DNA from: a virus
Lineage: Duplodnaviria > Caudoviricetes
Virus record (IMG/VR): IMGVR_UViG_3300009181_000072
Location: 1,916-65,915 of that record
Reading direction: 5' to 3' (one strand)
Length of the DNA: 64,000 nt
Of this stretch, positions 1 to 64,000 are shown one piece after another. The notes under the pieces are model-generated. The model worked only from the letters and a program-made list of their open reading frames with translations. It had not been told where the DNA came from and made no database searches. Numbering within the stretch: the stretch's first letter is position 1; the number at the start of each line of letters is the position of its first letter. The translations under genes were made by a program, and so were the position numbers.

Positions 1-441
1 CAGCTTACAGCTGACAAGGCCCAGGAACATACCGTGCCAACCTCGCTGGCACTCGCTGTCGTGACGTATGAGAGTAGTTGGAATGCGAGAGTCCTGAGTC
101 AAGGTAACTATGGTCTGGGTCAGATCAGGTGCGGTACGGCTAAAGGAATCGGACTCAAGGGCAAGTGTGCATCCTTGTTAACACCAGAGGTCAATCTAGA
201 GTACAGCATGATCTATCTGCGCATGGCGTTAGATGAAGCTGACAACGATTGGTGTACTGCGTTAACCTTGTACAATCGCGGATTAAATGCAGTAGTACCT
301 AAGAAACCAACTAGATACTGCCGCGATATCATGAAGCTTGCAACTGACATAACTGGTTCTGGTGTGCTGATTTTTGATCGTCAAACATATATTATACGTT
401 CCAGCAGCATAAGCTTTGTGCGATATGCAGTAGTTAGGTAA
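1..441 (+). CDS. Lytic transglycosylase (SLT-family), 5'-truncated by the window edge
   Basis: Motifs AVVTYESSWN (catalytic ES), YGLGQI and ALTLYNRG; the frame is open from base 1, so the true start lies upstream. Confidence 0.75.
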   Translation, partial: QLTADKAQEHTVPTSLALAVVTYESSWNARVLSQGNYGLGQIRCGTAKGIGLKGKCASLLTPEVNLEYSMIYLRMALDEADNDWCTALTLYNRGLNAVVPKKPTRYCRDIMKLATDITGSGVLIFDRQTYIIRSSSISFVRYAVVR

Positions 442-460
442 CCATCGACCTCATCTTAGC

Positions 461-468
461 GATAAATA
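461..468 (+). promoter_or_regulatory. T4-type late promoter variant (GATAAATA)
   Basis: NNTAAATA motif just upstream of the RBS (GGAGA) and ATG of the neck gene; recurs before many structural genes. Confidence 0.65.
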
Positions 469-486
469 TCACGAGGGAGATATCAC

Positions 487-1239
487 ATGGCCACTCCGCT
501 ACAGCAAGAAATCATAGACGAAGTCCAGTTGATGTTGGGCGGCGGCATGGTCGACATTGAACTTGATCCAAATCATTACACTACTGCGCTCAAACTAAGC
601 TTTGATAGGTATAGGCAACGCAGCGGTAACGCAGACGAAGAAAGCTATCTGTTTCTACGTCTCGAAAACAACATCACTGAGTATTATCTACCAGACAATG
701 TAGTGTCAGTAAGGCAGCTGTTCCGTCGTGGTCTAGGTGGTATCACTGGTGGTACGCAGATCGATCCGTTCAGTTTGGCCTACACTAACCTGTATCTGTT
801 GCAGGCTGGTGCTGGCGGCGGATACAGCGCAGGACTGTTGACATACGAACTGTTCTACGAATATCTTGATCAAGCAGGGCGCATGTTTGGACGCGACATC
901 AACTTTACGTTTGACACTGTTACCAAACGTTTGAGCATTGTGCGTCGACCTAGCGGCAATGAACAGATCTTAATATGGGCATACATGTATCGTCCAGACG
1001 ATGTGATACTGCGCGACCCATTTGCTCGTCCTTGGATCAGAGATTACACGTTAGCTTGGTGCCAGCGCATGCTAGGCGAAGCTTATAGCAAGTTTCAAAG
1101 CATTGCAGGACCTCAAGGCGGGACCACTCTTAAAGGTACAGAACTCAAGCAAGAAGCTGCTGCAACCATGGAAAAATTGGAAAAAGACATCGATCTCTAT
1201 ATCGACAATGCAATGCCGCTTGGCATCATCATTGGTTAA
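487..1239 (+). CDS. Neck protein (T4 gp13-like)
   Basis: LGGGMVDIEL, EYYLPDNVVSV, WIRDYTLA, GEAYSKF..I.GPQGGTTL.G motifs; 250 aa; upstream of sheath. Confidence 0.8.
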   Translation: MATPLQQEIIDEVQLMLGGGMVDIELDPNHYTTALKLSFDRYRQRSGNADEESYLFLRLENNITEYYLPDNVVSVRQLFRRGLGGITGGTQIDPFSLAYTNLYLLQAGAGGGYSAGLLTYELFYEYLDQAGRMFGRDINFTFDTVTKRLSIVRRPSGNEQILIWAYMYRPDDVILRDPFARPWIRDYTLAWCQRMLGEAYSKFQSIAGPQGGTTLKGTELKQEAAATMEKLEKDIDLYIDNAMPLGIIIG

Positions 1240-1814
1240 ATCCAAAGATCTTTCAATGCAGCTTTGCCAGCATTAGTTAGCTTGTCAGTTCCTAACACTG
1301 TGTACACACCATCTGGTGCTGGCACAGTATCAGTCCTGGACCATTGTTGCTGCCACCGCCACCACGATTCGCTTTTCATGTCAAACATGAATAGTTCACA
1401 GAGGCCGATTGGTTCTTGATCATACAAGAACCTGTCTACATACATCTGTGCTGTCCACGCAACATCGGTACCAATCTTCAATAGGCTGGCATCTTGTGTG
1501 AACAAACCAAACACATAGATGCAGTGCGTCCAACGAGCTATCCACATATCTCGTCGCAGTGCATTGTCTGCTGATAGCTGTTGTCTAGGCCACGATCTAT
1601 GCATGCTCTTGTTAGCACGCAGCAGATACCGATTCGCGTCTTTCAAATGCTCAATATCTAGCATGTAGCGATGATTATCAACAGTATCAAGTCCGGACCC
1701 GGGATAGGTAACAGTGCTCACAGTATGTCCAACCAACGCGGCTTTTTCTGCAGCAATCATGCTAGCTGGATTTTCGCTGCCATCAAACAACATGATAGAC
1801 TCTGATGCGTGCAT
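1236..1814 (-). CDS. Hypothetical protein
   Basis: 192-aa ORF with AAGGA RBS, downstream of dNMP kinase, convergent 4-bp overlap with neck gene. Confidence 0.6.
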   Translation of the reverse strand: MHASESIMLFDGSENPASMIAAEKAALVGHTVSTVTYPGSGLDTVDNHRYMLDIEHLKDANRYLLRANKSMHRSWPRQQLSADNALRRDMWIARWTHCIYVFGLFTQDASLLKIGTDVAWTAQMYVDRFLYDQEPIGLCELFMFDMKSESWWRWQQQWSRTDTVPAPDGVYTVLGTDKLTNAGKAALKDLWI

Positions 1815-1836
1815 TTGATATCCTTCTAATACAGTT

Positions 1837-2463
1837 TTATTTACGTCTAGGTAACAAGTGTTCAGCGATACGATACAACTTGAACCAAGTTAACACGTTA
1901 TCTCTGAGATCGTCAAGCGACCCATCGTTTTCGATGATCGCATCAAAGTCGCAACGTGCCCACTCCCATTCGCTAGGATGTACATCAGTTGGTATGATAT
2001 TATGGTTTTGATATTGTCGAAACCACTCCGGGTCGTTGCCTCGTTTAACTTGCCAAACTTGCCCGCCTAGCTTGCGTATGACAGTTGCTTCATTCGGAAA
2101 TCTCGTATCTGGTATTACATAATTTTTCTCTGGATCGCGCATCTTGTTCTCAATGCTTGCAACCCAGATGTCCTGATGGAAGCCATGCCTACAGACTTCT
2201 GTGCCCCATACTTGCAGCACCCAACGTGGGGTGAGATCTGGCATACCTAATCTTTTAGCCCACCAATCATCAACTTGTTCTCGCCATTCTCTGCTTTCAA
2301 TAGTATCGCCTTCTAGCAGATATCTTGGCCAGTTAAACACTGCAGCCACTGCATCCTTGAGACTGTCAGCAAAACTGACCTTTATAAATTGGTGCTCTTT
2401 TTCGAGCATGTCTGCCACAGTACCTTTACCGCTGCCTATCAGTCCGCATATGCCAATGATCAT
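1837..2463 (-). CDS. Deoxynucleoside monophosphate kinase (T4 gp1-like)
   Basis: MIIGICGLIGSGKGT P-loop, SFADSLKD, TPRWVLQVWGTEVCR, VIPDTRFPNE; start reassigned to ATG 2463 after GGAG RBS. Confidence 0.9.
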   Translation of the reverse strand: MIIGICGLIGSGKGTVADMLEKEHQFIKVSFADSLKDAVAAVFNWPRYLLEGDTIESREWREQVDDWWAKRLGMPDLTPRWVLQVWGTEVCRHGFHQDIWVASIENKMRDPEKNYVIPDTRFPNEATVIRKLGGQVWQVKRGNDPEWFRQYQNHNIIPTDVHPSEWEWARCDFDAIIENDGSLDDLRDNVLTWFKLYRIAEHLLPRRK

Positions 2464-2481
2464 CGTGTTCTCCGTCTTAAC

Positions 2482-2510
2482 ATAATAGCATATTTTTGCT
2501 AGCCGATCAA
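2482..2510 (-). promoter_or_regulatory. Sigma70-like promoter for dNMP kinase
   Basis: Minus strand TTGATC-N17-TATTAT. Confidence 0.6.
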
Positions 2511-2563
2511 GTGGTTTGATCTTCGACTGCATGGTACAAATTATGGTTTTTTACTGCGGTGCT

Positions 2564-2571
2564 GATAAATA
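2564..2571 (+). promoter_or_regulatory. Late promoter (GATAAATA) for tail sheath
   Basis: Motif ~33 nt upstream of sheath ATG 2604. Confidence 0.65.
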
Positions 2572-2603
2572 GAATCAGCACACATCCAACGGAGATTTCC
2601 AAT

Positions 2604-5600
2604 ATGGCCACTTTAGTATCACCAGGCGTTAGCGTAACAGTTAGTGATGAAAGCGCATATGCCAGCGCAGGACTCGGAACTATACCTCTAATAATGATAG
2701 CAACTGGTGCAGACAAACTACAACCCGGTAGCAGTTCAGTCTATGCACCGGGTACAACTGCTGCAAATGCTAACCAATTATACCTCATCAGCAGCCAGCG
2801 TTATCTGGTACAGACATTTGGAGTTCCAACATTTTACACCACAGCGGGTACACCTCAATATGATAACCAGCTGAATGAACTAGGTTTGTTTACTGCATAT
2901 CAATATCTTGGTATTGCAAATACGGCATATGTGCTCAGAGGGGATGTAGATCTCACACAGATGGTACCGACCACAACTGAGCCAACTGGAGAAGCAGCAG
3001 TTAATCAATATTGGTTTGATACGTCGCAGTCAACTTGGGGAATATTCACTAGCAACGGTAACGTTAACAGCGCACTGAGCTGGGCAGCTAAGACTCCAAC
3101 TGTGTTAACATCAGCTACATATCTCGAGAACATTGTGCAGGGTACTTCAACTGGTACTAGCGCCAGTACAGCACTAATAACGGTATCCAACAATCTAGTC
3201 ATTAACGGTACTGTGATTGCACTTACAACTGGTATGAGCCTCAGCGATGTTGCTAGCGCAATCAATAATTCAGTGATCCATCAGAATGGCATATCGGCAG
3301 TTATCTATGCTCGTACAGGTAAACCAGATGTGCAGGTTACTGCGATCGCCGACATGTACTATCTGCGCATAGTAAGCAGCGATATTGATACGTCTATTGT
3401 TCTAACTAGCTCAAATGCTACCATACTCACCAATCTTGGTTTTGCAAGTACATCGCCCGTCAATTACATAGTACCTGCTGCAGCATTTGGCACATCTGGT
3501 AGTTTTGTAGTAGACGCATACAGTACCAATCAATATGACAGTTTGAAAAAGAACAGCATATGGCAGAAGATCACGCAGACCACTCTAAACGGCGACACTG
3601 CTGCATGGTGGTTCAAAGTTGGTAGTACCGATGCTAGCTATCCGGGTTGGGGTTGGCAAGAAGCAACGCCGCGAGTGATCACAGGATCTGTTGTTAATCC
3701 AACATTTACTGCATTGAGTTCATGCACTATCAGCATTGGCGGCGCTAGCCCAATTACCATAACGTTACCCGGTACAACACTAGCGTCGTTTGTTGCAGAA
3801 ATTAATGCCGAACTCGACAATGCTAGCTACAATGCATATGCATCTATAACAACTTCTGGTAATAACAACTATCTAACCATAACCAACTATGACAGCACTG
3901 ACACATATTTCAATGACATCAGCAACCAAGCTGATCTCACACACCCGTGGCAAACTGCAGGTATGCCTATTACCCAGACCTATTACGGTAGTGTAACAGG
4001 TACCGTTGCCAATCCTAGCTATGTGGCTGCAACGCTGTCAGTTGGCAGTGCTGTAACAGTTGCACCAGGCACTGGTTACATAGTTGGTGATACCCTCAAT
4101 GTTGTTGGCGGTACAAGTTCGGTGGCCGCACAGTTGGCTGTGGCCAGCGTGAAAGTGATAGCTGCATCAATATCTGCTACAGGTAGCGGTTATGCGGCCG
4201 CCGACAGGCTGACTTTCAGCACTGGCAATACCAGCCCAGTTGTATTAGAAGTTGACACTGTAGATGGTAGTGGTGGAATACTTACACTATCAATAGTCAG
4301 CGGTGGACAGCGTGCGGCTGCGAATCCAAGCAACCCTGTAACTCCAAATTCAACTAGCGGCAGCGGTATCAGCGCTACAGTAACACTGGGCTGGACAGTT
4401 AACACAGTAACTGTGTTAACAGCGGGAGTATACACTGTGGCTCCGACCAACCCAGTAACGGTCACTGGCGGCAGCGGTTCTGCTGCTACGTTCAATGTGA
4501 CCATGGCATTCCTTACTAGCAATACGTTTAGCATAGATCCTGGCACTGGCACTGCTGTAACCATAAATGTTCCCGCTAGTCCAAACAACACTCTAGCAGG
4601 TGTAGTTGCTGCGATCAATACTGCATTCCCAAGTGGTCCTATCGTAGCTAGCGTTGCAACGGGTAACTATCTAAAGATAACCAACTCTAACGCTACGCAG
4701 TTTGTCCTCAAGGATATCAGCGGTACACCGTTAGCTGGTTCTGGTATAGAGGTTGGCTATGTGTTTGGCCGAGAGCTGGTGTATCAAGGTTATTACCCAA
4801 CACTGACTGTGCCTAGCACGCTAGCACAGACTGCAGCTACCAACGTTTGGATAAACACTACTGCACAAGACCGTGGCACCAGCTTGGTGGTAAAGAAATA
4901 TAACGGTACTGTTTGGGTACAGCAAAACACAAATCCAAACAGCGGTACTGTACCATTGTACAGCAGCGATGCTGTGGCCAATGCTGCATTTGGTGCTAAC
5001 AAGACAATAGGCACGGTGTATGCACGCTATGACAGCGACGGCAATATACCGCCAGAAGCAAACATGGTCCTGTACTATTGGGATGGTAGTGCGTGGGTAT
5101 CGTTAACATATACTGCTGGAGCAACTGCGCCTGCTGGTGCACCTGCTAATGGTACGCTGTGGTATAATACCGATCTACAAGTTGATATCATGGTTGGCGA
5201 TGGACAGATTTGGCAAGGCTACAGAGAAGCATACCCTGCAACTGATCCAAATGGTCCAATCATCAGTGGTAGCCAACCAACAGAACAAAGCGATGGCACG
5301 CCACTTGTAACCAACGATATCTGGGTTGATTCGGCAGTTGAACCATACCCACAGATATATCGGTACGATGGCACCTCAAGCACATTTGCGTTGGTAGACA
5401 ACACTGACCACAGTAGCCCGTCAGGCATCATATTCAATGATGCACGTTGGAACGACGATGGTAAGACCACAGGAAGCCAAGCACCTAGTGCTATGGTGAT
5501 CAGCGATTATGTAGACAGTGATGCACCAAATGCAGAACTGTATCCAAGTGGTATGATGTTGTTCAACACACGTTACAGCACATATAACGTGAAAGAATAC

Positions 5601-6674
5601 ATGGTAGACTACTTCCCCGACGTTGATACCGCTGCAGGATATGATCCAAATGCATGGGTTACTGCTAGCGGTAACCGCCCGGATGGTACTCCGTACATGG
5701 GATCTAGTGCTCAGCGCAGGATGGTAGTGCAAGCACTACAAGCATCGTTGGTTAGCAATCAAGCTATCAGAGGCGATGCGATCAACTTCAACTTGCTAGC
5801 AACTCCTGGATACATTGAGTGCTTAGACGAGATGGTTACACTGAATACTGATCGTAAGAATACTGCGTTCATTATCGGTGACCCGCCCGGCGAATTGCCA
5901 GCAGATACTACTAGCTTGCAAGCATGGGCAACTAATGCCAATAACGCAGCACTAAATGGTCCAGATGGATTGATCACTACATCACCGTATGCAGGTATAT
6001 ATTACCCATGGGCACTGAGCACTAACCTAGACGGTAACAACGTGTTTGTACCGCCAAGTGAAATGGCACTGCGCACATATGCATACAATGACCAAGTAGC
6101 TTACCCATGGTTTGCACCAGCAGGCTTTAACCGCGGATTGGTTACTGGAGTTGAGAGTGTTGGTTACCTCAAGTCAGATGGTACATATCAACCAGTGAGC
6201 TTGAACCAAGGGCAGCGAGATGTGTTGTATGTCAACAAAATTAACCCAATCAGTTTCATACCTGGGCGCGGTTTGGTAATATTTGGACAGAAGACATTGA
6301 ACCCAATTGCAACTGCTCTAGACAGAGTAAACGTTGCACGTTTGATCAACTATTTGGCTTACAACTTGAACACGCTGGCACAACCGTTCTTGTTTGAACC
6401 AAACGATCAACAAACACGTCAAAGTGTGACTAGCACATTTAACAGCTTCATGGGCAATCTAGTTGGCCTGCGTGCATTGTACGACTACGCTGTGGTCTGC
6501 GATACCAGCAACAACACTCCGGCTCGTATCGATGCTAACGAACTCTGGATTGATATTGCTATCAAACCAGAAAAGGCAATTGAGTTCATCTATATACCGA
6601 TCAGGATATTGAACTTGGCTGATCCGTTACCAGGCGGTGCTCAACAGCAGGGTGGCCAGACTGCTATAGCTTAA
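2604..6674 (+). CDS. Contractile tail sheath protein (gp18-like), enlarged by inserted domains (1356 aa)
   Basis: N-term MATLVSPGVSVTVSDES; C-term YPWFAPAGFNRG, QRDVLYVNKINPI, FGQKTL, DRVNVARL, FLFEPND, VVCDTSNNTP..ID.NEL..DIAIKP.KAIEFIYI. Confidence 0.95.
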   Translation: MATLVSPGVSVTVSDESAYASAGLGTIPLIMIATGADKLQPGSSSVYAPGTTAANANQLYLISSQRYLVQTFGVPTFYTTAGTPQYDNQLNELGLFTAYQYLGIANTAYVLRGDVDLTQMVPTTTEPTGEAAVNQYWFDTSQSTWGIFTSNGNVNSALSWAAKTPTVLTSATYLENIVQGTSTGTSASTALITVSNNLVINGTVIALTTGMSLSDVASAINNSVIHQNGISAVIYARTGKPDVQVTAIADMYYLRIVSSDIDTSIVLTSSNATILTNLGFASTSPVNYIVPAAAFGTSGSFVVDAYSTNQYDSLKKNSIWQKITQTTLNGDTAAWWFKVGSTDASYPGWGWQEATPRVITGSVVNPTFTALSSCTISIGGASPITITLPGTTLASFVAEINAELDNASYNAYASITTSGNNNYLTITNYDSTDTYFNDISNQADLTHPWQTAGMPITQTYYGSVTGTVANPSYVAATLSVGSAVTVAPGTGYIVGDTLNVVGGTSSVAAQLAVASVKVIAASISATGSGYAAADRLTFSTGNTSPVVLEVDTVDGSGGILTLSIVSGGQRAAANPSNPVTPNSTSGSGISATVTLGWTVNTVTVLTAGVYTVAPTNPVTVTGGSGSAATFNVTMAFLTSNTFSIDPGTGTAVTINVPASPNNTLAGVVAAINTAFPSGPIVASVATGNYLKITNSNATQFVLKDISGTPLAGSGIEVGYVFGRELVYQGYYPTLTVPSTLAQTAATNVWINTTAQDRGTSLVVKKYNGTVWVQQNTNPNSGTVPLYSSDAVANAAFGANKTIGTVYARYDSDGNIPPEANMVLYYWDGSAWVSLTYTAGATAPAGAPANGTLWYNTDLQVDIMVGDGQIWQGYREAYPATDPNGPIISGSQPTEQSDGTPLVTNDIWVDSAVEPYPQIYRYDGTSSTFALVDNTDHSSPSGIIFNDARWNDDGKTTGSQAPSAMVISDYVDSDAPNAELYPSGMMLFNTRYSTYNVKEYMVDYFPDVDTAAGYDPNAWVTASGNRPDGTPYMGSSAQRRMVVQALQASLVSNQAIRGDAINFNLLATPGYIECLDEMVTLNTDRKNTAFIIGDPPGELPADTTSLQAWATNANNAALNGPDGLITTSPYAGIYYPWALSTNLDGNNVFVPPSEMALRTYAYNDQVAYPWFAPAGFNRGLVTGVESVGYLKSDGTYQPVSLNQGQRDVLYVNKINPISFIPGRGLVIFGQKTLNPIATALDRVNVARLINYLAYNLNTLAQPFLFEPNDQQTRQSVTSTFNSFMGNLVGLRALYDYAVVCDTSNNTPARIDANELWIDIAIKPEKAIEFIYIPIRILNLADPLPGGAQQQGGQTAIA

Positions 6675-6721
6675 TAAAAAAAGTAACCCGGGCTGCTAGG
6701 TTTATCTTTGCAATACATTAG

Positions 6722-6756
6722 ACGGCGAGATACATTATTATAATGTATCTCGCCGT
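6722..6756. repeat. Perfect inverted repeat (16-bp arms, 3-nt loop)
   Basis: ACGGCGAGATACATTA-tta-TAATGTATCTCGCCGT; overlaps a possible TTGCAA-N17-TACATT promoter (6708-6736). Confidence 0.85.
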
Positions 6757-6779
6757 AATCTTGACTAAAATATAGTGTC

Positions 6780-8069
6780 ATGACCAAACAACTTGCATCA
6801 AACACTTTCTGCGCTGTACCCTGGGTTGGTATGGCTACTAAACCAAATGGCACAGCCAGAGTCTGCTGCTTAATGTACAGCCACGAAAATCAAGGGATAG
6901 TGTCAGACGATGATAACAATCCTTACAACTTTAGAGATGCTGACTTTGATCAGGTACGCAACGGCGATACATTTAGAGAAATCAGATTGGCATTGCTAAA
7001 TGGTGTAAAACATCCATTGTGCAACACTTGCTGGATAAAAGAAGACGCCGGATCTAACAGTCGCCGCCTGCAAACCAACCGTATCTATAAAGATGAGTTT
7101 ACACTCGATGCCGCTAAACAACATACAGATATCAACGGTCGAACTGATTGGCAACCCAGTTACTGGGATCTGAGATTTGGAAATCTCTGTAATCTAAAAT
7201 GTGTGATGTGCCACCCAAGTAGTAGCAGCCAATGGTATGATGACTATGTCATGTTATACAACGCTGAACAGTACACTGATGGCGGCGCTGTTATCAAACT
7301 GACAAAAAAAGCTAACGGAAAATATGATGCAGGCGGTGCATATGATTGGTGGAAATCTGAACAGTTTTGGAAAACTTTAGAGACTAAGATACCGTATATG
7401 AAGCAGATTTATTTGGTCGGCGGCGAACCAATGCTCATAGAACCTCATTACGAGTTCTTACAGAAGATAATAGATGCCGGTCGTGCAGCCGATATAGTGT
7501 TAGAATACGATACTAACATGACTGCTTTACATGTTCGATCATTTGATCTATGGAAGCATTTTAAAACTATTATACTTAGGACTAGTTTAGAAGACCATAG
7601 TATCCAGAACGATTATATACGGTATCCGTCCAAATGGCATGCTATTGAGAAAAATCTAGACACTATAAGATCTTGGAACGTGTCTAACATACAATGTTCT
7701 AGTTCGACAACCTGGCAGATACTGAACAGTTTCACAATTACCAATCTGCTGGATTATTTTGACAAGACAGATACAGAATATCACGTGCGTATACTTAATT
7801 CGCCGCACTGGTATGATGTCAAGATATTGCCAACACAGCTAAAAGCTTTGCTTATTGAGAAATATACCGCGTGGGCAGGTAGTAACGACAAACGGCAAAA
7901 GAAAATAGCAGTGCTAATAAGCTACTTAAACTCGCATATGGAAACGTATGACGAATCAGCACTTAAACGTTTTATTGCCCTGACAGATAGACTAGACAAA
8001 TCTAGAAACACCAACTGGAAAACAGTATTTCCAGAACTGTATGCTGGCTTAAAATATCTATACGACTGA
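6780..8069 (+). CDS. Radical SAM protein with N-terminal twitch-like Fe-S domain (#1)
   Basis: FCAVPW...CC...CNTCW; CNLKCVMC; GGEP; YDTN; C-term LDKSR. Confidence 0.9.
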   Translation: MTKQLASNTFCAVPWVGMATKPNGTARVCCLMYSHENQGIVSDDDNNPYNFRDADFDQVRNGDTFREIRLALLNGVKHPLCNTCWIKEDAGSNSRRLQTNRIYKDEFTLDAAKQHTDINGRTDWQPSYWDLRFGNLCNLKCVMCHPSSSSQWYDDYVMLYNAEQYTDGGAVIKLTKKANGKYDAGGAYDWWKSEQFWKTLETKIPYMKQIYLVGGEPMLIEPHYEFLQKIIDAGRAADIVLEYDTNMTALHVRSFDLWKHFKTIILRTSLEDHSIQNDYIRYPSKWHAIEKNLDTIRSWNVSNIQCSSSTTWQILNSFTITNLLDYFDKTDTEYHVRILNSPHWYDVKILPTQLKALLIEKYTAWAGSNDKRQKKIAVLISYLNSHMETYDESALKRFIALTDRLDKSRNTNWKTVFPELYAGLKYLYD

Positions 8070-8101
8070 TAATATTATTGTTTGTAGAGTGAGGAAATTA
8101 A

Positions 8102-9352
8102 ATGGATACGGTTAACAAGTCGTCACTAGATAGCAATTCTAAAGTTGTAAATTGGCTGCTCGGTAATAATTTTTGTGCGATGCCGTTTGTGCATGCTGCT
8201 ATAGAATCAAATGGTGATGTTAGAGCATGCTGCATGGCAGATCAATTAGAAGATAACGACGGCAATAGATTGAACATTAATGACCTATCGTTAACAGATG
8301 TATTAGAACATCCGGTATACGTTAAATTCAGAGAATCATTTACTAATAACCAGCAACATCCGTCGTGTGCTGCTTGTTGGAAATCTAATGATATATTTTC
8401 ACCTAGGATAAAATTTAGTGCTGTACCGGCGTTGGATAATTACATGCAAAGTGTAATGTCTGGTGGTAAATTAGATTCCAATCTGTTAAAATTAGAAGTG
8501 AAAGCTGGTAATAGATGCAATCTAAAATGTAGGATATGCGGTCTGATAAACAGTTCTCAATGGTTAAAAGAAACTTACGATTATAATGTACAGCATGGTA
8601 TTACTGTGTTACCTTTTAAAGAAAGTGACGAATATAAATATAATCAACAATGTAAATGGATAGACTCTGACAAGTTTTGGACAGACACCCAAAGCTTAAA
8701 CGATATTCGTGTTGTACACATGATGGGCGGTGAGCCGATGATGATACCAGAACACAAGATATTATTACAGAAACTGCTAGAGTTAAAACATTTTAGTGAG
8801 ATACAAGTATGGTACAATACTAATGCTACCTATGTACCAGATCAAGAGCTTGTTGATATACTCAGCCAATTTAAACAAGTATCAATGTCGTTAAGTATCG
8901 ACGACATCGGTGAACGATTTGAATATCAACGCAAGAATGGTAGCTGGGATACAGTAAACACTGTTCTAGATTTCTTTGAAACTAAAAAAGATGTATGGCA
9001 CGTTGGTATCGATCCGGCAATTAGTATTTTTAATATCATGTATCTAGATGATCTTGTAGAATATTTCACGAGTCGAGGATTTGGTGTATTTGATAATCAT
9101 TTTGTTGATAGTTTGTGGAGCATACGAGCTATTTCTACAGATGCAAAACAAGAGATAATGCAACATTACCAATCTGCTAAACATAAAGATCATCACACTA
9201 TAAAAACTGCATTAGAATATATGCAAACTAACGAGCATACAGACGTTACTGCATCTAATCGCAATGAACGAATTCAATTTTTTGATAAAACTAGGAATGA
9301 GTCGTTCGCTACGACATTTCCAGCGATGGCAAGGATTATGAACTATGAATAA
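8102..9352 (+). CDS. Radical SAM protein with N-terminal twitch-like domain (#2)
   Basis: FCAMPF...CC...CAACW; CNLKCRIC; GGEP; YNTN; SID. Confidence 0.9.
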   Translation: MDTVNKSSLDSNSKVVNWLLGNNFCAMPFVHAAIESNGDVRACCMADQLEDNDGNRLNINDLSLTDVLEHPVYVKFRESFTNNQQHPSCAACWKSNDIFSPRIKFSAVPALDNYMQSVMSGGKLDSNLLKLEVKAGNRCNLKCRICGLINSSQWLKETYDYNVQHGITVLPFKESDEYKYNQQCKWIDSDKFWTDTQSLNDIRVVHMMGGEPMMIPEHKILLQKLLELKHFSEIQVWYNTNATYVPDQELVDILSQFKQVSMSLSIDDIGERFEYQRKNGSWDTVNTVLDFFETKKDVWHVGIDPAISIFNIMYLDDLVEYFTSRGFGVFDNHFVDSLWSIRAISTDAKQEIMQHYQSAKHKDHHTIKTALEYMQTNEHTDVTASNRNERIQFFDKTRNESFATTFPAMARIMNYE

Positions 9353-11021
9353 TAAAAAACTTAGCCCGACTATATGCATGATGCCATTTGCTAGCATTAA
9401 TATCCATGCTACTGGCAAAATCGTTAGGTGCCAGATGAGCGAAGATGAAATGGGTGATGTTGTAAACGGGTCAATAGTAAAGCAGTGGGAAAATGAAGCA
9501 TTCCAAGAGTTGCGACAAGATCAGATAGACGGCAATTGGAATCGAGGCTGTACAAATTGTCTGCGTAAAGAATCTGATGGTATCAAGAGCAAGCGATTGC
9601 ACTGGCAATCTTTAGCTGTTGCTAAGGAATTTTGGGATACAAAAGATTTCAAATCTAGTATAGTTAAAAATGACATATTACATATGGATATAGCGTTCAA
9701 TAACTTATGTAATTTCAAATGTAGGATGTGTTCGTCTGCATACTCAAATGCTTGGATCTCAGATGAGAAAAAGCTCAAAGATGCAGGCTTAGCTGGCGGA
9801 AGTAGCGGAAGTCAGCTACCGAAACTTGCTACTACATACAATCGAGAAAAAAATCAGGTAACAACTGAGCAGTTGACGGAATTGTTAGATAATGCGCCTA
9901 ACTTGCAACGTGTTGAGATACTAGGCGGCGAACCGTTCCTTGTGCCAGAATTTATGACATTTTTAGATGAGATGCGCAGTCGCGGTATCCATAAAAATGT
10001 AGAATTGATGGTCACCACAAATGGTAGTCTGATAACAGAAGAAAAGCTAGACAAACTATTGGGTTTTAAATACGTAAATATTAATTTTAGTTTAGATGCA
10101 ACAGGGGACCTATTCTCATACATGCGATCTGCTGGATTATTTACGTTTGAACAAATAGATAAACAACTTGATCTAGTTTTAGCATGGACTAAGAAAGCAA
10201 CTGCTACCGGATATGGTATATACAAGGTTAACATAAATGGTGCTTATCAGATCTATAATATGTTAAATATCAAAGATTTCATCGAATACATCATAATGAA
10301 ATTTAACTGGTATGAAACACCCCCTATTGAAAATAGTAAGTATCGGCATAGTTTCGAACATCGCATAGTTCTCAATGATACACTTTCTGCAAAAAGTGCA
10401 CCTATTAATCTCAAGTTAGAAAGCAATACACAGATAGATTGGTTGATATCTAAATATCCGTTTTTATTAGACATATCTGAAAAAAGCTACATATTAGATA
10501 TCAAGAAGACCTGTAATCAATACCATGATTCAAAAGATACTGATAGTATTCAGTTTGTTAAATTTACTAGAGAACTAGATAACATACGCGGTGTATCAAT
10601 TGATGATGTGGCGCCGGACGTCATTAAACATTTTTTGCATATAACCGACGATGATTGGCTTTCATATCATCTAGAGTTACAGTCTCGTCCAACAATCACA
10701 GCAGGCTCGTCTGCTATTCCGCATTTCAAAAACTGGCGAACGCTGTATATAAGAAATCTATATCGTGCACTGCACGAGAACAACGTGTTTACACTACTCT
10801 CAATTGAATACGATAAAGATATGCCATACGATGATGCATATTATGTTAGCAAGATATTAGAAGTTCGTTACTCTATATCAATGATAAGCAAAGATGACAA
10901 CAACGATATCCGCCATACTATAAAAACACTGTTTGATAGTGAATTTTATCGTATGTATTATATGATACCAGACAAGTTACAAGCACTAGCAGACATGCTG
11001 GGTAAGAAAATACTAGAATGA
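9345..11021 (+). CDS. Radical SAM protein with N-terminal twitch-like domain and C-terminal extension (#3)
   Basis: ICMMPF...RC...CTNCL; CNFKCRMC; GGEP; TTNGS; ~130 extra residues beyond the paralogs' C-terminus. Confidence 0.9.
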   Translation: MNNKKLSPTICMMPFASINIHATGKIVRCQMSEDEMGDVVNGSIVKQWENEAFQELRQDQIDGNWNRGCTNCLRKESDGIKSKRLHWQSLAVAKEFWDTKDFKSSIVKNDILHMDIAFNNLCNFKCRMCSSAYSNAWISDEKKLKDAGLAGGSSGSQLPKLATTYNREKNQVTTEQLTELLDNAPNLQRVEILGGEPFLVPEFMTFLDEMRSRGIHKNVELMVTTNGSLITEEKLDKLLGFKYVNINFSLDATGDLFSYMRSAGLFTFEQIDKQLDLVLAWTKKATATGYGIYKVNINGAYQIYNMLNIKDFIEYIIMKFNWYETPPIENSKYRHSFEHRIVLNDTLSAKSAPINLKLESNTQIDWLISKYPFLLDISEKSYILDIKKTCNQYHDSKDTDSIQFVKFTRELDNIRGVSIDDVAPDVIKHFLHITDDDWLSYHLELQSRPTITAGSSAIPHFKNWRTLYIRNLYRALHENNVFTLLSIEYDKDMPYDDAYYVSKILEVRYSISMISKDDNNDIRHTIKTLFDSEFYRMYYMIPDKLQALADMLGKKILE

Positions 11022-12178
11022 ATAAAAACAATTTTTGTCATATGCCGTGGCATGGTATCGCTATAGCTGCCAATGGCAATGTAAAACCGTGCTGTCAATA
11101 TTCGCATGGTGTAGATCAAGTTGGTTCCGATACTGATATTACAGCTGCCTATAATAATGATCAAATGAAGCGTATCAGGTCTCAATTCTTGCAGGGTGAA
11201 TCGCCTAGCGGTTGCAATAGCTGTTGGCAGCGCGAACAGCAGATAGGTACAAGCCGGCGTATATGGTTTGATGAAAAGTTTGGTCGATACATACCAACTG
11301 GCTACAAATATACTGAAAACGTTACCGATCCAGTATGGATTCAAGCAGACATAAACTTCTCAAACGTCTGTAATCTCAAGTGCAGGATGTGTGGCAGTTG
11401 GGCTAGCAACCAATGGTTTGACGAAGAACTGCGTTTGGCAAATATTGATTCTAAGTTTATGAAAAACAAGAATCCGGTGCCGCTAATACAGCACGATCTT
11501 GCACAATTACAGAGCATGCTGCCGCACATACAACACATGCGTCGCATTGATTTTAAAGGCGGAGAACCGATGCTTGCAAAATATCATAATCAGTTTTTGG
11601 ATTGGCTTATAGATAAAGGCCACAACAAATCTATCACTCTGCAATATACTACAAATGGCACAGTTATCAATCCGGGTATAGTAGATAGACTGTCTAGATT
11701 TGAGAATGTTAGGATAATGTTCAGCGTAGAAGGTACTGGATCGCTATATCAGTATATCAGAGGCGGCGCTCATAGTTTAGACGAAGTTGTCAATAACATA
11801 TTCAAATATGATCAACTAGATAACGTGTTGATAGGATTCAATGTCACGATACAAGCATACAACATATTAAATCTACGAGAGTTGCACACGTTCTTACATG
11901 CGTTGCCACTTAAACACGGTAGTGCAATCGGTGCATTTACTACCATATGTAACAACCCAGATTATCTCAGTCCGTTTGTTGTACCAGACGACTTGCGAGA
12001 TCTAGCAGTTGATAGGTTAGACGGTATTACAGAGTTACACCATTTATCGAATCAATTACAGAAGCGTGTGTGGGATGCAAGTAAGTGGCAAACATTTGTA
12101 GAATATACTCAACATCTCGACAAGTGGCGCAACGAACGCATCGTAGATCATGCTGCAGAATTTGCCAAGTTCTTCTAA
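11018..12178 (+). CDS. Radical SAM protein with N-terminal twitch-like domain (#4)
   Basis: FCHMPW...CC...CNSCW; CNLKCRMC; GGEP; YTTNGT. Confidence 0.9.
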   Translation: MNKNNFCHMPWHGIAIAANGNVKPCCQYSHGVDQVGSDTDITAAYNNDQMKRIRSQFLQGESPSGCNSCWQREQQIGTSRRIWFDEKFGRYIPTGYKYTENVTDPVWIQADINFSNVCNLKCRMCGSWASNQWFDEELRLANIDSKFMKNKNPVPLIQHDLAQLQSMLPHIQHMRRIDFKGGEPMLAKYHNQFLDWLIDKGHNKSITLQYTTNGTVINPGIVDRLSRFENVRIMFSVEGTGSLYQYIRGGAHSLDEVVNNIFKYDQLDNVLIGFNVTIQAYNILNLRELHTFLHALPLKHGSAIGAFTTICNNPDYLSPFVVPDDLRDLAVDRLDGITELHHLSNQLQKRVWDASKWQTFVEYTQHLDKWRNERIVDHAAEFAKFF

Positions 12179-12283
12179 ATAATGAAACTACTTGCACAGT
12201 GCGCACTGAGATAAGTTGAACAAAAGTGTAGACGGTGATAAAATAGTATTAATGGCCAAATAATAGATGGGGTATAAATCACA

Positions 12284-13675
12284 GTGAGATACTTTGAGAA
12301 ACTACAGGATCGCAGATTAGGTATCGGCTGGTTAGATATATTTGATCGTGTCAACGACGATTTCATAAAATCTGTAACACAAAATCTAACCAGTTACTGG
12401 GTAGGAGAATCGTCTGTTTTTTGGCAGATACCAAACTCTTATGGTCCTAGCGTAGATGTGCTATTAAACGATGCAGCTGACACTGATTTAAAGTGGCTGA
12501 TAATCTGTGCACCCGGCCTGACATTTGTCAGAGATGGTAACTTTTTCCAAATACTATCAACTATGATAGACGGCTTGTCTAATACTGCACTAATGGGACA
12601 TGTGCTGGATACGGGCGATCAGTATTATCAATTGCACCATCAAACCTTGCTTGTAAATCTAGATTGGTATAGAACACATAACAGACCAGAATTTGGTAAA
12701 ACAGACGACCTTGCATGGGAAACAATAGAACCTCTCCGTAGCGAAGAAAGTTTCCACGACGGATATACACCAATCTGGGTGAAAAACGGCAACACATCTC
12801 GGAATTATACCGGAAAAAAACCAGGATGGAATTTGATTAAATCTGCACTTGAATCTGGATACGATGTTAAACCATTTAACAAAGACCTTAGATTAAGCAA
12901 GTACTATTATTACCCAGATGTTGAAGGCGACTGGCCTACTAAGTTAGGTCCAATGAGTTACGATTTGCAGACAACTGTTCACTTCGTTTCAAATACAGAA
13001 TCAGTCATTTATGTTCCCGACGAACACGTTGGAACTTTTGACATATGCATGTTCCCAGCAGGAGGTATTAATGCAATTCTAATACCCTGGATGCTGCGCA
13101 TGAAAACAAATACTACTGTTATGATAAACGATATCAGTCCATTGGCGCTGGACATGGCAGGTAAATTAGTTGCAAATTATCGAGGCGGATCGCTAAACGA
13201 ATTCTTAAACAACAGCTACATATGGCCTAGAGATTCTCAATTTTTTAGAGGATTTTACCGTGCATCTGATCTGAACGAAATATCTGCAATGCAAGAAATA
13301 ATTGATGCAGAAATGAAAAACGGTCTTGGAGAATGGATAGATACGGTTATGCCAACCTTAACCTACCATTTCAATTGTGCAAATGTATTTGATGAAAATG
13401 ACTGGTGGGCATTTTCGCAAGGGGTGCATAGCAAACGCAAAGTGTACGTGAACCTGAGTAATATATGGCATTATTTGCCAACAACAATGATTTTCAGCTT
13501 GAAGAATCGCATGAAGATGCATGATAAAATGATGACTAGATTATCTCAATTAGATGCAGATATACAGCTGCACTATGTACACCCGACGTTAAAAAATATG
13601 ATGTATGTTGCACCAATTGATGCACTGGCTGTACCTATCAATCATAAATTTAAGGTGTTACCATGGAACAACTAA
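12284..13675 (+). CDS. Uncharacterised 463-aa protein in the radical SAM operon (possible transferase; weak methyltransferase-like C-terminal half)
   Basis: Long ORF coupled to the downstream hydroxylase; GHVLD, YQLHHQ, FHDGYTP and MINDISPLAL, VNLSNIW motifs; function not recognised. Confidence 0.55.
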   Translation: MRYFEKLQDRRLGIGWLDIFDRVNDDFIKSVTQNLTSYWVGESSVFWQIPNSYGPSVDVLLNDAADTDLKWLIICAPGLTFVRDGNFFQILSTMIDGLSNTALMGHVLDTGDQYYQLHHQTLLVNLDWYRTHNRPEFGKTDDLAWETIEPLRSEESFHDGYTPIWVKNGNTSRNYTGKKPGWNLIKSALESGYDVKPFNKDLRLSKYYYYPDVEGDWPTKLGPMSYDLQTTVHFVSNTESVIYVPDEHVGTFDICMFPAGGINAILIPWMLRMKTNTTVMINDISPLALDMAGKLVANYRGGSLNEFLNNSYIWPRDSQFFRGFYRASDLNEISAMQEIIDAEMKNGLGEWIDTVMPTLTYHFNCANVFDENDWWAFSQGVHSKRKVYVNLSNIWHYLPTTMIFSLKNRMKMHDKMMTRLSQLDADIQLHYVHPTLKNMMYVAPIDALAVPINHKFKVLPWNN

Positions 13676-14409
13676 TGCCATTTGTAGATCGCTGTATGGA
13701 ATTTACGCATTATCAATGCTTAAATTCTAGACCTGATAAATTCAAAGAATGGCGCAATGATAATGCATTGAAAGTAGAGTATTGCCAGTGGGTGATGCAT
13801 CATAGTAACTGTCCGAGCTTAAAGTTAGATATCCCTGTACCGCACGAAGGAATGCTGCGCGAAGTTCTGGCACAATCGCATAAATTTGTAAAGCATCGCG
13901 GCGAAGAAAATCCTGGTTGGTACAGCATGGCTATACACGGACAAGACGTGCACCTCACTCAGCCAAAGGAGTATTATGTAAACGTTGAAAAGTTGTTTAC
14001 GACAGATGATTTGCCAGACTATAAATGGACCGAACTAGCTGATCACTGCCCGGTTACCAAGGCATGGTTACAAGATCAATGGCCGTTCAAGAAGTTTCAA
14101 CGAGTACGCTTCATGCTGCTAGAACCTGGCGGGTATATTACTCCGCATTTTGACTACGACAAGCGCAGCATGGCAGCATTTAATCTTGCCATAAGCAATC
14201 CACCAGGTGTTGAATTCGCTATGGAGGATGCAGGGCTTATACCTTGGCAACCAGGCGAAGTGCGGGCTATTGACATAGGTAGGCATCATGCAGTGCGGCA
14301 CACTGGCACAGAGCCTCGCATCCATATGATCATACACGGTCTATGGGGCGACGGATTTGAAGAGATGATATGCCGTAGCTTTGACCAACTGTTGGAAACT
14401 CTTAAATGA
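13663..14409 (+). CDS. Asp/Asn beta-hydroxylase-like 2OG-Fe(II) dioxygenase (#1)
   Basis: RVRFMLLEPGGYITPHFD ... HHAVRHTGTEPRIHMII (HxD...H plus 2OG-binding R). Confidence 0.85.
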   Translation: MEQLMPFVDRCMEFTHYQCLNSRPDKFKEWRNDNALKVEYCQWVMHHSNCPSLKLDIPVPHEGMLREVLAQSHKFVKHRGEENPGWYSMAIHGQDVHLTQPKEYYVNVEKLFTTDDLPDYKWTELADHCPVTKAWLQDQWPFKKFQRVRFMLLEPGGYITPHFDYDKRSMAAFNLAISNPPGVEFAMEDAGLIPWQPGEVRAIDIGRHHAVRHTGTEPRIHMIIHGLWGDGFEEMICRSFDQLLETLK

Positions 14410-15569
14410 GTAACACGTTTTGTGTGTTACCTTGGATGCATTTAGCAACCAACGCAAGCGGGCAGCTTCGTGTGTGTTGTAACAGCACGCCTGGTAAGAA
14501 TCTGATATTGCGCGACGACGGCACCGCATATCGTGTTAACGATAAAGACATCGAGCATGCGTGGGAAAGCAAGACCCTGCGCGATCTACGAACTCAAATG
14601 TTGAACGGTACTAAAGCTGAAATATGCGAACGTTGCTGGCGAGAAGAAGATGCTGGCATTAGATCTGCACGGCAAGGGTGGAATCAAGCTTGGACTGTTG
14701 ACAATCCTACAGTTGATTCTCCAATGCAAGTCAAATATGTAGATTTAAGATTGGGTAACTTGTGCAACTTGAAATGCCGCATGTGCAATCCATATGCTAG
14801 CAATCAATGGGTTGACGAGTGGGGATTAATTGCTGATGCGTTAAGCACTGATGAGCATGCTAGATTAAGTAGCATGGACTGGCCAAATGATCCGCAAGTC
14901 TGGAATAATCTTGCATTGTTTAGCAACACGATAGAAGAGATATACCTCACTGGCGGCGAACCGACGTTAGCCAAGGCACAATATGACCTTTTTGACCGTT
15001 TGATTGAATTGGATGTTGCCAAAAAGATAACATTAAAATATAACACTAATCTAACAAACATACCACAGCGTATGATTGATTATTGGGAACACTTTAAACG
15101 CATAAAGATAAATGCTAGCATTGATGCATTTGGAGATCTCAATCGTTACATTCGTTATCCGGCAAACTGGAAAAGCATTGATAAAAATCTGCGCATCTTT
15201 TTAGAAATGCGATCTAGAAATAAGTGTACCTTGTCAGTGCACTGTACTGTGCAGATTTATAACATACTGCAGCTGCCAGAACTGATAGATTACGTTGATA
15301 GCCTCGGTGATATACAGATATATTTTAACATACTGAATCATCCAGACTGTCTTAATATACGAGTGTTACCACTTGCACTCAAACAGCTCGTGTCAGATAG
15401 GCTACAAAAATACACACATAAACCTAAAGTTGATGGCATCATTAGTTATATGATGAGCGACGACTGGAACAATAAGTGGGATGAGTTTGTAAAGTATACC
15501 AAAGCTCTTGATTCAAGCCGCAGTGAAAACATAAGCACCTTGGTGCGAGAATTCAATGAGCTATACTGA
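14406..15569 (+). CDS. Radical SAM protein with N-terminal twitch-like domain (#5)
   Basis: FCVLPW...CC...CERCW; DLRLGNLCNLKCRMC; GGEP; YNTN; SIDA; YIRYP. Confidence 0.92.
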   Translation: MSNTFCVLPWMHLATNASGQLRVCCNSTPGKNLILRDDGTAYRVNDKDIEHAWESKTLRDLRTQMLNGTKAEICERCWREEDAGIRSARQGWNQAWTVDNPTVDSPMQVKYVDLRLGNLCNLKCRMCNPYASNQWVDEWGLIADALSTDEHARLSSMDWPNDPQVWNNLALFSNTIEEIYLTGGEPTLAKAQYDLFDRLIELDVAKKITLKYNTNLTNIPQRMIDYWEHFKRIKINASIDAFGDLNRYIRYPANWKSIDKNLRIFLEMRSRNKCTLSVHCTVQIYNILQLPELIDYVDSLGDIQIYFNILNHPDCLNIRVLPLALKQLVSDRLQKYTHKPKVDGIISYMMSDDWNNKWDEFVKYTKALDSSRSENISTLVREFNELY

Positions 15570-16482
15570 GGTACACAGCACTAATCCCTACTTGACCGTA
15601 GATTGGATACTTGGTAATAGCTGTAATTATAATTGTACATATTGCAACGATGATCTCAAAAACGGGTTATCTAGTTGGCCAGAGCTTACACAAGCCTTGC
15701 GATTTTTGGATATGCTTGCTGCTACTAATCGCGATATCCTGCTAATACTGAGCGGCGGCGAGCCAACATTATGGCGAGATCTAAATACGTTTGTTGAAGA
15801 AGCAAGAACTAGATCGGCTAGGGTTAAATTGATAACCAACGGATTTAGAAAGCCGTCCTATTGGGCTAACATATCTGCTAATCTAGATTCTGTTGTGTTC
15901 TCACTACACGTTGATCAAACGCCAAATATCCAACAATTCATTAGCAATTTCAATAGTGTAAACTTAGAAGATAAGACGGTACTACTCTTGGCATGGCCGC
16001 AGAGCTGGGACAGGGTTGTAGACTTTTATTCTGCTGTAAAAACTGGGATGACTGGGGGTAGTCTGCAACTAAAGCCAGTTGATCGCCGCTGGCAAGGAGA
16101 TTCTGCGGTCATAGATTATACAGATAGCCAACTTGAATGGTTAACTGGTAACAAGATTTATAGAGCTACTAAGTACAAAAGTGCATACCATCCCAGCTAT
16201 CTCATAGACGGTAACACACGAGAAGAGATAGATGCTCATACTATAATAGAAAAGAAAAACTTGTTTTACGGATGGCAGTGCAACATAGGCATAGATAAGC
16301 TTACTATAAATCAACAAGGTGATATATGGGGCGGCACTTGCGGTGTAGGAGGGATGCTTGGTAATTTTAAAAGCATGGATCTAAAATTGCCAACTACATC
16401 TCAAACATGTACCATGCAATACTGCAACTGCATGCCAGATCTCTTATTATCAAAACACATGGAACCTGAGGCTAGTAAATGA
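15556..16482 (+). CDS. Radical SAM protein with C-terminal SPASM/twitch-like domain
   Basis: CNYNCTYC, SGGEP, ITNG; C-term GWQCNIG...GGTC...CTMQYCNC. Confidence 0.9.
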   Translation: MSYTEVHSTNPYLTVDWILGNSCNYNCTYCNDDLKNGLSSWPELTQALRFLDMLAATNRDILLILSGGEPTLWRDLNTFVEEARTRSARVKLITNGFRKPSYWANISANLDSVVFSLHVDQTPNIQQFISNFNSVNLEDKTVLLLAWPQSWDRVVDFYSAVKTGMTGGSLQLKPVDRRWQGDSAVIDYTDSQLEWLTGNKIYRATKYKSAYHPSYLIDGNTREEIDAHTIIEKKNLFYGWQCNIGIDKLTINQQGDIWGGTCGVGGMLGNFKSMDLKLPTTSQTCTMQYCNCMPDLLLSKHMEPEASK

Positions 16483-17201
16483 TACAGATAGTTGGCATTG
16501 AAGATAATCTTCCGTCTAAAGACATGCTCTTGCGAGTTGAGTGGAATCTAGGAAAGCGATGCAACTACGACTGCTCGTATTGTGATGTAAGCACTCACGA
16601 TCGTAAGAGCCCACATGTGTCAGTTGATGTGTTTCAAAAAACTGTGTCTAGATTGATAGACGCTGCTAAGCAAAATGGTCGAAAATTAAAAATTGCCTTT
16701 ACAGGCGGAGAACCATTTGCTCATCCAAAAATACTCGAACTATTGCAACTAGCAAAGAACATGGGTGTGTATAAAATGAGCGTAACAACTAACGGAAGTG
16801 TTCCGCTTGAAAAGTATATCGCAGCATTAAAGTATCTAGATTATGTCATCGTTAGCTACCATTTTGAGTTTGCGTACCATGATAAGGTTATCAATACAAT
16901 AATAGGTATACATGACGAGTGCCAGCGCATGACAGCAGCAGGTAGTTATAGAGGATTCCATACGCATGTTATGTTCTTGCCAGGGTATATGGAACAAACA
17001 AACGAGATATGTAATGCTATGAAGGTTCACGGCGTTAGATACGTGATTAGGCGCATACGCCCGCAGTATGATCCAATATCGCGCGATTACCTGCGTCCTC
17101 ATCGTAGCGGACTAGACGGAGTTTATCAGTTGGATAGTTACGATATTACGTCTCCGTATTATAGTGACGACGAGATGCAATTCATGGAAATGGGTATCTA
17201 A
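16479..17201 (+). CDS. Radical SAM core protein lacking its own auxiliary domain
   Basis: CNYDCSYC, FTGGEP, TTNGS, SYHFEF; ends where the paralogs' Cys-rich tail begins. Confidence 0.88.
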   Translation: MIQIVGIEDNLPSKDMLLRVEWNLGKRCNYDCSYCDVSTHDRKSPHVSVDVFQKTVSRLIDAAKQNGRKLKIAFTGGEPFAHPKILELLQLAKNMGVYKMSVTTNGSVPLEKYIAALKYLDYVIVSYHFEFAYHDKVINTIIGIHDECQRMTAAGSYRGFHTHVMFLPGYMEQTNEICNAMKVHGVRYVIRRIRPQYDPISRDYLRPHRSGLDGVYQLDSYDITSPYYSDDEMQFMEMGI

Positions 17202-17202
17202 C

Positions 17203-17544
17203 ATGGCTAACACTACTAACTTCAACAATATCATAGTACATTATGATGACGGCAGCAATGCTGAAGACAATGTCAACAACCTGCTAGCGCAAGAACAAAA
17301 TGACTTTAGAGGTTGGGAGTGTTGGGCAGGCATACAAAATATCACCATAGACAACCAAGGTATAGTATGGCGTGCAATATGCCGAGTTGGAAAACCATTG
17401 GGTAACATCTATGACGGTTTTGAGATGCCAACAGATACCATAACCTGTACTAAATCTCGCTGTACGTGTGCAGCAGATATACAATTAAGCAAGGCTAGGC
17501 CTGATCATATAAAGCGCTTGCGAGTTGGTAATGATGTCATTTGA
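17203..17544 (+). CDS. Stand-alone SPASM/twitch-like Fe-S domain protein
   Basis: NDFRGWECWAG...RAICRVG...CTKSRCTCAAD matches the C-terminal domains of 15556 and 20601; ATG 1 nt after the upstream stop. Confidence 0.8.
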   Translation: MANTTNFNNIIVHYDDGSNAEDNVNNLLAQEQNDFRGWECWAGIQNITIDNQGIVWRAICRVGKPLGNIYDGFEMPTDTITCTKSRCTCAADIQLSKARPDHIKRLRVGNDVI

Positions 17545-18772
17545 TGCGATGCAAGATGCTGTACTATCCGAAACTGGCACAGCGATCTCGTCTGACACGT
17601 TTTGCATAGTGCCATTTATACACTATAGCACAACTACCGTCGGCGATTTTAAGCTGTGCTGCAGAAGTGATAAGATAGGCAACATTGACAACACTAGCAT
17701 CAAAGATCTATGGAATAGTAAACTCTATAGCAACGTGCGAACTGATCTTGTACAGGGCATACGAATACCCCAATGCAGTGCATGTTGGAAATTGGAAGAT
17801 AACAACATACAAAGTCTGCGCCAGAGTCACAACGCCGAACGAGGCTTTAAATATCGAGACCGCGTGATCCAATGGATCCGGACTGGTACGTTGCCGTGGT
17901 CAGTGCCAATAGTGGAATTGAAACTGAGCAACATTTGTAACCTCAGATGCCGAATGTGCTGGCCAAAAGACAGCACCCCGTGGCTGAAAGACTGGGACAA
18001 GGTAAAGGAATTTTACAGCGATGGCGATCAGCAACACATAGACGATATAATTGCAACGTACAATCTAAAAGACAACCCTATCATCAATAGGTTTGAATCT
18101 AATCCTAGTTTTCTTGAGAACTTTCTAGCTGCTGCTGAGCACATAGAAGAATTGGAATTTGCTGGTGGTGAGCCGTTGCTTGATCCGTTACATCTCAAGA
18201 TCATAGACAGATTACCGACCCCGGGGTCGGTAATCTTGAAATACAATACCAATCTAACCAAGCTAAACTTCAATCGTAAGATCTCAATATTAGAAATTTG
18301 GAAACGTTTCAAAGGCATTAAACTAACTATTAGCATAGACGGCAGTCCAGAGCTTAATGCACATATACGCAAGAACAGTATCTGGACAGACATTGTAGAC
18401 AATCTGAGAACTGTGCAATCTGAACTGGGCGACAATTTACTAGAGTCAAAAGTAACCACATGCATTAGCGCTATGAATGCACTCTCGCTTGATAGCACCA
18501 TAACACACATCATGCGAGATTTTAACACTCGTTGGATAACAACACGTTTGCAATATCCAGATTTCATGCATGCCAATGTGCTACCAGTTAATGCGCTACG
18601 CGATGCAATTGATCGACTATCGCAAGTTGATGTTACTGCATCGCCTCATAGGACAAACTATGAAAAACAGATACAGAATTGTATCAACTGGCTACAACAC
18701 TGTATAGATACAAATAAGCACGCAACTAACTACTCAAGGTATTTAGAATTTGGTGCAAGATTACCGGAATGA
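17531..18772 (+). CDS. Radical SAM protein with N-terminal twitch-like domain (#6)
   Basis: FCIVPF...LCCRS...CSACW; CNLRCRMC; EFAGGEP; SIDG. Confidence 0.9.
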   Translation: MMSFDAMQDAVLSETGTAISSDTFCIVPFIHYSTTTVGDFKLCCRSDKIGNIDNTSIKDLWNSKLYSNVRTDLVQGIRIPQCSACWKLEDNNIQSLRQSHNAERGFKYRDRVIQWIRTGTLPWSVPIVELKLSNICNLRCRMCWPKDSTPWLKDWDKVKEFYSDGDQQHIDDIIATYNLKDNPIINRFESNPSFLENFLAAAEHIEELEFAGGEPLLDPLHLKIIDRLPTPGSVILKYNTNLTKLNFNRKISILEIWKRFKGIKLTISIDGSPELNAHIRKNSIWTDIVDNLRTVQSELGDNLLESKVTTCISAMNALSLDSTITHIMRDFNTRWITTRLQYPDFMHANVLPVNALRDAIDRLSQVDVTASPHRTNYEKQIQNCINWLQHCIDTNKHATNYSRYLEFGARLPE

Positions 18773-18776
18773 AAAC

Positions 18777-20051
18777 ATGAACAGTAAGAACATAGATCGA
18801 GCAAAACAAAGCAAGAGTTTCTGCATCTTGCCTTTTACTCACGTAGCTACTAAAACCTACGGTGACATTAAACTCTGTTGTCGTAGCTTACCAGTTGGTA
18901 ACATTAAAGAACAGCCATTAAGTTCGATATGGAACAGTGATCGTTACAGACAGATACGCAAAGACATGTTATCTGGCGAACGTCCAGCAGAGTGTAATAT
19001 ATGTTGGAATCAAGAAGATGTAGGCGTTATAAGCATGCGCCAGCGTCTCAATAACGAACGTTCATATATGTCTCCCCAATTGTCTAAATGCAACGACGAG
19101 TATGCTATTCCATTTGAAATTCCGGTTTTAGAATTAAAGTTAAGCAATTTTTGTAATCTAAAATGCCGTATGTGCCACCCATTAGATAGTACTAGTTGGT
19201 TTAGTGACTGGAAGACTATTGAACATCTCATGGCTACTAATAACAAGGGTACATATGACAAGGTCAATAAAATGACTAGTCCGTATCTAAGTGCATGGGA
19301 CGACGAAACGTTCTGGAAAGAATTTGATGAATTGTTACCGCATTTTAGGATAATAGAATTTGCAGGCGGAGAACCTCTTATTGATCCGATACATTATAAG
19401 GTATTAGAAAAACTTGCACCGTATGGTCACCAGATACAACTAAAGTATGCTACAAATTTAACCAATATTGTTTTTGGTAAAACTAAAATATTTGATATCT
19501 GGGATAATTTCTCAGAAGTACACTTGCATGTTAGTATAGATGGTATGGGAGATATGTACGATTATATCAGGCAAGGTGCTAACTGGCAACAACTAATAGA
19601 TAATATAGATGCTGTGTCGCAACGTCGCAATGTTGTAATGTCACCTCAAATTACTGTCCAGATTTATAATATACACCAGCTACCGGAATTTTTTGATTTC
19701 TTTACCGAACGTATGGAATGCAAGCTGGTATCGCACCGAGTAGATTTTCCGAAATTTTTAAGTATTAAATGTCTACCTCCGAAGTATAAAGCAAAAATAA
19801 TAGCACAATTAGAAGAGTATGCAACAACTATAGTTGATAAAACTCATGTTAGATGGACAGATCAAAAAAAGACACATGTTTACGATCTCATCTACAATGA
19901 GATAAAGATATTAAAATCTCACGATAATTCTAAATTATTGAAAGATTTTGTAGAATTTAGTAATACGTTAGACAATGTTCAATCTGTAAAACTAACATGG
20001 AAAGAGTTACTTGGCGAATTACACACTGAACTACAAGAACTTAAGATATGA
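18777..20051 (+). CDS. Radical SAM protein with N-terminal twitch-like domain (#7), close paralog of #6
   Basis: FCILPF...LCCRS...CNICW; ELKLSNFCNLKCRMC; EFAGGEPLIDP; SIDG. Confidence 0.9.
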   Translation: MNSKNIDRAKQSKSFCILPFTHVATKTYGDIKLCCRSLPVGNIKEQPLSSIWNSDRYRQIRKDMLSGERPAECNICWNQEDVGVISMRQRLNNERSYMSPQLSKCNDEYAIPFEIPVLELKLSNFCNLKCRMCHPLDSTSWFSDWKTIEHLMATNNKGTYDKVNKMTSPYLSAWDDETFWKEFDELLPHFRIIEFAGGEPLIDPIHYKVLEKLAPYGHQIQLKYATNLTNIVFGKTKIFDIWDNFSEVHLHVSIDGMGDMYDYIRQGANWQQLIDNIDAVSQRRNVVMSPQITVQIYNIHQLPEFFDFFTERMECKLVSHRVDFPKFLSIKCLPPKYKAKIIAQLEEYATTIVDKTHVRWTDQKKTHVYDLIYNEIKILKSHDNSKLLKDFVEFSNTLDNVQSVKLTWKELLGELHTELQELKI

Positions 20052-20608
20052 AAATATGCATCACCGGCAATCCGGCAGTTGGTATAGCTAAAGAACTTGT
20101 AGCTATCTATCCAGCTGCTACTTTCATTAGTCGATCAACCGGATACGATTTAACTACAGCTAGGGACCAAGAGCGATGTGCAGAAGTGTGCTTGCAACAC
20201 GATGTGTTTATTAATAACTCGGCTTTATGGAAATTTAATCAAACGGTCTTATTAGATACTGTATATAAAAAGTGTATTGCTGCTGATCATTGGATGCATA
20301 TAGTCTGCGTCGGTAGTACAACTGATAGAGTGAAAAACGGTAAAGTTTGGTTGTATAATGCTGATAAGAAGGCACTTCGAGATTACTGCAACACACTTGC
20401 ATTGAGCGGAGTATGGGGCGTTGGTCCAAAGATAAGCTACATTAGCATGGGTACATTATCAAACAACCAGCACAAACATTCAGATAGGAAATGCTTAGAT
20501 ATTGCCGAAGCTGCCAAATACATAGAGTGGTTGACTAATCAACCTAAATATGTAAACATTAATGAGATAAGCATTGATCCAATGCAGGACAGGCGATGGT
20601 ATGAGTGA
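20048..20608 (+). CDS. Compact short-chain dehydrogenase/reductase (SDR-like)
   Basis: KICITGNPAVGIA Rossmann start, DVFINNS, VGS, YxxxK (YNADK), VNINEISI. Confidence 0.8.
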   Translation: MKICITGNPAVGIAKELVAIYPAATFISRSTGYDLTTARDQERCAEVCLQHDVFINNSALWKFNQTVLLDTVYKKCIAADHWMHIVCVGSTTDRVKNGKVWLYNADKKALRDYCNTLALSGVWGVGPKISYISMGTLSNNQHKHSDRKCLDIAEAAKYIEWLTNQPKYVNINEISIDPMQDRRWYE

Positions 20609-21728
20609 ACAGCTTCATCTAAGCAAGTATGACTTTACACAAATACCATTCCAGGACATAACAAAATTTGGTCAACGTACATTGCTGTATAGAGATATAT
20701 TCTGTGTTAGTTGGCTGTTAGGACGATTCTGTAATTATAATTGTAGCTATTGCTGGCCATATGCACGTAGCGATACCAAAGATTATCGCCCGTTTGAGCT
20801 CAATGCTATGACAATGGACGAGATTAAACGCCAAAGCCGAGAACGAAATTTTAACAGCTTTCATTTTAGTTTTAGCGGCGGCGAACCAACTGTGTATCCC
20901 GACTATCTTAGACTACTAACGCACTATAGTAATGACACTGAAAATTGCAATTACCAAAGTGTGCATATGACTAGCAATGTTAGCCAGGGTATGCGATATT
21001 TTGAAAAATATGTCAATGCCACTAAAGATTTGCACCGCGTTAGTGTCACTGCTAGCTGGCACAGAGAACAAGGTATAAAGCAAGGCGATCTAAGAGGCCA
21101 TACTGAGAAATTTGCCGATAAATTGGTTTATCTGCAAGAGAACGACATACAAGTTACTGTTAACACAGTTATGGTTCCAGAGTGGTTCGATACGTTGTAC
21201 GAAGAAGCCGAGTACTTTTTAAGCAGGGGCATTAACGTTACACTTAAACCTCAAAGCGATCCAACTGCTAGCAAAGTGGTAAACGGATACAGCCCAGAGC
21301 AGCTAGCTACATTGCACAATGGTATGCCCCAGAGAGACTTTACTACAGTCAAAAGCAAAGTAGAGCGCCCAAAGCCGCGCATAAGCATGCAGAAGATGAG
21401 CATTGAAAACGGCGATGATGCTACAGTACCTCAGATCATGCAGGTTGAGTTTGAAGATAGCACTGGCAAGAAATGGTATATGGATCAAGCCGAAAGATTC
21501 AATGCGTTTGAGTTTAACAGCTTCAAAGGTTGGGCGTGCGAAAGCGGGTATCGTAGCATCATCATACGAGAACCAGATGGTGCGATCAAACGCAGCTACA
21601 GTTGTGACGATAAACCATTGGGTTATATCGAAACTGGATTTAAACTATTTGACACACCGATGGTATGCATTAGCAACGCATGTGTAAGCTCGGCTGATAG
21701 TAAGATACCAAAACGTAAATCGTTTTGA
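20601..21728 (+). CDS. Radical SAM protein with C-terminal SPASM/twitch-like domain
   Basis: CNYNCSYC, FSGGEP, MTSN, SWH; C-term GWACESG...RSYSC...CISNACVSSAD. Confidence 0.9.
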   Translation: MSEQLHLSKYDFTQIPFQDITKFGQRTLLYRDIFCVSWLLGRFCNYNCSYCWPYARSDTKDYRPFELNAMTMDEIKRQSRERNFNSFHFSFSGGEPTVYPDYLRLLTHYSNDTENCNYQSVHMTSNVSQGMRYFEKYVNATKDLHRVSVTASWHREQGIKQGDLRGHTEKFADKLVYLQENDIQVTVNTVMVPEWFDTLYEEAEYFLSRGINVTLKPQSDPTASKVVNGYSPEQLATLHNGMPQRDFTTVKSKVERPKPRISMQKMSIENGDDATVPQIMQVEFEDSTGKKWYMDQAERFNAFEFNSFKGWACESGYRSIIIREPDGAIKRSYSCDDKPLGYIETGFKLFDTPMVCISNACVSSADSKIPKRKSF

Positions 21729-21788
21729 GATAAAATGAGTGTGTGCAATGTATAGTGCGTTGCCATTTATGATTAGTAGGATATTGTG

Positions 21789-22016
21789 ATGGAAATGACA
21801 CAGTCAACTCAATATGGTAGATTTATAACTCTGCCAAGTAGTGGCAGCAATGACGAGCATTGCTTAGCAATCAATGATTTTCGATTCTATAATGAAAGTC
21901 TAAGTGAGATTTTATCTTGGTACGCAGATCATAAAATTGAACATGTAAAGCAAGGGGTATTATTGAAATTTGTGAATGCCTCAGACAGGGCATTGTTTAG
22001 TCTTACTTGGAATTAA
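21789..22016 (+). CDS. Small hypothetical protein
   Basis: 75-aa ORF with AGGA RBS. Confidence 0.5.
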   Translation: MEMTQSTQYGRFITLPSSGSNDEHCLAINDFRFYNESLSEILSWYADHKIEHVKQGVLLKFVNASDRALFSLTWN

Positions 22017-22030
22017 AGATACTGCTTGTT

Positions 22031-22669
22031 ATGGAAATTATAACGTATAATCATTCCTGCATTGATTTATTACAGCGCTATTTTGACCATCCCTTAACTC
22101 CTGAAAATAATAAGAATCACAAGATTTTTAAGACAGATCTTTATGACGGCGTCAACGGTGTTATGTTTTTAATCCTTGACCATGGCGAGATAGTGTCGAC
22201 ATTCGGTGCTATCAAAGTTGATATGGATTCTAAGATTCAAGCTATAAAAATGCCGCATCGATTGCATGTGAGATCTGATTACACTGCTTATCACCACAGA
22301 TTTGTGGATGATTGGTTTGAACCTCAACTTTATAAATGGATAGAGAGTGTGGGTATTAGAAATATATATCAAACCATGAATTTTGGCAACGAGCGTGCCA
22401 TGTGGTTATCGTCGCTACGTCATAGACGCAGGCGCAGATATCATGTGGATTCTGTTAATTCTCTAGGGCAGCAATTCATAATGGCCAAATGGCAGATACT
22501 ACCATATCTAGTATACGAAAAGCACACATGGCAATATGCATATTGGGCATCGTTGGATAATATTGTTTGGCAAGACAACTGGCGGCAGATTCGCCTGATA
22601 GACCAACCGATGCAAAGCATGTTAGATCAGAAGTTCCATAAAGACGCTAGCGGATCCTGGCTACTTTAA
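22031..22669 (+). CDS. Hypothetical protein (weak GNAT-like appearance)
   Basis: MFLILDHGEIVSTFG...RLHVRSDY pattern; last gene of the + strand operon. Confidence 0.5.
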   Translation: MEIITYNHSCIDLLQRYFDHPLTPENNKNHKIFKTDLYDGVNGVMFLILDHGEIVSTFGAIKVDMDSKIQAIKMPHRLHVRSDYTAYHHRFVDDWFEPQLYKWIESVGIRNIYQTMNFGNERAMWLSSLRHRRRRRYHVDSVNSLGQQFIMAKWQILPYLVYEKHTWQYAYWASLDNIVWQDNWRQIRLIDQPMQSMLDQKFHKDASGSWLL

Positions 22670-23481
22670 ACAGCTGGCAGTTTTATAAGCTTTAGTCGAT
22701 CAAACAACAGCGCTACCCATCTGCCACTGTCGAATTCCCACCAACTGCCGCCTATATCATACCGCCACCCACCCTGTCGATGATGATGGTTGTTGTGCAA
22801 TCCAGTGTGTCCCAACGTTCCCCAGTTGAGAAATATGTTGTTAACGCTGTTGTCGCCTGATTCAAATGGGCGTTCGCTTAGTGGGAAATTGACATGCTCT
22901 AGGTAGTTGGTAACCATGTAGGTGTAATAGTTATAGACTGCAGGCCAAGCACACACGATCATGAATAATTTTGGACTGATTGCAAACGTCGCAATGTAAA
23001 GTGCAAATACTAGATCAAAATAATGCTTGTGTAACCATACATGTATCTTTTCTTTTAAGAAATCTTTGGTATAGAATATGGTTTTATCAAACTTAGTATA
23101 GTCGTAATCTAGACTCAACATCTGCAACAAGCTTAAATGTATTGGACTATGCGGATCGTTAGCAGTATCAGATGTGCTATGGTGCAAACGGTGTAGTGCT
23201 GCCCATGCCAACGGACTCCCTACTCCTGCAGGTATAGTGCATATCACGGTTAATATCTCAAATAGCTTGCTAGCTTTGAATGCTCTGTGGCTATAGTACC
23301 TGTGGTATCCTAGATCCATGAAGATCGAAAGAACAAGTGCTGCTGTAACAGCTAATGCATAGTCTGACAAGTCGAAGATAAAGAACGAGCCTATCAATCC
23401 TATATGTGACAACAAGGTAGCTATTCTAACGAACCAGATATCCGTCTTAATATTAAACTTTTTCTTAAGCCATCGTATCAT
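22666..23481 (-). CDS. Membrane fatty-acid (delta-9-like) desaturase #1
   Basis: His boxes HRYYSH, HRLHH (followed by SDT.NDPHSP), HNNHH; hydrophobic segments. Confidence 0.92.
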   Translation of the reverse strand: MIRWLKKKFNIKTDIWFVRIATLLSHIGLIGSFFIFDLSDYALAVTAALVLSIFMDLGYHRYYSHRAFKASKLFEILTVICTIPAGVGSPLAWAALHRLHHSTSDTANDPHSPIHLSLLQMLSLDYDYTKFDKTIFYTKDFLKEKIHVWLHKHYFDLVFALYIATFAISPKLFMIVCAWPAVYNYYTYMVTNYLEHVNFPLSERPFESGDNSVNNIFLNWGTLGHTGLHNNHHHRQGGWRYDIGGSWWEFDSGRWVALLFDRLKLIKLPAV

Positions 23482-23813
23482 CGTTTATCCTTTGCACTTG
23501 TCCATAATTGATCAAATTCCCTGGCAAGCTCGGGTGACACCCGCCAGTAAAAATCTTCAAACTGCTTCCATGATTTTACTGCCTTAACATGTAATTGGTA
23601 TAATTTTTTATCAAACACACTAAGTTCTTTCCTTGGTATTGGCAGCAGATCAGCATCGCAAGGTATTTTGATACTGTCAGCTGATAATATCATGTACTTA
23701 TAATGTGCATAGTACCAGGGTATATCCATAGCACCATTTAGCATTTGACAGTATTGAATGTTATTTGTGCTGGTATATACATTGCTAAATTCAGTGCCTA
23801 CTACGTATATCAT
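23478..23813 (-). CDS. Hypothetical protein
   Basis: 111-aa ORF with 4-bp ATGA overlaps on both sides. Confidence 0.6.
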   Translation of the reverse strand: MIYVVGTEFSNVYTSTNNIQYCQMLNGAMDIPWYYAHYKYMILSADSIKIPCDADLLPIPRKELSVFDKKLYQLHVKAVKSWKQFEDFYWRVSPELAREFDQLWTSAKDKR

Positions 23814-25396
23814 GACAGGAGTTTGGCCATATATGTTGTGCGTAGCAATTTCTTTCTTTTTTGTGATTCGTTAACATGATTAATATCAGTATTATACATA
23901 TTTTTGATCTCGTGATGTTTGAATCCTAGATTCTTCATGCGATTGTAATCTTGGAAATATGTTAGGCTAAATTTCTGTGGGCATGCAGGATTGTCGTGAA
24001 ACTCTTTTACCAGTGCCCTTGCTTCGTCGCTGGTCATAATTTGACTCTGCCAAGAACTATTACCTAACTTGGCATAACCATATTCATCTGGATTAGCGCT
24101 AATCTTACTCATATGCTTCCAGGTTAATCCTTGTTTATTCTCAGAAAAGCCAGACTCTAATGCAGTAGCCTTTTGTTCTTTTGGAAATTTAATGTTTGGT
24201 GATCCTTCTAGAAAATACGGATACACACCTACGGCTGATAGCGGGTTAGCGTCACTGTATAGATATTCAAAAGTATCGTATATGCTCTCTTTGGTTTCAT
24301 ATGGCAAACCTACTATAAATCCAGCACTCATATAAACATCATCGCCCCAGAGCTTACGAAGCTTTTGCAATGTTTGTTTTAAACTGTCGGGGTCTGCCCC
24401 TTTACCTATATGCTTACCACTTAGCCTATTAAATGTTTCGATACCAAAATTTACAGAAGTTAACCCCATCTCTTTTAGTTTGATTGCCATATCAAAATGC
24501 GTATCTATGATGTCTAGTCTACAGTATGCGCTAAATGTGATTTTAAATGGCAAACTGGTTATGGTAGTGTGTAGATGATCTATCTTTTCCTGACTGTCAT
24601 TGAGCGTGTCGTCGGCTATCATGTAGTCAGTTATACCAAATGTTTCGTAGTTGTATATAAATTCTTCGCGCAGGGTTTCGCTGCACTTGTTATAATCTCC
24701 AAATTTCTTGCCATTGAGATTAAAGCTACAGAAAGAACATTTAAAGATGCACCCTCTAGCTGTTTCTATTGGTATGCTTTCATTTGAAAATAGAAAGTCT
24801 CGATCAGTCCATGTTATTTTACTACTGCTAAATTCTGCAAACGGATACATGGTGTCTGTTAATAGCACTGCATGATTTGTGTGCAAAAATTTGATATCAG
24901 CCCCATATTTGAGATGATTTGCTAAAGCTATAATGCTACCTTCGCCTTGGCCCAATATCCAGTAATCTATGTTTGGTATCTTATGATTGCTTTTTGTAGC
25001 TTTGTACCCACCTACTACTATCTTACAACGGTTGCTACGTTTGCGTATAGTGTTGAAAAAGTGTTCTACAAATGTTGCATCCTGCGGGAACAAATCTGTC
25101 CAGCTGCTGTTCATGATCTGCATGAGACTGGTATTTTGTTCTAATAACGAAACGTATTCGGCATCTGAGTAATATTTGGATAATAGTGTGCTAGCTATAC
25201 CGACTATTATGGTGGTATCATCTAGATATCTATCCAATATCTGATCTAGTTCTTCCTTAGTCAAACTAGCAAAAAACTCTACAACTTGCACATCGTAACC
25301 ATGTGATCGCAATTCGGATGCGATGCGATATGGCCCGCTATACCTACCAAATCCTATCAAACCGTTTATATCGTTGAATATTATTATTTCAGCCAT
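23810..25396 (-). CDS. B12-binding domain radical SAM enzyme (class B-like) #1
   Basis: GPYRIASELRSHGYDVQVVEF, KIVVGG, GQGEGS; ETARGCIFKCSFC; ADDT; FGIET; FIVGLPYET. Confidence 0.9.
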   Translation of the reverse strand: MAEIIIFNDINGLIGFGRYSGPYRIASELRSHGYDVQVVEFFASLTKEELDQILDRYLDDTTIIVGIASTLLSKYYSDAEYVSLLEQNTSLMQIMNSSWTDLFPQDATFVEHFFNTIRKRSNRCKIVVGGYKATKSNHKIPNIDYWILGQGEGSIIALANHLKYGADIKFLHTNHAVLLTDTMYPFAEFSSSKITWTDRDFLFSNESIPIETARGCIFKCSFCSFNLNGKKFGDYNKCSETLREEFIYNYETFGITDYMIADDTLNDSQEKIDHLHTTITSLPFKITFSAYCRLDIIDTHFDMAIKLKEMGLTSVNFGIETFNRLSGKHIGKGADPDSLKQTLQKLRKLWGDDVYMSAGFIVGLPYETKESIYDTFEYLYSDANPLSAVGVYPYFLEGSPNIKFPKEQKATALESGFSENKQGLTWKHMSKISANPDEYGYAKLGNSSWQSQIMTSDEARALVKEFHDNPACPQKFSLTYFQDYNRMKNLGFKHHEIKNMYNTDINHVNESQKRKKLLRTTYMAKLLS

Positions 25397-26543
25397 GGAC
25401 TGATTTCTCTAAGTGATTGTATAATGTTTTCAATTCTGGTACACTGACCGAGACATCCTGACCTCGTAGTTTATCAAGCCGCTCTGTGAATCTAAACCAT
25501 TTTTCTAAAAGTGCAGCATCTTCTCGACCGGTGTGTGCTGCTTCTGCAGTTGGCACGTGTGTTATTAGTTGTTTCTCATAATCTGGCAATATGTGAATCT
25601 TGAGATGCGCTGGATTATACAGAACTTTGTCGTCGTATGTCGGAACGAATCCCAACGATTTTTCGCATTCGGTTTTCAACTTATGATTATCAAATGCATT
25701 GTAAATCATGATGGTATTACTGATAAAGAACTGCGTCACGTTGTCTAATTTTAAGAAGCTCTTTGTGTTTTCTAGAATTTTTGGTACTGGAGTTTCGTTG
25801 CCTCTGATATATTGATTCAATCCGTTGCTGGCATCAATGCTAACACCTAACAATATATCATTAAACTGAGAAATTAGATCTAAAAAATCTGCATCTAATA
25901 TAGTACCATTGGTGGTTAGATCTAAGCTAACTTTGGATTTATCTTTGATGTTAGACAACAGATACATAGTTTCATCTGCATAGCATGGTTCTCCGCCGCG
26001 CAAGCTGATGCAAGTGTGTTCGTCTTTGTTATTGATAATATCCAGCAGTTGGTCTAATTGTTCAATGTTAAGATGGTTATAACGTACAACTTTCTTTTCA
26101 AGCTCAGCTGAATATCCGAATATGCTCTTGATTTCCTGGTCGTGATACTCTGGTATCCATGCTGTGCTCCATTTTGGTTTGCACATGCGACATTTGCTGT
26201 TGCACTTGTTGCTGATATATAACTCGATATAGTTAGTGCGGTGGAATAATCTATCCCCGGCTTGTTCTGCAGTTAGTTGTGACGACAGCTGCAGGTTTTT
26301 CTTTTGTCGCCAGCTAGACAACGATTGACTTTCGTTTTTCCAGCACACATTGCAGGCTGCAGGTCGTTCTCCTGCTAACATTGAATCTTTAAGATCTTGT
26401 AGCTCTGCGCTAGCTAAGTAATTTTTTATGTCTGATTGTCTAACACTATCAACCAAGCAGCACACCTGTACATCGCCCCACGGTTGCAGCACTATCCCTT
26501 GCCACGGTAGTGCACACCACGACTGCGATACTGCATCAGGCAT
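25389..26543 (-). CDS. Radical SAM protein with N-terminal twitch-like domain (#8)
   Basis: WCALPW...VCC...CNVCW; CNSKCRMC; GGEP; TTNGT; SIDA; YIRG; LDKLRG. Confidence 0.9.
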   Translation of the reverse strand: MPDAVSQSWCALPWQGIVLQPWGDVQVCCLVDSVRQSDIKNYLASAELQDLKDSMLAGERPAACNVCWKNESQSLSSWRQKKNLQLSSQLTAEQAGDRLFHRTNYIELYISNKCNSKCRMCKPKWSTAWIPEYHDQEIKSIFGYSAELEKKVVRYNHLNIEQLDQLLDIINNKDEHTCISLRGGEPCYADETMYLLSNIKDKSKVSLDLTTNGTILDADFLDLISQFNDILLGVSIDASNGLNQYIRGNETPVPKILENTKSFLKLDNVTQFFISNTIMIYNAFDNHKLKTECEKSLGFVPTYDDKVLYNPAHLKIHILPDYEKQLITHVPTAEAAHTGREDAALLEKWFRFTERLDKLRGQDVSVSVPELKTLYNHLEKSVHG

Positions 26544-27333
26544 TGATAGTAACCAACCTCATAGTACGTAGTAATCTTATTACTATTGCTATGATGTCTA
26601 TCTCAAACCAGCGGTGCTGGAAATTGTAACTATATGGTTTTTCGTGGTGATTGTTATGCCAGCCTTCTCCAAACGTGAATATAGCAAAGAGTGGCAGATT
26701 CTTGCTATTCTCGTTGGTATCAAAATTACGATAACCTATTATCTTAGGCACATGCATTGACGTATGTGCCAGTGCATTTACTATGCTAGATCCGTGCCAT
26801 TGCCACATTGCGGGTATCCAGTGTAATACTAACACCCACATCGGGCCAAGGCAAACGGCTAGCAATACGCTCCATACTATGTTAATAGTCCAGTAATTTT
26901 TATGGAAAAACAGCACATCTTTGTCGCGCAATAGGTCTAAGCCGAACCTTTTGACATTTGGGGTATGCATCATGCTAAGGAAATAACTGCCCCAGAACCC
27001 AATGTTTTTGGGGCTGTGTGGATCTTTATCGGTGTCGCTGTGTGCGTGGTGCTCCCGGTGCATGGCCACCCAAGCCAAGCTAGATCCTTGTAAGGCAACT
27101 GTGCTGAGAAATAAACATGCTAATTTAAGTATCCTGCTGCGGAAATCTATAGACCGATGTGATAGATACCTATGATTAAGCATGCTGATGCCAAACGTCA
27201 TAGTAAGAAAATATACACCAAAGCTAGCTAACCATTCCCATCCGCTAGCATATATGGCCATTGGTACAATGGCTGCATGCACCAGGAGTTGTCCTGCTAC
27301 TATCTTATATTTCTCAAGTTTTGTATTGACCAT
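26536..27333 (-). CDS. Membrane fatty-acid (delta-9-like) desaturase #2
   Basis: HRYLSH, HREHHAHSDTDKDPHSP, VNALAH, GEGWHNNHH. Confidence 0.93.
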   Translation of the reverse strand: MVNTKLEKYKIVAGQLLVHAAIVPMAIYASGWEWLASFGVYFLTMTFGISMLNHRYLSHRSIDFRSRILKLACLFLSTVALQGSSLAWVAMHREHHAHSDTDKDPHSPKNIGFWGSYFLSMMHTPNVKRFGLDLLRDKDVLFFHKNYWTINIVWSVLLAVCLGPMWVLVLHWIPAMWQWHGSSIVNALAHTSMHVPKIIGYRNFDTNENSKNLPLFAIFTFGEGWHNNHHEKPYSYNFQHRWFEIDIIAIVIRLLRTMRLVTINA

Positions 27334-28247
27334 TAATCTAATCTCGCTTGTCCGCTCTTTTCGAGATATATCTCGTTGAGCGTTTCTTTGGTTATATTAG
27401 TATAGCGCTGATCGTTGCCAGAACACGGATGCTGTTCAAAATCAGCATCGCTTACAAATCTTACTGGGTCGTGCGGTTGTATCTCTTCAAGATCTTCTTG
27501 GCTTTCTAGACATACTCTGATCTGATATCGTATCTCATCGCCGCGGTTGATAGCATAATGTTCTATCCCTGCATTGATAAAAAATATACCACCATCGGCT
27601 GGTAAATGATATTCGTTCCACCCGCCTGCTGTCTTGACCCCTATCACTGACCCTGGGTTGGTTATTATGGGTATCTGTAGTCGGGTGATGTATTCAGCAC
27701 CGATATCAAAATGTTTGGTTATGAATCGACCTGGGTACAGCGATACCACAGCTGCGCGACAACTGTTGCTTTGGAATGATCCTAAGAATTCGTTGATATA
27801 ACCGGCATTATAAACAGTTGGTTTGGTATAGTTGCGCTCGTCGTAGAACGGGTGATAATATTCACTAGATGTATCTACCATACCTTTAAGTCGCTGTACT
27901 GGTGTAAAGTCGCTGACCTTTTTAGTCATGATGTTACCCAGTGTTTTAGCTTCGTCGGTTAGTTCGTGGAATCCAATCACACTGTATCGCTTGTATACTT
28001 CATCATAATTTTTGATGAAATCGTTGCCTTGTTTATTTTTGAGATCATATGTGTGCTCTGTACTGCTTGGGTCCATCTCAAGCAACCCTTGACTAATTTT
28101 CTCTTCGTTTTCTGCGATGAGATGCATGATTTGAGTTCTTGCGCTGTCAAGATCAATGGTCTTGCGTAATCGACCTATTGGTGGCAAGCTGTGCTTGTTT
28201 TTCCTCGTCTTGATAATGTCTCGGTAATTCATGCCTATTTGATGCAT
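27333..28247 (-). CDS. Asp/Asn beta-hydroxylase-like 2OG-Fe(II) dioxygenase (#2)
   Basis: PGRFITKHFD, RLQIPIITN, HLPADG, EHYAINRGDEIR. Confidence 0.8.
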   Translation of the reverse strand: MHQIGMNYRDIIKTRKNKHSLPPIGRLRKTIDLDSARTQIMHLIAENEEKISQGLLEMDPSSTEHTYDLKNKQGNDFIKNYDEVYKRYSVIGFHELTDEAKTLGNIMTKKVSDFTPVQRLKGMVDTSSEYYHPFYDERNYTKPTVYNAGYINEFLGSFQSNSCRAAVVSLYPGRFITKHFDIGAEYITRLQIPIITNPGSVIGVKTAGGWNEYHLPADGGIFFINAGIEHYAINRGDEIRYQIRVCLESQEDLEEIQPHDPVRFVSDADFEQHPCSGNDQRYTNITKETLNEIYLEKSGQARLD

Positions 28248-28325
28248 GGGGGTATGCCTCCAGTTACGATTGTATTATGCGATCTCTATTGATGTGTTTG
28301 TATTTAAACGTTGTTAAATTTAACA

Positions 28326-29756
28326 TCAATTGGTTAGGTTATCTCTTACATATCTAGTTATAAAGTTTTGTCGTTTGACACGTAGTTCGTCTGATTCGTA
28401 TATACGATTGGTCTGTAACATCACATGATCAATGTCAAACCCCATGCTACAAATATCCCCCAAATGAAATCCGCCAACTGGTAAATCTGACCAGTATTTG
28501 TTCATAACATCGTAAGTAAGTTGTTTAACTGTTGCTCTGGTTAACGACCCGTTGGTCCAATTGATACGATTTTTACCTTTAAATTCATATCCATATTTCT
28601 TATACTGCTTGTCAAATTCGCTATGATAAGCTTTGATGTTCTCTTCTGGATTTATGTGTAACGTGTTAAAGGCCCACGAATGCATGTCATTTTCTATTAA
28701 CCATTGAACATCTGCTTCTAACTCATTGGGTGTCCATCCGGGTAACCCAGTTATCATCAGCAATTCCCAACTGACAGTGGCTTTCCATTCTTGTCGTTGT
28801 TTCAGCAACCATTCTTTAGCATGATGGCCGCTCCAGCCTTTTCCTATTATCTTGCTGCTGTCTTTGTTAAATGACTCTATACCAAAATCAGTGCTTCGCA
28901 TCCCGCTATCTTTAAGCCAATTTGCTGTATGCGGTCGAGCCCATATCAGATCAGCTCGACAAAAACCTATCCATTGTATCTGGAAAGGCAGTCCCTGTGC
29001 TAACTCGAGCAACATCTGAACTTTCTCCTCGCTTTCGTTAACAGTATCATCGGTATACCAATAGCGAGTAGTTCCGTACCGTTCGTAGTTATCTAGTACT
29101 TCATGCCTAAGATCTTGATAACTACGCAGATATGTGCCGGGTTTTTTGCCTATCATTGGAAAGCTGCAGTATTTGCATTTAAATATGCAGCCGCGTCCGA
29201 GTTCGAGTTGTAGAAATTCCTCTGGTCTAATAAAATCACTGTCTTGATAAGTTTTTCTAGTGTCTTTTATATTAAAATCTGGTCGCAGGCATCTAATGCC
29301 TTTCTGCTCATCCATCCATTTTAATATTGAATCTTCGGCATACTTGTGAAAGACTATCCACGGTAACTTGAAATCGTTCATACTATTGGCACCGCCCAAC
29401 AGCCAGTTTACATGTTTATATTTTGCCTCTATATTTCCGCGTACCTGTATTAACCAGCAGGGCTCTGACGCTCCAAAACTTATATCGGCAGTATCGTCGT
29501 GCTCTAATTCAATATTATTATACGAATCCTCGTTGGTATCCCAAAACGTAGTACTAACACCTACAGCTAGGGTACCGCTATCAATATTTTTTTCTATTAT
29601 TGATTGTATGTCTGCTGGATCTAGATCATAGCAAAAATCTATTATCTTTGTTGTGTAACCAAACCGTCTAAGCCATGCTGCTAGTTGATATACACCACCT
29701 GATCTAATCACAACATTGTACTGTTTAGATCCAGTGAGAAATATAATATCTGTCAT
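28326..29756 (-). CDS. B12-binding domain radical SAM enzyme (class B-like) #2
   Basis: GVYQLAAWLRRFGY, VGVSTTF, LLGG; ELGRGCIFKCKYC; TDDT; FGIES; ITGLPG. Confidence 0.88.
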   Translation of the reverse strand: MTDIIFLTGSKQYNVVIRSGGVYQLAAWLRRFGYTTKIIDFCYDLDPADIQSIIEKNIDSGTLAVGVSTTFWDTNEDSYNNIELEHDDTADISFGASEPCWLIQVRGNIEAKYKHVNWLLGGANSMNDFKLPWIVFHKYAEDSILKWMDEQKGIRCLRPDFNIKDTRKTYQDSDFIRPEEFLQLELGRGCIFKCKYCSFPMIGKKPGTYLRSYQDLRHEVLDNYERYGTTRYWYTDDTVNESEEKVQMLLELAQGLPFQIQWIGFCRADLIWARPHTANWLKDSGMRSTDFGIESFNKDSSKIIGKGWSGHHAKEWLLKQRQEWKATVSWELLMITGLPGWTPNELEADVQWLIENDMHSWAFNTLHINPEENIKAYHSEFDKQYKKYGYEFKGKNRINWTNGSLTRATVKQLTYDVMNKYWSDLPVGGFHLGDICSMGFDIDHVMLQTNRIYESDELRVKRQNFITRYVRDNLTN

Positions 29757-29867
29757 AAAATTCTGATCCCTGCATATCGTTATTTAAATGCATACTGCAA
29801 TAGATGATTGATATTGCAGTCAGACATCTGTTTGAATTGCAGCGTATTTTTTGATGTACTTTTGGTG

Positions 29868-30434
29868 TCAATCTAGCATGCATGCTACCAAATGAACTCT
29901 TGGTTCTAATCCAGCATTAAATGCAGTATGGTATAAGGTTGTGTTAGCGATATAGACAGATCCGTCTGCAGGTAAATGGGTAGCTTCATTTTCAATTACT
30001 AAATGTGCACCAGGATTAGTAATGATAGGTATGTGTAGACGCCGTTCGCTGTCAGTATGCCAACTGAGACACGATTTTGGACGACTCATCATCAGTCGTA
30101 CTCTGCCTAATCTATAATTAGATCGCAAGGTTTCTATGATCTCAAAAAATATCGTATCTTTAAATTCTTGTACTGTAAATGAGAAATCAGATTCTTTTCG
30201 AACAATTTGGTGTTTTTTAAGATTTCCGTGGTTGTCAACTGCGTCGTTTCCCCACATATATTGTAAGCTACCTGTAGCATCATACCATGCTTCTTTAGCA
30301 TCGTTACCAAGGCTATGGGTTAAACCTATCTGTCGATGATCTGGGTGCCAGTGACATATCTGTAAGATTTGATCCATATCTGATAGCATTCTCGGTAGAT
30401 CAAATCTGGTATCTAATTTCTCAACATGTATCAT
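29868..30434 (-). CDS. Asp/Asn beta-hydroxylase-like 2OG-Fe(II) dioxygenase (#3)
   Basis: RVRLMMSRPKSCLSWHTD, RLHIPIITN, HLPADG, YHTAFNAGLEPRVHLV. Confidence 0.85.
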   Translation of the reverse strand: MIHVEKLDTRFDLPRMLSDMDQILQICHWHPDHRQIGLTHSLGNDAKEAWYDATGSLQYMWGNDAVDNHGNLKKHQIVRKESDFSFTVQEFKDTIFFEIIETLRSNYRLGRVRLMMSRPKSCLSWHTDSERRLHIPIITNPGAHLVIENEATHLPADGSVYIANTTLYHTAFNAGLEPRVHLVACMLD

Positions 30435-30522
30435 GCTTGTTGGTTCCCATATGACATATTATATAGCCTGCCTGTCGTCGATACTAGTCTGTACATACCT
30501 TAAATTTATCAGACCGCTCTTG

Positions 30523-30530
30523 TATAAATA
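30523..30530 (+). promoter_or_regulatory. Canonical T4 late promoter TATAAATA for tail tube
   Basis: Exact TATAAATA, followed by AAGGAG RBS and ATG 30557. Confidence 0.8.
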
Positions 30531-30556
30531 CTTCAGCAAGACAAGGAGACTAACAC

Positions 30557-31150
30557 ATGGCGTTCCAGCCCACACTCAGCAAATTTGGTGTACCGGTTGT
30601 GCCTGGTATCAGTGGTACTGGCATACTCATGCCTAAACTGAAGTATCGCTTCAGGGTCAGCATGCAAAGCTTTGGTCCAAGCGGGGCGGCGATTGAGCTG
30701 ACACGTCAGGTAGCCACTGCAGGCCGTCCTAGCATACAGCACAACAGCACACCGATACATAGCTATAATAACGTGATGTATCTGCCACAGAAACCAGAAT
30801 GGCAGACCATCGAACTGACAGTGCGCGACGATGTTAATAGCAGCGTCAGCACGCTGGTAGCATATCAGCTGCAGAAGCAGATGAACCACTTTGATCAAAC
30901 CAGTTTCCTCGCTGGTATCAACTACAAGTTTACCACACAGATTGAAACACTTGATGGATCAAACGACGGGGTGCTTGAAAATTGGTATCTTGAAGGCTGC
31001 TACCTCGAAACAGTTGCATATGACCAGTTTGATTACAGCAACAGCGAATCAATGATGATCACGCTTACCATACGTTACGATAACGCAACGCAGGATCAGG
31101 ACATCATGACACCGGCACCGCTACCGACTGGCCGCGGAATAATGGTTTAA
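30557..31150 (+). CDS. Tail tube protein (gp19-like)
   Basis: MPKLKYRFRV, KPEWQTIELTVRDD, IETLDG, ENWYLEGC, LTIRYDNA; 197 aa; late promoter. Confidence 0.85.
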   Translation: MAFQPTLSKFGVPVVPGISGTGILMPKLKYRFRVSMQSFGPSGAAIELTRQVATAGRPSIQHNSTPIHSYNNVMYLPQKPEWQTIELTVRDDVNSSVSTLVAYQLQKQMNHFDQTSFLAGINYKFTTQIETLDGSNDGVLENWYLEGCYLETVAYDQFDYSNSESMMITLTIRYDNATQDQDIMTPAPLPTGRGIMV

Positions 31151-31178
31151 TACATATAGCTTGAGACACTGCAATAAC

Positions 31179-31210
31179 AAAAAGCCGCTAGCTAAAACTA
31201 GCGGCTTTTT
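31179..31210. terminator. Bidirectional intrinsic terminator
   Basis: AAAAAGCCGCTAG-ctaaaa-CTAGCGGCTTTTT. Confidence 0.85.
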
Positions 31211-31228
31211 ACTTGGCTAAATATCTGT

Positions 31229-32890
31229 ATGGCTACTACCCTTTTACGACCAAAATCTTATGCATCTTGGTACTTTGGCGCACAAAGTCCCGGGCAACTC
31301 ATGTACGCGATACCTCGCTACAAGTACATGTTCTATGCCACCTTCAATGTCAATGCACAAGCACTTAGCATGTTCCCTGATCAGATGTCGATAGGAACTG
31401 TAAACGGTATTAGTTTCAAGATAAAGACGGTTGACAAACCAAATGTGGAACTGAGCCAGAAAGAGTTAAACCAATATAATCGTAAGCGATATGCATACAC
31501 AAAGACCGAGTATCGACCAGTTAACATCTCATTGTACGACACAGTTGATAACAAGCCTTTCAATCTGTGGATAGAATATTTTGTGTATTATTTTGGTGAT
31601 GCTAGGTTAAAGACTTCTATGACCATGGGGTCTAACCCCACCGACCCCACTTTTGATGATAGCACAGGATGGGGACTACGCCCGCTTGCAGAACAGGTAA
31701 ACTTCTTCACTAGCTTAGATGTGTATGCACTGTTTGGTAAACAATACACCTTAACCCAATACCTAAATCCAAAAATAGCTAGCATTGATTGGGGAAACTA
31801 TGATACTGCTGATTCGGGCCTTGAAGATCTGAAGCTGAGTCTCACATATGAAACTCTGCAATACGACTCTGGTACACTCACTCCTGGGATGGCTAACCAA
31901 TTTGGGTTTGACGTTGGTCTTCCTACACTAGAACCAAACGGTGTTCAAACACCTATAGTGAAGAGCGACCCAGATAGTCCTATAAGTTTTAAGAAGAGAA
32001 ACTTAGATACAACATCTGACATTACTAGTCCTAGTGGCAGTATTATTTCAAATTTTGGTATGTCTGGTACAAGCTATAACACGTTAGTGTCTGGTGTCAG
32101 AAATGCACCAAATCAAACAACCATGCAACCGACTGCAAACTTCCAGTATGCTAGCGGTGTTAGTGACACTAACACAGTATATCCGCCCGGCGGGCTTGCA
32201 AATGAGCCTAGCGACTTACCACCCGGTGAAAATTTCGGTATTGCCGGGGTACCAAACGGGCAGCTGCCTGGTGCTAACCAATGGATAGCTGTAGATAGCG
32301 CCGACACATTTACACCTATTAGTAGTTCTGGTGTGTACAACTTGCTTGGATCGTTTGGCAACTTTAATTTTGGTAGCATAGGTATACGTGTATCAGTTGG
32401 TAGTAATTTTGTAGTAAGCACTGATCCGTTAACTGGGCTTACTAGTTATAGACCGGGTGCGCCAAATGATACTGGTCTGAACACTGCACTACCCATACGC
32501 AGACCTGGGCAACAACTACCACATGTTGAGATAGGCAACCCGACTCCGTTTAATACCTATTATGGTAATTATGGTCGTCAATATCGTACACAATATCAAC
32601 AGATTGCTGCGGCACGCAGGAGGATACAGTCCGGAGAAGTTTCCCTTACGATTGAAATTGGAAGTCCGGGTTATGACAATAACGGTATATACACCGGTTA
32701 CAATTCTGCAAACTATCAACCAGCCCCGGAACCACAGTTTGGACCAAATCTGGCTGAAAGAGCAGCACTGTCTAATAACACAGTCGGTACATTTGGATAC
32801 TTAAACGACCCGTTCATATACGGAGGCGATCCATCTGACAATGAACCGCCTCCGGTGGTTATACCCTATAGAAATTATTCGGTAGAGTGA
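31229..32890 (+). CDS. Tail-tube-fold baseplate/tube-initiator protein (gp48/gp54-like) with low-complexity C-terminal extension
   Basis: KTVDKP, LNQYNRKR, YRPVNISLYD, NPKIASIDWGNYD, LSLTYE; GCTAAATA late motif at 31216. Confidence 0.65.
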   Translation: MATTLLRPKSYASWYFGAQSPGQLMYAIPRYKYMFYATFNVNAQALSMFPDQMSIGTVNGISFKIKTVDKPNVELSQKELNQYNRKRYAYTKTEYRPVNISLYDTVDNKPFNLWIEYFVYYFGDARLKTSMTMGSNPTDPTFDDSTGWGLRPLAEQVNFFTSLDVYALFGKQYTLTQYLNPKIASIDWGNYDTADSGLEDLKLSLTYETLQYDSGTLTPGMANQFGFDVGLPTLEPNGVQTPIVKSDPDSPISFKKRNLDTTSDITSPSGSIISNFGMSGTSYNTLVSGVRNAPNQTTMQPTANFQYASGVSDTNTVYPPGGLANEPSDLPPGENFGIAGVPNGQLPGANQWIAVDSADTFTPISSSGVYNLLGSFGNFNFGSIGIRVSVGSNFVVSTDPLTGLTSYRPGAPNDTGLNTALPIRRPGQQLPHVEIGNPTPFNTYYGNYGRQYRTQYQQIAAARRRIQSGEVSLTIEIGSPGYDNNGIYTGYNSANYQPAPEPQFGPNLAERAALSNNTVGTFGYLNDPFIYGGDPSDNEPPPVVIPYRNYSVE

Positions 32891-32902
32891 TAGGAAGCGC
32901 AC

Positions 32903-33376
32903 ATGTCTGGTAGCAGAGATATCATCCAAAACAATATACGCAAACAGTTGGCCATACAAAGTGGACAAATCAAAGGTACCAATCAAGGTGGCAGTTGGCA
33001 GTTTGCTGATCAAAGTGGTGTGCCACTAGCAGGTACAAATGACTATACCAACTATGCACTATCGCAAGCACCTGCTCGATATGTAACCAGCATGAGTGCC
33101 AATACATATGACCTAGCCAAAGGTATGTTTGGCGGTCCTAATGTACCAGAACAGTTGATTGAAGTGCTAGCTAACATGGCTACTTATTATGCAAGCCAAA
33201 CTGGTCAGCCGGTGACTGACTTGTTCAAGAAAGGCATACTCATGAATGACTTCTTGGCTACCATAAACAGCATACGCTTGCCCACCAGTCAGCTGGGATA
33301 TGTCGGCATAAACCCTCAACCATTATGGGTTAAAAATCCCACTCTCGGGCCTACCATAGCTGCGGCGATCACCTAA
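32903..33376 (+). CDS. Hypothetical (probable virion) protein
   Basis: 157-aa ORF with AGGA RBS in the structural operon. Confidence 0.6.
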   Translation: MSGSRDIIQNNIRKQLAIQSGQIKGTNQGGSWQFADQSGVPLAGTNDYTNYALSQAPARYVTSMSANTYDLAKGMFGGPNVPEQLIEVLANMATYYASQTGQPVTDLFKKGILMNDFLATINSIRLPTSQLGYVGINPQPLWVKNPTLGPTIAAAIT

Positions 33377-33378
33377 AC

Positions 33379-33819
33379 ATGAGTAAGTATAGCCAAGGTC
33401 GATTCATACCTAAGAACCCAGCCAAGTTACTTGGAAAACAAGAAGTAACATTTCGCAGCAGCTGGGAACTCACAGTGATGAACTTCCTAGACACTCATCC
33501 CAGCGTGATACAGTGGGCTAGCGAAAGCATACGAATACCATATATCAATCCGCTGACCGGAAAGCCAAGCCAATACGTGCCAGATTTCATGGTGTTATAT
33601 CAAGACAAGAATGGTAAGCGTCGAGCAGAAGTAGTAGAAGTTAAGCCTGCTAAAGAAGCAATGGTCGAGAATGCAAAGAGCAAGCGCGACAAAGTAAGCC
33701 TCATATTAAACACAGCTAAGTGGGCAGCAGCTATGAGTTTCTGCAAGAAGAATGGCATGACTTTCAGGATCCTCACTGAAAGTGACATATATATCACAAA
33801 GCCCAAGAGGAAACGCTGA
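33379..33819 (+). CDS. Head completion nuclease (T4 gp4-like, TnsA N-terminal fold)
   Basis: QGRFIPKNPAK, FRSSWE, WASE..RIPY, YVPDF, VEVKP, NTAKWAAA, FRILTE. Confidence 0.9.
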   Translation: MSKYSQGRFIPKNPAKLLGKQEVTFRSSWELTVMNFLDTHPSVIQWASESIRIPYINPLTGKPSQYVPDFMVLYQDKNGKRRAEVVEVKPAKEAMVENAKSKRDKVSLILNTAKWAAAMSFCKKNGMTFRILTESDIYITKPKRKR

Positions 33820-34316
33820 TGGCCAATAGGTTCAAGACGCTAGAAGACACGTTTGATATGGAATCTGCTGAAGAAGATACAGACAGCACCAACGATGTTG
33901 CAGAAGTTGACGTGCCAAGTGACGAAGATATACATGCTGCACTGGCACTGGCAAACGACATTGATAAGCAGCTTAGTGCTGCACGTGGCAAAGACGAGCA
34001 TGATAGAGAAATGGACGAGCTTGCTGATCTAGCTATCAAGGCACACATGGATCTACAGGACCTTGGCATGAACGTGGAAATACGCCATGCAGGTGAGATT
34101 TTCAGCAGCAGCAGCCAGATGCTAAAGATAGCAGTTGATGCTAAGAACAACAAGATAGACAAGAAGCTCAAGATGCTAAAGCTACAGTTAGACAAGCTAA
34201 AGCTAGACAGAGCAACTAAAAAGACTGATGATGATCCTCTTGATGTCAAAGCCACTCTGATGGATCGCAATGAGCTGTTGAAACAGCTCGACGAAATCAA
34301 CAGAGACGCTAAATAA
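33819..34316 (+). CDS. Coiled-coil protein, possibly terminase small subunit
   Basis: Acidic N-term, helical core, C-term DRNELLK; located upstream of the large terminase; assignment inferred. Confidence 0.45.
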   Translation: MANRFKTLEDTFDMESAEEDTDSTNDVAEVDVPSDEDIHAALALANDIDKQLSAARGKDEHDREMDELADLAIKAHMDLQDLGMNVEIRHAGEIFSSSSQMLKIAVDAKNNKIDKKLKMLKLQLDKLKLDRATKKTDDDPLDVKATLMDRNELLKQLDEINRDAK

Positions 34317-34341
34317 CTGCCACATTGGAGCATCTTTTGCC

Positions 34342-35160
34342 ATGAAGTCATTTAAAGAGTATATCGCTGAAAGCACCCAAGAATATGGGTTCGTGATCAA
34401 GCTAGCGGCAGAGCCGTCCGACGATCAGCTAAACGCGGTAGAAAACTACCTGCATCAATTTGGGTTGATTGAAATGACAAACCCAGTACTGCTAGCAGGC
34501 GACACGCTAGACTTCTCAGATCAGCCAAATCAAAAGGTTTGGCAGATCAATTTCATCACAACCATGCCGCTCAGCAGCTATGTGACCATGGAAGGGCTTC
34601 GTGAGGTACTAAATGTACCAGAGAAGAACATAGTGGTTCGTACTGCTACAGAGCCAGTTGAACTGAGTGCTGATAGACAGATGATAGAACTTGGCTTCCG
34701 TGCCGATGCTGCCAAAAAAGATCTGCATCCTGCAGCACGTCTCAGCACTGACAGGCTCTACCAAGACATTGAACAACCTATAACCACTGACATCTACGGG
34801 GACGCTTATAACAAGCGATTCCTTGATTATCTCGCTGGTACTAAAGCTACTAGACCAACTGATGAATACGATGCACCCGCGCCGCTGTTTAGCTGGATAG
34901 AGATGAACAAGGTCAAACCCAGCGAACCAGTGCAGGACATGGCTGACTTTAATGCTAGGTACGACACACCCAAGCCAGTAACACGCACTCTTAAGAACAT
35001 GCCAGCTGACCCAACGCCTCGTAGCGGTCTGGGAGCCAACGGCAATTTTGATGACGGTGCCAAGCATCTGTACAAGTTTTATCAAGACGATAAAGGCAAT
35101 CGCGTAAACATGGGCGCTCCGCGTGCTCCAAACAAACCAGCATTCGTAAGGAAGGGTTAA
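34342..35160 (+). CDS. Probable head/internal virion protein
   Basis: N-term MKSFKEYIAE resembles the T4 capsid-targeting sequence; GCTAAATA late motif at 34308. Confidence 0.6.
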   Translation: MKSFKEYIAESTQEYGFVIKLAAEPSDDQLNAVENYLHQFGLIEMTNPVLLAGDTLDFSDQPNQKVWQINFITTMPLSSYVTMEGLREVLNVPEKNIVVRTATEPVELSADRQMIELGFRADAAKKDLHPAARLSTDRLYQDIEQPITTDIYGDAYNKRFLDYLAGTKATRPTDEYDAPAPLFSWIEMNKVKPSEPVQDMADFNARYDTPKPVTRTLKNMPADPTPRSGLGANGNFDDGAKHLYKFYQDDKGNRVNMGAPRAPNKPAFVRKG

Positions 35161-35163
35161 ATC

Positions 35164-36885
35164 ATGGATTTCCATAGCATATTAGGCAAACTTAGGGCTA
35201 TTGAGTCCTTGGGCACACAGGGTATAGACGACAGGCTGCACGAAGCAGAAGGTTGCACGATGACTGCAGAAGGCGAAGCGTGCCCTGTGCATGGCATGGA
35301 AGAATGCGACGGCTATCAAGGCACCATACAGATGGAAGATAGTCGCGGCGAGATGATGGATAGTGATACTAGCCGTGACGATCATGCTGAACGTGCAGGT
35401 CGTAAAGTTGCACGCGATATTGAGTATGACGAACGCAAAAAGGACGGTATACACGGTGCCAAGCGCGGTGCAGAAGACAACAAAGCTGAGCGTGCTGGTC
35501 GTCGTGTTACCAAGGACATTGAGTATGATGAAAAGGTAAACGAAGCTGCAAGTACATCATCCGATGCAAAAGCACTGGCACGCGAAATAACAGATTCTAT
35601 TATTAAAGATTACGCACGTCAGGGCTTTAGGTGGGACTTTGAAGATGACATGGAGTTCGGCGGATTTTTAGCTGATCAGTATCATACGACAGGCAACGAC
35701 GACGACGAAAATTCGTATGAAGACAGGTACAACCAATTGTCAAATGAAGATCGTAGACGAGTAATGGGTGCTGTTAAGCGCGGAGTTGATAAGGTATTCC
35801 GCGGGAAAAGTGATTATGATGACACCGGTATTACAGGTCATGGACGCATACGCGAAGCTGCAAGTACATCATCCGATGCAAAAGCACTGGCACGCGATAT
35901 CGTATCTGCTGTTAGAGACATGTACGAAGATCAGGGGGTTGTCGGGTCGGGTGATCAACACGATTTTAAAACCGTAGAAGAATTTAAAGATTTCTTAGAA
36001 ATGAACGAGCTGGAAAAGTTTGCCCGTCAATTAGAAAAGTTATCTGATGCAGATAAGAATCGCGTATTCCGTGCTGCTATAAAACGAATCAACAAGATAC
36101 TTGCTAGTGGCATGGAAGAAGATGCTCCACTTGGTCCACCACCGTTTGCTGGCCCAGGTGCAACTAACAATGGCCCAGACACTGCTGGGTATGTGTATGC
36201 ATACAGCGAAAGCCAAAAGCAGCTGCGCGAAAGCATGAACATCGTGATGAATCAAAACATAGATGATCAAGGTAATCACAAGAGCATCTCAGTAACAGCC
36301 ACTGATGAAGATTTTGACAAGCTTGAGCGCTTGCTAACCATGGCAGGTATTGGTCGTGGCGAGTCACCCGCAGAAATAGTGGTAGCGGCTCCGCGAGCTG
36401 GTATGCCCTATGGTGTAGCAGCAGGTGCAACTTGCCCTGATTGCGGCGGTTCGGACGGAGAATGCTCGTGCGATAACAGCTGCTCTAGCTGTGGCGGTTC
36501 GGATGGACAATGTACCTGCGACGAAGTTGCTATGGAAAATGCTGATCATGACTTTGGACATGACGAGCACGCAGAAGCTGGTGAACCACTCGACGTGAAA
36601 GATTACGAATGGAATGGTCCGCATATCAACCAGCGTTTTGGTAAGATCGGCGACAACACGCTGATGGCAGAACGTGCCAACAGCTTGTTTGCAGCACTTA
36701 ATGAGCAGTACACAGATTACTTGATGGAAGCCGAACTTGAGACAAGCAATGCTGGATCTGAGAGCCCACTAACTGCCAACGCTCGCGATGCATTTGATAA
36801 GGATCCATTTGCAGACGAGAAGCCTGTAACCGACGGTAGTCGCAGTCCTCTTAGCCATATTGGCCGTCAAGACGTCATGAATTAA
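35164..36885 (+). CDS. Acidic, repeat-containing probable head-core/internal protein
   Basis: 573 aa, internal repeats, many [ILM]xE sites, Cys-rich segments. Confidence 0.6.
   Translation: MDFHSILGKLRAIESLGTQGIDDRLHEAEGCTMTAEGEACPVHGMEECDGYQGTIQMEDSRGEMMDSDTSRDDHAERAGRKVARDIEYDERKKDGIHGAKRGAEDNKAERAGRRVTKDIEYDEKVNEAASTSSDAKALAREITDSIIKDYARQGFRWDFEDDMEFGGFLADQYHTTGNDDDENSYEDRYNQLSNEDRRRVMGAVKRGVDKVFRGKSDYDDTGITGHGRIREAASTSSDAKALARDIVSAVRDMYEDQGVVGSGDQHDFKTVEEFKDFLEMNELEKFARQLEKLSDADKNRVFRAAIKRINKILASGMEEDAPLGPPPFAGPGATNNGPDTAGYVYAYSESQKQLRESMNIVMNQNIDDQGNHKSISVTATDEDFDKLERLLTMAGIGRGESPAEIVVAAPRAGMPYGVAAGATCPDCGGSDGECSCDNSCSSCGGSDGQCTCDEVAMENADHDFGHDEHAEAGEPLDVKDYEWNGPHINQRFGKIGDNTLMAERANSLFAALNEQYTDYLMEAELETSNAGSESPLTANARDAFDKDPFADEKPVTDGSRSPLSHIGRQDVMN
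35541..35897 (+). repeat. Exact 45-bp direct repeat (35541-35585 and 35853-35897)
   Basis: CGAAGCTGCAAGTACATCATCCGATGCAAAAGCACTGGCACGCGA occurs twice, encoding EAASTSSDAKALAR. Confidence 0.9.
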
Positions 36886-36911
36886 TAGTTTTGGTAAGTT
36901 TAACCATAAGT

Positions 36912-36934
36912 AACAGCGGCATAATGCCGCTGTT
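36912..36934 (+). terminator. Hairpin, possible terminator before terminase
   Basis: AACAGCGGC-ataat-GCCGCTGTT followed by CTCTT. Confidence 0.5.
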
Positions 36935-36948
36935 CTCTTGAGTGACAC

Positions 36949-38535
36949 ATGGCAAAAAACGACATAGACTTCCAGCTTGTAAAGCAGGCCAATAAAAAGA
37001 CCACTTACACACCTGCACAGATCCGTGAGATTGCACGCTGCGCCAAGGATCCCTTGTACTTCATGGAAAATTACATGAAGATACAACACCCTGTTAGGGG
37101 TCGAATGCCGTTTGAAGCATACGATTATCAGAAGAAACTCATCAACTGTTATTGGAACAACACTTCAGTGATAGCACTGTTGCCAAGGCAAAGCGGCAAG
37201 ACCACAACCGCTGCCGGATACCTCTTATGGTATGCCATGTTTAACAATGACGTAACAGTTCTCATCGCTGCTAACAAGTTCCGTGCAGCCAATGAGATCA
37301 TGGATCGCGTGAAGTTTGCATACGAAGAACTTCCCGATTGGTTGCGTGCAGGTGTTGCAACATACAACGTGCAAGATATCAAGTTTGACAACGGCTCGCG
37401 CATCAAGGCAACAACTACTACACCAGACAGCGGACGCGGTATGTCAATTTCTCTGCTGTACCTAGACGAGTTTGCATTCGTGAAACCTCGTATCGCAGAA
37501 GAGTTTTGGACTGCTATGAGCCCAACGCTGGCAACTGGCGGTAAGTGCATCATTACAAGCACCCCCAACAGCGACGAAGACAAGTTTGCCGAAATATGGT
37601 TTGGTGCTAACAAGACTGTAGATGATTATGGCAACGACACTGCAGATGGACTTGGTGTAAATGGTTTTGCAGCATTTACTGCACACTACAGCGAAGTACC
37701 AGGACGCGACGAAGTGTGGGCTGACAAGGAACGTGCTAAGATAAGCGTTGATCGTTTCCGCAGAGAATATGGCTGCGAGTTTGTTACTGCTGACGAAACG
37801 CTGATCAATGCCAGCACGCTGCTGCAGTTACAGGGTGTAGAACCCATATTCAAGACTGGGCAGACTCGCTGGTACGAGCACATCAAACCCAACAAGACCT
37901 ATCTGGTTGCGCTGGATCCTAGCGCAGGTGTGGGCAAAGATTTCAGTTGCATACAAGTTTTCAGCTTGCCAGACATGGCACAGATAGCAGAATGGACACA
38001 TAATCGCACTAGCATACCACAGCAGGTCAAGACACTGCAAAGCACTATCAACTTCATACACAGCGAGATGCGCAAGTTCGCTGACCAGCGCGGAGATCCA
38101 GAGATATACTTCACGCTAGAAAACAACAGCTGGGGCGAAGCAGCTATTGTGACCATAGATGAGATGGGCGAAGATACGTTTAATGCCATCTGGTTGCACG
38201 AACCAAAGATCAGAGGCGTGTCCAGGTTACGGCGAGGGCTCAATACTAATGTGCGCAGCAAGGCAATGGCATGTACAAAGCTTAAAAGCCTGGTAGAAAG
38301 CAATAAATTAGTGTTGCGTAGCAAGACGTTAGTTAGACAACTCAAGTTCTTCGTAGCCAAGGGTAACAGTTTTGAAGGTAAGGTTGGCGAAAATGATGAC
38401 GCTGTCATGTCTACTATATTGTGCGTGCGCATGATGCAGATGGTAACCAGATGGGACGAGGCGATTGGTAATCTAATGAAAGACGACTTCTCAGATGAAT
38501 CAAGCGAACCCATGCCGATCAGTATTGGCTATTAA
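36949..38535 (+). CDS. terL: Terminase large subunit (T4 gp17-like)
   Basis: PRQSGKTT Walker A, LLYLDEFAF Walker B, IITSTPN, FRREYGCEF, ALDPSAGVGKD, LENN, NDDAVM. Confidence 0.96.
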   Translation: MAKNDIDFQLVKQANKKTTYTPAQIREIARCAKDPLYFMENYMKIQHPVRGRMPFEAYDYQKKLINCYWNNTSVIALLPRQSGKTTTAAGYLLWYAMFNNDVTVLIAANKFRAANEIMDRVKFAYEELPDWLRAGVATYNVQDIKFDNGSRIKATTTTPDSGRGMSISLLYLDEFAFVKPRIAEEFWTAMSPTLATGGKCIITSTPNSDEDKFAEIWFGANKTVDDYGNDTADGLGVNGFAAFTAHYSEVPGRDEVWADKERAKISVDRFRREYGCEFVTADETLINASTLLQLQGVEPIFKTGQTRWYEHIKPNKTYLVALDPSAGVGKDFSCIQVFSLPDMAQIAEWTHNRTSIPQQVKTLQSTINFIHSEMRKFADQRGDPEIYFTLENNSWGEAAIVTIDEMGEDTFNAIWLHEPKIRGVSRLRRGLNTNVRSKAMACTKLKSLVESNKLVLRSKTLVRQLKFFVAKGNSFEGKVGENDDAVMSTILCVRMMQMVTRWDEAIGNLMKDDFSDESSEPMPISIGY

Positions 38536-38552
38536 AAGGTAAATATGACATC

Positions 38553-39584
38553 ATGAATCACAACTGGGACATCATAGGCGACAAGATCTTTGGAATACTG
38601 CGCGGCAATGGCTATCGTGTGCAGATGTTTGATCGCGGCGGCGACAAAACCATGGATCCGCACGAAGCCACTCGTTACTTTGTTACCATACCAAGCAACG
38701 ACCCGGCTCTCAAGAACTTCAATATCTTAGTAAGCTTGCACGACGAAGATACCAGCAGCCATATGGATATCAAGACACCAGATCTTGCTGATGACAAAGA
38801 CTTTAATACTGTTATCAAGATCAAAGATAGTTTGCAAAACAACATTGGTGATAGAGAAGGACTCAGTGTTAATTGGTACAAGTTCGACCATGACATTGAT
38901 CCGCGAGAGGACGCTGTGAACAACATCAAAGAAAGCCGCGATATCAGCAAGCCATATGGTAGCACCAAAAGCAGCTATCAAAAGATCGGCAACAGCAAGC
39001 TGGTCATACGCCACACTGATCCGGTTAACGAAGAAAAAAAGGGCAGCCGTTGGCGCCACATCAAGAACATCTTCATTGAGACCAAGCTGGGTGAGCGTTT
39101 TAACTATCCGCATCCGCACATCGCAGGTGCAAGAGCTATGGCACGGCACTTGGCAAATGATGGTAGATTCAACGACCAAGTATCAAAAGCCATACTCAAG
39201 ATGAGCGAAGACTATATCAAGCTCAAGAAGGCCAACAGCCTGATGCGCGGCAAGGATCCTGATCTAAGCCTGCAGGTCAAGACAGCACTACAGAAATTGA
39301 GCAAGGACAGCAAGAGACTGAGCGGTAGCCGAGGCTATGCTACTGGTATTGCTGACATTGCTAAGCAGAGCATGCTGGCTCCAGCAGAACGTGTCATAGA
39401 ATTACGTAACAAGTTGGCTGAGACCTGTGGATGCCAGCAGGGTGACGATCATGACCTATCGTCCCTGGAGACAGCTGCTCGCTACTTGATCAGCAATGGT
39501 TACACTGTTTCAAAAACAGAACCAGAAGAAGACTCGCTTGATACAGAAATCTTGCGTTTAGAGGAGCTAGCCGGCATCATTTAA
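38553..39584 (+). CDS. Hypothetical protein (late-promoter driven)
   Basis: 343-aa ORF; GGTAAATA motif at 38538; GERF..PHPHIAGARAMARH segment. Confidence 0.65.
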   Translation: MNHNWDIIGDKIFGILRGNGYRVQMFDRGGDKTMDPHEATRYFVTIPSNDPALKNFNILVSLHDEDTSSHMDIKTPDLADDKDFNTVIKIKDSLQNNIGDREGLSVNWYKFDHDIDPREDAVNNIKESRDISKPYGSTKSSYQKIGNSKLVIRHTDPVNEEKKGSRWRHIKNIFIETKLGERFNYPHPHIAGARAMARHLANDGRFNDQVSKAILKMSEDYIKLKKANSLMRGKDPDLSLQVKTALQKLSKDSKRLSGSRGYATGIADIAKQSMLAPAERVIELRNKLAETCGCQQGDDHDLSSLETAARYLISNGYTVSKTEPEEDSLDTEILRLEELAGII

Positions 39585-39585
39585 G

Positions 39586-40029
39586 ATGCTGGTCATAGTT
39601 TCTGCAGATAATCAACTAACTTATCCGCCTGAGTCTACTTGCTTCACTGTGCGGCTTAGGCAATCTGATACTATCTATACTCAAGTAACCAAACTTGGCT
39701 TAGCATTAGAAGATTATATGTTAACGCATATGGTCACTAATGCAGCGTTGGTATGGGCTACCCGATATTATGTAGATCCAACTGTGTTTGTTAATTTGCC
39801 AACATTTCGCACAGATGAGATAATGTTCCCTAATCTTGCCACAGAATTAAAAGTTGGATGGGCAGCTGGACATGCCAACGCATTGATTAAATGGGCAGCT
39901 ACCTGTAGAGATGCAGCAGCGTTGGAATTTAAACCGTGGCCGCAACTTTTTGAAATATCAAGCAGCACTGCAAATCTAGTGTGGTGGGCACAACGCATCA
40001 ATCTTCGAGTGTACGGGACCGATCAATGA
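39586..40029 (+). CDS. Hypothetical protein
   Basis: 147-aa ORF coupled to both neighbours. Confidence 0.55.
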   Translation: MLVIVSADNQLTYPPESTCFTVRLRQSDTIYTQVTKLGLALEDYMLTHMVTNAALVWATRYYVDPTVFVNLPTFRTDEIMFPNLATELKVGWAAGHANALIKWAATCRDAAALEFKPWPQLFEISSSTANLVWWAQRINLRVYGTDQ

Positions 40030-40850
40030 AAACTGCGATATTGGTTAGAGGTCATGCAAGAACTTGGTCGTTAACTAAGCAACACAATTTACAATTGATG
40101 AGCAGCATATACGATTCGCCTGATTGGTTTTTTGGTGCGCCTGCCTCAAATACGATTAGCAACCAATCGGTACAAACAGATTTTGCAGGATACAATCTGA
40201 TTTCAACTGCACTATTAGATGAAAAAACATATCCGCTGCCCGCGTATAATGACGATGTCAATCGTTGGCGGTATTGGATACCAGCGTATTGGCGACTAGC
40301 ATGGTTAGATTATCATCTTGGTATGGCCAAGCGCAAACATGAGTTAGCCACGAGCATACGATATGATAATGTTCTGTTTCTACGTACCGATTGTTGGTAT
40401 TTCAGAGTTGGACAAGATATTCGTGCTACTAGGTTGTTACACGGCATGAGCGTGTCGCATATAGGTCCAAATGGGGCTATGGGTGTCGATGATTGGATCA
40501 GCGACGATCTCGTTTGGCGTGCAGGTGCAGCTGCTGCTGATATACTATGCATGCGCTGGTTTGATACTCATTACGATCGGCACAGCACAACACAGTTGAT
40601 ACACGGTAACAGCCATGCACTGTTGGCATCGTATGTTGCACGTAATTTCATAGCACATGATCCAACGGCGGATAGTTTCAAATGCACGCTGATCCGACCC
40701 GATCATGCAGATCTCATGCCGTGGACCTGGGAAAAGCATGATGAGACACACAACGACAGCGTTACTTGGCACGGCCTTGCACTTGCAGAAAAGATCAAGT
40801 GGTGTGAGAAACTTGGTATAGATCCAAGAGATTATCAACTTGTAGATTGA
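40026..40850 (+). CDS. Hypothetical protein, putative glycosyltransferase-like
   Basis: KTAILVRGHART N-term and YDNVLFLRTD motif, a pattern seen in phage and glycan-locus proteins; start reassigned to ATGA overlap. Confidence 0.45.
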   Translation: MKTAILVRGHARTWSLTKQHNLQLMSSIYDSPDWFFGAPASNTISNQSVQTDFAGYNLISTALLDEKTYPLPAYNDDVNRWRYWIPAYWRLAWLDYHLGMAKRKHELATSIRYDNVLFLRTDCWYFRVGQDIRATRLLHGMSVSHIGPNGAMGVDDWISDDLVWRAGAAAADILCMRWFDTHYDRHSTTQLIHGNSHALLASYVARNFIAHDPTADSFKCTLIRPDHADLMPWTWEKHDETHNDSVTWHGLALAEKIKWCEKLGIDPRDYQLVD

Positions 40851-40959
40851 CACTTGACAAATCCTGCGGCATAAATAAACTGTCAGTTAGCAATGCGAAG
40901 TTGCAAACTGTCTATAGTAAAAATTGGCACATGAAAGCACACATAGGAGGCACATTATC

Positions 40960-41994
40960 ATGGCACTTAGTCTTAAAGAAATCCAAGCTAAACTGCTCGA
41001 GCAACAGGCTCGCAAAGACCGCTCAAAGGGCGGCACATTTACCGGAGACAATTCAATCTATCCGTTCTGGAACAATCCAGAGGGCTCCACTGCCACTCTG
41101 AGGTTTCTTCCGGACGGCGACGACACCAACGACTTCTTTTGGGTGGAACGGCTCATCATCAAGATCCCGTTCCCAGGAGTCAAGGGGCAAAACGATGCTC
41201 GCCCAGTTGAAGTGCAAGTTCCTTGCATGGACATGTGGAAGCCAGGTAGCTGCCCCATCGCAGCCGAAACACGTCCGTGGTGGAAAGATCCTACTCTCGA
41301 AGATATGGCTCGCAAGTACTGGCGGAAGAAGAGCTATGTGTTCCAGGGTTTTGTCACGCAGAATCCTAACAAGGATGATAACACACCGGAAAATCCGATC
41401 CGGCGATTTATCATCAATCCTAGCGTGTTTGATGCTATTAAGGCGATCCTTATGCGGCAGGATCTTGAGAATAGCCCTACTGATTACGCAGCTGGACGTG
41501 ATTTTTACCTTAGCAAGACAACTAAAGGCGGCTATGCCAACTATAGTAGCTCTAGCTGGTCAATGAAAGAACGTGCGCTCGGTCAGGACGAACTTGGTGC
41601 TATCGAAAAGAACGGCTTGTTCACGCTTAGCAGCTTCCTTCCAAAGAAGCCAGACGATGCACATCTCAATGCTATCATGGAGATGTTTGCTGCATCTGTG
41701 CAGGAAGAGCTGTATGATGCAGATCGTTGGGGACAGTACTATCGTCCAAACGGCATGCGTCTTGAAGGTGCTGGTGCTAACGACGATGCAGCAGGCACAA
41801 CCGCTCCTGTGAGTAAGCCTGTAACAGCTGCCAGCATCATGGATCGTGCAGTTGCTGCTAAGCCAGCTACAACCACTGACAGTGGTTGGAAAGACCCGGC
41901 TCCCACTGCACCAGCAGGTGACAAACCTGTATTGAACTCCCCTGATGCAATCTTGGCTGCAATCCGCGCTCGTAAGCTCGGCGGCGCAGCTTAA
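40960..41994 (+). CDS. Single-stranded DNA-binding protein (gp32-like)
   Basis: ATLRFLPDGD, FFWVER, PCMDMW...CPI, KYWRKKSY, GRDF..KT.KGGYANY; GGAGG RBS. Confidence 0.88.
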   Translation: MALSLKEIQAKLLEQQARKDRSKGGTFTGDNSIYPFWNNPEGSTATLRFLPDGDDTNDFFWVERLIIKIPFPGVKGQNDARPVEVQVPCMDMWKPGSCPIAAETRPWWKDPTLEDMARKYWRKKSYVFQGFVTQNPNKDDNTPENPIRRFIINPSVFDAIKAILMRQDLENSPTDYAAGRDFYLSKTTKGGYANYSSSSWSMKERALGQDELGAIEKNGLFTLSSFLPKKPDDAHLNAIMEMFAASVQEELYDADRWGQYYRPNGMRLEGAGANDDAAGTTAPVSKPVTAASIMDRAVAAKPATTTDSGWKDPAPTAPAGDKPVLNSPDAILAAIRARKLGGAA

Positions 41995-42006
41995 TCCATA
42001 ACAGCT

Positions 42007-42033
42007 AGGATGGGCGATACGTTCGCCCATCCT
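42007..42033 (+). terminator. Hairpin between ssb and uvsX
   Basis: AGGATGGGCGA-tacgt-TCGCCCATCCT; no U-tract, so it may be a stabilising or processing hairpin. Confidence 0.5.
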
Positions 42034-42057
42034 GCCACATGATCACAGGAGAAAATT

Positions 42058-43146
42058 GTGAAACCGTTTGACATCAGTAAGTTCCGTCGTGACATTGCTA
42101 AGACTATTCCCAGTCTCAGCCTTGGCTTCCATGATCCGAAGACTTGGATCCACAGCGGTAATTACGCACTAAACTATGCTATCAGTGGCGACTTCAAGCA
42201 CGGTATTCCGTTGGGTAAAGTCACCATGTTTGCTGGACAATCTGGTTCCGGCAAGAGTTATATCTGCTCAGGCAACGTCATACGAAACGCTCAGCGAGCG
42301 GGTGTGTTCCCGATCTTGATCGATACAGAGAACGCACTTGACGAGAACTGGCTTAAGCCACTGGGTGTTGATACATCAGATGACAAGCTGCTTAAGGTCA
42401 ACATGGCCATGATCGACGACGTTGCTCGTTTGGTCAGCGACTTCATGAAGGACTACAAGAGCCGCTTTGATAAGGTAGATCCGGAAGAGCGTCCAAAGAT
42501 CCTGTTTGTGCTTGATTCGCTTGGCATGTTGCTAACTCCAACTGACGTAAATCAGTTTGAAGCTGGCGAGATGAAAGGTGACATGGGTCGCAAGCCTAAA
42601 GCACTAGCAGCATTGGTGCGTAACTGTGTTAACATGTTTGGTGAATACGACGTTGGTTTGGTAGTCACTAACCACACGTATGCGTCGCAGGACATGTTTG
42701 ACCCAGATGACAAGATCTCTGGCGGACAAGGTTTTGTGTATGCAAGCTCTATCGTGGTAGCCATGCGCAAGCTCAAGCTCAAAGAAGATGAAGATGGCAA
42801 GAAGACCACTGACATTCGTGGTATCCGTGCTGCTTGCAAGATCATGAAGACACGCTATAACAAGCCATTCGAAAGTGTTGAGATCAAGATCCCGTGGGAT
42901 ACTGGTATGAACGAATACAGTGGTTTGATCGACATGTTTGAGAAAAAAGGCGTGTTAGCCAAAGACGGCAACAAACTCAAATACACTGACAAGCAAGGCA
43001 AGGAACATAAGTACTTTCGGTCTGGCATCACTGATGAGCTACTTGATCTAATAATGACTGAATGGGACGAAAGCAAAGTTGTGATTGCCCAGGATGCAGT
43101 GGATCTTGATATCGACGATCAGGAAATTGTTAATACGGAGGAATAA
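42058..43146 (+). CDS. uvsX: RecA-like recombinase (UvsX)
   Basis: AGQSGSGKS, LIDTENA, FVLDSLG, VVTNHTY, ISGGQG..YASS, KTRYNKPF. Confidence 0.93.
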   Translation: MKPFDISKFRRDIAKTIPSLSLGFHDPKTWIHSGNYALNYAISGDFKHGIPLGKVTMFAGQSGSGKSYICSGNVIRNAQRAGVFPILIDTENALDENWLKPLGVDTSDDKLLKVNMAMIDDVARLVSDFMKDYKSRFDKVDPEERPKILFVLDSLGMLLTPTDVNQFEAGEMKGDMGRKPKALAALVRNCVNMFGEYDVGLVVTNHTYASQDMFDPDDKISGGQGFVYASSIVVAMRKLKLKEDEDGKKTTDIRGIRAACKIMKTRYNKPFESVEIKIPWDTGMNEYSGLIDMFEKKGVLAKDGNKLKYTDKQGKEHKYFRSGITDELLDLIMTEWDESKVVIAQDAVDLDIDDQEIVNTEE

Positions 43147-43149
43147 CAC

Positions 43150-43395
43150 ATGCATGTTAGTGCAACCCTATTGCTAGAAGTGTGGGAAGTAGTTTCAGAA
43201 CTACTTCCCAATAATAAACGAGAAGACATGGCTCGTAAGCTGCTTAACATCTTTGCAGACAAGGGCATGGATAAAGACGACTTTGAATCGATCCGCGGAG
43301 ATGATGAGTACATTGACAGTGCTATCGACTCGCAGTACACTGGTGAAGTAGAAGACTATGACGATTATGATGAATCGTCCTACGAAGATGACTGA
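43150..43395 (+). CDS. Small acidic hypothetical protein
   Basis: 81 aa, GAGGA RBS, between uvsX and uvsY. Confidence 0.65.
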   Translation: MHVSATLLLEVWEVVSELLPNNKREDMARKLLNIFADKGMDKDDFESIRGDDEYIDSAIDSQYTGEVEDYDDYDESSYEDD

Positions 43396-43459
43396 TCAAA
43401 CCAGTATGTTAGAGTGTTTGCTCTAATTACAACCTCGCTACAACTCTCATAGGTAAACA

Positions 43460-43924
43460 ATGTGGTACAATCGCGTCGTTAATGACATGAGCACGCTCCC
43501 TGATGCGATCGATTGGTTCCAAAAACAGTTAGAGACTGCTTGGGTAGAAGCAAAGATCGTGGGTAGCGTAGAAAGAGCTGCTCAAGAACTCAGCGGCATC
43601 ATGGCCTATCGATTCGGACAGTTACAAGAAATCGAAGCCATACTCAAGCATCTCAACATACGCTATGATAAGATGCGCAGCGATCACTATCGCAAGTATC
43701 TAGAGCGTTATCAGCGTGAACTCACCGACCGTGCCATCGAGAAATATATCGATGGTGAGGACGATGTGGTTACTATGGCTACCATAACCAACGAAGTTGC
43801 ACTAGTGCGTAACAAATATCTAGCCCTGATCAAGGGGCTAGATGTAAAACAATTCCAGATCAGCAACATCGTGCGATTGCGCATACAGGGTATGGAAGAT
43901 GCTCACCTAGATACTCGTGGATAA
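43460..43924 (+). CDS. uvsY: Recombination mediator (UvsY-like)
   Basis: Helical 154 aa, YLERYQRELTDRAIEKYIDGE, KGLDVKQFQISNIVRLR; downstream of uvsX. Confidence 0.75.
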   Translation: MWYNRVVNDMSTLPDAIDWFQKQLETAWVEAKIVGSVERAAQELSGIMAYRFGQLQEIEAILKHLNIRYDKMRSDHYRKYLERYQRELTDRAIEKYIDGEDDVVTMATITNEVALVRNKYLALIKGLDVKQFQISNIVRLRIQGMEDAHLDTRG

Positions 43925-44009
43925 TTGCATATTTCTCCTAATGATCTCAAGAGTATATATTTCAACCATTCAGTTGACAGCATTGCACGTAAGGCAGCTT
44001 AAAACGCAT

Positions 44010-44031
44010 AATGGCCCCGTAAGGGGCCATT
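44010..44031. terminator. Intrinsic terminator between convergent genes
   Basis: AATGGCCCC-gtaa-GGGGCCATT. Confidence 0.75.
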
Positions 44032-44070
44032 TGCTGTGTGTCTGAGAGTGTAATGGATCGTGTGTTTGTG

Positions 44071-44304
44071 TTATCGTTTCTGCCAGATACTGTAGAGTAT
44101 CCATATAGCTATCAACCCCACTACGCCTTCTGAACCGAGGTTCTTGACGATAGCAGTGATGTTGGCTATTACATCTACTGATGGCAGGAATGGTATGGCA
44201 ACGCCTTTGAACATAACGCCCAATACGATCATCAGTGCCAACACGCTAACAGCAGTGTCGGCTAATGCGCCAGCCCATTTCTTTATTTGACTTAGTATAT
44301 CCAT
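44071..44304 (-). CDS. Small membrane protein (holin-like size and topology)
   Basis: 77 aa, two hydrophobic segments, basic C-term; GGAAG RBS; CATAAATA late motif on minus strand at 44342-44349. Confidence 0.55.
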   Translation of the reverse strand: MDILSQIKKWAGALADTAVSVLALMIVLGVMFKGVAIPFLPSVDVIANITAIVKNLGSEGVVGLIAIWILYSIWQKR

Positions 44305-44366
44305 TCTACTTCCTTTCGATGGTCTCGATACGAAACCAAAATATTTATGGGCATGCTATTATACGC

Positions 44367-44395
44367 TTGCATTATCCTAACAAACGTGATAAATT
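44367..44395 (+). promoter_or_regulatory. Sigma70-like promoter for the candidate ncRNA
   Basis: TTGCAT-N17-TAAATT. Confidence 0.55.
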
Positions 44396-44400
44396 GTATT

Positions 44401-44734
44401 GAGTTGTGTGCCACTGTACGTAGTTGCCAACAGTGGGAGTCTGGCCTGGACTGACCTCCGGTGTCTGCACAGCGGGCGAACCGAGAGCGCGGGCCTTGCG
44501 CCCAGTCATCCAACGTATCTATCGGGGCTGCTAGGCGACATGTTTGGTGGTTGTCTGTTTTTCCATGCTGGAGCAGTGCAACAGCCTAGGTCTCTAAGGC
44601 CTGACGGCGCTCTGGGCAGCATGGTCGTGACGCTAGGCTTATGCTTGATAAGCACACTCCTCGGGGTGTTAGGCTGTAGTGAACGGACCTACGATTAACG
44701 GTCGCCGGAGGAGTGGATGCAGCGTAACCGGCTC
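44401..44734 (+). ncRNA. Candidate large structured non-coding RNA (family not recognised)
   Basis: GC-rich, no credible ORF, end-to-end pairing, several long-range helices and hairpins, upstream promoter. Confidence 0.6.
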
Positions 44735-44763
44735 TTGCATTATGTGAAATCTTAGACTATATT
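44735..44763 (+). promoter_or_regulatory. Sigma70-like promoter for groESL
   Basis: TTGCAT-N17-TATATT directly upstream of CIRCE. Confidence 0.65.
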
Positions 44764-44771
44764 ATACGATG

Positions 44772-44798
44772 TTAGCACTGCCACTGTTGGAGTGCTAA
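44772..44798 (+). promoter_or_regulatory. CIRCE element (HrcA operator)
   Basis: TTAGCACTg-N9-GAGTGCTAA, one mismatch to consensus TTAGCACTC-N9-GAGTGCTAA, just upstream of groES. Confidence 0.88.
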
Positions 44799-44826
44799 GG
44801 ATTCCATGTAACATAGGAGAAAAACG

Positions 44827-45117
44827 ATGGAACTGAGACCGCTTAATAATCGGGTCATAGTGAAGCGCGTGGACAATGAAACTGTCACGAAGGGCGGCAT
44901 CGTCATCCCAGATTCTGCAGCTGAAAAGCCTGATCAAGGCACGGTGCTAGCTGCAGGTAAAGGGATCAAAGACGAGCACGGCAACTATATCCCGTTGGAT
45001 GTTAAAGTCAATGATCGCGTGTTGTTTGGCAAGTACGCTGGCACACAGATCAAGGTGGACGGGGAAGATCTCCTCGTTCTCAAAGAAGAAGAAATCTTTG
45101 CCGTTATCGAAAACTGA
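44827..45117 (+). CDS. groES: Co-chaperonin GroES
   Basis: [36 protein letters not shown]. Confidence 0.97.
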
Positions 45118-45124
45118 GGAGTAG

Positions 45125-46756
<1,632 letters not shown>

Positions 46757-46782
46757 TACGATCAACATGTTAGTAAATATAG

Positions 46783-46809
46783 AGAGGAGGGAGCAATCCC
46801 TCCTCTTTG
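46783..46809 (+). terminator. Intrinsic terminator after groEL
   Basis: AGAGGAGGGA-gcaa-TCCCTCCTCT followed by T-rich tail. Confidence 0.75.
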
Positions 46810-46844
46810 CTTGTGCAACAACAGGTCTTGTGGTATAATAAAAC

Positions 46845-48311
46845 ATGATAAAACACTGCATCATTGATATCGAAGACGAAGTCAACATCAAGATGAATGG
46901 TCTTGATCTTGCTGCTCGCAAGGCCTGCACAAATGCAGTCAAGTATTTCATACCAGGCGCACGCTACAGTGCGGCTTACAAGCTAGGGCGCTGGGATGGG
47001 ACCAAGAGCTTTGCTACACTTGGCGGTAGGACTTATCTTAACTTGCTTGACAAGATGCTGCCTATACTGCAGGAGCATGGTTATGATTTTGAGATCAACG
47101 ACCAACGTTTGCAGTATGAGATCAGCCTTAATGAAGTAGATGAAAATGTACATGCACATAAGGTATGGCCTAAAGGACACGAACGTGCTGGCCAATCAAT
47201 TGTGTTGCGAGACTATCAAGTAGCAGTAGTAAACACTTTCGTAGAAAATCTACAAGCAGTTCAGCAGGTTGCTACAGGCGCAGGCAAGACTCTCATAACT
47301 GCTACACTGTCGGCTATGATAGAACCCTATGGTCGCAGCATTGTGATTGTTCCCAACAAGAGCTTGGTTGAACAAACAGAGACTGACTATCGCAATCTAG
47401 GATTGGATGTGGGTGTGCTGTATGGCGATCGCAAGGAATATGATCGTACACATACTATCTGCACATGGCAAAGTTTGAACGTGCTAGACAAGAAGAGCAA
47501 GGATAGCCTGGATGATCATCAGCATGCGATATTCATGCACGGTCTCATGGGTATTATAGTTGACGAAGCACACATGGCCAAGGCTGATGTGCTGACCAAG
47601 CTGTTGACTACTAACTTTTGCCACATACCTATACGCTGGGGGTTGACTGGTACCATCCCAGAAGAAGAGCAAGATCAAATCAGCTTGTTGGCCAGCGTTG
47701 GACCAAACGTTGGAGACTTATTCGCGCACGAACTGCAAGAACGTGGCGTGTTGGCACAGTGCCATGTGAACGTGCTACAGACTCGCGAAACTGTGAAGTA
47801 TAACAACTATCAAGAAGAGCTCAAGTTTCTAACAACTGATACTGATCGCATCAAGTGGATGTCTACGATGATTTCAGCTATCGCAGAATCTGGCAACACG
47901 CTGATACTGTGTGACAGGCTTGAGACTGGCAAGGCGTTGGAAGCTATCATCAAGGACAGCGTGTTTGTCAGCGGTGCAGTTAAGACCAAAGATCGCAAGG
48001 CTGAATATGACAACATCGCTATTAGCGATGGGCAAGTATTGATAGCCACATATGGTGTAGCAGCAGTGGGTATCAACGTGCCTAGGCTGTTTAACTTGGT
48101 GCTAATTGAACCAGGCAAGAGCTTTGTTAGAGTCATACAAAGCATTGGGCGCGGCTTGCGCAAAGCAGATGATAAGGACTTTGTGCAGATCTGGGACATG
48201 ACCAGCACTTGCAAGTTTAGTGCAAAACATTTAACTAAACGCAAGCAGTTCTATACTCAAGCCAAATATCCGTTCACCATAGAAAAAATTGACAGAACCC
48301 TTGCAAATTAA
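46845..48311 (+). CDS. uvsW: SF2 DNA helicase (UvsW-like)
   Basis: LRDYQ, ATGAGKT, IVDEAH, GLTGT, ATYGVAAVGINVP, VIQSIGRGLR. Confidence 0.92.
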   Translation: MIKHCIIDIEDEVNIKMNGLDLAARKACTNAVKYFIPGARYSAAYKLGRWDGTKSFATLGGRTYLNLLDKMLPILQEHGYDFEINDQRLQYEISLNEVDENVHAHKVWPKGHERAGQSIVLRDYQVAVVNTFVENLQAVQQVATGAGKTLITATLSAMIEPYGRSIVIVPNKSLVEQTETDYRNLGLDVGVLYGDRKEYDRTHTICTWQSLNVLDKKSKDSLDDHQHAIFMHGLMGIIVDEAHMAKADVLTKLLTTNFCHIPIRWGLTGTIPEEEQDQISLLASVGPNVGDLFAHELQERGVLAQCHVNVLQTRETVKYNNYQEELKFLTTDTDRIKWMSTMISAIAESGNTLILCDRLETGKALEAIIKDSVFVSGAVKTKDRKAEYDNIAISDGQVLIATYGVAAVGINVPRLFNLVLIEPGKSFVRVIQSIGRGLRKADDKDFVQIWDMTSTCKFSAKHLTKRKQFYTQAKYPFTIEKIDRTLAN

Positions 48312-48350
48312 TAAAAGTTTTGGATGATCTACCACTAAGTATGGTAGAAC

Positions 48351-48851
48351 ATGAAGATACTGACCAACGATAACATCAGTTTTAACCTAAATCAGATACC
48401 AGATAACGCAGATGATGTGCGATTTGGTGTGTTAGATTATTCTGATCAAAACAATGTAGACTACTACTTCATACCTTTGATATTCCTCGAAAGTTTCAAC
48501 AGTCCCTGTGTGGATCTGCGCATAGGTGGATACAGCTTGCAGATGCCATTGGACTGGAGCGTGATCATAGGAGACAAGGACAGCGGTGAGATGGAGATCA
48601 TGCCACTGATCTATCTCAACGATAAAGACTTTGATGTGTTCTGTTACAATCCGATAAACGGATATATGCCTGGCTTCTTAAAGCTAGAGATCATCAATAT
48701 TTGGCCAGATGTCAAGTGGTACTTCCCCAAGCTAAAGAACGGACACATGCTAGCTGTGCCTTTGAGTGACAAGAAAGGTCCTTACTGTGCGTACTTCCTT
48801 AAAGACATAGGCAAGATTCCAGAGAATCTTGATATACGCAAGCTGTTTTGA
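48351..48851 (+). CDS. Hypothetical protein
   Basis: 166-aa ORF following uvsW. Confidence 0.7.
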   Translation: MKILTNDNISFNLNQIPDNADDVRFGVLDYSDQNNVDYYFIPLIFLESFNSPCVDLRIGGYSLQMPLDWSVIIGDKDSGEMEIMPLIYLNDKDFDVFCYNPINGYMPGFLKLEIINIWPDVKWYFPKLKNGHMLAVPLSDKKGPYCAYFLKDIGKIPENLDIRKLF

Positions 48852-48857
48852 TAATAA

Positions 48858-48880
48858 AACGCCGGCTTAAAGCCGGCGTT
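48858..48880. terminator. Terminator between convergent genes
   Basis: AACGCCGGCT-taa-AGCCGGCGTT. Confidence 0.75.
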
Positions 48881-48931
48881 GTCATGAATGATATATGGGT
48901 CAGTATCGGGTACTATTAATACCTTACTTGT

Positions 48932-49330
48932 TTAGCTCTGGCTGTCGATGTATGCCCAAGTATTGTCTGGTAACGGATTAGGATAAACCGTCCAACTGTA
49001 CTCTTGTCCATTAAACACTGTCACGGTGTTTTCTTTAATCACTTGGGCATAAACGTTTGAGGAACCGCTTGGCGATACTATGATGTTAGCCTGCCCTGGC
49101 GCAGTAACTGCACCGTTAACCAGATAGCACGGACCGCTGATCACCGCAGAATTACTGATGCTACGTAACACATAAGTGCTAGTCGCTTCTTGCTTGCTAA
49201 TGTAAGCCAGCCCTGCTGCATTAAGTGATGGAAACCAAGCTGTGGCTAATATCGCGGGACCTGGTTGCGGAGGCAGATTGGCTGCGCGTCTGTATTCTCC
49301 CATGTATTGCTTTTTTAGCGGTCGACCCAT
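48932..49330 (-). CDS. 'MGRPL' family protein, short paralog (probable virion component)
   Basis: MGRPLKKQY start; ACTAAATA late motif at 49361-49368; AGGAG RBS. Confidence 0.7.
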   Translation of the reverse strand: MGRPLKKQYMGEYRRAANLPPQPGPAILATAWFPSLNAAGLAYISKQEATSTYVLRSISNSAVISGPCYLVNGAVTAPGQANIIVSPSGSSNVYAQVIKENTVTVFNGQEYSWTVYPNPLPDNTWAYIDSQS

Positions 49331-49442
49331 GTGATATCTCCTAGTGGCTATGCGTGAAGATATTTAGTCAAACGAAACCCCCGGATCGCTAAGGTTCTCC
49401 GAGGGTGTCGCCTGAGTCTGCCAGCTCTTACGCAGGCAAAGG

Positions 49443-50558
49443 TTATTGTGTATTGATGTGTGCCCAAGTCTGTGATGGTAACTGATAACCCTGTGGTAAC
49501 CAACTCCATGTTTGACCGATGAAGTTCTTCACAGTGTTGTCCATGATCTCAGCAGCCAGTGTGGGTGTTACACTTGGATTGATAGCCACTGTGGGAATAG
49601 CAGCGTATCCGCTACCACCAGCTGTGACCGTCACGCTGTCTACGGATCCGGCTGCGTTAATTGAGCCAGTGGCTGTTGCAGCACCCGTGCTAAACGTTAC
49701 AGCTGCTACGCCACCATCTAGCGTGTCGTCAAAGCCGCTACCGCCGTTTGTTACCTGCACAGTGCTTACGAAATAAGTCAAGTTTGCAGTGGCGCCGCCG
49801 CCGCTACCAAGCAGCGTGACTGGGTTAGTGGCTAGCGCACGATAATCGCCTGCATTCGCTATGGTAAGAGTATTGACCCCCCAACCAATGTTGAACGTGG
49901 CACCAGTTGCGCTTACGTTTGTAACAGTCTGTGATGTGAACGTCACAGGATCTGCAGGAAGTCCTGCGGTTGTTTTGCTACCAGCGTTGTTTATGCTGAT
50001 ACCTACAACACCTCCGGTCGCACTAGCACTGGCGACTTCAATGACCACGTTTGCGGCATATCCAGCGCCACTTATTGTGAAAGTATCGCCAACTGTGTAG
50101 TTTGATCCGCCAACGGCAGCAGCAATAGTGCGCAACTTGACGCTGGCTACAGTGACATTGCCCTGTTGGTTGGTAGTGTATGTTCCACCGCTGATATTGA
50201 GCACGTTGCCTACACCGTAGTCTGCTGTTACAGCACCTGTTCCACTGGTATCAACAGTTGCTGAATAAACGCCGAGGTTGGCAACAGCAGTGGCGCCGCC
50301 GCCTTCTGCGTTGTATGGATACACTGCAATGTTGGCCTGTCCTGGGCCAGTGATTGGACCGTTAACCAGATAGCACTGACCTGGCGTTGACGGACCCTGT
50401 CCATCCACACTGAGCCACTGATAGCTAGTACTGGTCAACTGCTTGACAATCCAGCTTGGACGAGCAACTGTGTCGCCATTGATCCAGGCATTTCCGATGA
50501 TAGTTTGGCCACTCAGTGTGACGTTGCCAAAGTATTGTTTCTTAAGTGGGCGTCCCAT
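49443..50558 (-). CDS. 'MGRPL' family protein, long paralog with inserted Gly/Thr-rich beta module (probable virion component)
   Basis: MGRPLKKQYFG start; GATAAATA late motif at 50620-50627; repeats V..GGSGY. Confidence 0.75.
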   Translation of the reverse strand: MGRPLKKQYFGNVTLSGQTIIGNAWINGDTVARPSWIVKQLTSTSYQWLSVDGQGPSTPGQCYLVNGPITGPGQANIAVYPYNAEGGGATAVANLGVYSATVDTSGTGAVTADYGVGNVLNISGGTYTTNQQGNVTVASVKLRTIAAAVGGSNYTVGDTFTISGAGYAANVVIEVASASATGGVVGISINNAGSKTTAGLPADPVTFTSQTVTNVSATGATFNIGWGVNTLTIANAGDYRALATNPVTLLGSGGGATANLTYFVSTVQVTNGGSGFDDTLDGGVAAVTFSTGAATATGSINAAGSVDSVTVTAGGSGYAAIPTVAINPSVTPTLAAEIMDNTVKNFIGQTWSWLPQGYQLPSQTWAHINTQ

Positions 50559-50698
50559 TTGTTTTCTCCTCTGGCGTTCTAAGCCTACGGGGTGGTGCCC
50601 CGTAATAAATGTTCATATCTATTTATCATGGTCCTGTGACATATGCGTTATAACATGTGCCAGCTTAACCATCTGGTAGAGTGGTATCGTATGCAGGA

Positions 50699-51064
50699 TT
50701 ATTTAGCAGCTAGGCTGCTGTCTACCACGTGCACACAGTTGGATTCTGGACCCCAGATGCTCCATTCGTGATGGTTGCCGTGCCAGTCCTTGATCTTGCC
50801 ATTGGCAATGCGCATAGCAAATCCTGTGACCGTGCCCTCAAACCGTATGCTCATCAGTCCAGGCATGGGCGGCTCAGCAGCGTCGCACAATCTGTATGCG
50901 CCCAGCTCGCCTGTGCTAGCATCCTGTATCAAAAAGCGATCGCTGCCAACCTGCTTGATGATGTAGCCCCGGCCTATGCGACCAAGGTTATTGATCACAG
51001 GCATCAGAACCGGACCGTCGCTGGTAGGTATTCCGATCCATCGGTCTGTTAACGGGCGTCCCAT
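50699..51064 (-). CDS. 'MGRPL' family protein, divergent short paralog
   Basis: MGRPLTDRWIG...GYIIKQVGSDRF aligns with the other two (YISKQ / WIVKQ). Confidence 0.65.
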   Translation of the reverse strand: MGRPLTDRWIGIPTSDGPVLMPVINNLGRIGRGYIIKQVGSDRFLIQDASTGELGAYRLCDAAEPPMPGLMSIRFEGTVTGFAMRIANGKIKDWHGNHHEWSIWGPESNCVHVVDSSLAAK

Positions 51065-51126
51065 GGTATTATTATATCACCATAAATGCCAGTTGATGAA
51101 ACAACTTGAACAGTGTATACTAGATT

Positions 51127-51639
51127 ATGGCAAAGAAAACTAACATACCAGGTCAGAAACTAAGCTTAGATGCCACGCTGCAGGCGTTGGACAACCGAGA
51201 TCTGGGCTTTTATGACCGCCTCACAGACGAGGAACGCAAGGGCTACAGCCCATTCTTGTTGATGCGCTACATGAGTAGCCTGAGTCCGCAGAGTCCGATA
51301 CAGGGCTATGCAGTGCTAGCAACCAATGATTTGGTCAATCTTGGATTCTTTAGCTTGGGCAAGCATCCAGAACTGCAGCACAAGCTGATGTGTCTGGCTG
51401 GCACAGGCCGCAAGCAGTATAGGCCCTACGTTGGCGCTAAGAATGCCAAAAGCAAGACCAAAGTGGTTGACGAGTTCTTGATGGGGTTACATCCTAGCAT
51501 GAACACCCAAGAGCTGGCGCTGTTAAAGAGTCAGCATAACAAAGACACTCTCAAGCAGCTGGGCAAGGATGCTGGGCTCAGCGATGCAGAGATAAAGGAA
51601 TTGGTTGAAGATGGCAAAAAGCTGGAGCGTGATTCCTAA
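51127..51639 (+). CDS. Probable clamp-loader small subunit-like protein (gp62-like)
   Basis: YSPFLLMRYMS...N...HPELQ pattern; size and replication-module context. Confidence 0.5.
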   Translation: MAKKTNIPGQKLSLDATLQALDNRDLGFYDRLTDEERKGYSPFLLMRYMSSLSPQSPIQGYAVLATNDLVNLGFFSLGKHPELQHKLMCLAGTGRKQYRPYVGAKNAKSKTKVVDEFLMGLHPSMNTQELALLKSQHNKDTLKQLGKDAGLSDAEIKELVEDGKKLERDS

Positions 51640-52321
51640 GCAGTGTCGCTGTGAGTTCTGCAAGCGCGAGTTCAGCGATGAGCTCAGGCTGATCAACCAT
51701 ATCTGTGAAAAGAAGCGTCGTTGGTTCCAGAAGGACCAGCCGCAGGGTCGCATAGCTTTCATGGCATGGGCACGCTTTTATGAACTCAACAATCAGCTGG
51801 CTGGCAACAAGAGCAAGAAGACCTATAAAGAATTCATTGACAGCAAGTATTATCTGGCATTCAGCAAGTTTGCCAGGCACTTGCTGGATACTGCTGCGCC
51901 AGAACCCACACGCTTCATTGACTATGTGATCAAGCACAACCTGCCCATTGACAAGTGGACACATGACACAGTGTATGAAGAATATGTCAAGGATCTCATA
52001 CGCACAGAACAGCCAGAGCAAGCATTGGAGCGCGGTATCGTGCTGATGCGGGAATGGAGCCAACAGCACGAACTACCTTGGTATGACTTCTTCAGAGAAG
52101 TTAATACCAATCAGATGACAAATTGGATCAAGACTGGTCGTATTAGTCCTTGGGTGCTATATAATTCTAACAGTGCCGAAGACGCTCTCAAGCGCTGTAC
52201 ACCAGAGCAGATAGGCATGATATTTGCTATGGCACCCACGGCACAGTGGACACTGAAACTCAAGGCTGACAAGGAAGGTGCTACCTTTGTCAAGGACACG
52301 CTAAAGAAAGCAGGATTATGA
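51629..52321 (+). CDS. Hypothetical protein with N-terminal Zn-finger-like motif
   Basis: CEFCKREF...HIC; GTG start overlapping the upstream gene. Confidence 0.6.
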   Translation: MIPKQCRCEFCKREFSDELRLINHICEKKRRWFQKDQPQGRIAFMAWARFYELNNQLAGNKSKKTYKEFIDSKYYLAFSKFARHLLDTAAPEPTRFIDYVIKHNLPIDKWTHDTVYEEYVKDLIRTEQPEQALERGIVLMREWSQQHELPWYDFFREVNTNQMTNWIKTGRISPWVLYNSNSAEDALKRCTPEQIGMIFAMAPTAQWTLKLKADKEGATFVKDTLKKAGL

Positions 52322-52620
52322 TGGCAGAGATCACAGACATGTATGGCGCAGACGACAGCGATGCACCAGAGGTAACGCAACAGGTCAAGCGAGTGGTTAC
52401 TAACACAGGCGGGCTTGTTGAATTTGAAGTGAACGGAGCTCGAGTGCGCACGGTAGACCCGGGATATGTTGCCATGCTGGAAAATCGCTTGATCCGAACA
52501 GAACAAGAGATAAACGATCTACGCAATGAGATAAGCCGTCTCCACAACAGCATGCGCAGTCGACGTGCTGAAACTGCACAGCTACAGAGACAGCTTGACG
52601 GCAAGATTGATAGACAATAG
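52318..52620 (+). CDS. Small coiled-coil protein
   Basis: Heptad pattern LENRLIRTEQEINDLRNEISRL. Confidence 0.55.
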   Translation: MMAEITDMYGADDSDAPEVTQQVKRVVTNTGGLVEFEVNGARVRTVDPGYVAMLENRLIRTEQEINDLRNEISRLHNSMRSRRAETAQLQRQLDGKIDRQ

Positions 52621-52628
52621 GATCTGCA

Positions 52629-53210
52629 ATGCTGAACCGCGGCGACATTGACATAGATTTTGCGCACAGAGATGCTGCACTTGCTAGCCTGCGACACACA
52701 CCTGCCAGCATCATCAAAGACAGCAAGATTGTCAAGCACAACACTGGCGTGTATTTCCATGCTGTGCCAACCGATCCGATCACTGGATTGTGCAGCTTAG
52801 ATTACAATGCTGCAGACGCTGCTGGGTTCTTCAAGATAGACATGCTGAACGTGGGCGTGTATGAGCATGTGCGCAACGAAGCACACTTGCTAGATCTCAT
52901 GGAGCGACCTATAGACTGGGCAGTGTTTTGTGATCCCAGTTTTGTGAGCCGACTGTTTCATCTTGGTAACTATGGCGATCTTTGTGCCAGGCTTAAACCA
53001 ACCAGCATAGCACACATAGCCATGATACTAGCGCTGATACGTCCTGGCAAGAAGCACTTGCAAAGCGTGTGTGAGCAGCAGGGTTTTGACAGCATACGCG
53101 ATGAGATCTGGGTCAAGACCGACGACGACGCATACAGTTTCAAACACGCTCACGCTATTTCTTATGCAGTTTTGGTCTATGTGCATGCGCAGATTTTGCT
53201 TGAACAATAA
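52629..53210 (+). CDS. Miniature DNA polymerase III alpha (DnaE)-like protein
   Basis: DIDIDF, HNTGVY, GFFKIDML, ALIRPG, YSFKHAHAISYA occur in DnaE order. Confidence 0.8.
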   Translation: MLNRGDIDIDFAHRDAALASLRHTPASIIKDSKIVKHNTGVYFHAVPTDPITGLCSLDYNAADAAGFFKIDMLNVGVYEHVRNEAHLLDLMERPIDWAVFCDPSFVSRLFHLGNYGDLCARLKPTSIAHIAMILALIRPGKKHLQSVCEQQGFDSIRDEIWVKTDDDAYSFKHAHAISYAVLVYVHAQILLEQ

Positions 53211-53250
53211 CAGAACTGTGCTATTATAAGCAATCAAGAGGAGCATCCAC

Positions 53251-53724
53251 ATGGCACGTAAAAAGCTAACATTCCAAACCGTAGGTGATATGTTCGGTAA
53301 GACCGTTCAATTAGTTGATGGCGACACTGTTCACGAAGCTGGTACTGATCTGCAATATGATCCAATTGACCGGCTGGATACCAAGCTCAAGACTGGGTAT
53401 CTGTTTCGTAATCCCCAAGCTACGCCTGCATTGATCAGCAAGATCTGGGACACACTAGAGAACCTCACTGGTGCTGTGAACGTGTGGACTGAAGCAGAAC
53501 ACACAGAAGGCAAGGACACAGAGTTTACCAGCTTTGTGCGAATCGCAGAAGCTGGCGATGCTACCATGTTTGCGTTTAGCCACAACGACTTTGAAAAGTG
53601 GGGCGACGACAAAGAAAAAGCTGATGCCAAGGCGCGCAAAGCTGCTCTCAAGCCGCTCAAGGTCCATGTGAACAAAGACGGCACCGTGCGTGCTCGCGTC
53701 ACGGTTAGCACGCTAGGCGACTAA
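53251..53724 (+). CDS. Hypothetical protein
   Basis: 157 aa, GAGGAG RBS, upstream TTGAAC-N16-TATTAT promoter. Confidence 0.7.
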   Translation: MARKKLTFQTVGDMFGKTVQLVDGDTVHEAGTDLQYDPIDRLDTKLKTGYLFRNPQATPALISKIWDTLENLTGAVNVWTEAEHTEGKDTEFTSFVRIAEAGDATMFAFSHNDFEKWGDDKEKADAKARKAALKPLKVHVNKDGTVRARVTVSTLGD

Positions 53725-54092
53725 GCGTGCTTGACTAGCTGTATGGTCCGACGTTTGACACGTTTGTTCATCAGATCACGGAGATTGACCACTGGACCTT
53801 GGATGATCTCCGTTTCCTTCATGCTGAATATGCGCAAGTATGTTTTGAACTTTGCGAATTTTTCTCGCACGAACATGTTGATGGGTATCTGCCTGTTGCT
53901 TTCCCACCACCAAGTATCGCCGCAGCTCAAGAAAGACACCTTCATCTGATCGGTGAAGGTGTGATCCATCACATAGATATGTATGAATTGATTGTCGGCG
54001 TGCTGTACGATTCCTAGATATTCTTTATCTAAATGCTTTATTATTGTTAGAAAAGGAAACTTTTCTTGCAGCACCTGCTTGGTATCTGACAT
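53721..54092 (-). CDS. Hypothetical protein
   Basis: EKFPFLT...YLGIVQ...WWWESNRQIPINMF; AGGA RBS; late promoter. Confidence 0.7.
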   Translation of the reverse strand: MSDTKQVLQEKFPFLTIIKHLDKEYLGIVQHADNQFIHIYVMDHTFTDQMKVSFLSCGDTWWWESNRQIPINMFVREKFAKFKTYLRIFSMKETEIIQGPVVNLRDLMNKRVKRRTIQLVKHA

Positions 54093-54116
54093 ATTGGTCC
54101 TGTTTGTGTACAAAGG

Positions 54117-54128
54117 TATTTATAAATA
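54117..54128. promoter_or_regulatory. Palindromic bidirectional late promoter TATTTATAAATA
   Basis: Reads TATAAATA on both strands, between divergent genes. Confidence 0.75.
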
Positions 54129-54161
54129 TAAAACATTGATTGGAAATAATGTCAGGATCCT

Positions 54162-55037
54162 ATGCCAACGGTCTTCCTCTACAGCTTCAAGGAATACGTG
54201 CAACTCCTACAGTTCGATCAGAACCCCCAACTGGTGAATTGGCCCATGACCATTTATGATACTAAGCTCTACAAGGGCGTTACAAATACCATAGATTTTG
54301 TCATACGTAACAACGAACGGCGCCCAATCAACTTGGTCGGTGTTGAACTGGAAGCGTTTGTTAGCACTAGAGCTACTAACGAGATAGTCTTGACCAAGCG
54401 AGTGGAAGTTACAGTACCTCTGCAGGGCAAAGCTAAACTCACGCTGGATCCGGGTGAAGTAGAAGATCTACCTGCAGGCTATTACAACTACAGCATACAA
54501 AACACCAACGTTAATGGCATAGCACAGCTGTACTACACTGACATAAATCAGTCTGGTGTTGGACATTTTGAACTGTTTGACGGCGTGCTGCGCACCATGG
54601 TACCCGCAGTTGAAGTAGAAGCTGCACAGTTTACTCAGACTCCAATTGGCAACAACGACGACTTGGCATTCCTAACTGGTGCATTCCCTGGTGATGCACA
54701 GACACAGCGTGCTAATGGCATGCACACTGTTGCAGTGTATCAGACTCGTTTCCTCGGCAAGTTCTTCATACAGGCTAGTTTAACCAACAACAGTCCAATG
54801 CCCAGCGAATGGTTTTTCATACCATTGGTCCCAGGACCAGATCCCATGTACACGTTTACCTACCTCAACAATGATGGATTAACACCTACACTGTTTAACT
54901 TTGATCTCAATGCATATTGGGTTAGATTTGGCTATATCCCTGTTTGGAGCGGTATTGACAGCCCGATCAGCGTGGACGAGTTTGCACAGCTGATCGTCAA
55001 CGACGGCGTGTTCCACAAAATACTCTACAAGAGCTAA
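54162..55037 (+). CDS. Probable virion structural protein (Ig/BppU-like N-terminal domain)
   Basis: LYKGVTNTIDFVIRN...PINL.G...GKAKLTL...DLPAGYYNYSI; late promoter. Confidence 0.55.
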   Translation: MPTVFLYSFKEYVQLLQFDQNPQLVNWPMTIYDTKLYKGVTNTIDFVIRNNERRPINLVGVELEAFVSTRATNEIVLTKRVEVTVPLQGKAKLTLDPGEVEDLPAGYYNYSIQNTNVNGIAQLYYTDINQSGVGHFELFDGVLRTMVPAVEVEAAQFTQTPIGNNDDLAFLTGAFPGDAQTQRANGMHTVAVYQTRFLGKFFIQASLTNNSPMPSEWFFIPLVPGPDPMYTFTYLNNDGLTPTLFNFDLNAYWVRFGYIPVWSGIDSPISVDEFAQLIVNDGVFHKILYKS

Positions 55038-55076
55038 ATCACTTGTGATAAAACGCAGGCTACGCTATACTCTAGC

Positions 55077-56096
55077 ATGGCTCTGATGCATCAACTAGTA
55101 GCAGATAATCTACCGCAGAAGCGTAAGACCAGTCCTCGCGGCTGGCTTATGTTCAATGCACCCTGCTGCAGCCATCGCGGACACAAGCACGATACTCGCA
55201 TGCGTGGTAACATGTTGATATTGCCAGATGGTTACATAGCTTACAACTGTTACAACTGTGGGTTCAAGACCGTGTTTGACAACGTCAACATCAGTCGTAA
55301 CTTTGAAAATCTCATGGACTGGATGGGCATTCCCACAGAAGACATCCGACGTGTCAAGCTAGAAGTACTGCAGAACAAGCTAGATGGCGTTACTGCGGTG
55401 TCTGATCATAACGAGCTTAACTTTTTGCGCGAGTTCAAGGAAGTAGCGCTGCCAGAGAACGCACGCCCGATACAGGTCGTGATGGAAGATGATGAACTCG
55501 CTGAACAATTTGGTATGTGCGTGGATTATCTCGCTAGCAGAGGTGTTGCTGTAGGCGAAGGCTGGGACTATCATTGGACCCCCAGCACCAAGTGGAACTT
55601 GGACCAGCGCATCATCATACCGTTCTATTACAGAGACAAGATCGTTGGATGGACTGCTAGATATGCTGGTACACCGCCAAGCGGCACTCCCAGATACTAC
55701 AATAGTGATCTACAGCCTGGGTACCTTTTTAATTGTGATGCTATAACTCGCGGTAACCGTAAATACATCATATTGGTAGAAGGTCCATTTGATGCGATAG
55801 CCATAGACGGTGTTGCTGCATTGGGTAGTAAATTAAGTAAACAACAGTTGAGTTGGTTAACCAGCACCAATAGAGAAATCATCGTATTACCCGACAGACA
55901 GCGGAATAACCAAGGTCTGATAGATATTGCATTGGATCAAGGATGGCAGGTCAGCTTTCCTGACTGGGAAGATGACATTAAAGACGCAGCTGATGCCAGT
56001 TGTAGATATGGAAAATTGTTTACCCTACGTACAATAATAGAAAGTAGGACCAATAGTGCATTGCAGATAGGAACAAAGAGGAAGATGTTTAAATGA
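55077..56096 (+). CDS. DNA primase (gp61-like)
   Basis: FNAPCC...YNCYNCG Zn finger, RIIIPF..GWTAR, TOPRIM VEGPFDA, PD, KDAAD. Confidence 0.9.
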   Translation: MALMHQLVADNLPQKRKTSPRGWLMFNAPCCSHRGHKHDTRMRGNMLILPDGYIAYNCYNCGFKTVFDNVNISRNFENLMDWMGIPTEDIRRVKLEVLQNKLDGVTAVSDHNELNFLREFKEVALPENARPIQVVMEDDELAEQFGMCVDYLASRGVAVGEGWDYHWTPSTKWNLDQRIIIPFYYRDKIVGWTARYAGTPPSGTPRYYNSDLQPGYLFNCDAITRGNRKYIILVEGPFDAIAIDGVAALGSKLSKQQLSWLTSTNREIIVLPDRQRNNQGLIDIALDQGWQVSFPDWEDDIKDAADASCRYGKLFTLRTIIESRTNSALQIGTKRKMFK

Positions 56097-56158
56097 CCAA
56101 GATAAACCAACCGGATATATTCCGGGTAGACACATTTAACAGAAATGGAGGTGGGTGC

Positions 56159-56942
56159 ATGAAAATCGTTTTATGTACCGGCGGCTTTTGACCCCGTACA
56201 CAGTGGACATATCAAGTATTTTACCGAAGCACGCAGCCTTGGCGACATGCTGGTGATTGGATTGAACAGCGATGCCTGGTTGACCAGGAAAAAGTCGCAA
56301 CCGTTCATGTCGTTTGACGAACGCCGTGCGATCGTTTCTAGTTTAAAACAAGTTGATCATGTGCTTGACGGCTATGACGATTCGGATGACAGCAGTTGCG
56401 ATGCCATACGCAAGGTGAGAGAGCAATGGCCCAGTGCAGAGATCATATTTGCCAACGGCGGCGACAGAAGCAACAAAAACACACCGGAGATGCGCATGGC
56501 CTGGGAAGACGACCTGATTAAATTTGCCATGGGAGTAGGAGGCGCGGACAAAGCCAACAGCAGCAGCTGGATACTGCAGGAATGGAAGAGTCCTAAGACT
56601 GCGCGAGCCTGGGGCTACTACCGCGTACTACACCAAGAAGGCCGCGCAGTCAAGCTCAAGGAGCTAACCGTCGAACCAGGTCAATCTCTAAGCATGCAGC
56701 GTCACAACAAGCGATCAGAATTCTGGTTCGTGTCGCAGGGTACTGCTACTGTATATACGTTGGATATCAGCAGTGACTTAGACCTATTAGGCCATTACAA
56801 TGTGAACGACTCCTTGTGGATCCGCAAGGGAGATTGGCACCAGTTGGCCAATGAGACCAATGATCCATTGAAGATTATTGAGATACAATATGGCGACGAC
56901 TGCGTAGAAGAAGATATAGTAAGGATGGATGTGCATGGCTGA
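56159..56942 (+). CDS. Cytidylyltransferase + cupin (mannose-6-P isomerase C-terminal-like) fusion, interrupted by a +1 frameshift after codon 10
   Basis: Joined reading MKIVLCTGGF/DPVHSGH..LVIGLNSD..L.RKK..FANGGDR..SSS; C-term WGYYRVL, LSMQRH..RSEFW, IIEIQYG..C.EEDIVR. Confidence 0.8.
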
Positions 56943-58377
56943 TAGGTTTGGTAATGACGACAAAGAAGACATCAAGGATTATGGCGAGGACAAGCAAAAG
57001 CTGTTGATCAGCGTGCTACTGAGCAGCGAAGACATATTCACTCGCTGCGTCAACATAGTGAATCCTAAGTACTTTGTCAACAAGCTGCGCCCTGCTGTGC
57101 GTTACATGCTCAAGCATGCTGAAGAATATCGTGTGCTGCCAAAGATTGAACAGGTCAATGCAGAGACTGGATTGGAATTTGCCAGGATTGACGAGATCAG
57201 TCCAGGCCACCAAGATGCGTTTCTTGACGAGATCGAAGAGTTTTGCAAGAATCGTGCACTAGCAGATGCAGTATTGGCGTCAGCTGATCTCATTGACAAG
57301 GGCAACTATGGCGAAGTTGAGAAGCTGGTCAGGGAAGCTATCTTGGTCAGCTTGCAAAGTGACATTGGTACTGACTACTTTGATGATCCGAGAGCGCGTC
57401 TGCTCAAGATCAAGGACCGCAATGGGCAGGTTACCACTGGATGGAAGACGGTTGATGACAAGCTGTATGGCGGCATCAATCGAGGGGAGATCACCATCTG
57501 GTGTGCAGGATCCGGTGTGGGCAAGAGCTTGTTCTTGCAGAACATGAGCTTGAACATGGCACGCAATGGATTGAATGTGGTTTATATCACGCTGGAACTC
57601 AGCGAAGGGCTAACCAGCATGCGCATAGATAGCATGCTCACTGACATTGGTACCAAAGAGATCTTCCGCAATCTAGACACGGTTGAGCTAAAGATCAAAG
57701 CAGCACAGCGCAAGAGCGGTTTGATGCATGTGCGACAACTGCCGCAGGGCAGCACAGTGAACGATATCAAAGCATATCTCAAGAACTATGAGATTGAAAC
57801 GCAGAAGCGGTGCGATGTCATGGTAGTGGATTACTTGGATCTGCTGTATCCAAACAACAAGAAGGTCAATCCAAGCGACTTGTTCATCAAGGACAAGTTT
57901 GTCACTGAGGAACTCAGAGGTCTAGCTGTTGAGCGCAACATGGTATGTGTGACTGCAAGTCAGCTGAATAGATCAGCAACACAGGAACAAGAACACGATC
58001 ACAGCATGATCTCGGGTGGTATCAGCAAGATCCAGACAGCAGACAACGTGATATCGATCTTTGCTAGTGCTGCAATGAAAGAACGTGGACAGTACCAGAT
58101 ACAGTTCTTGAAAACACGTAGTTCTAGCGGTGTCGGCAGCAAGGTATACTTGGGATTTGATCAGAACACGCTGAAGATATTCGACTTGGATGAGGAACAA
58201 CAGAGCATGCTACAGGGCGGCGGTGCCGGAGCAGATGTGTTTACAGCACTGCGCAGGAAGAACACAGGCGGTAATCCAGTAGACGAAAGCAATACTCCGG
58301 CTGCGTCGAGGCCCAATGTTGATCTCAACAAAAGCCTGTCTCAGCTGAGCAGCTTAACTAACTTGATCAGGCGCTAG
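56935..58377 (+). CDS. Replicative DnaB-like helicase (gp41-like)
   Basis: AGSGVGKS, YITLELS, VVDYLDL, TASQLNR, KIQTAD, KTRSS. Confidence 0.93.
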   Translation: MADRFGNDDKEDIKDYGEDKQKLLISVLLSSEDIFTRCVNIVNPKYFVNKLRPAVRYMLKHAEEYRVLPKIEQVNAETGLEFARIDEISPGHQDAFLDEIEEFCKNRALADAVLASADLIDKGNYGEVEKLVREAILVSLQSDIGTDYFDDPRARLLKIKDRNGQVTTGWKTVDDKLYGGINRGEITIWCAGSGVGKSLFLQNMSLNMARNGLNVVYITLELSEGLTSMRIDSMLTDIGTKEIFRNLDTVELKIKAAQRKSGLMHVRQLPQGSTVNDIKAYLKNYEIETQKRCDVMVVDYLDLLYPNNKKVNPSDLFIKDKFVTEELRGLAVERNMVCVTASQLNRSATQEQEHDHSMISGGISKIQTADNVISIFASAAMKERGQYQIQFLKTRSSSGVGSKVYLGFDQNTLKIFDLDEEQQSMLQGGGAGADVFTALRRKNTGGNPVDESNTPAASRPNVDLNKSLSQLSSLTNLIRR

Positions 58378-58801
58378 GTGTGCCCGGTGCGGGTTTGCGA
58401 TAGATGGTTCTTAGCCTGTTGACCACCCGCTGTGCAGTGCTGGTATCTGTGCTCATCAGCTTGGTGAATGCAGCTGCCAGCTCGCGTATCTGGTCTGGAT
58501 CAGATGGTTCACTGCCAGCTCGCAACTGGTTAAATGCCTGTTTAAACAGTGCAGTATTATCCATGCCTAGATCGTTAGCTAGGGTTTCTACTGATATCGT
58601 ACCCTGGTTTGGCTGCTTGGGTTCTGTCATGATATCTTCTATATCAGTGTCGTCTTGTGCTTGGTCTATGCTGCCTGCTTCTGGTGCTGCTGGCTCTGGC
58701 TCAGCTGCATCGCCACCTAATATGCTAGCACCATCGGCTTCTGCTTCAGCAAGGCGACGCATCAATTCTCGCATAGCGTCTGATTGCAGTGTGATATTCA
58801 T
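58367..58801 (-). CDS. Hypothetical late protein
   Basis: GGAG RBS; GATAAATA on minus strand at 58830-58837. Confidence 0.65.
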   Translation of the reverse strand: MNITLQSDAMRELMRRLAEAEADGASILGGDAAEPEPAAPEAGSIDQAQDDTDIEDIMTEPKQPNQGTISVETLANDLGMDNTALFKQAFNQLRAGSEPSDPDQIRELAAAFTKLMSTDTSTAQRVVNRLRTIYRKPAPGTPSA

Positions 58802-58883
58802 AGACGGTCTCCGTGCCAGTTGTAAATGGTATTTATCACTGCTGTGACACTAGCTAAATACTTGGCATACCAAGAGGATCACC

Positions 58884-59144
58884 ATGGCTGAAAAGATCAA
58901 CAGCTTCATTGATGAGTTAGACAAGTTCGTGCCTGCCAAAAGCAAGCACACTGTCATAGAAAGTCGTGCCAGCCATATCATAGCCAGTGCAATCAATCTA
59001 GTACAGCTGATCCGAGAAAGCTATTCAGAAGAAGATGCGCAGGATCTGATCAAGCGATTGCATCGCAGCATAATAAGCGAGGATCAACGCAAGTTTGGCA
59101 GGAAGATCAAGGAATTGCGGGGAGCCGGCCATGAAACTAAGTGA
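58884..59144 (+). CDS. Hypothetical late protein
   Basis: GCTAAATA at 58853-58860; GAGG RBS. Confidence 0.7.
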   Translation: MAEKINSFIDELDKFVPAKSKHTVIESRASHIIASAINLVQLIRESYSEEDAQDLIKRLHRSIISEDQRKFGRKIKELRGAGHETK

Positions 59145-59841
59145 GTATGCACCAGATAGCCAACAAGAATTAGACGAGATTTGGGCAGGACTAGGTACCT
59201 GGCTGCGCAGTGTTGTACCTGGTAACACTGGCAGCATGGCCGGCGGCGAACGCGAGATGAACAGATACGTAGCTAAGTTTGTTAACGATATGATGCGACT
59301 AGCAGGACGTTACAAAGATGAAGATGACAACCCTATAACCGCTAAAACATTGCATCAATTACCAACCAGGGCGTTATATCTATTCATGACTACCGGAGCG
59401 ATGAAACTACCACCTGCAGAGATACAGGGGATACTAACTGCACTTGGTAAAAATAAAAAATTACGCATCCCAACTCCGCCTGGATTAAAAGCAGCTGATC
59501 TAAATTCAGATGATAGTACAATACAAAGTGTTTGGAATGTAACCGATCCTAAACTAGCAGAAGTACTGATAGACAAGCTTGTAAGCATTGCTGCATTACG
59601 CAAGATGGAAATTGAGAATCTCAATGGTGGTGCGCGAGCCCCGCAGGGAGCAGCAGGCGGAGCAGGCGGAGCAGGCGCAGCAGCAGGTGCAGCAGGTGCA
59701 GCAGCAGGTGGAGCAGCAGGTGGAGCAGCAGGTGGAGCAGCAGGTGGAGCAGCAGGTGGTAGTGCTGCAACTATACAGAGTTCTAACAATCGCATTGCTA
59801 TGGCGCAAAAAGCGCTTCAACAATTGGCAGGTGTGGCATGA
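59131..59841 (+). CDS. Probable internal head protein with Gly/Ala-rich tract
   Basis: MKLSE...ELDE N-term; GGAA repeats. Confidence 0.6.
   Translation: MKLSEYAPDSQQELDEIWAGLGTWLRSVVPGNTGSMAGGEREMNRYVAKFVNDMMRLAGRYKDEDDNPITAKTLHQLPTRALYLFMTTGAMKLPPAEIQGILTALGKNKKLRIPTPPGLKAADLNSDDSTIQSVWNVTDPKLAEVLIDKLVSIAALRKMEIENLNGGARAPQGAAGGAGGAGAAAGAAGAAAGGAAGGAAGGAAGGAAGGSAATIQSSNNRIAMAQKALQQLAGVA
59647..59760 (+). repeat. Tandem 9/12-bp repeats (GGAGCAGCAGGT) encoding poly-(GGAA)
   Basis: Visible in sequence. Confidence 0.85.
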
Positions 59842-61727
59842 AAGCGCATGAATTTAGAGATGAATTATTTGAATCGTTAGCATACGATACTGATGCAACG
59901 ACACTGCACCGACTCACTGAGATGCGAGATACGTTTGTCAGACCGTACAAGGCTTGGTTGAATAACAGCTTATATGCGACTAGATTAACTGAAGCAACTG
60001 CTATTGATCCAACTACCTATTCAAAGATCATGGCAGACTTCAGTGCGATGAAACCTGCTGGGAAACCAACTGCTGCGAGTTTAACTGATGTAGTACCAGA
60101 GAAGTTACAGCATCAATTCTACGACAAGATACCAGATGCTGAGAACAGCAAACCTGTTAAAGGATTTGCTGACAAAGCAAAGGCTGCACTCGCAGCAGTT
60201 AAAGATGCAGCCGCTAAGAAAGAATGGCTAAAACTTGCACAAACTGCTATCAAGAATCCAGATTTACAACAACTGGCATTGGTTGCACTATCTGGTGCTG
60301 CTGGCGCAGCTACATTGTTAGCTACAGCTAGTCCTCAGGCAGCAGGAGCAGTAGCAGGCGGATTAGCTAGCATTGCAAGAGCTAAAATGGCTGGACAAGA
60401 TTGGAAATCAGCAGCCAAGGCAGGCGCCAAAGGTGCTGCTATGGGACTGGCAGCTGGTGCAATTGGCGGATTAGCTGCTAGTACTATAGGGCAACTTGGT
60501 CACGCACTGCTCGGTAACACCGGTACTGCTGTAGCTGATAACATCTCAGAGCCCGAAACTTACGATGGTCCAGAAGAGATGTTAGATGCCCTCAAGAAAA
60601 TGATCAAAGCTGGTAAAATAACCGATCATAATAGTTTCAATGCAGCTATTAACGATTTGATAAAACACGATGCCAACACAGATCCCAGTTGGCAACAGAG
60701 TGACAAAGATGAACTTGTGGGGCTGATTAATAAGGCTGTAGGTAACAATAGCAACGGAACATTTACAGGTGGAACAGCTGAGATTGAGAAAGCGTTTGTT
60801 GGTCTCGAAAATCCAAATGCTGCCATAGGCTTTGATCGCGATATTGCCGGTGCTGCCCAAATGGGCAAAATGACGGGCAATGAGCAAGATTCATCTATGT
60901 TGTTAAAAAATGTTGTAGAATCTGTTGCGATAAACTATGCATTGCAGGTATTGCTAGAAGCTGAACCCACTCTTACTGACGAAGGTTTATATCTAGCACA
61001 GAAGAAAGCCGGATATAGCTATGACCAGATTAAGTCTATGTTTGACAAATGGGGGATTCCGCTGCCTGCTATAGCTGCAAAAGATGCTAGAACTACAAGT
61101 CAAGCCAAATCACAAGCACCGGCAGCAACTAGCACAACAGCACCTAACACAACAGCACCGGCAGCACCTAGCACAACAGCACCTAGCACAACAGCACCTA
61201 GCACAACAGCACCTACTGCAGCGCAGACACAAGCGCCTGCTATTAAGACCGGCGATGTCGCACTAGATAAAGAAGTTAACGCCAAGCTACGCAAAGAAGG
61301 CAAAGCTGCTGCCGAAGCATATCTACGAGAGATTATATGGCAAGAGCGTCAACAGATTCTTAGTTCTGCACAGGGAATACGTAGCGAGATAGCTAAACTG
61401 AAACCAGCACAAGCAAGACAAGTTATAGATATCCTCAAGGCGCAGAATATCACAGAAGCTATACGTTCGGCTCATCCAAACATCATACAGCAGATTGCAT
61501 TAGCAGTTGCTAAGCAAAAACCAAATGCTCGCGTTGCTATAATGCAAGATCTAAAACTCATTGCCGGTATTGTTAGTGCTAAGAAGCCAATTACCCCTGC
61601 TCAACCAGCAGCTACTCCAGCTGCTCCAGCTGCACCGGCAGCGCCTGCCAAACCTGCAGTTACACCCATGGCAGCACCAGTAGCAGCACCTGCCAGGCAG
61701 GTTGCAGAGCAAAGGCGCAAGCAGTGA
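59838..61727 (+). CDS. Ala-rich probable internal/ejection virion protein
   Basis: MKAHEF...LFES N-term, LTEA/LLEA/ITEA sites, glycine-zipper-like hydrophobic segments, PSTTA repeats. Confidence 0.6.
   Translation: MKAHEFRDELFESLAYDTDATTLHRLTEMRDTFVRPYKAWLNNSLYATRLTEATAIDPTTYSKIMADFSAMKPAGKPTAASLTDVVPEKLQHQFYDKIPDAENSKPVKGFADKAKAALAAVKDAAAKKEWLKLAQTAIKNPDLQQLALVALSGAAGAATLLATASPQAAGAVAGGLASIARAKMAGQDWKSAAKAGAKGAAMGLAAGAIGGLAASTIGQLGHALLGNTGTAVADNISEPETYDGPEEMLDALKKMIKAGKITDHNSFNAAINDLIKHDANTDPSWQQSDKDELVGLINKAVGNNSNGTFTGGTAEIEKAFVGLENPNAAIGFDRDIAGAAQMGKMTGNEQDSSMLLKNVVESVAINYALQVLLEAEPTLTDEGLYLAQKKAGYSYDQIKSMFDKWGIPLPAIAAKDARTTSQAKSQAPAATSTTAPNTTAPAAPSTTAPSTTAPSTTAPTAAQTQAPAIKTGDVALDKEVNAKLRKEGKAAAEAYLREIIWQERQQILSSAQGIRSEIAKLKPAQARQVIDILKAQNITEAIRSAHPNIIQQIALAVAKQKPNARVAIMQDLKLIAGIVSAKKPITPAQPAATPAAPAAPAAPAKPAVTPMAAPVAAPARQVAEQRRKQ
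61116..61214 (+). repeat. 15-bp tandem repeats (GCACCTAGCACAACA) encoding APSTT
   Basis: Visible in sequence. Confidence 0.85.
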
Positions 61728-62878
61728 GACACAGTGACATCATCATACCTCAGCGCTGGTTCATAACAGAAGCCAAAGCACGAATCGATCATCCAGAAGA
61801 CCTAGTGTTTGATGAAGGGTCGTCTGGGGCAAAGCGTGCCCTCAGTGCTATCATACACGCTGCTGAGCAACCGCACACCGTAACTATTAAGTGGGATGGT
61901 AGTCCTGCACTAGTGTTTGGGCGTGATGCAGAAGGTTTTACTCTCACAGACAACACTGGCTTTCGCAGCAAGAAGCCGGGCGGCATGCCTCGCAGTGCTA
62001 GTGATCTTGACAGTATGCTGTTCATGCGCAAGCCCAATGATCCTGGCAGGCAAGACTATGCCAGCAGCATAGCAGGGCTATACAACATGCTAGAGCGTGC
62101 AGTACCCGCTAACAAACACGAATACCTACAAGGTGATGTGCTGTGGACTGCTACACCGCCTGTGGTAGATGGTCATTATGTGTTCAAGCCAAACAAAGTC
62201 ACTTACCGCATACCAGTTGATAGTCCAGTAGGCAAGCGCATAGGCAAGAGCCGTGCAGGTATAGTGGTGCACAGCAGATTTGATAGCAAGGAAGATGAAG
62301 AACCGCGTGCTATAGGAGATATTTCCAGTAGTGGGCTGTCTGAAGTTCCCGGTTTGGTAATAATGGGCCCGGAGATAACTGATCTCGAGCAAATGCCATT
62401 ACCCGCTGCTATGACTGATACAGTTAGAAAATTCATTGATAGCAATGCTGCCAGCATAGACCGTTTCCTCAATTCAAGCAATCTCAGCACTAGGCAGCTG
62501 ACCAATCTACCAGAACTGATGAAAAAGTATGTGAACAGCAGGGCCTACTCTGGCACGCAAGGTCTTGGCGATGCAACCAATGGTTTCATAGACTGGATAA
62601 AGAGCGACAGCAGCGGGTTGAGTGATCGCAAGCGTGAGAACGTGCTAACCTGGATTAATGAGAATCCCAAGGGATATGGCGCTGCGTGGATGGTAGCAGA
62701 TCAATTGACCAAGCTCAAGGACATACTGCGCCGCAGCGTTGATACTCAAGTGGGTAATACAGTTAAAGCTGAACTCAGAGATGTACCTGGACACGAAGGT
62801 TACGTGGCCGACACGCCTAGTGGCAAGATCAAGTTAGTAAACAGACCGCACTTCATGAAGAAAGATCCGGTTGCATGA
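61724..62878 (+). CDS. Ligase-like nucleotidyltransferase-fold protein
   Basis: TIKWDGSPALVFG (KxDG), LQGD, HEGYV, IKLVNR. Confidence 0.6.
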   Translation: MRHSDIIIPQRWFITEAKARIDHPEDLVFDEGSSGAKRALSAIIHAAEQPHTVTIKWDGSPALVFGRDAEGFTLTDNTGFRSKKPGGMPRSASDLDSMLFMRKPNDPGRQDYASSIAGLYNMLERAVPANKHEYLQGDVLWTATPPVVDGHYVFKPNKVTYRIPVDSPVGKRIGKSRAGIVVHSRFDSKEDEEPRAIGDISSSGLSEVPGLVIMGPEITDLEQMPLPAAMTDTVRKFIDSNAASIDRFLNSSNLSTRQLTNLPELMKKYVNSRAYSGTQGLGDATNGFIDWIKSDSSGLSDRKRENVLTWINENPKGYGAAWMVADQLTKLKDILRRSVDTQVGNTVKAELRDVPGHEGYVADTPSGKIKLVNRPHFMKKDPVA

Positions 62879-63636
62879 AGATGTCTCTGATCAATTCATT
62901 AGAAGAAAACAAGCTATTGCGGGCTAAAAGACCTAGCAATTTCAATGCTAAAGACATGTCAGAGCTAGCATTCTTGTACATGGTAGCACTTCATATAATG
63001 CGCAGTGAATATGAAACTGCACCATTTGCACGTCAATATGCCAAGCAGACCATGCGACATGCTGGATTTGAACACACTGATCCACAGAACACCGATCTGT
63101 ATCAGTTTCTCAATGTGCTGCGCGACCACGATAGCCCCACTGCACAGCAGCTCAACCACCCAGATGCTAACGAACTGTTTTGGAATGAAGTGCATTTTAA
63201 TGGATCAACTGCAAAGCAACTGCTGACACAGATGTCGCAGGCGCATTACGACGGTACTGTGGCCAAGCGGTTGCTGATGTTGCTTGAGCAACAGTTGCAT
63301 ATCACCAACAGCAATTATCGCAGTGTGAGGCGATTGGCCAGCGAATGGAACACTGGACACCTAGACAGCGAACAAAAGAAACTAACAGTGACTCGACTGC
63401 TGCAAGCGTTACGATACAAAGCACAGCAAGGTGACATCATACAGCAGCTACAACATGTTGCTAGCGTAAACAACTATGAATTGACAGACGTGTGTGATCC
63501 AGAGACTGGTAAGGACTGTGGGGTTACTGCAGTTGCAGCTAATAAGAAGTCTGGTGGGTTTGGATTCATCAAGGGCCTAGCCATAGCTGCGGGTATAGCA
63601 GCAGCAGATCATCTATTAAAGAAAGCACGAGTATGA
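62875..63636 (+). CDS. Hypothetical (probable virion) protein
   Basis: 253 aa, coupled by ATGA overlaps. Confidence 0.65.
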   Translation: MKMSLINSLEENKLLRAKRPSNFNAKDMSELAFLYMVALHIMRSEYETAPFARQYAKQTMRHAGFEHTDPQNTDLYQFLNVLRDHDSPTAQQLNHPDANELFWNEVHFNGSTAKQLLTQMSQAHYDGTVAKRLLMLLEQQLHITNSNYRSVRRLASEWNTGHLDSEQKKLTVTRLLQALRYKAQQGDIIQQLQHVASVNNYELTDVCDPETGKDCGVTAVAANKKSGGFGFIKGLAIAAGIAAADHLLKKARV

Positions 63637-63830
63637 AAATCAGAGACATAGCCCCAGAGAACGACAAGTTTGTTGACATAATAGAAAGCGCAAGCGGTGG
63701 ATCTACCTCAGCTGGTAGCATAGCAAGTGTGGCCAATCCCATGGGTGCTGTGAATCACAGACCCAGTTTATTTGGATACATACCAGTGGAAGAACCTAAG
63801 CCGCGCAAAAAGCCCCGTAAGCGCAAGTGA
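63633..63830 (+). CDS. Small protein with IIES site and basic tail
   Basis: MKIRDI...IIESASGGSTSAGSIASVANP...RKKPRKRK. Confidence 0.6.
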   Translation: MKIRDIAPENDKFVDIIESASGGSTSAGSIASVANPMGAVNHRPSLFGYIPVEEPKPRKKPRKRK

Positions 63831-63842
63831 ATGCGCTGTTGG

Positions 63843-63850
63843 TATAAATA
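63843..63850 (+). promoter_or_regulatory. Canonical late promoter TATAAATA
   Basis: Exact motif upstream of AGGAG RBS and ATG 63894. Confidence 0.8.
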
Positions 63851-63893
63851 ATCTTAGCAAAGCAGTTTTGCATTAACTCTTAGGAGAGAAAAA

Positions 63894-64000
63894 ATGACTG
63901 ATCAAGTAAATGGCAACTACAAGGCCGGTTCGTTCCTCAGTGGACAGCCGCAGTGGTTCTCGTTCGCTACTCTGGCTCCAGTTGGCCAGACCAACGTCGA
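63894..64000 (+). CDS. 5' part of a late gene running off the window
   Basis: MTDQVNGNYKAGSFLSGQPQWF... open to the window end; strong RBS. Confidence 0.65.
   Translation, partial: MTDQVNGNYKAGSFLSGQPQWFSFATLAPVGQTNV

Follow-up and report, generated by a model that had tools for sequence, protein, structure and literature searches.

Results

An uncultured freshwater jumbo myophage with Atu_ph07, Phosso and PA5oct as distant relatives carries 24 genes between those for its tail sheath and tail tube. This block is a member of a widespread, uncharacterised type of gene cluster found in viral contigs and Bdellovibrionota chromosomes. The core of this cluster type consists of several paralogs of the radical SAM family N_Twi_rSAM and one radical SAM protein of the o14 family, usually accompanied by a short SDR (o13). 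We propose, with a probability of about 0.4, that the cassette tailors a sugar-type or glycolipid molecule in successive radical steps.

The 24 ORFs tile positions 6780-30434 of the window (the whole 64,000-nt stretch of DNA that was analysed) end to end, with 16 on the plus strand (6780-22669) and eight on the minus strand (30434-22666). The two operons converge, and their stop codons have the TTAA at 22666-22669 in common. Starts and stops overlap, and the coding fraction of the block is 0.984. Apart from one 76-aa ORF, all are at least 80 aa long (n = 23), and exactly 13 of these 23 scanned proteins contain the motif CX3CX2C. Twelve of the 13 score above the Pfam Radical_SAM cut-off; the exception, o1, reaches 26.6 bits against a cut-off of 29.5, yet matches NF033640 with 366.6 bits. 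A preliminary description of this DNA had counted, besides 13 radical SAM enzymes in two convergent operons, a free Fe-S domain, three AspH-like hydroxylases, two desaturases, an SDR and four unknowns (o5, o15, o17 and the 76-aa ORF). This inventory held, and o5 now has a fold assignment. The block had also appeared more AT-rich than its surroundings. Indeed, its GC content is 39.5% versus 47.2% in the remaining window, and per-gene GC is lower in the 24 cassette genes than in 25 flank genes (Mann-Whitney p = 4e-9).

The cassette is a genuine, intact accessory block rather than an assembly artefact. As the preliminary description had proposed, it lies between the genes for the tail sheath (2559..6674, plus strand, 1371 aa; PF17482, 58.9 bits; 43.8% tblastn identity to the Atu_ph07 sheath) and the tail tube protein (30557..31150, plus strand, 197 aa; phrog_4542, 171.9 bits). 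When both junctions were compared by blastn with every fetched locus, DNA homology to the backbone of the closest relatives was found to end at 6638 and to restart at about 30496-30523, which delimits a variable region at 6639..30495. Within the resumed homology, 27 nt before the tube start, is the T4 late-promoter-like word TATAAATA (30523..30530, plus strand); with five matches in the window versus 3.85 expected, its count is not above chance. The chimeric assembly considered in the preliminary description is contradicted by contigs from two other sequencing runs that span the sheath/o1 junction (X2 record 2, 6527-9953, and X4 record 16, 6264-7151). The convergent point at 22666 is spanned by contigs from three runs, and the bridging contigs of other runs have at most three differing letters in 3.4 kb.

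Cassette genes occur at the identical site in six related viral contigs, and in the five closest tube relatives (78-91% identity) they are located immediately upstream of the tube gene. A single contig, L036, contains a sheath gene (68% identity), two N_Twi genes, o13, o14 (84%), o23 and the tube gene (80%). In most relatives, the slot between sheath and tube is empty or very small. Among 80 tube loci surveyed for this gp18-gp19-type interval, the sheath gene is at most 2 kb upstream of the tube gene in 74 and at most 300 bp upstream in 65.

Eight of the 13 radical SAM proteins match NF033640 over the full model with 203.5-389.3 bits, above its cut-off of 170 bits. Seven are encoded on the plus strand: o1 (6780..8069, 429 aa, 366.6 bits, CX3CX2C at residue 137), o2 (8102..9352, 416 aa, 271.9 bits), o3 (9345..11021, 558 aa, 233.9 bits, extended by about 130 aa at its C-terminus in the alignment), o4 (11018..12178, 386 aa, 306.7 bits), o7 (14406..15569, 387 aa, 389.3 bits), o11 (17525..18772, 415 aa, 289.5 bits) and o12 (18750..20051, 433 aa, 355.5 bits). 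The sole minus-strand paralog is o19 (25389..26543, 384 aa, 203.5 bits). In these proteins, a Cys-rich twitch-type domain at the N-terminus precedes the CX3CX2C core. The paralogs share 26-36% identity with o7; their orthologs in loci L003, L015 and L061 are 38-61% identical with gene order kept. By these sequence comparisons, the divergence of the paralogs is ancient. In its N-terminal domain, the family profile aligns with the twitch domain of the aminocyclitol dehydrogenase BtrN, and the profile also matches SkfB and a sactipeptide maturase. Secondary NCBIfam matches are mostly to RiPP maturases, all with scores far under the cut-offs. The library gives no function for NF033640, and a full-text search on the family name returned generic uses of the phrase alone.

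The signature radical SAM protein, o14 (20574..21728, plus strand, 384 aa as listed; PF04055, 55.4 bits), is the most conserved cassette gene, with a family mean column identity of 69%. Translation probably begins some 10 codons further on than listed; the corresponding Atlas sequence begins at residue 10. The best 120 of 4802 homologs are all at least 62% identical. Its best fold matches are viperin (bound to UTP/CTP), MoaA (GTP), and BlsE and DesII (nucleotide-linked sugars). With TM-scores of 0.3-0.4 from a model of pLDDT 68.9, these matches may reflect nothing beyond the common radical SAM barrel. The partner gene usually encoded upstream of o14 in phage loci is o13 (20048..20608, plus strand, 186 aa), which was found in 24 of the 80 viral loci and 10 of the 59 from genomes. 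A match of its family profile to solved SDRs in the PDB (E 2.3e-11) and invariant Ser90, Tyr103 and Lys107 mark it as a short SDR-type oxidoreductase; it has no Pfam match.

Similar to o14 in having a C-terminal Cys-rich domain is o8 (15556..16482, plus strand, 308 aa; PF04055, 41.9 bits). An enzyme of the o8 type is split over o9, which consists of the radical SAM core only (16479..17201, plus strand, 240 aa; 61.3 bits), and o10, the free Cys-rich, auxiliary-cluster-type domain (17164..17544, plus strand, 126 aa, six Cys; weak match to NF038073 model positions 195-253). The o10 protein resembles the C-terminal domains of o8 and o14 and has homologs in six other loci (39-70% identity); the o9/o10 pair is encoded by separate ORFs in other loci as well. 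The top NCBIfam match of o8, o9 and o14 is prokaryotic viperin, with 41.5-63.8 bits against a 180-bit cut-off.

The two large radical SAM proteins are located in the minus-strand operon. The first, o18 (23810..25396, 528 aa; PF04055, 56.6 bits), has a B12-binding-like N-terminal region, scoring 20.8 bits on PF02310, under the cut-off of 32.1. NCBIfam ranks 'lipid biosynthesis B12-binding/radical SAM protein' first for it and lists HpnJ too (63 bits, far below the cut-offs), and its only PDB sequence match, AprD4, is non-significant (E 0.044). The second, o22 (28326..29756, 476 aa; 48.7 bits), is of the same type and has weak PhpK and lipid-B12 radical SAM matches.

The o5 protein (12284..13675, plus strand, 463 aa) has no match in Pfam or NCBIfam. 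Its AF2 model (pLDDT 78.6) combines a GT-A-like fold at residues 1-227 (VIA Z 9-10.4) with a class I methyltransferase-like fold at residues 225-445 (Z 8-9.5). Homologs are present in 19 of 80 viral loci, and the family contains no invariant DxD motif. The end of o5 overlaps by 13 nt with o6 (13663..14409, plus strand, 248 aa), an AspH-like Fe(II)/2OG hydroxylase (PF05118, 46.4 bits). Across the 20 o5-bearing stretches (19 loci and the window), 18 AspH-like ORFs adjoin an o5 homolog, in either order, and in the Bdellovibrionota locus L139 the o5 and o6 homologs are fused into one ORF. Two more AspH-like proteins are encoded on the minus strand: o23 (29868..30434, 188 aa, 36.2 bits), for which L036 encodes a 58% identical counterpart in the corresponding place, and the borderline o21 (27333..28247, 304 aa; 20.3 bits, just under the cut-off of 22.6; HFD motif). 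All three contain an HxD motif and none has a membrane segment.

The only membrane proteins of the block are two minus-strand desaturase-type proteins with His boxes and TM-like segments. For o20 (26536..27333, 265 aa) the assignment comes from PF00487 (57.2 bits), and for o16 (22666..23481, 271 aa) from 28% identity to o20 (E 7e-25); o16 has no Pfam match and a weak one to NF049918 (46 bits). Three orphans complete the cassette: the 76-aa ORF (21786..22016, plus strand; no NCBIfam match), o15 (22007..22669, plus strand, 220 aa) and o17 (23478..23813, minus strand, 111 aa), the latter two without family match. None had a homolog in 219 fetched loci (at E ≤ 1 for the 76-aa ORF).

Relatives of N_Twi are encoded in at least 553 of 600 candidate stretches from IMG/VR. 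In the 80 viral loci that were kept, N_Twi is present in all and o14 in 44, while of 59 genome loci all contain o14 and 51 also N_Twi (within 10 kb). The Atlas clusters of o14 are 88-100% viral, and 50,697 GenBank phage records contained no o14 homolog. Of 151 Bdellovibrionota genomes sampled, 31 had NF033640 matches above the cut-off, versus 0 of 14 control genomes, and the five genomes checked for copy number each have 7-11 N_Twi genes. In Bdellovibrionota chromosomes, o14 homologs (56-67% identical to o14) have N_Twi and glycosyltransferase genes as neighbours, with further companions of the SDR, AspH-like and desaturase/hydroxylase types. In the cultured isolate Bdellovibrio sp. HCB2-146 (L130), GT2 glycosyltransferases adjoin o14, and the locus also holds a fatty-acid hydroxylase (PF04116, 99.6 bits). 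In a quick o14 tree, most Bdellovibrionota sequences formed two groups (40 and 7 rows, including one row of another kind), and a separate 32-row clade contained 25 of the 32 viral rows.

Other companions in related loci include UDP-glucose/GDP-mannose dehydrogenase, a carbamoyltransferase, an aminotransferase and an amidinotransferase-like protein. These sugar-handling companions and the abundant clusters c0, c1 and c2 are absent from the window, where no sugar-activating enzyme, aminotransferase or canonical glycosyltransferase was recognisable. Desaturases were found in only 8 of 139 related loci (four viral, four genome) and are thus an add-on rather than part of the core.

Discussion

The dedicated multi-step modification pathway of the preliminary description is supported in part, in that the block is a genuine, intact multi-enzyme cassette. 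Its proposal of an undescribed system stands insofar as our literature search found no paper describing the cassette. The cassette is not a one-off, since the kit recurs in viral contigs and Bdellovibrionota, and eight of the 13 enzymes belong to the catalogued NF033640. That family ('twitch domain-containing radical SAM protein') is a catalogue entry only, of which one phage cassette here contains eight diverged members. The syntenic bacterial counterparts, such as L130, are likewise uncharacterised, so novelty is not refuted; they have GT2 genes beside o14, whereas the window has none. Nishimura et al. (2017, mSphere, PMC5332604) recorded a marine T4-like viral genome of 183 kb with 12 genes of the radical SAM superfamily, which that paper names just as Fe-S-cluster-related, without family, cluster description or function.

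In the pathway that we propose, the enzymes would act serially on a single non-protein substrate, most likely of sugar type (a nucleotide-activated sugar or cyclitol) or a glycolipid/glycoconjugate. A conserved early step would be carried out by o14 with the SDR o13. Each N_Twi paralog may then perform one site-specific radical C-H functionalisation via its N-terminal auxiliary cluster, candidate reactions being oxidation, epimerisation, dehydration and C-C or C-X bond formation. The large o18 and o22 enzymes could add methyl groups or rearrange the skeleton, and the AspH-like oxygenases would hydroxylate. The o5/o6 unit, with its nucleotide-sugar-type fold, methyltransferase fold and hydroxylase, may serve in transfer or decoration, and in this phage the two membrane desaturases would work on an attached acyl or lipid part. 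Synthesis would take place late in infection, together with the tail genes. A sole substrate common to all 24 genes is an assumption of this model.

The leads towards a sugar-type substrate, each weak individually, are the BtrN twitch alignment, the o14 folds, the GT-A-like fold of o5, the locus companions and the GT2 neighbours. The closest known pathways by this reasoning are those of BtrN, AprD4, DesII and BlsE (aminoglycoside/aminocyclitol and deoxysugar), to which the likeness consists of the twitch alignment and the o14 fold matches. They share SDR, aminotransferase, amidinotransferase-like and carbamoyltransferase companions with the loci related to the cassette. However, no cassette member scores above any family cut-off, the twitch domain of N_Twi is N-terminal instead of C-terminal, and sugar-activation, aminotransferase and canonical glycosyltransferase genes are missing from the window.

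The cassette might instead modify a protein or peptide, either a virion part (the Ser/Thr-rich sheath or fibres) or a ribosomal peptide, through radical cross-linking, epimerisation or methylation and Asp/Asn-type hydroxylation, possibly followed by glycosylation by o5. The preliminary description had leaned towards this reading; we regard it as a serious but doubtful option. Many SPASM/twitch radical SAM enzymes are peptide maturases, the role for which the group is best known, and AspH-family enzymes, of which the cassette has three, are classically hydroxylases of protein or peptide. The profile matches to SkfB and a sactipeptide maturase point the same way. Proteusin/polytheonamide-type RiPP clusters combine an rSAM epimerase, B12-rSAM C-methyltransferases and an Fe/2OG hydroxylase, the same combination of enzyme classes as the SPASM/twitch-type and large B12-type radical SAMs and AspH-like hydroxylases here. 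Yet RiPP-family scores are far below the cut-offs, Pfam and NCBIfam scans of the 24 ORFs revealed no PqqD/RRE, leader-peptidase or exporter domains, and no conserved precursor-peptide gene was found, the small orphans lacking homologs in the fetched loci.

The coupling, and once fusion, of o5 to an Fe/2OG-type hydroxylase recalls the hydroxylase-glycosyltransferases human LH3/PLOD3 and Mimivirus R699, whose GT-A-type domains match o5 residues 1-227 (Z 8.8-9.9). The LH3 match covers chain residues 293-542, which we take to be a non-catalytic accessory domain; like the lack of an invariant DxD, this speaks against the sugar-type reading. Sequence identity is 6-13%, o5 has an extra methyltransferase-like domain and no conserved DxD, and the cassette hydroxylase is AspH-type rather than lysyl-hydroxylase-type. 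It is gene position alone that points to the virion as target, and the o5/o6 pair would be compatible with this target rather than a demonstration of it. The cassette is inside the tail module, residues 1-800 of the sheath contain 21-28% Ser+Thr, and L146 has two further N_Twi genes among its tail genes. Conversely, L147 has the sheath insertion module without a cassette at the site, and in Bdellovibrionota chromosomes the kit lies next to GT2 genes without a phage virion.

A less likely but still serious alternative is that the minus-strand operon, possibly along with the rest of the cassette, edits host membrane or envelope lipids during infection by acyl-chain desaturation, 2-hydroxylation, methylation or cross-linking. 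The two membrane desaturases with intact His boxes fit such a role, and lipid desaturases carried by cyanophages are a published precedent. PF05118 also includes LpxO and OlsC, hydroxylases of lipid A and ornithine lipids; the two desaturases and three AspH/LpxO-family proteins suit a lipid target as well as a sugar-type one. Further pointers are the top match of o18, weak Tes and GDGT-MAS matches, the PF04116 hydroxylase of the Bdellovibrio isolate, and the co-occurrence of desaturase, large radical SAM and AspH-like genes in other loci (e.g. L023, L038, L086 and L136). Nevertheless, the lipid-family scores are far under the cut-offs (63 versus 360, 55 versus 578), the AspH-like proteins lack a membrane segment, desaturases are an add-on, and acyl-carrier, acyltransferase and fatty-acid synthesis genes are missing from the cassette.

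Nucleotide chemistry, in which o8, o9 and o14 would supply modified nucleotides, either chain terminators of the viperin kind or precursors for DNA hypermodification, for tailoring by the remaining enzymes, is improbable. It draws on the viperin matches of these three proteins, the structural matches of o14 to viperin with UTP/CTP and to MoaA, and a dNMP kinase gene just upstream of the sheath gene. However, the viperin scores are far below the cut-off, the kinase-sheath pairing is backbone synteny seen also in cassette-free relatives, and no base-exchange, hydroxymethylase or DNA glycosyl/aminoacyl transfer genes were recognised in the block.

Finally, bacterial DNA misjoined to a phage contig, or functionless decaying passenger genes, would fit the GC content 7.7 points under the flanks, the o14 homologs in bacterial chromosomes and the sole RNA run with part of 5500-9500, whose contigs lie only on the sheath gene (not evidence of silence), but this explanation is largely refuted and highly improbable given the bridging contigs at the left junction and convergent point, the shared site in six related contigs, the largely viral o14 clusters, and a block with a coding share of 98.4%, starts that overlap stops, and its 13 CX3CX2C, HxD, His-box and SDR-triad motifs all intact.

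The cassette fills a variable slot in the tail module

By its gene set, the source of the window is clearly a phage; the IMG/VR record behind it is a 65.9 kb fragment with a CheckV completeness of 8%. Besides a tail sheath (2559-6674; PF17482, 58.9 bits) and a tail tube (30557-31150; phrog_4542, 171.9 bits), it encodes a full-length GroEL-type chaperonin (45131-46756; phrog_5725, 585.8 bits), a large terminase, a gp32-type SSB, UvsX and a helicase. The ORF directly after the tube gene (31229-32890, 553 aa; phrog_13438, 63.6 bits) has a tail-tube PHROG match confined to its first ~214 residues, and its product resembles a tube-like protein that carries a long C-terminal addition. The best sheath matches come from the jumbo phages Atu_ph07 (43.8% identity) and Phosso (41.0%) and from PA5oct-type phages. 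Window DNA is present in freshwater/lake metagenome runs.

The cassette is a real insertion between sheath and tube. Bridging by contigs from other sequencing runs was examined over positions 5001-25000. A chimera at the left junction, which the preliminary description had named as a possible error, is contradicted by contigs of runs X2 (6527-9953, three differing letters) and X4 (6264-7151) that bridge the sheath gene and the first cassette gene, o1. Contigs of three runs also bridge the point where the two operons converge. The right junction (~30.5 kb) was accepted on the basis of related contigs and DNA homology. The related viral contig L036 holds a sheath (68% identity), two genes of the NF033640 (N_Twi_rSAM) family, hereafter N_Twi, o13, o14 (84%), an o23 homolog on the minus strand and the tube (80%) in one piece. 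DNA homology to close relatives ends at 6638 and restarts at ~30496-30523, just before a T4 late-promoter-like word, TATAAATA.

We surveyed the sheath-tube interval in 80 viral contigs encoding a tube homolog. The sheath lay at most 2 kb upstream of the tube in 74 (at most 300 bp in 65 and 300-2000 bp in nine), with none beyond, and one contig was too short to tell. The five loci with the most similar tube (78-91%) carry cassette genes (desaturase, AspH-like, o14) directly upstream of it. T4-type adjacency of the two genes is found across related tube loci, and cassette genes occupy the slot between them in this phage and in its five to six closest relatives. In Atu_ph07 and Phosso the interval measures 3-4.5 kb and holds small genes and a Ro-like protein. 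The bridging contigs, the tube survey and the homology breakpoints together indicate that the cassette is the occupant of a variable slot in one lineage. Its content differs even between close relatives; Pfam scans of the extra ORFs from two of them, L036 and L144, were mostly blank. A close relative with a 79% identical tube (L146:4521-6769) has two more N_Twi-type genes between homologs of window genes 32903-33376 and 33379-19, so more than one tail-module slot takes such genes.

The contigs of X4 show dense differing letters at 7157-7173 (o1) and 17989-18058 (o11) with near-identical flanks, which suggests strain-level variation or recombination within paralogs. X20, the one RNA run that contains part of 5500-9500 (share 0.17), is a metatranscriptome and yielded seven assembled contigs. 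All seven map to the sheath gene (5001-6692) and 6780-25000 has none, a result with no bearing either way on cassette expression.

Thirteen predicted radical SAM enzymes in two convergent operons

The cassette comprises 24 ORFs. The plus-strand operon (6780-22669) has 16 of them and the minus-strand operon (30434-22666) has eight, and the two meet at TTAA (22666-22669). It is 98.4% coding, stops and starts often overlap, and its GC content is 39.5% compared to 47.2% elsewhere in the window. The ORF, motif, family and GC counts were confirmed, so the preliminary description, which had reported this convergent, AT-rich block and its enzyme families, was correct in every countable item.

Thirteen proteins contain a CX3CX2C motif, the number originally reported, and 12 of these exceed the PF04055 cut-off of 29.5 bits, the exception being o1 (26.6 bits). 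By motif and family score, all 13 are predicted radical SAM enzymes. Phages usually hold one or two radical SAM genes (NrdG, QueE), and 13 in one phage cassette is far beyond that number. All eight N_Twi candidates (o1-o4, o7, o11, o12 and o19) score 203.5-389.3 bits against the curated NF033640 cut-off of 170 bits, and they cover the model at full length, from positions 1-2 to 374-398. C6, C24, C74 and C77 are invariant among them, followed by C120, C124 and C127 of the core. A Pfam SPASM match was obtained at the N-terminus of all except o19, and the N_Twi proteins are predicted to carry a Cys-rich twitch/SPASM-type domain N-terminal to the CX3CX2C core. The other seven are 26-36% identical to o7. 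A second radical SAM type, represented by o8, o9 with o10, and o14, has a C-terminal Cys-rich domain. In the o9/o10 pair this domain is a separate 126-aa ORF, o10, the free Fe-S domain noted earlier; the split was found again in other loci. The large proteins o18 and o22 resemble class B (cobalamin-dependent) radical SAM enzymes in predicted architecture. Their scores do not establish membership of that class: PF02310 gave 20.8 bits for o18 against a cut-off of 32.1 and no match for o22, and the best NCBIfam scores of the two were 53-63 bits against cut-offs of 360-600. A PDB sequence search with o18 returned only AprD4 (E 0.044).

Among the three proteins described as AspH-like hydroxylases, o6 (46.4 bits) and o23 (36.2 bits) exceed the PF05118 cut-off of 22.6, whereas o21 falls just under it at 20.3; the HxD motif is present in all three. 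A PDB sequence search with o6 gave no match. Both reported desaturases hold: o20 scores 57.2 bits on PF00487 (cut-off 29.7), and o16, which has no Pfam match, is homologous to it (E 7e-25). Each has His boxes and TM-like windows. The short SDR o13 (186 aa) likewise has no Pfam match, yet its family profile matches solved SDRs over the catalytic half (E 2.3e-11), and S90, Y103 and K107 are invariant in 15 sequences. Of the four unknowns, the 76-aa ORF, o15 and o17 remain orphans with no homolog among the 219 loci fetched, and o5 now has a fold match in a predicted model.

o5 and o6 form a unit

Although o5 has no Pfam or NCBIfam match, its predicted fold (pLDDT 78.6) combines a GT-A-like domain (residues 1-227) with a class I methyltransferase-like domain (225-445). 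The former matches STIV A197, Manic Fringe, LH3, the PBCV-1 capsid glycosyltransferase and Mimivirus R699 (Z 9-10.4 over ~150-170 residues), and the latter gives fold matches at Z 8-9.5. In the 14 sequences of the o5 family there is no invariant DxD; invariant residues include H106, H118 and Q120, and H158 is near-invariant. An AspH-like gene adjoins o5 homologs almost always and in either order, with 18 adjacent AspH ORFs in 20 o5-bearing stretches. In a Pseudobdellovibrionaceae MAG (Bdellovibrionota; L139:1998-4283), one 761-aa ORF joins an o5-like part (residues 66-448; hhalign probability 99.3%) to an o6-like AspH-type hydroxylase (503-728; 30% identity, E 7e-25). The adjacency in either order and this fusion indicate that o5 and o6 are one functional unit. 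Their likeness to hydroxylase-glycosyltransferase proteins would fit either glycan tailoring or protein hydroxylation with glycosylation.

Related cassettes in viruses and Bdellovibrionota

The cassette type is not unique to this phage. A scan of IMG/VR with an alignment of the N_Twi paralogs found at least 553 relatives among the 600 candidate stretches listed, while o7 alone as a query against viral contigs found none. All 80 viral loci that were kept have N_Twi genes, usually several per locus; o14 occurs in 44, the o8/o9 type in 42, AspH-like genes in 32, the SDR in 24 and o5 in 19. Most of the plus-strand gene order recurs in three loci (L003, L015 and L061), whose orthologs are 38-61% identical. 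This is well above the identity of 26-36% between paralogs, indicating that the N_Twi subfamilies are old.

The most conserved gene is o14, with 4802 homologs (best 89% identity), a mean column identity of 69% across a spread of 14 sequences, and Atlas clusters that are 88-100% viral. It had no homolog by tblastn among 50,697 GenBank phage records. Megablast of the whole block against GenBank phages found nothing. With o2 as the tblastn query, the sole matches were two Vibrio phages at 23% identity, and neither the o14 nor the o2 query brought up a Campylobacter phage. Scanning 185,579 species genomes for o14 identified 59 loci, mostly in Bdellovibrionota, which are known predatory bacteria; these include complete chromosomes as well as the isolate Bdellovibrio sp. 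HCB2-146. In 51 of these loci, N_Twi genes are found near o14, and all five o14-bearing genomes checked had 7-11 N_Twi genes over the cut-off. Such genes were present in 31 of 151 sampled Bdellovibrionota genomes compared to 0 of 14 control genomes.

The o14 phylogeny is a quick tree, from which we draw no direction of transfer. One clade (support 100) unites 25 viral rows with seven MAG rows labelled as other phyla, and most Bdellovibrionota rows fall in two separate groups of 40 and seven. The window o14 pairs with L036 outside the main viral clade. The seven MAG contigs (L087, L093, L110, L115, L134, L136 and L137) were binned as Flavobacteriales, Rickettsiales, Verrucomicrobiales, Gammaproteobacteria, Chloroflexota and Crocinitomicaceae, and are probably mis-binned phage DNA.

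The commonest Pfam-named companions in related loci, other than radical SAM genes, are an aminotransferase, a carbamoyltransferase, GT2, UDP-glucose/GDP-mannose dehydrogenase and an amidinotransferase-like protein. The neighbours of o14 in the Bdellovibrio isolate are GT2 genes, more radical SAMs and a fatty-acid hydroxylase. Companion cluster c1 (179 ORFs) is not one family, being a single-linkage merge of at least two. Its main part, A5, is a family of ~240-280 aa (L130:9300-10025, from the isolate, and relatives) with conserved GGWxG, DIDP, INTSCEH and LQSNN motifs that look methyltransferase-like; it lies directly upstream of o14 in Bdellovibrio genomes and many viral loci. A5 had no Pfam match and no PDB match at E ≤ 1, and hhalign gave it no significant relationship to o5 (probability 3%). 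Clusters c0, c1 (including A5) and c2 have no member in the window.

Possible products of the pathway

In our view the cassette is a phage-borne biosynthetic/tailoring gene cluster built around enzyme families with no characterised member. Weighing leads and counterpoints together, we put the probability that it performs stepwise radical tailoring of a sugar-type or glycolipid molecule at about 0.4, ahead of protein, lipid and nucleotide chemistry, in that order, and of an artefact. Several leads point to sugars. The N-terminal domain of the N_Twi proteins can be aligned with the twitch domain of the aminocyclitol dehydrogenase BtrN. Nearest in fold to the o14 model (pLDDT 68.9) are viperin, MoaA, BlsE and DesII, which act on nucleotides or nucleotide-linked sugars; the TM-scores are only 0.3-0.4. 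Sugar-handling companions in related loci, and the GT2 genes around o14 in the isolate, point the same way. Against a simple sugar reading, no sugar-activating enzyme or canonical glycosyltransferase was recognised in the window, o5 lacks a conserved DxD, and the abundant companion clusters c0-c2 are absent. The lipid-type gene content of the minus-strand operon also counts against it.

Modification of a protein or peptide, virion included, would also suit the o5/o6 unit but appears unlikely overall. Pfam and NCBIfam scans of the 24 ORFs found no RRE/PqqD, protease or exporter domain. The block does not qualify as a RiPP biosynthetic cluster, as these domains are missing and none of its few small or orphan ORFs has a homolog among the 219 loci fetched; a very divergent precursor peptide might still be present. 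Lipid remodelling as the main role ranks next and is improbable too, even though the gene content of the minus-strand operon suggests a lipid target: it encodes two membrane desaturases and AspH/LpxO-family proteins, along with large radical SAM proteins whose best weak matches are lipid or hopanoid enzymes. Nucleotide chemistry, to which the fold neighbours of o14 might point, is very unlikely: o8, o9 and o14 score 49.5, 63.8 and 41.5 bits on the prokaryotic viperin model (NF038283), far below its 180-bit cut-off, and do not qualify as viperins. An artefact is scarcely credible given the bridged left junction.

Extending the sugar or glycolipid reading, the N_Twi and o14 'tailoring line' common to jumbo phages and predatory Bdellovibrionota might produce glycoconjugates or aminoglycoside-like molecules of a new class, heavily functionalised at C-H bonds. 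During the attack on a bacterial cell, such a molecule would either serve as a decoration on the surface or tail of the attacker or act on the envelope of the victim, remodelling or poisoning it. Each of the eight N_Twi subfamilies would carry out its own reaction, of a kind so far undescribed for radical SAM enzymes. As a whole, we regard this extension as doubtful.

A full-text literature search (the family name; radical SAM in Bdellovibrio, jumbo phages and T4-like viral genomes) found no description of the cluster. The nearest statement in print is one sentence in Nishimura et al. 2017 (PMC5332604), which notes 12 radical SAM genes in a T4-like environmental genome. Neither NF033640 nor the o14 family (~4,800 homologs, up to 89% identity) has a characterised member, yet both are abundant in aquatic viral contigs and Bdellovibrionota, so discovery of the substrate would assign function to thousands of genes. 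It would probably reveal new radical chemistry, and would show which costly, oxygen-sensitive biosynthesis a phage needs late in infection. The window adds an insertion site with sharp boundaries that can be compared with cassette-free relatives, a freshwater lineage in which o14 falls outside the main viral clade, a side operon of lipid type, and the coupling of GT-A-like fold, methyltransferase-like fold and hydroxylase in o5/o6. The cultured Bdellovibrio isolate with homologous genes is a possible genetic system.

Sheath module and promoter-like words

The sheath contains an insertion module of ~170 aa (residues 491-660, window 4029-4538) that is 39% identical to part of ORF 49443-50558 (49773-50282, minus strand). 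The same module occurs in the sheaths of L036 (60%) and L147 (38%). Since L147 lacks a cassette between sheath and tube, the module can occur independently of the cassette; three loci are too few for a test. Within 6400-26000, promoter-like sites (79, compared to 70.6 in shuffles) and terminator-like sites (11, compared to 12.1) showed no difference. The word TATAAATA occurs five times in the window, not above the chance expectation of 3.85. One copy lies 27 nt upstream of the tube start, and two overlapping copies on opposite strands (54117-54128) lie 34 nt upstream of the plus-strand ORF 54162-55037.

Follow-up and report, generated by a model that had tools for sequence, protein, structure and literature searches.

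Eight open reading frames in the 64,000-nucleotide stretch of DNA analysed here (the window) encode intact members of NF033640 (N_Twi_rSAM, a subfamily model for twitch domain-containing radical SAM proteins), a very large catalogued radical SAM family. They lie in a ~24-kb island of low GC and foreign composition, which holds 13 radical SAM genes and is inserted in the genome of a freshwater tailed phage, with the tail sheath gene on one side and the tail tube gene on the other. The best explanation of the whole, to which we would give a probability of about 0.45, is that the array and the other enzymes of the island edit a sugar-type molecule, the paralogs acting at different positions or steps. 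As NF033640 carries no assigned function, membership gives the proteins a name and no explanation, and a literature search found no paper on the family. The eight proteins do not differ in kind from NF033640; what stands out is how many copies there are (eight), that a phage carries them, and that they form a mosaic of cassettes.

Eight radical SAM proteins with an N-terminal cysteine domain

All eight frames (named here by their left coordinate, Table 1) are open; the positions 17531 and 18777, given as starts in the initial annotation, are ATGs internal to the frames 17525 and 18750. Each exceeds the curated NF033640 cut-off of 170 bits (range 203–389 bits), the matches covering nearly the full 398 positions of the model, and with the full 65.9-kb record searched in all six frames only these eight came out above it; the N-terminal-twitch model of NCBIfam to which the initial annotation pointed exists and is NF033640. 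In an eight-way alignment (6780 numbering) the invariant residues are C11, P14, G24, C29, C81, C84, S94 and R96 in the N-terminal part, N135, C137, N138, C141, C144, S149 and W152 around the SAM motif, and G214-G-E-P217, T245, N246, S269, R281 and N316 in the remainder, a shared pattern far beyond chance. The four N-terminal cysteines and the CX3CX2C motif are kept in every copy, so the predicted cluster ligands are intact as had been claimed, and the first two cysteines are always exactly 18 residues apart; a wider alignment of 59 sequences shows C24, C25, C74, C77 and the three SAM-motif cysteines without exception, and C6 with a conservation of at least 90%. The C-terminal motif seen earlier “in most” copies, [LF]DxxR, is present in six, 18750 having LDNVQ and 17525 lacking it. 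Pairwise identity among the eight is 21–36% (mean 26%), and the only repeat common to the copies at the DNA level is a 36-nt stretch encoding NxCNxKCxxC.

In the published description, SPASM and twitch domains extend the enzymes at the C-terminus (PMC9012708); here the twitch-type module (C-x17-C ... CxxC, four invariant cysteines) stands before the CX3CX2C/GGEP core, which bears out the inverted architecture proposed earlier. Pfam places SPASM (PF13186) at residues ~6–90, ahead of Radical_SAM, in seven copies (22.9–45.5 bits; cut-off 21.5); 25389 gave no SPASM match in the Pfam search, and by motif has the same cysteine pattern as the others. The Radical_SAM cut-off itself is passed by seven, 6780 scoring 26.6 versus 29.5 bits. 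Partial NCBIfam alignments, of 17525 residues 30–89 on positions 257–315 of 349 in TIGR04317 and of 18750 residues 24–108 on positions 235–317 of 326 in NirJ2, show that N-termini of the copies fall on C-terminal parts of canonical enzymes; judged by sequence, the N-terminal domain is homologous to SPASM/twitch. With SPASM maturases (anSME, PqqE, SkfB, CteB, SuiB) the copies share this Pfam-recognised module and core motifs (GGEP, TN, SxD, R) of the maturase subgroup type; they differ in domain order and in having the first cluster site only, the second SPASM motif (CX2CX5CX3C) being absent from the N-terminal module, and neither a precursor peptide nor an RRE turned up. Solved radical SAM enzymes are matched through the core only (12 PDB sequence hits at E<=0.01, the best being 8vpo, SkfB (6efn) and CteB (5wgg)).

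A mosaic island between sheath and tube genes

Table 1. Genes of the island and its two borders (window coordinates)
Feature	Coordinates	Strand	Evidence
Tail sheath (1371 aa), left border	2559..6674	+	phrog_10581 E 3e-246; PF17482
N-twitch radical SAM paralog 1 (429 aa), cassette A	6780..8069	+	NF033640 366.6 bits
N-twitch radical SAM paralog 2 (416 aa), cassette A	8102..9352	+	NF033640 271.9 bits
N-twitch radical SAM paralog 3 (558 aa)	9345..11021	+	NF033640 233.9 bits
N-twitch radical SAM paralog 4 (386 aa)	11018..12178	+	NF033640 306.7 bits
463-aa protein, His-rich N-terminal domain	12284..13675	+	no family match
Cupin, Asp/Asn beta-hydroxylase family	13663..14409	+	PF05118 E 4.8e-12
N-twitch radical SAM paralog 5 (387 aa), cassette B	14406..15569	+	NF033640 389.3 bits
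Radical SAM, second design, Cys-rich C-terminal domain (STM4011-like)	15556..16482	+	PF04055 E 1.5e-10
Split radical SAM, second design	16479..17544	+	Pfam and NCBIfam searches
N-twitch radical SAM paralog 6 (415 aa), cassette A	17525..18772	+	NF033640 289.5 bits
N-twitch radical SAM paralog 7 (433 aa), cassette B	18750..20051	+	NF033640 355.5 bits
Short SDR-like protein (186 aa), cassette B	20048..20608	+	weak SDR matches only
Radical SAM, second design (384 aa), cassette B	20574..21728	+	PF04055 E 1.1e-14
Membrane desaturase-like protein	22666..23481	-	NF049918 E 4e-12, far under its cut-off
B12-binding-type radical SAM (528 aa)	23810..25396	-	PF04055 E 4.8e-15; weak B12-binding match
N-twitch radical SAM paralog 8 (384 aa), most divergent	25389..26543	-	NF033640 203.5 bits
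Membrane desaturase-like protein	26536..27333	-	PF00487 E 2.8e-15
Cupin, weakly Asp/Asn beta-hydroxylase-like	27333..28247	-	PF05118 E 5e-4, under cut-off
B12-type radical SAM, no B12 domain detected (476 aa)	28326..29756	-	PF04055 E 1.3e-12
Cupin, Asp/Asn beta-hydroxylase family; last island gene	29868..30434	-	PF05118 E 6.8e-9
Tail tube, right border	30557..31150	+	phrog_4542 E 2.4e-50

In most relatives the tail sheath gene is immediately followed by the tail tube gene. The island's gene content is accessory and varies between close relatives: at the same site L242 carries genes for an AMP-binding enzyme and a thiolase, and L241 for a desaturase and a cupin, and homologues of 26536 sit directly upstream of the tube gene in L239–L241. 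Near-identical DNA was found in runs of 13 studies dated 2017–2025.

No two of the eight copies are sisters in the tree, and seven fall into clades (support 0.88–1.0) with orthologues from other contigs; as each of these seven is closer to orthologues from other viral contigs than to its fellow copies, they were not duplicated inside this phage, which settles against in-phage duplication the alternative that the initial annotation had put to phylogeny. The array is instead a mosaic of at least two cassettes circulating among environmental phages. In L001, L003 and L035 the copies 6780 and 17525 have orthologues at 50–55% and 49–52% identity and 8102 has reciprocal best hits at 41–45%; 14406 is 53–58% identical to proteins of L045, L061 and L069, and 18750 has its reciprocal best hit in L045 (47%). 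The two non-twitch members of cassette B follow suit, the SDR-like protein with 51–62% identity in L061 and L069 (homologues in 18 of 78 viral loci) and the radical SAM 20574, which has no match in cultured phages, with 61–63% in L045, L061 and L069. For the eighth copy, 25389, a comparison with six loci gave no orthologue more than 29% identical. The copies 9345 and 11018, whose stop and start overlap by 4 nt, are the two halves of one fused protein of 840–850 aa in L001, L003 and L035; 9345, which has ~115 extra residues at its C-terminus, is 50–53% identical to residues ~1–450 and 11018 is 49–51% identical to residues ~455–850.

Such arrays are not special to this phage: at least two copies are held by 69 of the 78 viral loci fetched, many of the best 150 representatives in the database are double enzymes in tandem, two complete jumbo phages carry 7 and 14 copies and Bdellovibrionota genomes up to 16, and 14406 alone matches 1542 database proteins at E<=1e-10. 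Constraint is strong where it is measurable, with dN/dS of 0.03–0.09 in the four computable of five orthologue pairs between the related L001 and L035, far from the value near 1 that the initial annotation had named as a refuting outcome. Between the window and its nearest orthologues dS is saturated in seven of ten pairs and the other three give 0.19–0.31; among the 40 of 280 population differences listed, those in N-twitch genes change 17 codons synonymously and 13 non-synonymously. The eight copies are ancient, separately conserved lineages. The earlier suggestion that each has a job of its own gains indirect support from these lineages with their own orthologues, from purifying selection and from the 9345/11018 fusion, while the “assembly line” drawn from it is as conjectural as before.

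For the 463-aa protein (12284), searches of Pfam, NCBIfam, PHROG and PDB sequences gave no family; H106, H118, H158 and D159 are invariant, and from its motifs the C-terminal stretch looks like a Rossmann methyltransferase. Its N-domain is fused with two N-twitch units in L054 and L056 and with a cupin in L154, fusions which link all three, and its orthologue adjoins that of the 13663 cupin in L001, L003 and L035. Residues 222–293 of 15556 align with positions 183–254 of NF038073, well under its cut-off. The split radical SAM consists of a core (16479–17201) and a separate Cys-rich tail ORF (17164–17544, likely ATG 17203), which form a single ORF in L069 (7853–8827) and two adjoining ORFs in L001, L003 and L035. 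The best NCBIfam matches of 23810 are TIGR04072 and PhpK-type, far under their cut-offs; those of 28326, of the same types, are weak.

Proposed chemistry and competing readings

Each N-twitch enzyme would combine the SAM-cleaving [4Fe-4S] cluster with a predicted, fully Cys-ligated auxiliary [4Fe-4S] cluster; the enzyme would abstract a hydrogen atom from a C-H bond that is not activated and pass the second electron to the auxiliary cluster, a two-electron oxidation of the BtrN/anSME type, or would carry out a redox-neutral variant, for example an epimerisation. BtrN (2-deoxy-scyllo-inosamine dehydrogenase, PDB 4M7T), the prototype twitch radical SAM enzyme, has a cysteine spacing like that of the N-twitch module, one four-Cys auxiliary cluster site, as predicted for the window copies, and a pathway context of the sugar/cyclitol type; its twitch domain is C-terminal, unlike theirs, and the PDB search at E<=0.01 did not bring it up, no specific similarity being detected. 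Four-Cys ligation is the BtrN condition tied to two-electron oxidation, whereas MoaA has three (PMC9012708). The substrate would most likely be an amino sugar, a cyclitol, a nucleotide sugar or an assembled surface glycoconjugate, on which the paralogs, some of them paired (9345 with 11018), may work at different positions or steps, with further decorations from the cupin hydroxylases, the SDR-like and methyltransferase-like proteins and the B12-type radical SAMs; in the infected cell a host envelope glycoconjugate might be remodelled or a phage component decorated.

A sugar-type substrate is favoured because of the cellular neighbours, among them glycosyltransferases, deoxysugar enzymes and carbamoyl- and amidinotransferases. 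In 22 annotated cellular loci, hand-picked and not a random sample, glycosyltransferase or nucleotide-sugar genes lie within 8 kb in 7, or in 10 with carbamoyltransferase and polysaccharide deacetylase counted in, and 12 have only housekeeping or unannotated flanks. In an isolate genome (G001) 5 of 11 GT2 matches lie at C1:1,884,958–1,893,610, interleaved with N-twitch genes at 1,889,836 and 1,893,640; in L119 an NDP-hexose 2,3-dehydratase and FdtA adjoin. Recurrent neighbours in 155 loci include a NodU-type carbamoyltransferase (12), UDP-glucose/GDP-mannose dehydrogenase (8) and DegT aminotransferase (4), and one neighbour family matches the inosamine-phosphate amidinotransferase StrB1 (E 8.8e-73). 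The fusions that involve the N-domain of the 463-aa protein count in favour of this reading too. The window island itself has no glycosyltransferase or sugar-nucleotide enzyme recognisable by Pfam or NCBIfam, and most viral neighbour families are without annotation.

The enzymes could instead be peptide or protein maturases, introducing cross-links, epimerisations or oxidations into a ribosomal peptide or a phage structural protein (such as the enlarged sheath, or fibres), a reading we consider unlikely. SPASM/twitch radical SAMs are familiar above all from RiPP pathways (PMC9012708, PMC11002830), many peptide maturases appear among the weak, sub-threshold NCBIfam matches, and the three island cupins are of the Asp/Asn beta-hydroxylase family and would hydroxylate the same target; TPR repeats in 2 of 17 long family proteins hint at protein partners, the tandem array of 10 dioxygenases in cyanophage Syn9 has been read as peptide or secondary-metabolite tailoring (PMC2938197), and the island directly follows the sheath gene. 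However, among the small ORFs of the island none is rich in cysteines or repeats or conserved in any other way, homologues of the 76-aa and 111-aa ORFs of the window are absent from the 78 viral loci, Pfam and NCBIfam found no RRE, peptidase or exporter domain, a sheath gene is near the arrays in none of the 78 loci, and the informative cellular contexts are of the glycan type.

Less probable still is that the island alters membrane or outer-membrane lipids (lipid A included) of the infected cell, the radical SAMs acting on acyl or isoprenoid chains, where they would form or modify C-C and C-H bonds in company with desaturase-like and hydroxylase-like enzymes. It would account for the two desaturase-like membrane proteins, for the two B12-type radical SAMs (best sub-threshold NCBIfam match: a lipid biosynthesis B12/radical SAM protein), for the genes of L241 and L242 at the same site and for a weak core similarity to archaeal tetraether synthases; LpxO, a lipid A hydroxylase, is of the same cupin family as the island cupins. 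Yet desaturase-like genes stand beside the arrays in just 6 of 78 viral loci, those of the window island sit in a separate minus-strand module, every lipid-enzyme match is far under its family cut-off (63 versus 360 bits), and seven of the eight N-twitch genes lie in plus-strand cassettes without lipid genes. The minus-strand part, with its desaturase-like proteins and cupins, and L242 do look lipid-like, which counts against the sugar reading.

There is little to commend viperin-like or QueE-like chemistry on nucleotides or DNA bases, for the phage genome or for host interference: partial pVip matches (20–62 bits) and viperin_w_prok matches (up to 63.8 bits), a recurrent PP-loop ATPase neighbour with a QueC-like C-terminus and a distant KVP40-group homologue called QueE by some annotators point that way, but the matches are limited to the generic core and far under the cut-offs (viperin_w_prok 180, QueE_Clost 260 bits), no DpdA, FolE or QueD-type partner appears in any Pfam result, and NF033640 is a distinct model matched end to end by all eight. 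Decaying or redundant paralogs without present function, as the accessory nature of the island and the missing motif of 17525 might suggest, are already disfavoured and very improbable, given eight open frames with every catalytic and cluster residue kept, orthologues conserved across phages at low dN/dS and near-identical DNA over years of sampling.

Comparable arrays in other phages

The T4-like Campylobacter phages CP220 and CPt10 have 11–12 radical SAM genes and an interchangeable five-gene module that includes an amidinotransferase, an accessory, swapped-in island as in the window (Timms et al. 2010, PMC2853527). CP220 has no match above the NF033640 cut-off and seven weak ones, to the core only (best 30.9 bits), so its radical SAMs are of other designs. 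In aquatic, T4-like pelagimyophages a hypervariable island of the structural region, the host recognition cluster, has radical SAM cassettes that set close relatives apart; it also holds glycosyltransferases and an Asp/Asn beta-hydroxylase and lies between VrlC and gp14, whereas that of the window lies between sheath and tube and has no recognisable glycosyltransferase (Zaragoza-Solas et al. 2020, PMC7029224, the relevant passages of which mention the cassettes and name neither family nor architecture of the radical SAMs). The array of Syn9, likewise an aquatic T4-like phage, resembles the window in its many diverged tailoring oxidoreductases in tandem and in having no scaffold-building enzyme; there they are O2-dependent 2OG dioxygenases, here radical SAM enzymes (Iyer et al. 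2010, PMC2938197).

Domain order in eight radical SAM paralogs

Eight open reading frames (384-558 aa, within 6780-26543), which the initial annotation had described as diverged paralogs of a radical SAM enzyme with its auxiliary Fe-S domain at the N-terminus, were found to be open at the coordinates it gave; the frames are real, but the starts placed at 17531 and 18777 are internal ATGs of frames opening at 17525 and 18750. As whole proteins, all eight score 203.5-389.3 bits against the NCBIfam model NF033640 (N_Twi_rSAM; curated cut-off 170 bits, 398 model positions), and the matches begin at model position 1-2 and end at 374-398. The initial annotation had pointed to an N-terminal-twitch model in NCBIfam; NF033640 is that model, and each of the copies (hereafter N-twitch) belongs to it. 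A six-frame scan of the entire 65.9-kb virus record recovers the same eight over the cut-off and no others. The family is very large, comprising 7,269 representatives of 50%-identity clusters at E<=1e-30 in a full HMM search, and has no member with a known reaction; among its best 150 representatives, tandem doubles of about 800 aa are common.

A module of four cysteines, occupying residues about 6-95, precedes the CX3CX2C motif in every copy, and the spacing from the first to the second cysteine is always 18 residues. Invariant in an eight-way alignment (numbering of the 6780 protein) are C11, P14, G24, C29, C81, C84, S94 and R96 of the auxiliary part and N135, C137, N138, C141, C144, S149, W152, the GGEP motif at 214-217, T245, N246, S269, R281 and N316 of the core; the auxiliary domain proposed to stand ahead of the core is borne out by this invariant Cys set. 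Pfam places a SPASM domain (PF13186, model positions 1-67, 22.9-45.5 bits at a cut-off of 21.5) at residues about 6-90, ahead of Radical_SAM, in seven copies; the protein of 25389 has no PF13186 match, yet its Cys pattern is that of the other seven. CX3CX2C and GGE motifs are present in all eight, and PF04055 exceeds its 29.5-bit cut-off in seven, the 6780 protein scoring 26.6 bits. The total number of cysteines per protein is 8-11. As the module contains no Cys beyond the CxxC in any of the eight copies, and the second cluster motif (CX2CX5CX3C...C) was not found in them, it provides one auxiliary site and is a twitch rather than a SPASM domain, which has two.

In the canonical subfamily, as set out in the relevant part of a review (PMC9012708), SPASM and twitch domains are C-terminal extensions of the core, whereas in the window the domain is N-terminal in all eight copies. 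Partial NCBIfam alignments relate the module to such C-terminal Cys regions of canonical enzymes: residues 30-89 of the 17525 protein align to positions 257-315 of the 349 of TIGR04317, and residues 24-108 of the 18750 protein to positions 235-317 of the 326 of NirJ2. Comparison by hhalign with the C-terminal Cys domain of the other radical SAM enzymes of the island aligned the hairpin only, at a probability of 2.7%, and lent no support to the homology. From sequence homology, the N-terminal cysteines are predicted to make a cluster site beside the barrel. Literature searches on the family name and on N-terminal SPASM or twitch domains returned no relevant paper, and the inverted order was absent from what they retrieved; searches on radical SAM paralogs of Bdellovibrio and on STM4011 likewise gave nothing relevant.

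Cassettes, selection and occurrence

Pairwise identity of the eight copies is 21-36% (mean 26%), and the sole DNA repeat common to them is a 36-nt stretch encoding the SAM-cluster motif. None of the window copies pairs with another as its sister in a tree built on 257 family proteins (window plus 78 viral loci); seven fall into clades (support 0.88-1.0) beside proteins of other contigs, and 25389 is the only one without a close relative. Reciprocal best hits to other viral contigs define two cassettes, A and B (see table). Because of the two cassettes and the separate clades, the array is not derived from duplication inside the window phage, which the initial annotation had weighed against repeated acquisition; it is a mosaic of old, circulating cassettes. 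A recent duplication is rejected on the tree and on the lack of shared DNA repeats other than the motif stretch.

Coordinates of features in the window and of related loci (L, fetched viral or cellular loci; G, Bdellovibrionota genomes; single numbers are left coordinates of genes)
Feature	Location	Strand	Description
Tail sheath	2559-6674		1371 aa, 4.1 kb
Island	6780-30434		13 radical SAM genes: eight N-twitch, three of a second design (C-terminal Cys domain), two of B12 type
N-twitch genes	6780, 8102, 9345, 11018, 14406, 17525, 18750	+	
N-twitch gene	25389	-	
Second-design radical SAM genes	15556, 16479/17164, 20574		
Cassette A	6780, 8102, 9345, 11018, 463-aa protein, cupin, split radical SAM 16479/17164, 17525		Orthologues of 41-55% identity in L001, L003, L035, in similar order
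Cassette B	14406, 18750, SDR-like 20048, radical SAM 20574		Orthologues of 47-63% identity in L045, L061, L069
Adjoining N-twitch genes	9345-12178		Stop of 9345 overlaps start of 11018 by 4 nt
Fused counterparts of 9345 and 11018	L001:11603-14155, L035:4594-7143, L003:13903-16425		Single double enzyme of 840-850 aa
463-aa protein	12284-13675		
Split second-design radical SAM	16479-17544		Core ORF and Cys-rich tail ORF; same in L001, L003, L035
Unsplit counterpart	L069:7853-8827		Single ORF
Tail tube	30557-31150		
GroEL-type chaperonin	45131-46756		Full length; phrog_5725, E 1.5e-175
N-twitch genes and TnsA-like gene	L243:4449-7229		
StrB1-like family	L040:7634-8716, L103:10461-11531		Also in 11 other loci
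Tandem N-twitch runs	G003:C1:792852-803016, G003:C1:1068646-1092743, G001:C1:1858482-1894914		

Two members of cassette A, 9345 and 11018, correspond to the N-half and the C-half of one double enzyme; their fusion in three related contigs suggests that they work as a pair. At its C-terminus the 9345 protein has an extension of about 115 residues that lacks a counterpart. The split of radical SAM 16479/17164 is conserved, and the gene is therefore probably a two-subunit form, not a broken gene. As for the 463-aa protein, its N-domain has invariant His and Asp residues and its C-domain a methyltransferase-like stretch; no family was found for it in Pfam, NCBIfam, PHROGs or PDB sequences, profile searches of PDB sequences and Pfam included, and its N-domain is fused elsewhere to N-twitch units or to a cupin.

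Relaxed selection (dN/dS near 1), envisaged at the outset as an argument against distinct working enzymes, is not what the genes display. Paired with their nearest orthologues, the window genes have dN values of 0.37-0.70; seven of the ten pairs are saturated in dS, and dN/dS in the other three is 0.19-0.31. For L001 against L035, dN/dS is 0.03-0.09 in four of five orthologue pairs, the fifth being saturated. Comparison of the island with contigs of four freshwater runs, a small sample consisting mostly of one diverged contig, gave 17 synonymous and 13 non-synonymous codon changes in N-twitch genes (from 40 of 280 differences), that is, a pN/pS of roughly 0.25. With 14406 as metagenome query no relative was confirmed; a 90%-identical relative of it, used as query, found loci of 62% identity or less.

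In IMG/VR, at least 618 of the 668 stretches listed by a degenerate-pattern scan were confirmed, and 78 loci were kept; an HMM based on the eight copies detects two or more copies within about 21 kb in 69 of these loci, and four or more in 38. Two complete jumbo-phage records contain 14 and 7 copies over the cut-off. Of 616 stretches from the pattern scan of prokaryotes, each species being represented by a single genome, 287 were confirmed, and 54 of the 77 cellular loci kept carry Bdellovibrionota-type titles. Three Bdellovibrionota genomes hold 7, 11 and 16 copies, the 16 in a genome of 1.9 Mb; at least one copy is found in 26 of 121 sampled genomes of this group, as against none of 14 control genomes with a match over the NF033640 cut-off. 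A joint tree of 397 viral and cellular proteins requires at least 56 switches between the two labels, a number that misbinned contigs could inflate. Given 7-16 copies per genome in phages and predatory bacteria and the strong purifying selection, the product must be of importance to its carriers.

The 14406 protein has matches in only 18 cultured-phage records, none above 27% identity, and radical SAM 20574 has no match in cultured phages. In Ralstonia phage RsoM2USA two proteins annotated as hypothetical exceed the cut-off; Vibrio phage K566 has two over and three just below it. Campylobacter phage CP220, noted in the pertinent section of PMC2853527 for its 11 radical SAM genes, has no NF033640 match over the cut-off. 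Radical SAM cassettes of aquatic T4-like phages are mentioned in passing in the relevant lines of PMC7029224, and an excerpt of PMC2938197 describes in cyanophage Syn9 a tandem dioxygenase array that is analogous to the radical SAM array.

Candidate substrates

Gene context is the only clue to the substrate and for this reason tailoring of a sugar-type substrate is favoured, by BtrN-like radical oxidation or epimerisation with one site per paralog; this reading is tentative, with a probability of roughly 0.45. In 22 cellular loci picked for annotation, non-randomly, from large arrays and isolates, glycosyltransferase or nucleotide-sugar genes lie within 8 kb in seven, and in ten if carbamoyltransferase and polysaccharide deacetylase are counted; the other 12 are uninformative. 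In the Bdellovibrio isolate G001, a stretch of no more than 9 kb has five of the 11 GT2 hits interleaved with N-twitch genes; a search of this genome for Wzx (PF01943) was negative, and its only Bac_transf hit is in another locus. Over all 155 loci, recurrent neighbours include NodU-type carbamoyltransferase, UDP-glucose dehydrogenase, DegT aminotransferase, PP-loop ATPase, 2OG beta-hydroxylase and an amidinotransferase, the profile of which has inosamine-phosphate amidinotransferase StrB1 as its best PDB match (E 8.8e-73). The representative of this StrB1-like family, which is absent from the window, has no Pfam match at E<=0.001. Weighed against a sugar are the absence of a recognisable glycosyltransferase from the window island and the fact that most viral neighbours are unannotated.

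The proposed likeness to BtrN consists of four-Cys ligation and gene context. The relevant part of PMC9012708 links the four-Cys auxiliary ligation of BtrN to two-electron oxidation and gives MoaA a three-Cys site with an open iron; the four invariant cysteines of the window copies imply a fully ligated auxiliary cluster. A specific sequence relationship was not found: BtrN is not among the 12 hits at E<=0.01 in a profile search of all PDB sequences, and the solved structures that match (8vpo, SkfB, tetraether synthase, CteB, viperin, BlsE and MoaA) do so by the core only.

TPR repeats in two long family proteins also count against a sugar. A peptide or protein as substrate is unlikely. Neither a precursor peptide candidate among the island ORFs of at least 25 aa nor an RRE domain in the Pfam or NCBIfam results was found; a shorter or more distant precursor may exist. 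The minus-strand module of the island looks lipid-like, a further point against a sugar, and lipid is a very unlikely substrate. A nucleotide is highly improbable; the prokaryotic viperin model (NF038283/pVip, cut-off 180 bits) reaches at best 63.8 bits, with the 16479 protein, and 38.2 bits or less, over the core only, with N-twitch proteins, and PADLOC returned partial viperin-core matches only, besides one weak candidate family for the B12-type enzymes.

If the sugar-type substrate were a surface glycan or glycolipid, the islands would be a new route for phages to alter host surfaces. A wider proposal, decidedly unlikely as a whole, is that the arrays perform combinatorial radical 'editing' of an assembled envelope glycoconjugate or virion decoration: many site-specific twitch-first enzymes, some fused or paired, would rewrite unactivated C-H positions by oxidation, epimerisation, or C-C or C-X coupling, and jumbo phages and predatory Bdellovibrionota, which both invade Gram-negative cells, would exchange cassettes and so change surface identity in the course of invasion. 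Were this true, carbohydrate polymers would have a new enzymology and phage host-remodelling islands a new class. The window is a compact, intact set of eight N-twitch and five other radical SAM enzymes, finishing enzymes and a natural split/fused pair; together with the cultured phages that have family members, it makes the question of the enzymology directly testable.

Genomic setting of the island

Outside the island the window is a myovirus/T4-type core with tail sheath, two tail-tube-like proteins, large terminase, gp32-like SSB, UvsX, UvsY, GroEL, DnaB-type helicase and primase. Besides its radical SAM genes the island encodes three cupins of the Asp/Asn beta-hydroxylase family, two desaturase-like membrane proteins, an SDR-like protein and unknowns, and its genes have a mean GC of 39.9% versus 47.2% for 17 core genes (Mann-Whitney, p 1.3e-7). 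Of the 55 relatives for which over 3 kb of sequence is available upstream of the tail tube gene, the sheath directly adjoins the tube in 44 and lies 0.8-1.8 kb from it in nine; in the remaining two (L241, L242) desaturase-like or cupin genes adjoin the tube. Island-type genes are also found directly upstream of the tube in L239, L240 and L243, which have less upstream sequence. These five loci are the closest relatives (78-91% tube identity) and differ in island contents; the junction at 6674-30557 and its counterparts in them hold radical SAM, cupin and desaturase-like genes, and L242 in addition an AMP-binding enzyme and a thiolase. The island is an accessory, variable insertion and the sheath-tube junction an insertion hotspot.

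In L243, two N-twitch genes downstream of the second tube-like gene are followed by a gene for a TnsA-like endonuclease, which may be a vehicle for cassette movement. The tail sheath of the window is longer than the sheath ORFs of relatives (about 2.2-3.5 kb), and Thr, Ser, Ala, Gly and Val are abundant in its additional N-terminal and central part. Sites resembling promoters or terminators did not exceed the level of shuffled sequences, and searches for tRNAs, Rfam families and tandem repeats found none. CheckV gives the 65.9-kb record a completeness of 8%; either the estimate is poor or the genome would be implausibly large. Near-identical DNA, with no RNA run listed among the sequencing runs that contain it, occurs in runs of 13 freshwater or lake metagenome studies dated 2017-2025.

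What the first reader, a model, noticed from the sequence alone, without database searches (positions are those of the whole stretch)
44401..44734. Candidate novel ~330-nt structured RNA with a possible pseudoknot upstream of groESL
Seen: a GC-rich island between two TTGCAT-N17 promoters with no credible ORF. Pairings read by eye: ends GAGTTG(44401)/CGGCTC(44729); CCACTGT(44411)/ACAGTGG(44430); long-range CCTCCGGTG(44455)/CGCCGGAGG(44703); AGAGCGC(44484)/GCGCTCT(44607); GGCTG(44526)/CAGCC(44582); a crossing 8-bp helix CCATGCTG(44563)/CAGCATGG(44617); hairpins GCTTAT/ATAAGC(44637-53) and ACACTC/GGGTGT(44654-69). I do not recognise it as tRNA, tmRNA or a standard RNase P RNA. Inference: an independently transcribed ncRNA, such as a ribozyme, scaffold or anti-defence decoy.
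Basis: partly seen in the sequence, partly recalled or inferred. Interest (0 to 1): 0.78.

Follow-up and report, generated by a model that had tools for sequence, protein, structure and literature searches.

The report
Novel structured RNA in huge phage
A roughly 335-base stretch of a giant freshwater phage genome is a conserved, separately promoted, intricately folded non-coding RNA that matches no catalogued RNA family, so it is a candidate new RNA class whose job is still unknown.

Summary
The feature is real. Window 44401-44734 (+) is a non-coding, structured RNA gene with its own promoter. It occurs once per genome in a narrow lineage of uncultivated freshwater huge T4-like phages: 19 viral contigs in three sequence lineages.

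Conservation starts right after the -10 box and stops at the -35 box of the next promoter. RNA identity between lineages is 0.77, against 0.50 at four-fold degenerate sites of the neighbouring genes. Indels are not multiples of three, and no reading frame is kept.

On a three-lineage alignment, 12 helices are 99.2% paired. Of 60 pairs, 16 show changes on both sides (5.3 in shuffles; 0-3 when slid).

No Rfam 15 family matches, and ARAGORN finds nothing.

In a sister lineage the RNA sits directly before the helicase gene, with no groESL. It is therefore not a groESL leader.

Metatranscriptome contigs from two studies cover 44413-44730 and 44500-44730, and both stop at 44730. This is only a weak hint of a discrete RNA.

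The function is unknown. I favour a trans-acting stable RNA, either a protein-binding scaffold or a ribozyme. The main weaknesses are only three independent lineages, a folding-energy z-score of about 0, and unresolved alternative pairings.

The parts
44367..44395 (+). Promoter of the RNA: -35 TTGCAT (44367-72), 17-nt spacer, -10 TAAATT (44390-95). The predicted start is near 44400-44401.
   Evidence: TTGC and the TAAAnT box are kept in 10 related loci, while the sequence further upstream cannot be aligned. A comparable TTG-N17-TAAATA precedes the RNA in the distant lineage (read by eye).
44401..44734 (+). The RNA gene, about 334 nt (conserved block 44400-44736).
   Evidence: The covariance model matches at 314 bits over 44400-44736 and nowhere else in the window. 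Identity to the main clade is 0.77 against 0.50 at four-fold sites of groEL and the helicase gene. Metatranscriptome contigs cover 44413-44730 and 44500-44730 with no differences.
44401..44734 (+). P1, the terminal helix joining the two ends: 44401-06 with 44729-34.
   Evidence: 100% paired in 12 sequences. A-U becomes U-A in the distant lineage. The averaged pair probability is 0.80. It competes with an extension of P2 for 44403-06.
44407..44469 (+). P2 (44407-10 with 44466-69), which closes a three-way junction holding hairpins A and B. It could extend to 8 bp (44403-10 with 44466-73).
   Evidence: U-A becomes C-G in the distant lineage. The 8-bp version is 97.9% paired, with 2 pairs changed on both sides.
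44411..44436 (+). Hairpin A: 44411-17 with 44430-36.
   Evidence: Four of 7 pairs are changed on both sides; 100% paired.
44444..44462 (+). Hairpin B: 44444-49 with 44458-62.
   Evidence: Two pairs are changed on both sides between the window and the main clade. The hairpin is deleted in the distant lineage, so it is dispensable.
44484..44613 (+). It closes the central junction and crosses Hb and PK.
   Evidence: 100% paired in the main clade and the window; 96.3% over all 12 sequences. The distant lineage offers a shifted 9-bp equivalent (read by eye). The alternative partner 44711-20 is 93.9% paired, so this is unresolved.
44491..44503 (+). Hairpin C: GGGC/GCCC.
   Evidence: Invariant in the main clade and the window. 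The distant lineage has a different sequence here that can also form a hairpin (read by eye).
44507..44719 (+). Long-range helix Hb: 44507-12 with 44714-19.
   Evidence: 100% paired in 12 sequences. G-C in the relatives is A-U in the window.
44513..44531 (+). Hairpin D: base pairs 44513-15 with 44529-31.
   Evidence: All three pairs are changed on both sides in the distant lineage. There is one mismatch in the window.
44549..44586 (+). Hairpin E: 44549-53 with 44582-86, and 44555-59 with 44572-76. Its 12-nt loop carries the 5' strand of the pseudoknot.
   Evidence: The two parts are 100% and 95% paired. One pair is changed on both sides.
44563..44624 (+).
   Evidence: 8 of 8 pairs are kept in the main clade and the window. 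The central 6 pairs are 100% paired in all 12 sequences, with G-C changed to A-U plus three one-sided changes. This helix was not part of the model that made the alignment, and a plain MAFFT alignment shows the same changes.
44587..44603 (+). Hairpin F: 44587-92 with 44598-603. The stem sequence is nearly invariant and the loop varies.
   Evidence: 5 of 6 pairs never vary, so covariation cannot test this helix.
44631..44681 (+). Helix Hg (44631-35 with 44677-81), enclosing the variable hairpins 44637-53 and 44654-69.
   Evidence: Two pairs are changed on both sides. The inner hairpins differ in length and sequence among lineages. One inner pair alternates G-C (6 sequences) and U-A (5 sequences) within the main clade.
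44686..44713 (+). Hairpin J (44686-89 with 44700-03), followed by the invariant purine-rich strand GCCGGAGGAG (44704-13).
   Evidence: Invariant in all 12 sequences, so covariation is uninformative here. This is the longest invariant block of the RNA.
44735..44798 (+). Context, not part of the RNA: the groES promoter (TTGCAT 44735-40, TATATT 44758-63) and a CIRCE-type inverted repeat at 44772-44798.
   Evidence: The CIRCE consensus is taken from a passage of PMC7464140.

Best explanation
Window 44401-44734 (+) is the gene of a previously uncatalogued structured non-coding RNA of about 335 nt, carried by a narrow lineage of freshwater huge T4-like phages.

Shown:
- It has its own sigma-70-type promoter.
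- It is conserved far above the neutral rate and is not protein-coding.
- It folds into a closed multi-helix architecture. A terminal helix joins the 5' and 3' ends. A 5' three-way junction follows. A central junction carries several hairpins. At least one loop-to-strand pseudoknot (44563-70 with 44617-24) and a second long-range helix (44507-12 with 44714-19) complete the fold.
- Invariant joining strands connect the helices.

Inferred:
- It acts in trans as a stable RNA. Most likely it is the RNA part of a ribonucleoprotein or regulator (about 0.35), less likely a ribozyme (about 0.15) or a decoy (about 0.10). It is not a leader of groESL.
- No intrinsic terminator follows it. Its 3' end would therefore be set by processing or trimming back to the terminal helix.
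- Read-through into the downstream genes would be unproductive, at least for the helicase gene, which appears to have a leaderless start.
For: Boundaries and conservation.
- Conservation begins just after the -10 box and ends at the next -35 box in 10 related loci. The upstream flank cannot be aligned.
- RNA identity between the window and the main clade is 0.77 over 333 positions. Four-fold degenerate sites are 0.50 identical in groEL (258 sites) and in the helicase gene (167 sites).

Not coding.
- Indels of 1, 2, 7 and 8 nt occur.
- Open frames switch between relatives, and no protein-level match links the distant lineage to the others.

Structure.
- On the 12-sequence, three-lineage alignment, 60 pairs in 12 helices are 99.2% paired.
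- 16 pairs change on both sides, against a shuffled mean of 5.3 (0 of 500 shuffles reach 16) and 0-3 when partners are slid.
- The pseudoknot was not in the aligning model, yet it co-varies.
- By my own tally of the per-pair table, about 82 of 708 cells are G-U pairs. These would be A-C mismatches on the other strand, which fits + strand RNA.

Independence from groESL.
- In the distant lineage the RNA lies between the AAA ATPase gene and the helicase gene, with no groESL. That helicase is 83% identical to the window's.
- In all three lineages a promoter for the downstream gene starts right after the RNA.

No known family.

Transcription.
- In run X19 a whole 318-nt contig lies at 44413-44730 with no differences.
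- In run X20, from another study, a whole 231-nt contig lies at 44500-44730.
- Both stop at 44730, with no loose end. A DNA-run contig continues across 44714-45156.
Against: - Folding energy is no better than that of shuffles (z = 0.01).
- There are only three independent lineages. Most both-sided changes are single events on the window branch or the distant-lineage branch, so no proper significance test of covariation is possible.
- Alignment A3 was fitted to my own model and leans towards it.
- RNAalifold proposes partly different long-range helices.
- Two strands have two mutually exclusive conserved partners each.
- Distribution is narrow. The RNA is absent at E <= 10 from 19 of the 20 relatives' records searched. 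One of these is a complete 518,643-bp genome with terminal repeats.
- No terminator follows the RNA.
- Depth of the RNA-library contigs over the RNA (3.7 and 2.8) is no higher than that of exact-match groEL contigs (3.5-4.3). Contigs show no strand, and DNA may be present in such libraries.
- No partner protein or target was identified.
Confidence: 0.6

Rival explanations
1. It is a cis-acting structured 5' leader. Transcripts from the upstream promoter run through it into the downstream operon, and the fold controls their stability, processing or translation.
For: No intrinsic terminator lies between the RNA and the downstream gene. The only + strand terminator-like site sits inside the RNA (44526-44552), has just 3 G-C pairs and is not conserved. 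The RNA is always co-oriented with the downstream gene.
Against: The downstream gene differs between lineages: groES in two and the helicase gene in the third. A separate promoter for that gene always starts right after the RNA. The helicase start lies 5 nt after a TATAAT box with no ribosome-binding site, so read-through transcripts would translate it poorly; this last step is inferred. RNA-library contigs from two studies stop at 44730.
Confidence: 0.12
2. It is a replication-origin transcript. A promoter-driven RNA in the recombination and replication module would form a primer or R-loop, as at T4 oriF or with ColE1 RNA II.
For: It lies among gp32-like, UvsX-like, UvsY-like and helicase genes. 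It has a promoter and no terminator. From recall, not from a call: T4 oriF lies at uvsY and UvsW removes origin R-loops.
Against: The element is GC-rich (0.58), not AT-rich. Selection acts on RNA pairing, including wobble pairs and a pseudoknot. Cumulative GC skew runs straight through the site in the window. The same holds in the 216-kb relative, where the RNA is at about 70 kb and the skew minimum at about 146 kb. Close relatives lack it, including a complete genome.
Confidence: 0.06
3. It is an extremely divergent member of a known RNA family of similar size, such as RNase P RNA or tmRNA, which huge phages might plausibly carry.
For: Its size is about 335-350 nt. Its ends are paired. A long-range helix has its 3' strand just before the terminal helix. 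It contains pseudoknots. Per the abstract of PMC7162821 seen in the listing, huge phages carry expanded gene sets; the term count of the same listing shows that the paper mentions tmRNA.
Against: No Rfam 15 model reaches even E = 10 on the window element or on two relatives, apart from three unrelated noise hits of 11-16 bits. ARAGORN finds no tmRNA or tRNA in the window. The LSU rRNA model finds nothing.
Confidence: 0.05
4. It is a small protein-coding gene, namely the 99-aa ORF at 44399-44698.
For: An open frame of 99-101 codons exists in the window, and one of 92 codons in the distant lineage.
Against: In the main clade the longest + strand open frames are 67-74 codons. Matches jump between frames. 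No protein-level similarity links the distant lineage to the others. Indels are not multiples of three. The ORF has no Pfam family.
Confidence: 0.02
5. It is a DNA-level element, such as a recombination or packaging site or the remnant of an inserted cassette, and is conserved as DNA rather than as RNA.
For: It is a GC island in a variable hotspot between the ATPase and helicase genes, where relatives carry other genes. In the window a 10-nt direct repeat, CTTGCATTAT, flanks it at 44366-75 and 44734-43.
Against: The pairing is strand-specific, with many G-U pairs. Long-range and crossing helices would have no meaning in duplex DNA. The flanking repeat is the promoter -35 region and shrinks to 4-7 nt in the relatives.
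Confidence: 0.03

Closest known systems
Bacterial RNase P RNA
   Same: It is of similar size. A terminal helix pairs the two ends. A long-range crossing helix has its 3' strand shortly before the terminal helix. It is transcribed as a stable RNA from its own promoter. (The RNase P features are recalled, not taken from a call.)
   Different: No RNase P model of Rfam 15 matches at E <= 10 in the window or in two relatives. The RNA is confined to one phage lineage. No tRNA genes lie in the window.
tmRNA
   Same: It is about 350 nt long, has paired ends and contains pseudoknots. The listing shows that PMC7162821 mentions tmRNA in huge phages.
   Different: ARAGORN finds none and there is no Rfam match. 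No conserved short reading frame exists: the mini-frames after the GGAG strand differ among lineages (read by eye).
Large orphan ncRNAs linked to phages (GOLLD, ROOL)
   Same: These are also large, intricately folded RNAs of unknown function found in phage or lake sequence. I saw the abstract of 10.1101/2024.12.08.627333 in the listing; the rest is recalled.
   Different: This RNA is about half their size, has no covariance-model match and has no tRNA neighbours.
phi29 packaging RNA (pRNA)
   Same: It is a phage-encoded, trans-acting structured RNA that works with an ATPase (recalled). Here an AAA ATPase gene lies directly upstream in two of the three lineages.
   Different: There is no Rfam match. 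The host phage is a myovirus with an ordinary large terminase. The ATPase also occurs in all 5 RNA-less relatives tested and was not found in the window's own record.
T4 oriF / ColE1 RNA II origin transcripts
   Same: It is a promoter-driven non-coding transcript without a terminator, lying next to uvsY-like and helicase genes.
   Different: It is GC-rich and selected for RNA pairing. GC skew does not turn at the site. It is missing from close relatives.

Membership tests
Any Rfam 15 family (4227 covariance models) | A match at or above the family's gathering score | tested here: not met
   There were 0 matches in the whole 64,000-base window. At E <= 10 each of three searches gave one unrelated hit: t44 at 16.2 bits (cut-off 44), ZNRD1-AS1_3 at 11.2 bits (cut-off 60) and Afu_513 at 11.8 bits (cut-off 48).
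Bacterial RNase P RNA | Conserved catalytic core, as captured by the RNase P covariance models | tested here: not met
   No RNase P model appears at E <= 10 on 44200-44900 or on the homologous stretches of L167 and L003.
Bacterial RNase P RNA | A terminal helix joining the ends, plus a long-range pseudoknotted helix | tested here: met
   P1 (44401-06/44729-34), Hb (44507-12/44714-19) and PK (44563-70/44617-24) are present. This is a resemblance of layout only and is not specific to the family.
tmRNA | A tRNA-like domain and a tag reading frame | tested here: not met
   ARAGORN finds 0 genes in the window. There is no Rfam tmRNA match.
Cis-regulatory leader or riboswitch of groESL | Constant association with the regulated gene | tested here: not met
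   The distant lineage has the RNA directly before the helicase gene and no groESL.
Cis-regulatory leader or riboswitch of groESL | An expression platform (terminator, or pairing that hides the ribosome-binding site) joined to the aptamer | tested here: not met
   A complete promoter lies between the RNA and the gene in all three lineages, and in two of them a CIRCE repeat as well.
Protein-coding gene | A reading frame kept among relatives | tested here: not met
   Frames switch and indels are not multiples of three.
Group I or group II intron | Insertion in a host gene with flanking exons, and an intron covariance-model match | tested here: not met
   The element is intergenic, between promoters. 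No intron model matches.
Origin primer transcript (T4 oriF type) | An AT-rich unwinding element downstream of the promoter, and a turn in strand-composition skew | tested here: not met
   GC is 0.58. Cumulative skew is monotonic through the site in the window and in the 216-kb relative.
Retron, DRT or other RT-templating ncRNA | An adjacent reverse transcriptase gene | tested here: not met
   The neighbours are UvsY-like, a 77-aa ORF or an AAA ATPase, GroES/GroEL and a helicase. Only the immediate neighbours were checked, not the whole genome.
Ribozyme (self-cleaving or other) | Catalytic activity | not testable with these tools
   No known ribozyme model matches. Activity needs a bench assay.

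The most novel reading that the evidence does not exclude
This is the founding member of a new class of large, doubly pseudoknotted phage RNAs that work as a ribozyme or as a conformational switch.

Two strands each have two mutually exclusive partners, and both alternatives are kept across lineages:
- 44403-06 pairs with either 44470-73 or 44729-32.
- 44607-13 pairs with either 44484-90 or 44711-20.

The RNA could therefore toggle between an open, locally paired fold and a closed, pseudoknotted fold. It might act on or with the phage's recombination and replication machinery, since its neighbours are UvsX-like, UvsY-like, an AAA ATPase and a helicase. It might also cut itself out of read-through transcripts.
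Probability: 0.2. Interest if true: 0.85.

Novelty: categorically new. Interest (0 to 1): 0.62.

Why it matters
Large, intricately folded bacterial and phage RNAs are rare. Those that have been understood turned out to be ribozymes, ribonucleoprotein cores or unusual assemblies.

This RNA is a clean case. Its boundaries are sharp and it has its own promoter. It has about 12 helices and at least one pseudoknot supported by covariation. It matches none of the 4227 Rfam families.

It sits in uncultivated huge phages (the related 518,643-bp genome is rated complete), whose added gene content is poorly understood. At about 110 kDa it is large enough for cryo-EM, and it can be made by in vitro transcription, so the question of what it does can be tested directly.

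"New" here means a new RNA family with no detectable relatives. No new mechanism has been shown. The narrow distribution limits both its reach and the statistical power of the covariation evidence.

Tried and rejected
1. Known families. I ran Rfam at gathering thresholds on the whole window. I ran it at E <= 10 on the element and on two relatives. I also ran ARAGORN and the LSU rRNA model on the phage record. Nothing was found.

2. Ribosomal RNA mimicry. From memory the 3' purine-rich strand looked like part of 23S rRNA. I fetched E. coli rrlH and made local alignments of three homologues against it. They scored 22, 22 and 28. The shuffled means were 22.2-22.6 (sd 2.2-2.5, maxima 28-35), and the best-matching places are not conserved within the RNA family. 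Rejected.

3. RegB link. Pfam gave a weak RegB hit for the 154-aa ORF (E 0.007, below the cut-off). PHROGs assigns that ORF to UvsY-like mediators (E 1.6e-13). I dropped the idea that the GGAG strand is a RegB target.

4. ATPase-RNA module. The upstream AAA ATPase (phrog_1250) is also present in all 5 RNA-less relatives tested. It was not found in the window's own 66-kb record. No specific link is shown.

5. Wider homologues.
- blastn and megablast against 50,697 phage records found no match.
- One pattern had a wrong gap length and found nothing.
- Pattern scans of viral contigs returned only the same three lineages plus chance hits.
- The metagenome scan gave 28 stretches. Ten were the same clade and 18 were chance matches in GC-rich coding DNA.
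- The genome scan gave 3 stretches, and none matched the model.
- nhmmer and the covariance model over the other groEL loci found nothing.
- The model with filters off, run upstream of the helicase gene in five RNA-less relatives, scored at most 5.5 bits.

6. Helix Hc (44535-40 with 44701-06) fits the main clade and the window, but the distant lineage has gaps in half of it. It also excludes hairpin J. I left it out.

7. Folding energy gives no support.

8. Read laying. Run X13 shows no depth over 44368-44730. RNA-run depth over the RNA is not above that over groEL. I draw no conclusion from either.

9. Literature. Five searches and term look-ups in three papers turned up no description of this RNA.
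- For PMC10690425 I saw the listing, the abstract start and a term search with 0 hits.

Full report
WHAT IS THERE

The window is a 64-kb piece of a 65,915-bp IMG/VR virus record. It encodes a tail sheath, a tail tube and a large terminase. It also encodes a T4-type recombination and replication set:
- a gp32-like protein at 40924-41994;
- a UvsX-like recombinase at 42058-43146;
- a UvsY-like mediator at 43460-43924;
- a helicase at 46845-48311;
- a DnaB-like helicase.

CheckV rates a related 216,498-bp contig as 42% complete and a related 518,643-bp genome with terminal repeats as 100% complete. This is therefore a huge-phage lineage. Public runs that hold the stretch are labelled as freshwater or lake metagenomes.

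The finding lies between a 77-aa ORF on the minus strand (44071-44304) and groES (44827-45117) followed by groEL (45131-46756).

CHECK OF THE OBSERVATION

The GC island is real, at 0.58 against 0.40-0.49 in the flanks. The two TTGCAT-N17 promoters are real, at 44367-95 and 44735-63.

The single-sequence fold is no more stable than shuffles. On the + strand z is 0.01, and 43 of 100 shuffles fold at least as well. On the - strand z is -0.53. All support for structure therefore has to come from comparison with relatives.

RELATIVES

- Of 45 viral loci that encode a GroEL relative, 11 carry the element at 74-83% identity.
- Pattern scans, a profile HMM and a covariance model added more loci.
- In all, 18 IMG/VR contigs besides the window's own record carry it.
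- They give 10 distinct full-length sequences for the window plus a "main clade".
- A distant lineage gives 2 more (L167 and L170; 84-86 bits, E about 1e-25).
- There is one copy per genome.
- It is absent at E <= 10 from 19 of the 20 relatives' records searched, including the complete 518-kb genome. It is also absent from a 381-kb genome and an 80-kb contig that share GroEL.
- In five RNA-less relatives the ATPase and helicase genes are present. In the four of them whose ORFs I listed, ordinary coding genes fill the neighbouring space.
- The single genome-collection scan gave only 3 hits, and none matched the model.

The RNA is thus a lineage-specific gene in a variable hotspot.

IT IS NON-CODING AND UNDER SELECTION

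In a plain MAFFT alignment, conservation starts just after the -10 box and ends at the -35 box of the next promoter. The upstream flank cannot be aligned.

Identity between the window and the main clade is 0.77 over 333 positions. Four-fold degenerate sites of the adjacent groEL and helicase genes are only 0.50 identical. Against the distant lineage the figures are 0.66-0.67 and 0.51-0.55.

Indels are 1, 2, 7 and 8 nt long. Open frames switch among relatives, and nothing links the distant lineage to the others at protein level. The 99-aa ORF matches no Pfam family.

STRUCTURE

I then built model R1 and used it to align all three lineages as alignment A3.

On A3, 60 pairs in 12 helices are 99.2% paired.
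- 16 pairs change on both sides. The shuffled mean is 5.3, and 0 of 500 shuffles reach 16.
- Sliding the partners by 1-3 columns gives 0-3 such pairs and 31-38% pairing.

Helices with both-sided changes are:
- P1, the terminal helix (1 pair);
- P2 (1);
- hairpin A (4);
- hairpin B (2);
- Hb, 44507-12 with 44714-19 (1);
- hairpin D (3);
- hairpin E (1);
- the pseudoknot PK, 44563-70 with 44617-24 (1, plus three one-sided changes);
- Hg (2).

PK was not in the model, and the independent MAFFT alignment A4 shows the same substitutions. Hairpin B is deleted in the distant lineage, and the two hairpins inside Hg are replaced there by longer ones. This is the usual behaviour of peripheral stems.

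Caveats on the structure:
- A3 is fitted to my model.
- There are only three independent lineages.
- Hairpins F and J never vary, so covariation cannot test them.

WHAT FAILED OR STAYS OPEN

Its two parts are 40% and 71% paired.

If it is real, it crosses both Hb and PK, which gives a doubly pseudoknotted fold. However, strand 44607-13 can instead pair with 44711-20, at 93.9% paired.

Likewise, 44403-06 can extend P2 to 8 bp (97.9% paired, two both-sided changes) instead of forming P1. RNAalifold on A3 proposes yet another partner for the 3' purine-rich strand.

I cannot tell whether these alternatives reflect a real switch or simply too little data.

NOT A KNOWN FAMILY

Rfam 15 gives nothing at gathering thresholds. 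At E <= 10 it gives three mutually unrelated noise hits on three homologues. ARAGORN finds nothing and the LSU rRNA model finds nothing. A recalled likeness to 23S rRNA did not beat shuffles.

Five literature searches and three term look-ups found no description of this RNA. The closed supplements of PMC10690425 might list it among its candidates.

HOW IT LIKELY WORKS

Shown:
- It has its own promoter, and a promoter for the next gene starts immediately after its last paired base in all three lineages.
- That next gene differs between lineages. It is groES, with a CIRCE repeat, in two lineages. In the third it is the helicase gene, 83% identical to the window's.
- The helicase start codon lies 5 nt after a TATAAT box, with no ribosome-binding site.

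Inferred:
- The RNA itself is the product of its promoter, and it acts in trans.
- Its ends are sealed by P1.
- With no terminator, the 3' end is made by processing or trimming.

Weak support comes from two metatranscriptomes of different studies. Each holds a whole contig laid on the element without any difference (44413-44730 and 44500-44730). Both end at 44730, with no loose end, while a DNA-run contig bridges 44714-45156. Contigs show neither strand nor abundance, their depth is not above that of groEL, and DNA may be present in such libraries.

The size, the number of helices, the pseudoknot and the invariant joining strands (for example GCCGGAGGAG at 44704-13) point to a protein-binding or catalytic RNA. 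Which of the two cannot be decided here.

RIVALS

- A cis-acting leader (0.12). The changing downstream gene and the intervening promoters argue against it.
- An origin transcript (0.06). The GC content, the selection on RNA pairing and the lack of any turn in GC skew argue against it.
- A very divergent known family (0.05).
- A DNA-level element (0.03).
- A protein-coding gene (0.02).

VERDICT

This is a real, new structured RNA family of narrow distribution and unknown function. I put about 0.9 on "conserved structured non-coding RNA" and 0.6 on the fuller statement that it is a trans-acting stable RNA. Interest is 0.62.

Noticed in passing
window 44772-44798: A near-perfect CIRCE (HrcA operator) inverted repeat, TTAGCACTG-N9-GAGTGCTAA, lies between the groES promoter's -10 box and the groES start codon. 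It matches 17 of the 18 consensus bases of TTAGCACTC-N9-GAGTGCTAA (consensus from a passage of PMC7464140). It is kept in all 10 aligned relatives. The phage groESL thus seems to have kept a host-type heat-shock operator, which hints at a host that uses HrcA.
   Followed up: partly
window 46783-46850; L167 1470-1510 (- strand): After groEL comes a G+C-rich hairpin with a T run, which looks like an intrinsic terminator. Then comes a promoter whose TATAAT box lies 5 nt before the helicase ATG, with no ribosome-binding site. This looks like a leaderless mRNA. The distant lineage has the same arrangement.
   Followed up: partly
window 44366-44375 and 44734-44743: A 10-nt direct repeat, CTTGCATTAT, flanks the RNA at both ends; it covers the two -35 regions. 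In relatives only 4-7 nt are shared. It might be a trace of how the cassette arose, or only promoter similarity.
   Followed up: no
L003 2096-3169; L167 1883-2938 (- strand): An AAA-type ATPase of unknown function (phrog_1250, E 6.4e-80; a sub-threshold Pfam AAA_16 hit) lies directly upstream of the RNA in the main clade and in the distant lineage. The two copies are 74% identical. It was not found in the window's own 66-kb record, where a 77-aa ORF on the minus strand takes its place. It is present in all 5 RNA-less relatives tested.
   Followed up: yes
Main-clade copies of the hairpin that lies at window 44587-44603: In the main clade this hairpin reads GGTCCCGGGACC, a perfect 12-nt palindrome. 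In the distant lineage its loop reads CCATGG. In the window the loop is not palindromic. A kissing-loop dimer is conceivable but is not conserved. The distant lineage carries the palindromic tetranucleotide CATG seven times within the RNA (my own count on the sequences).
   Followed up: no
window 44010-44031: A strong hairpin with 9 pairs, 6 of them G-C, lies between the convergent UvsY-like gene and the 77-aa ORF. It probably acts as a two-way terminator.
   Followed up: no
window 9345-11021: A 558-aa protein has weak radical-SAM matches (PHROGs E about 1e-8). It lies in a run of large ORFs, three of which (of those I scanned) match no PHROG family.
   Followed up: no
G006 (L185), 56392-57459: In this relative the ATPase match is interrupted by one in-frame TAA stop. 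This could be a broken gene, a sequencing error or recoding.
   Followed up: no
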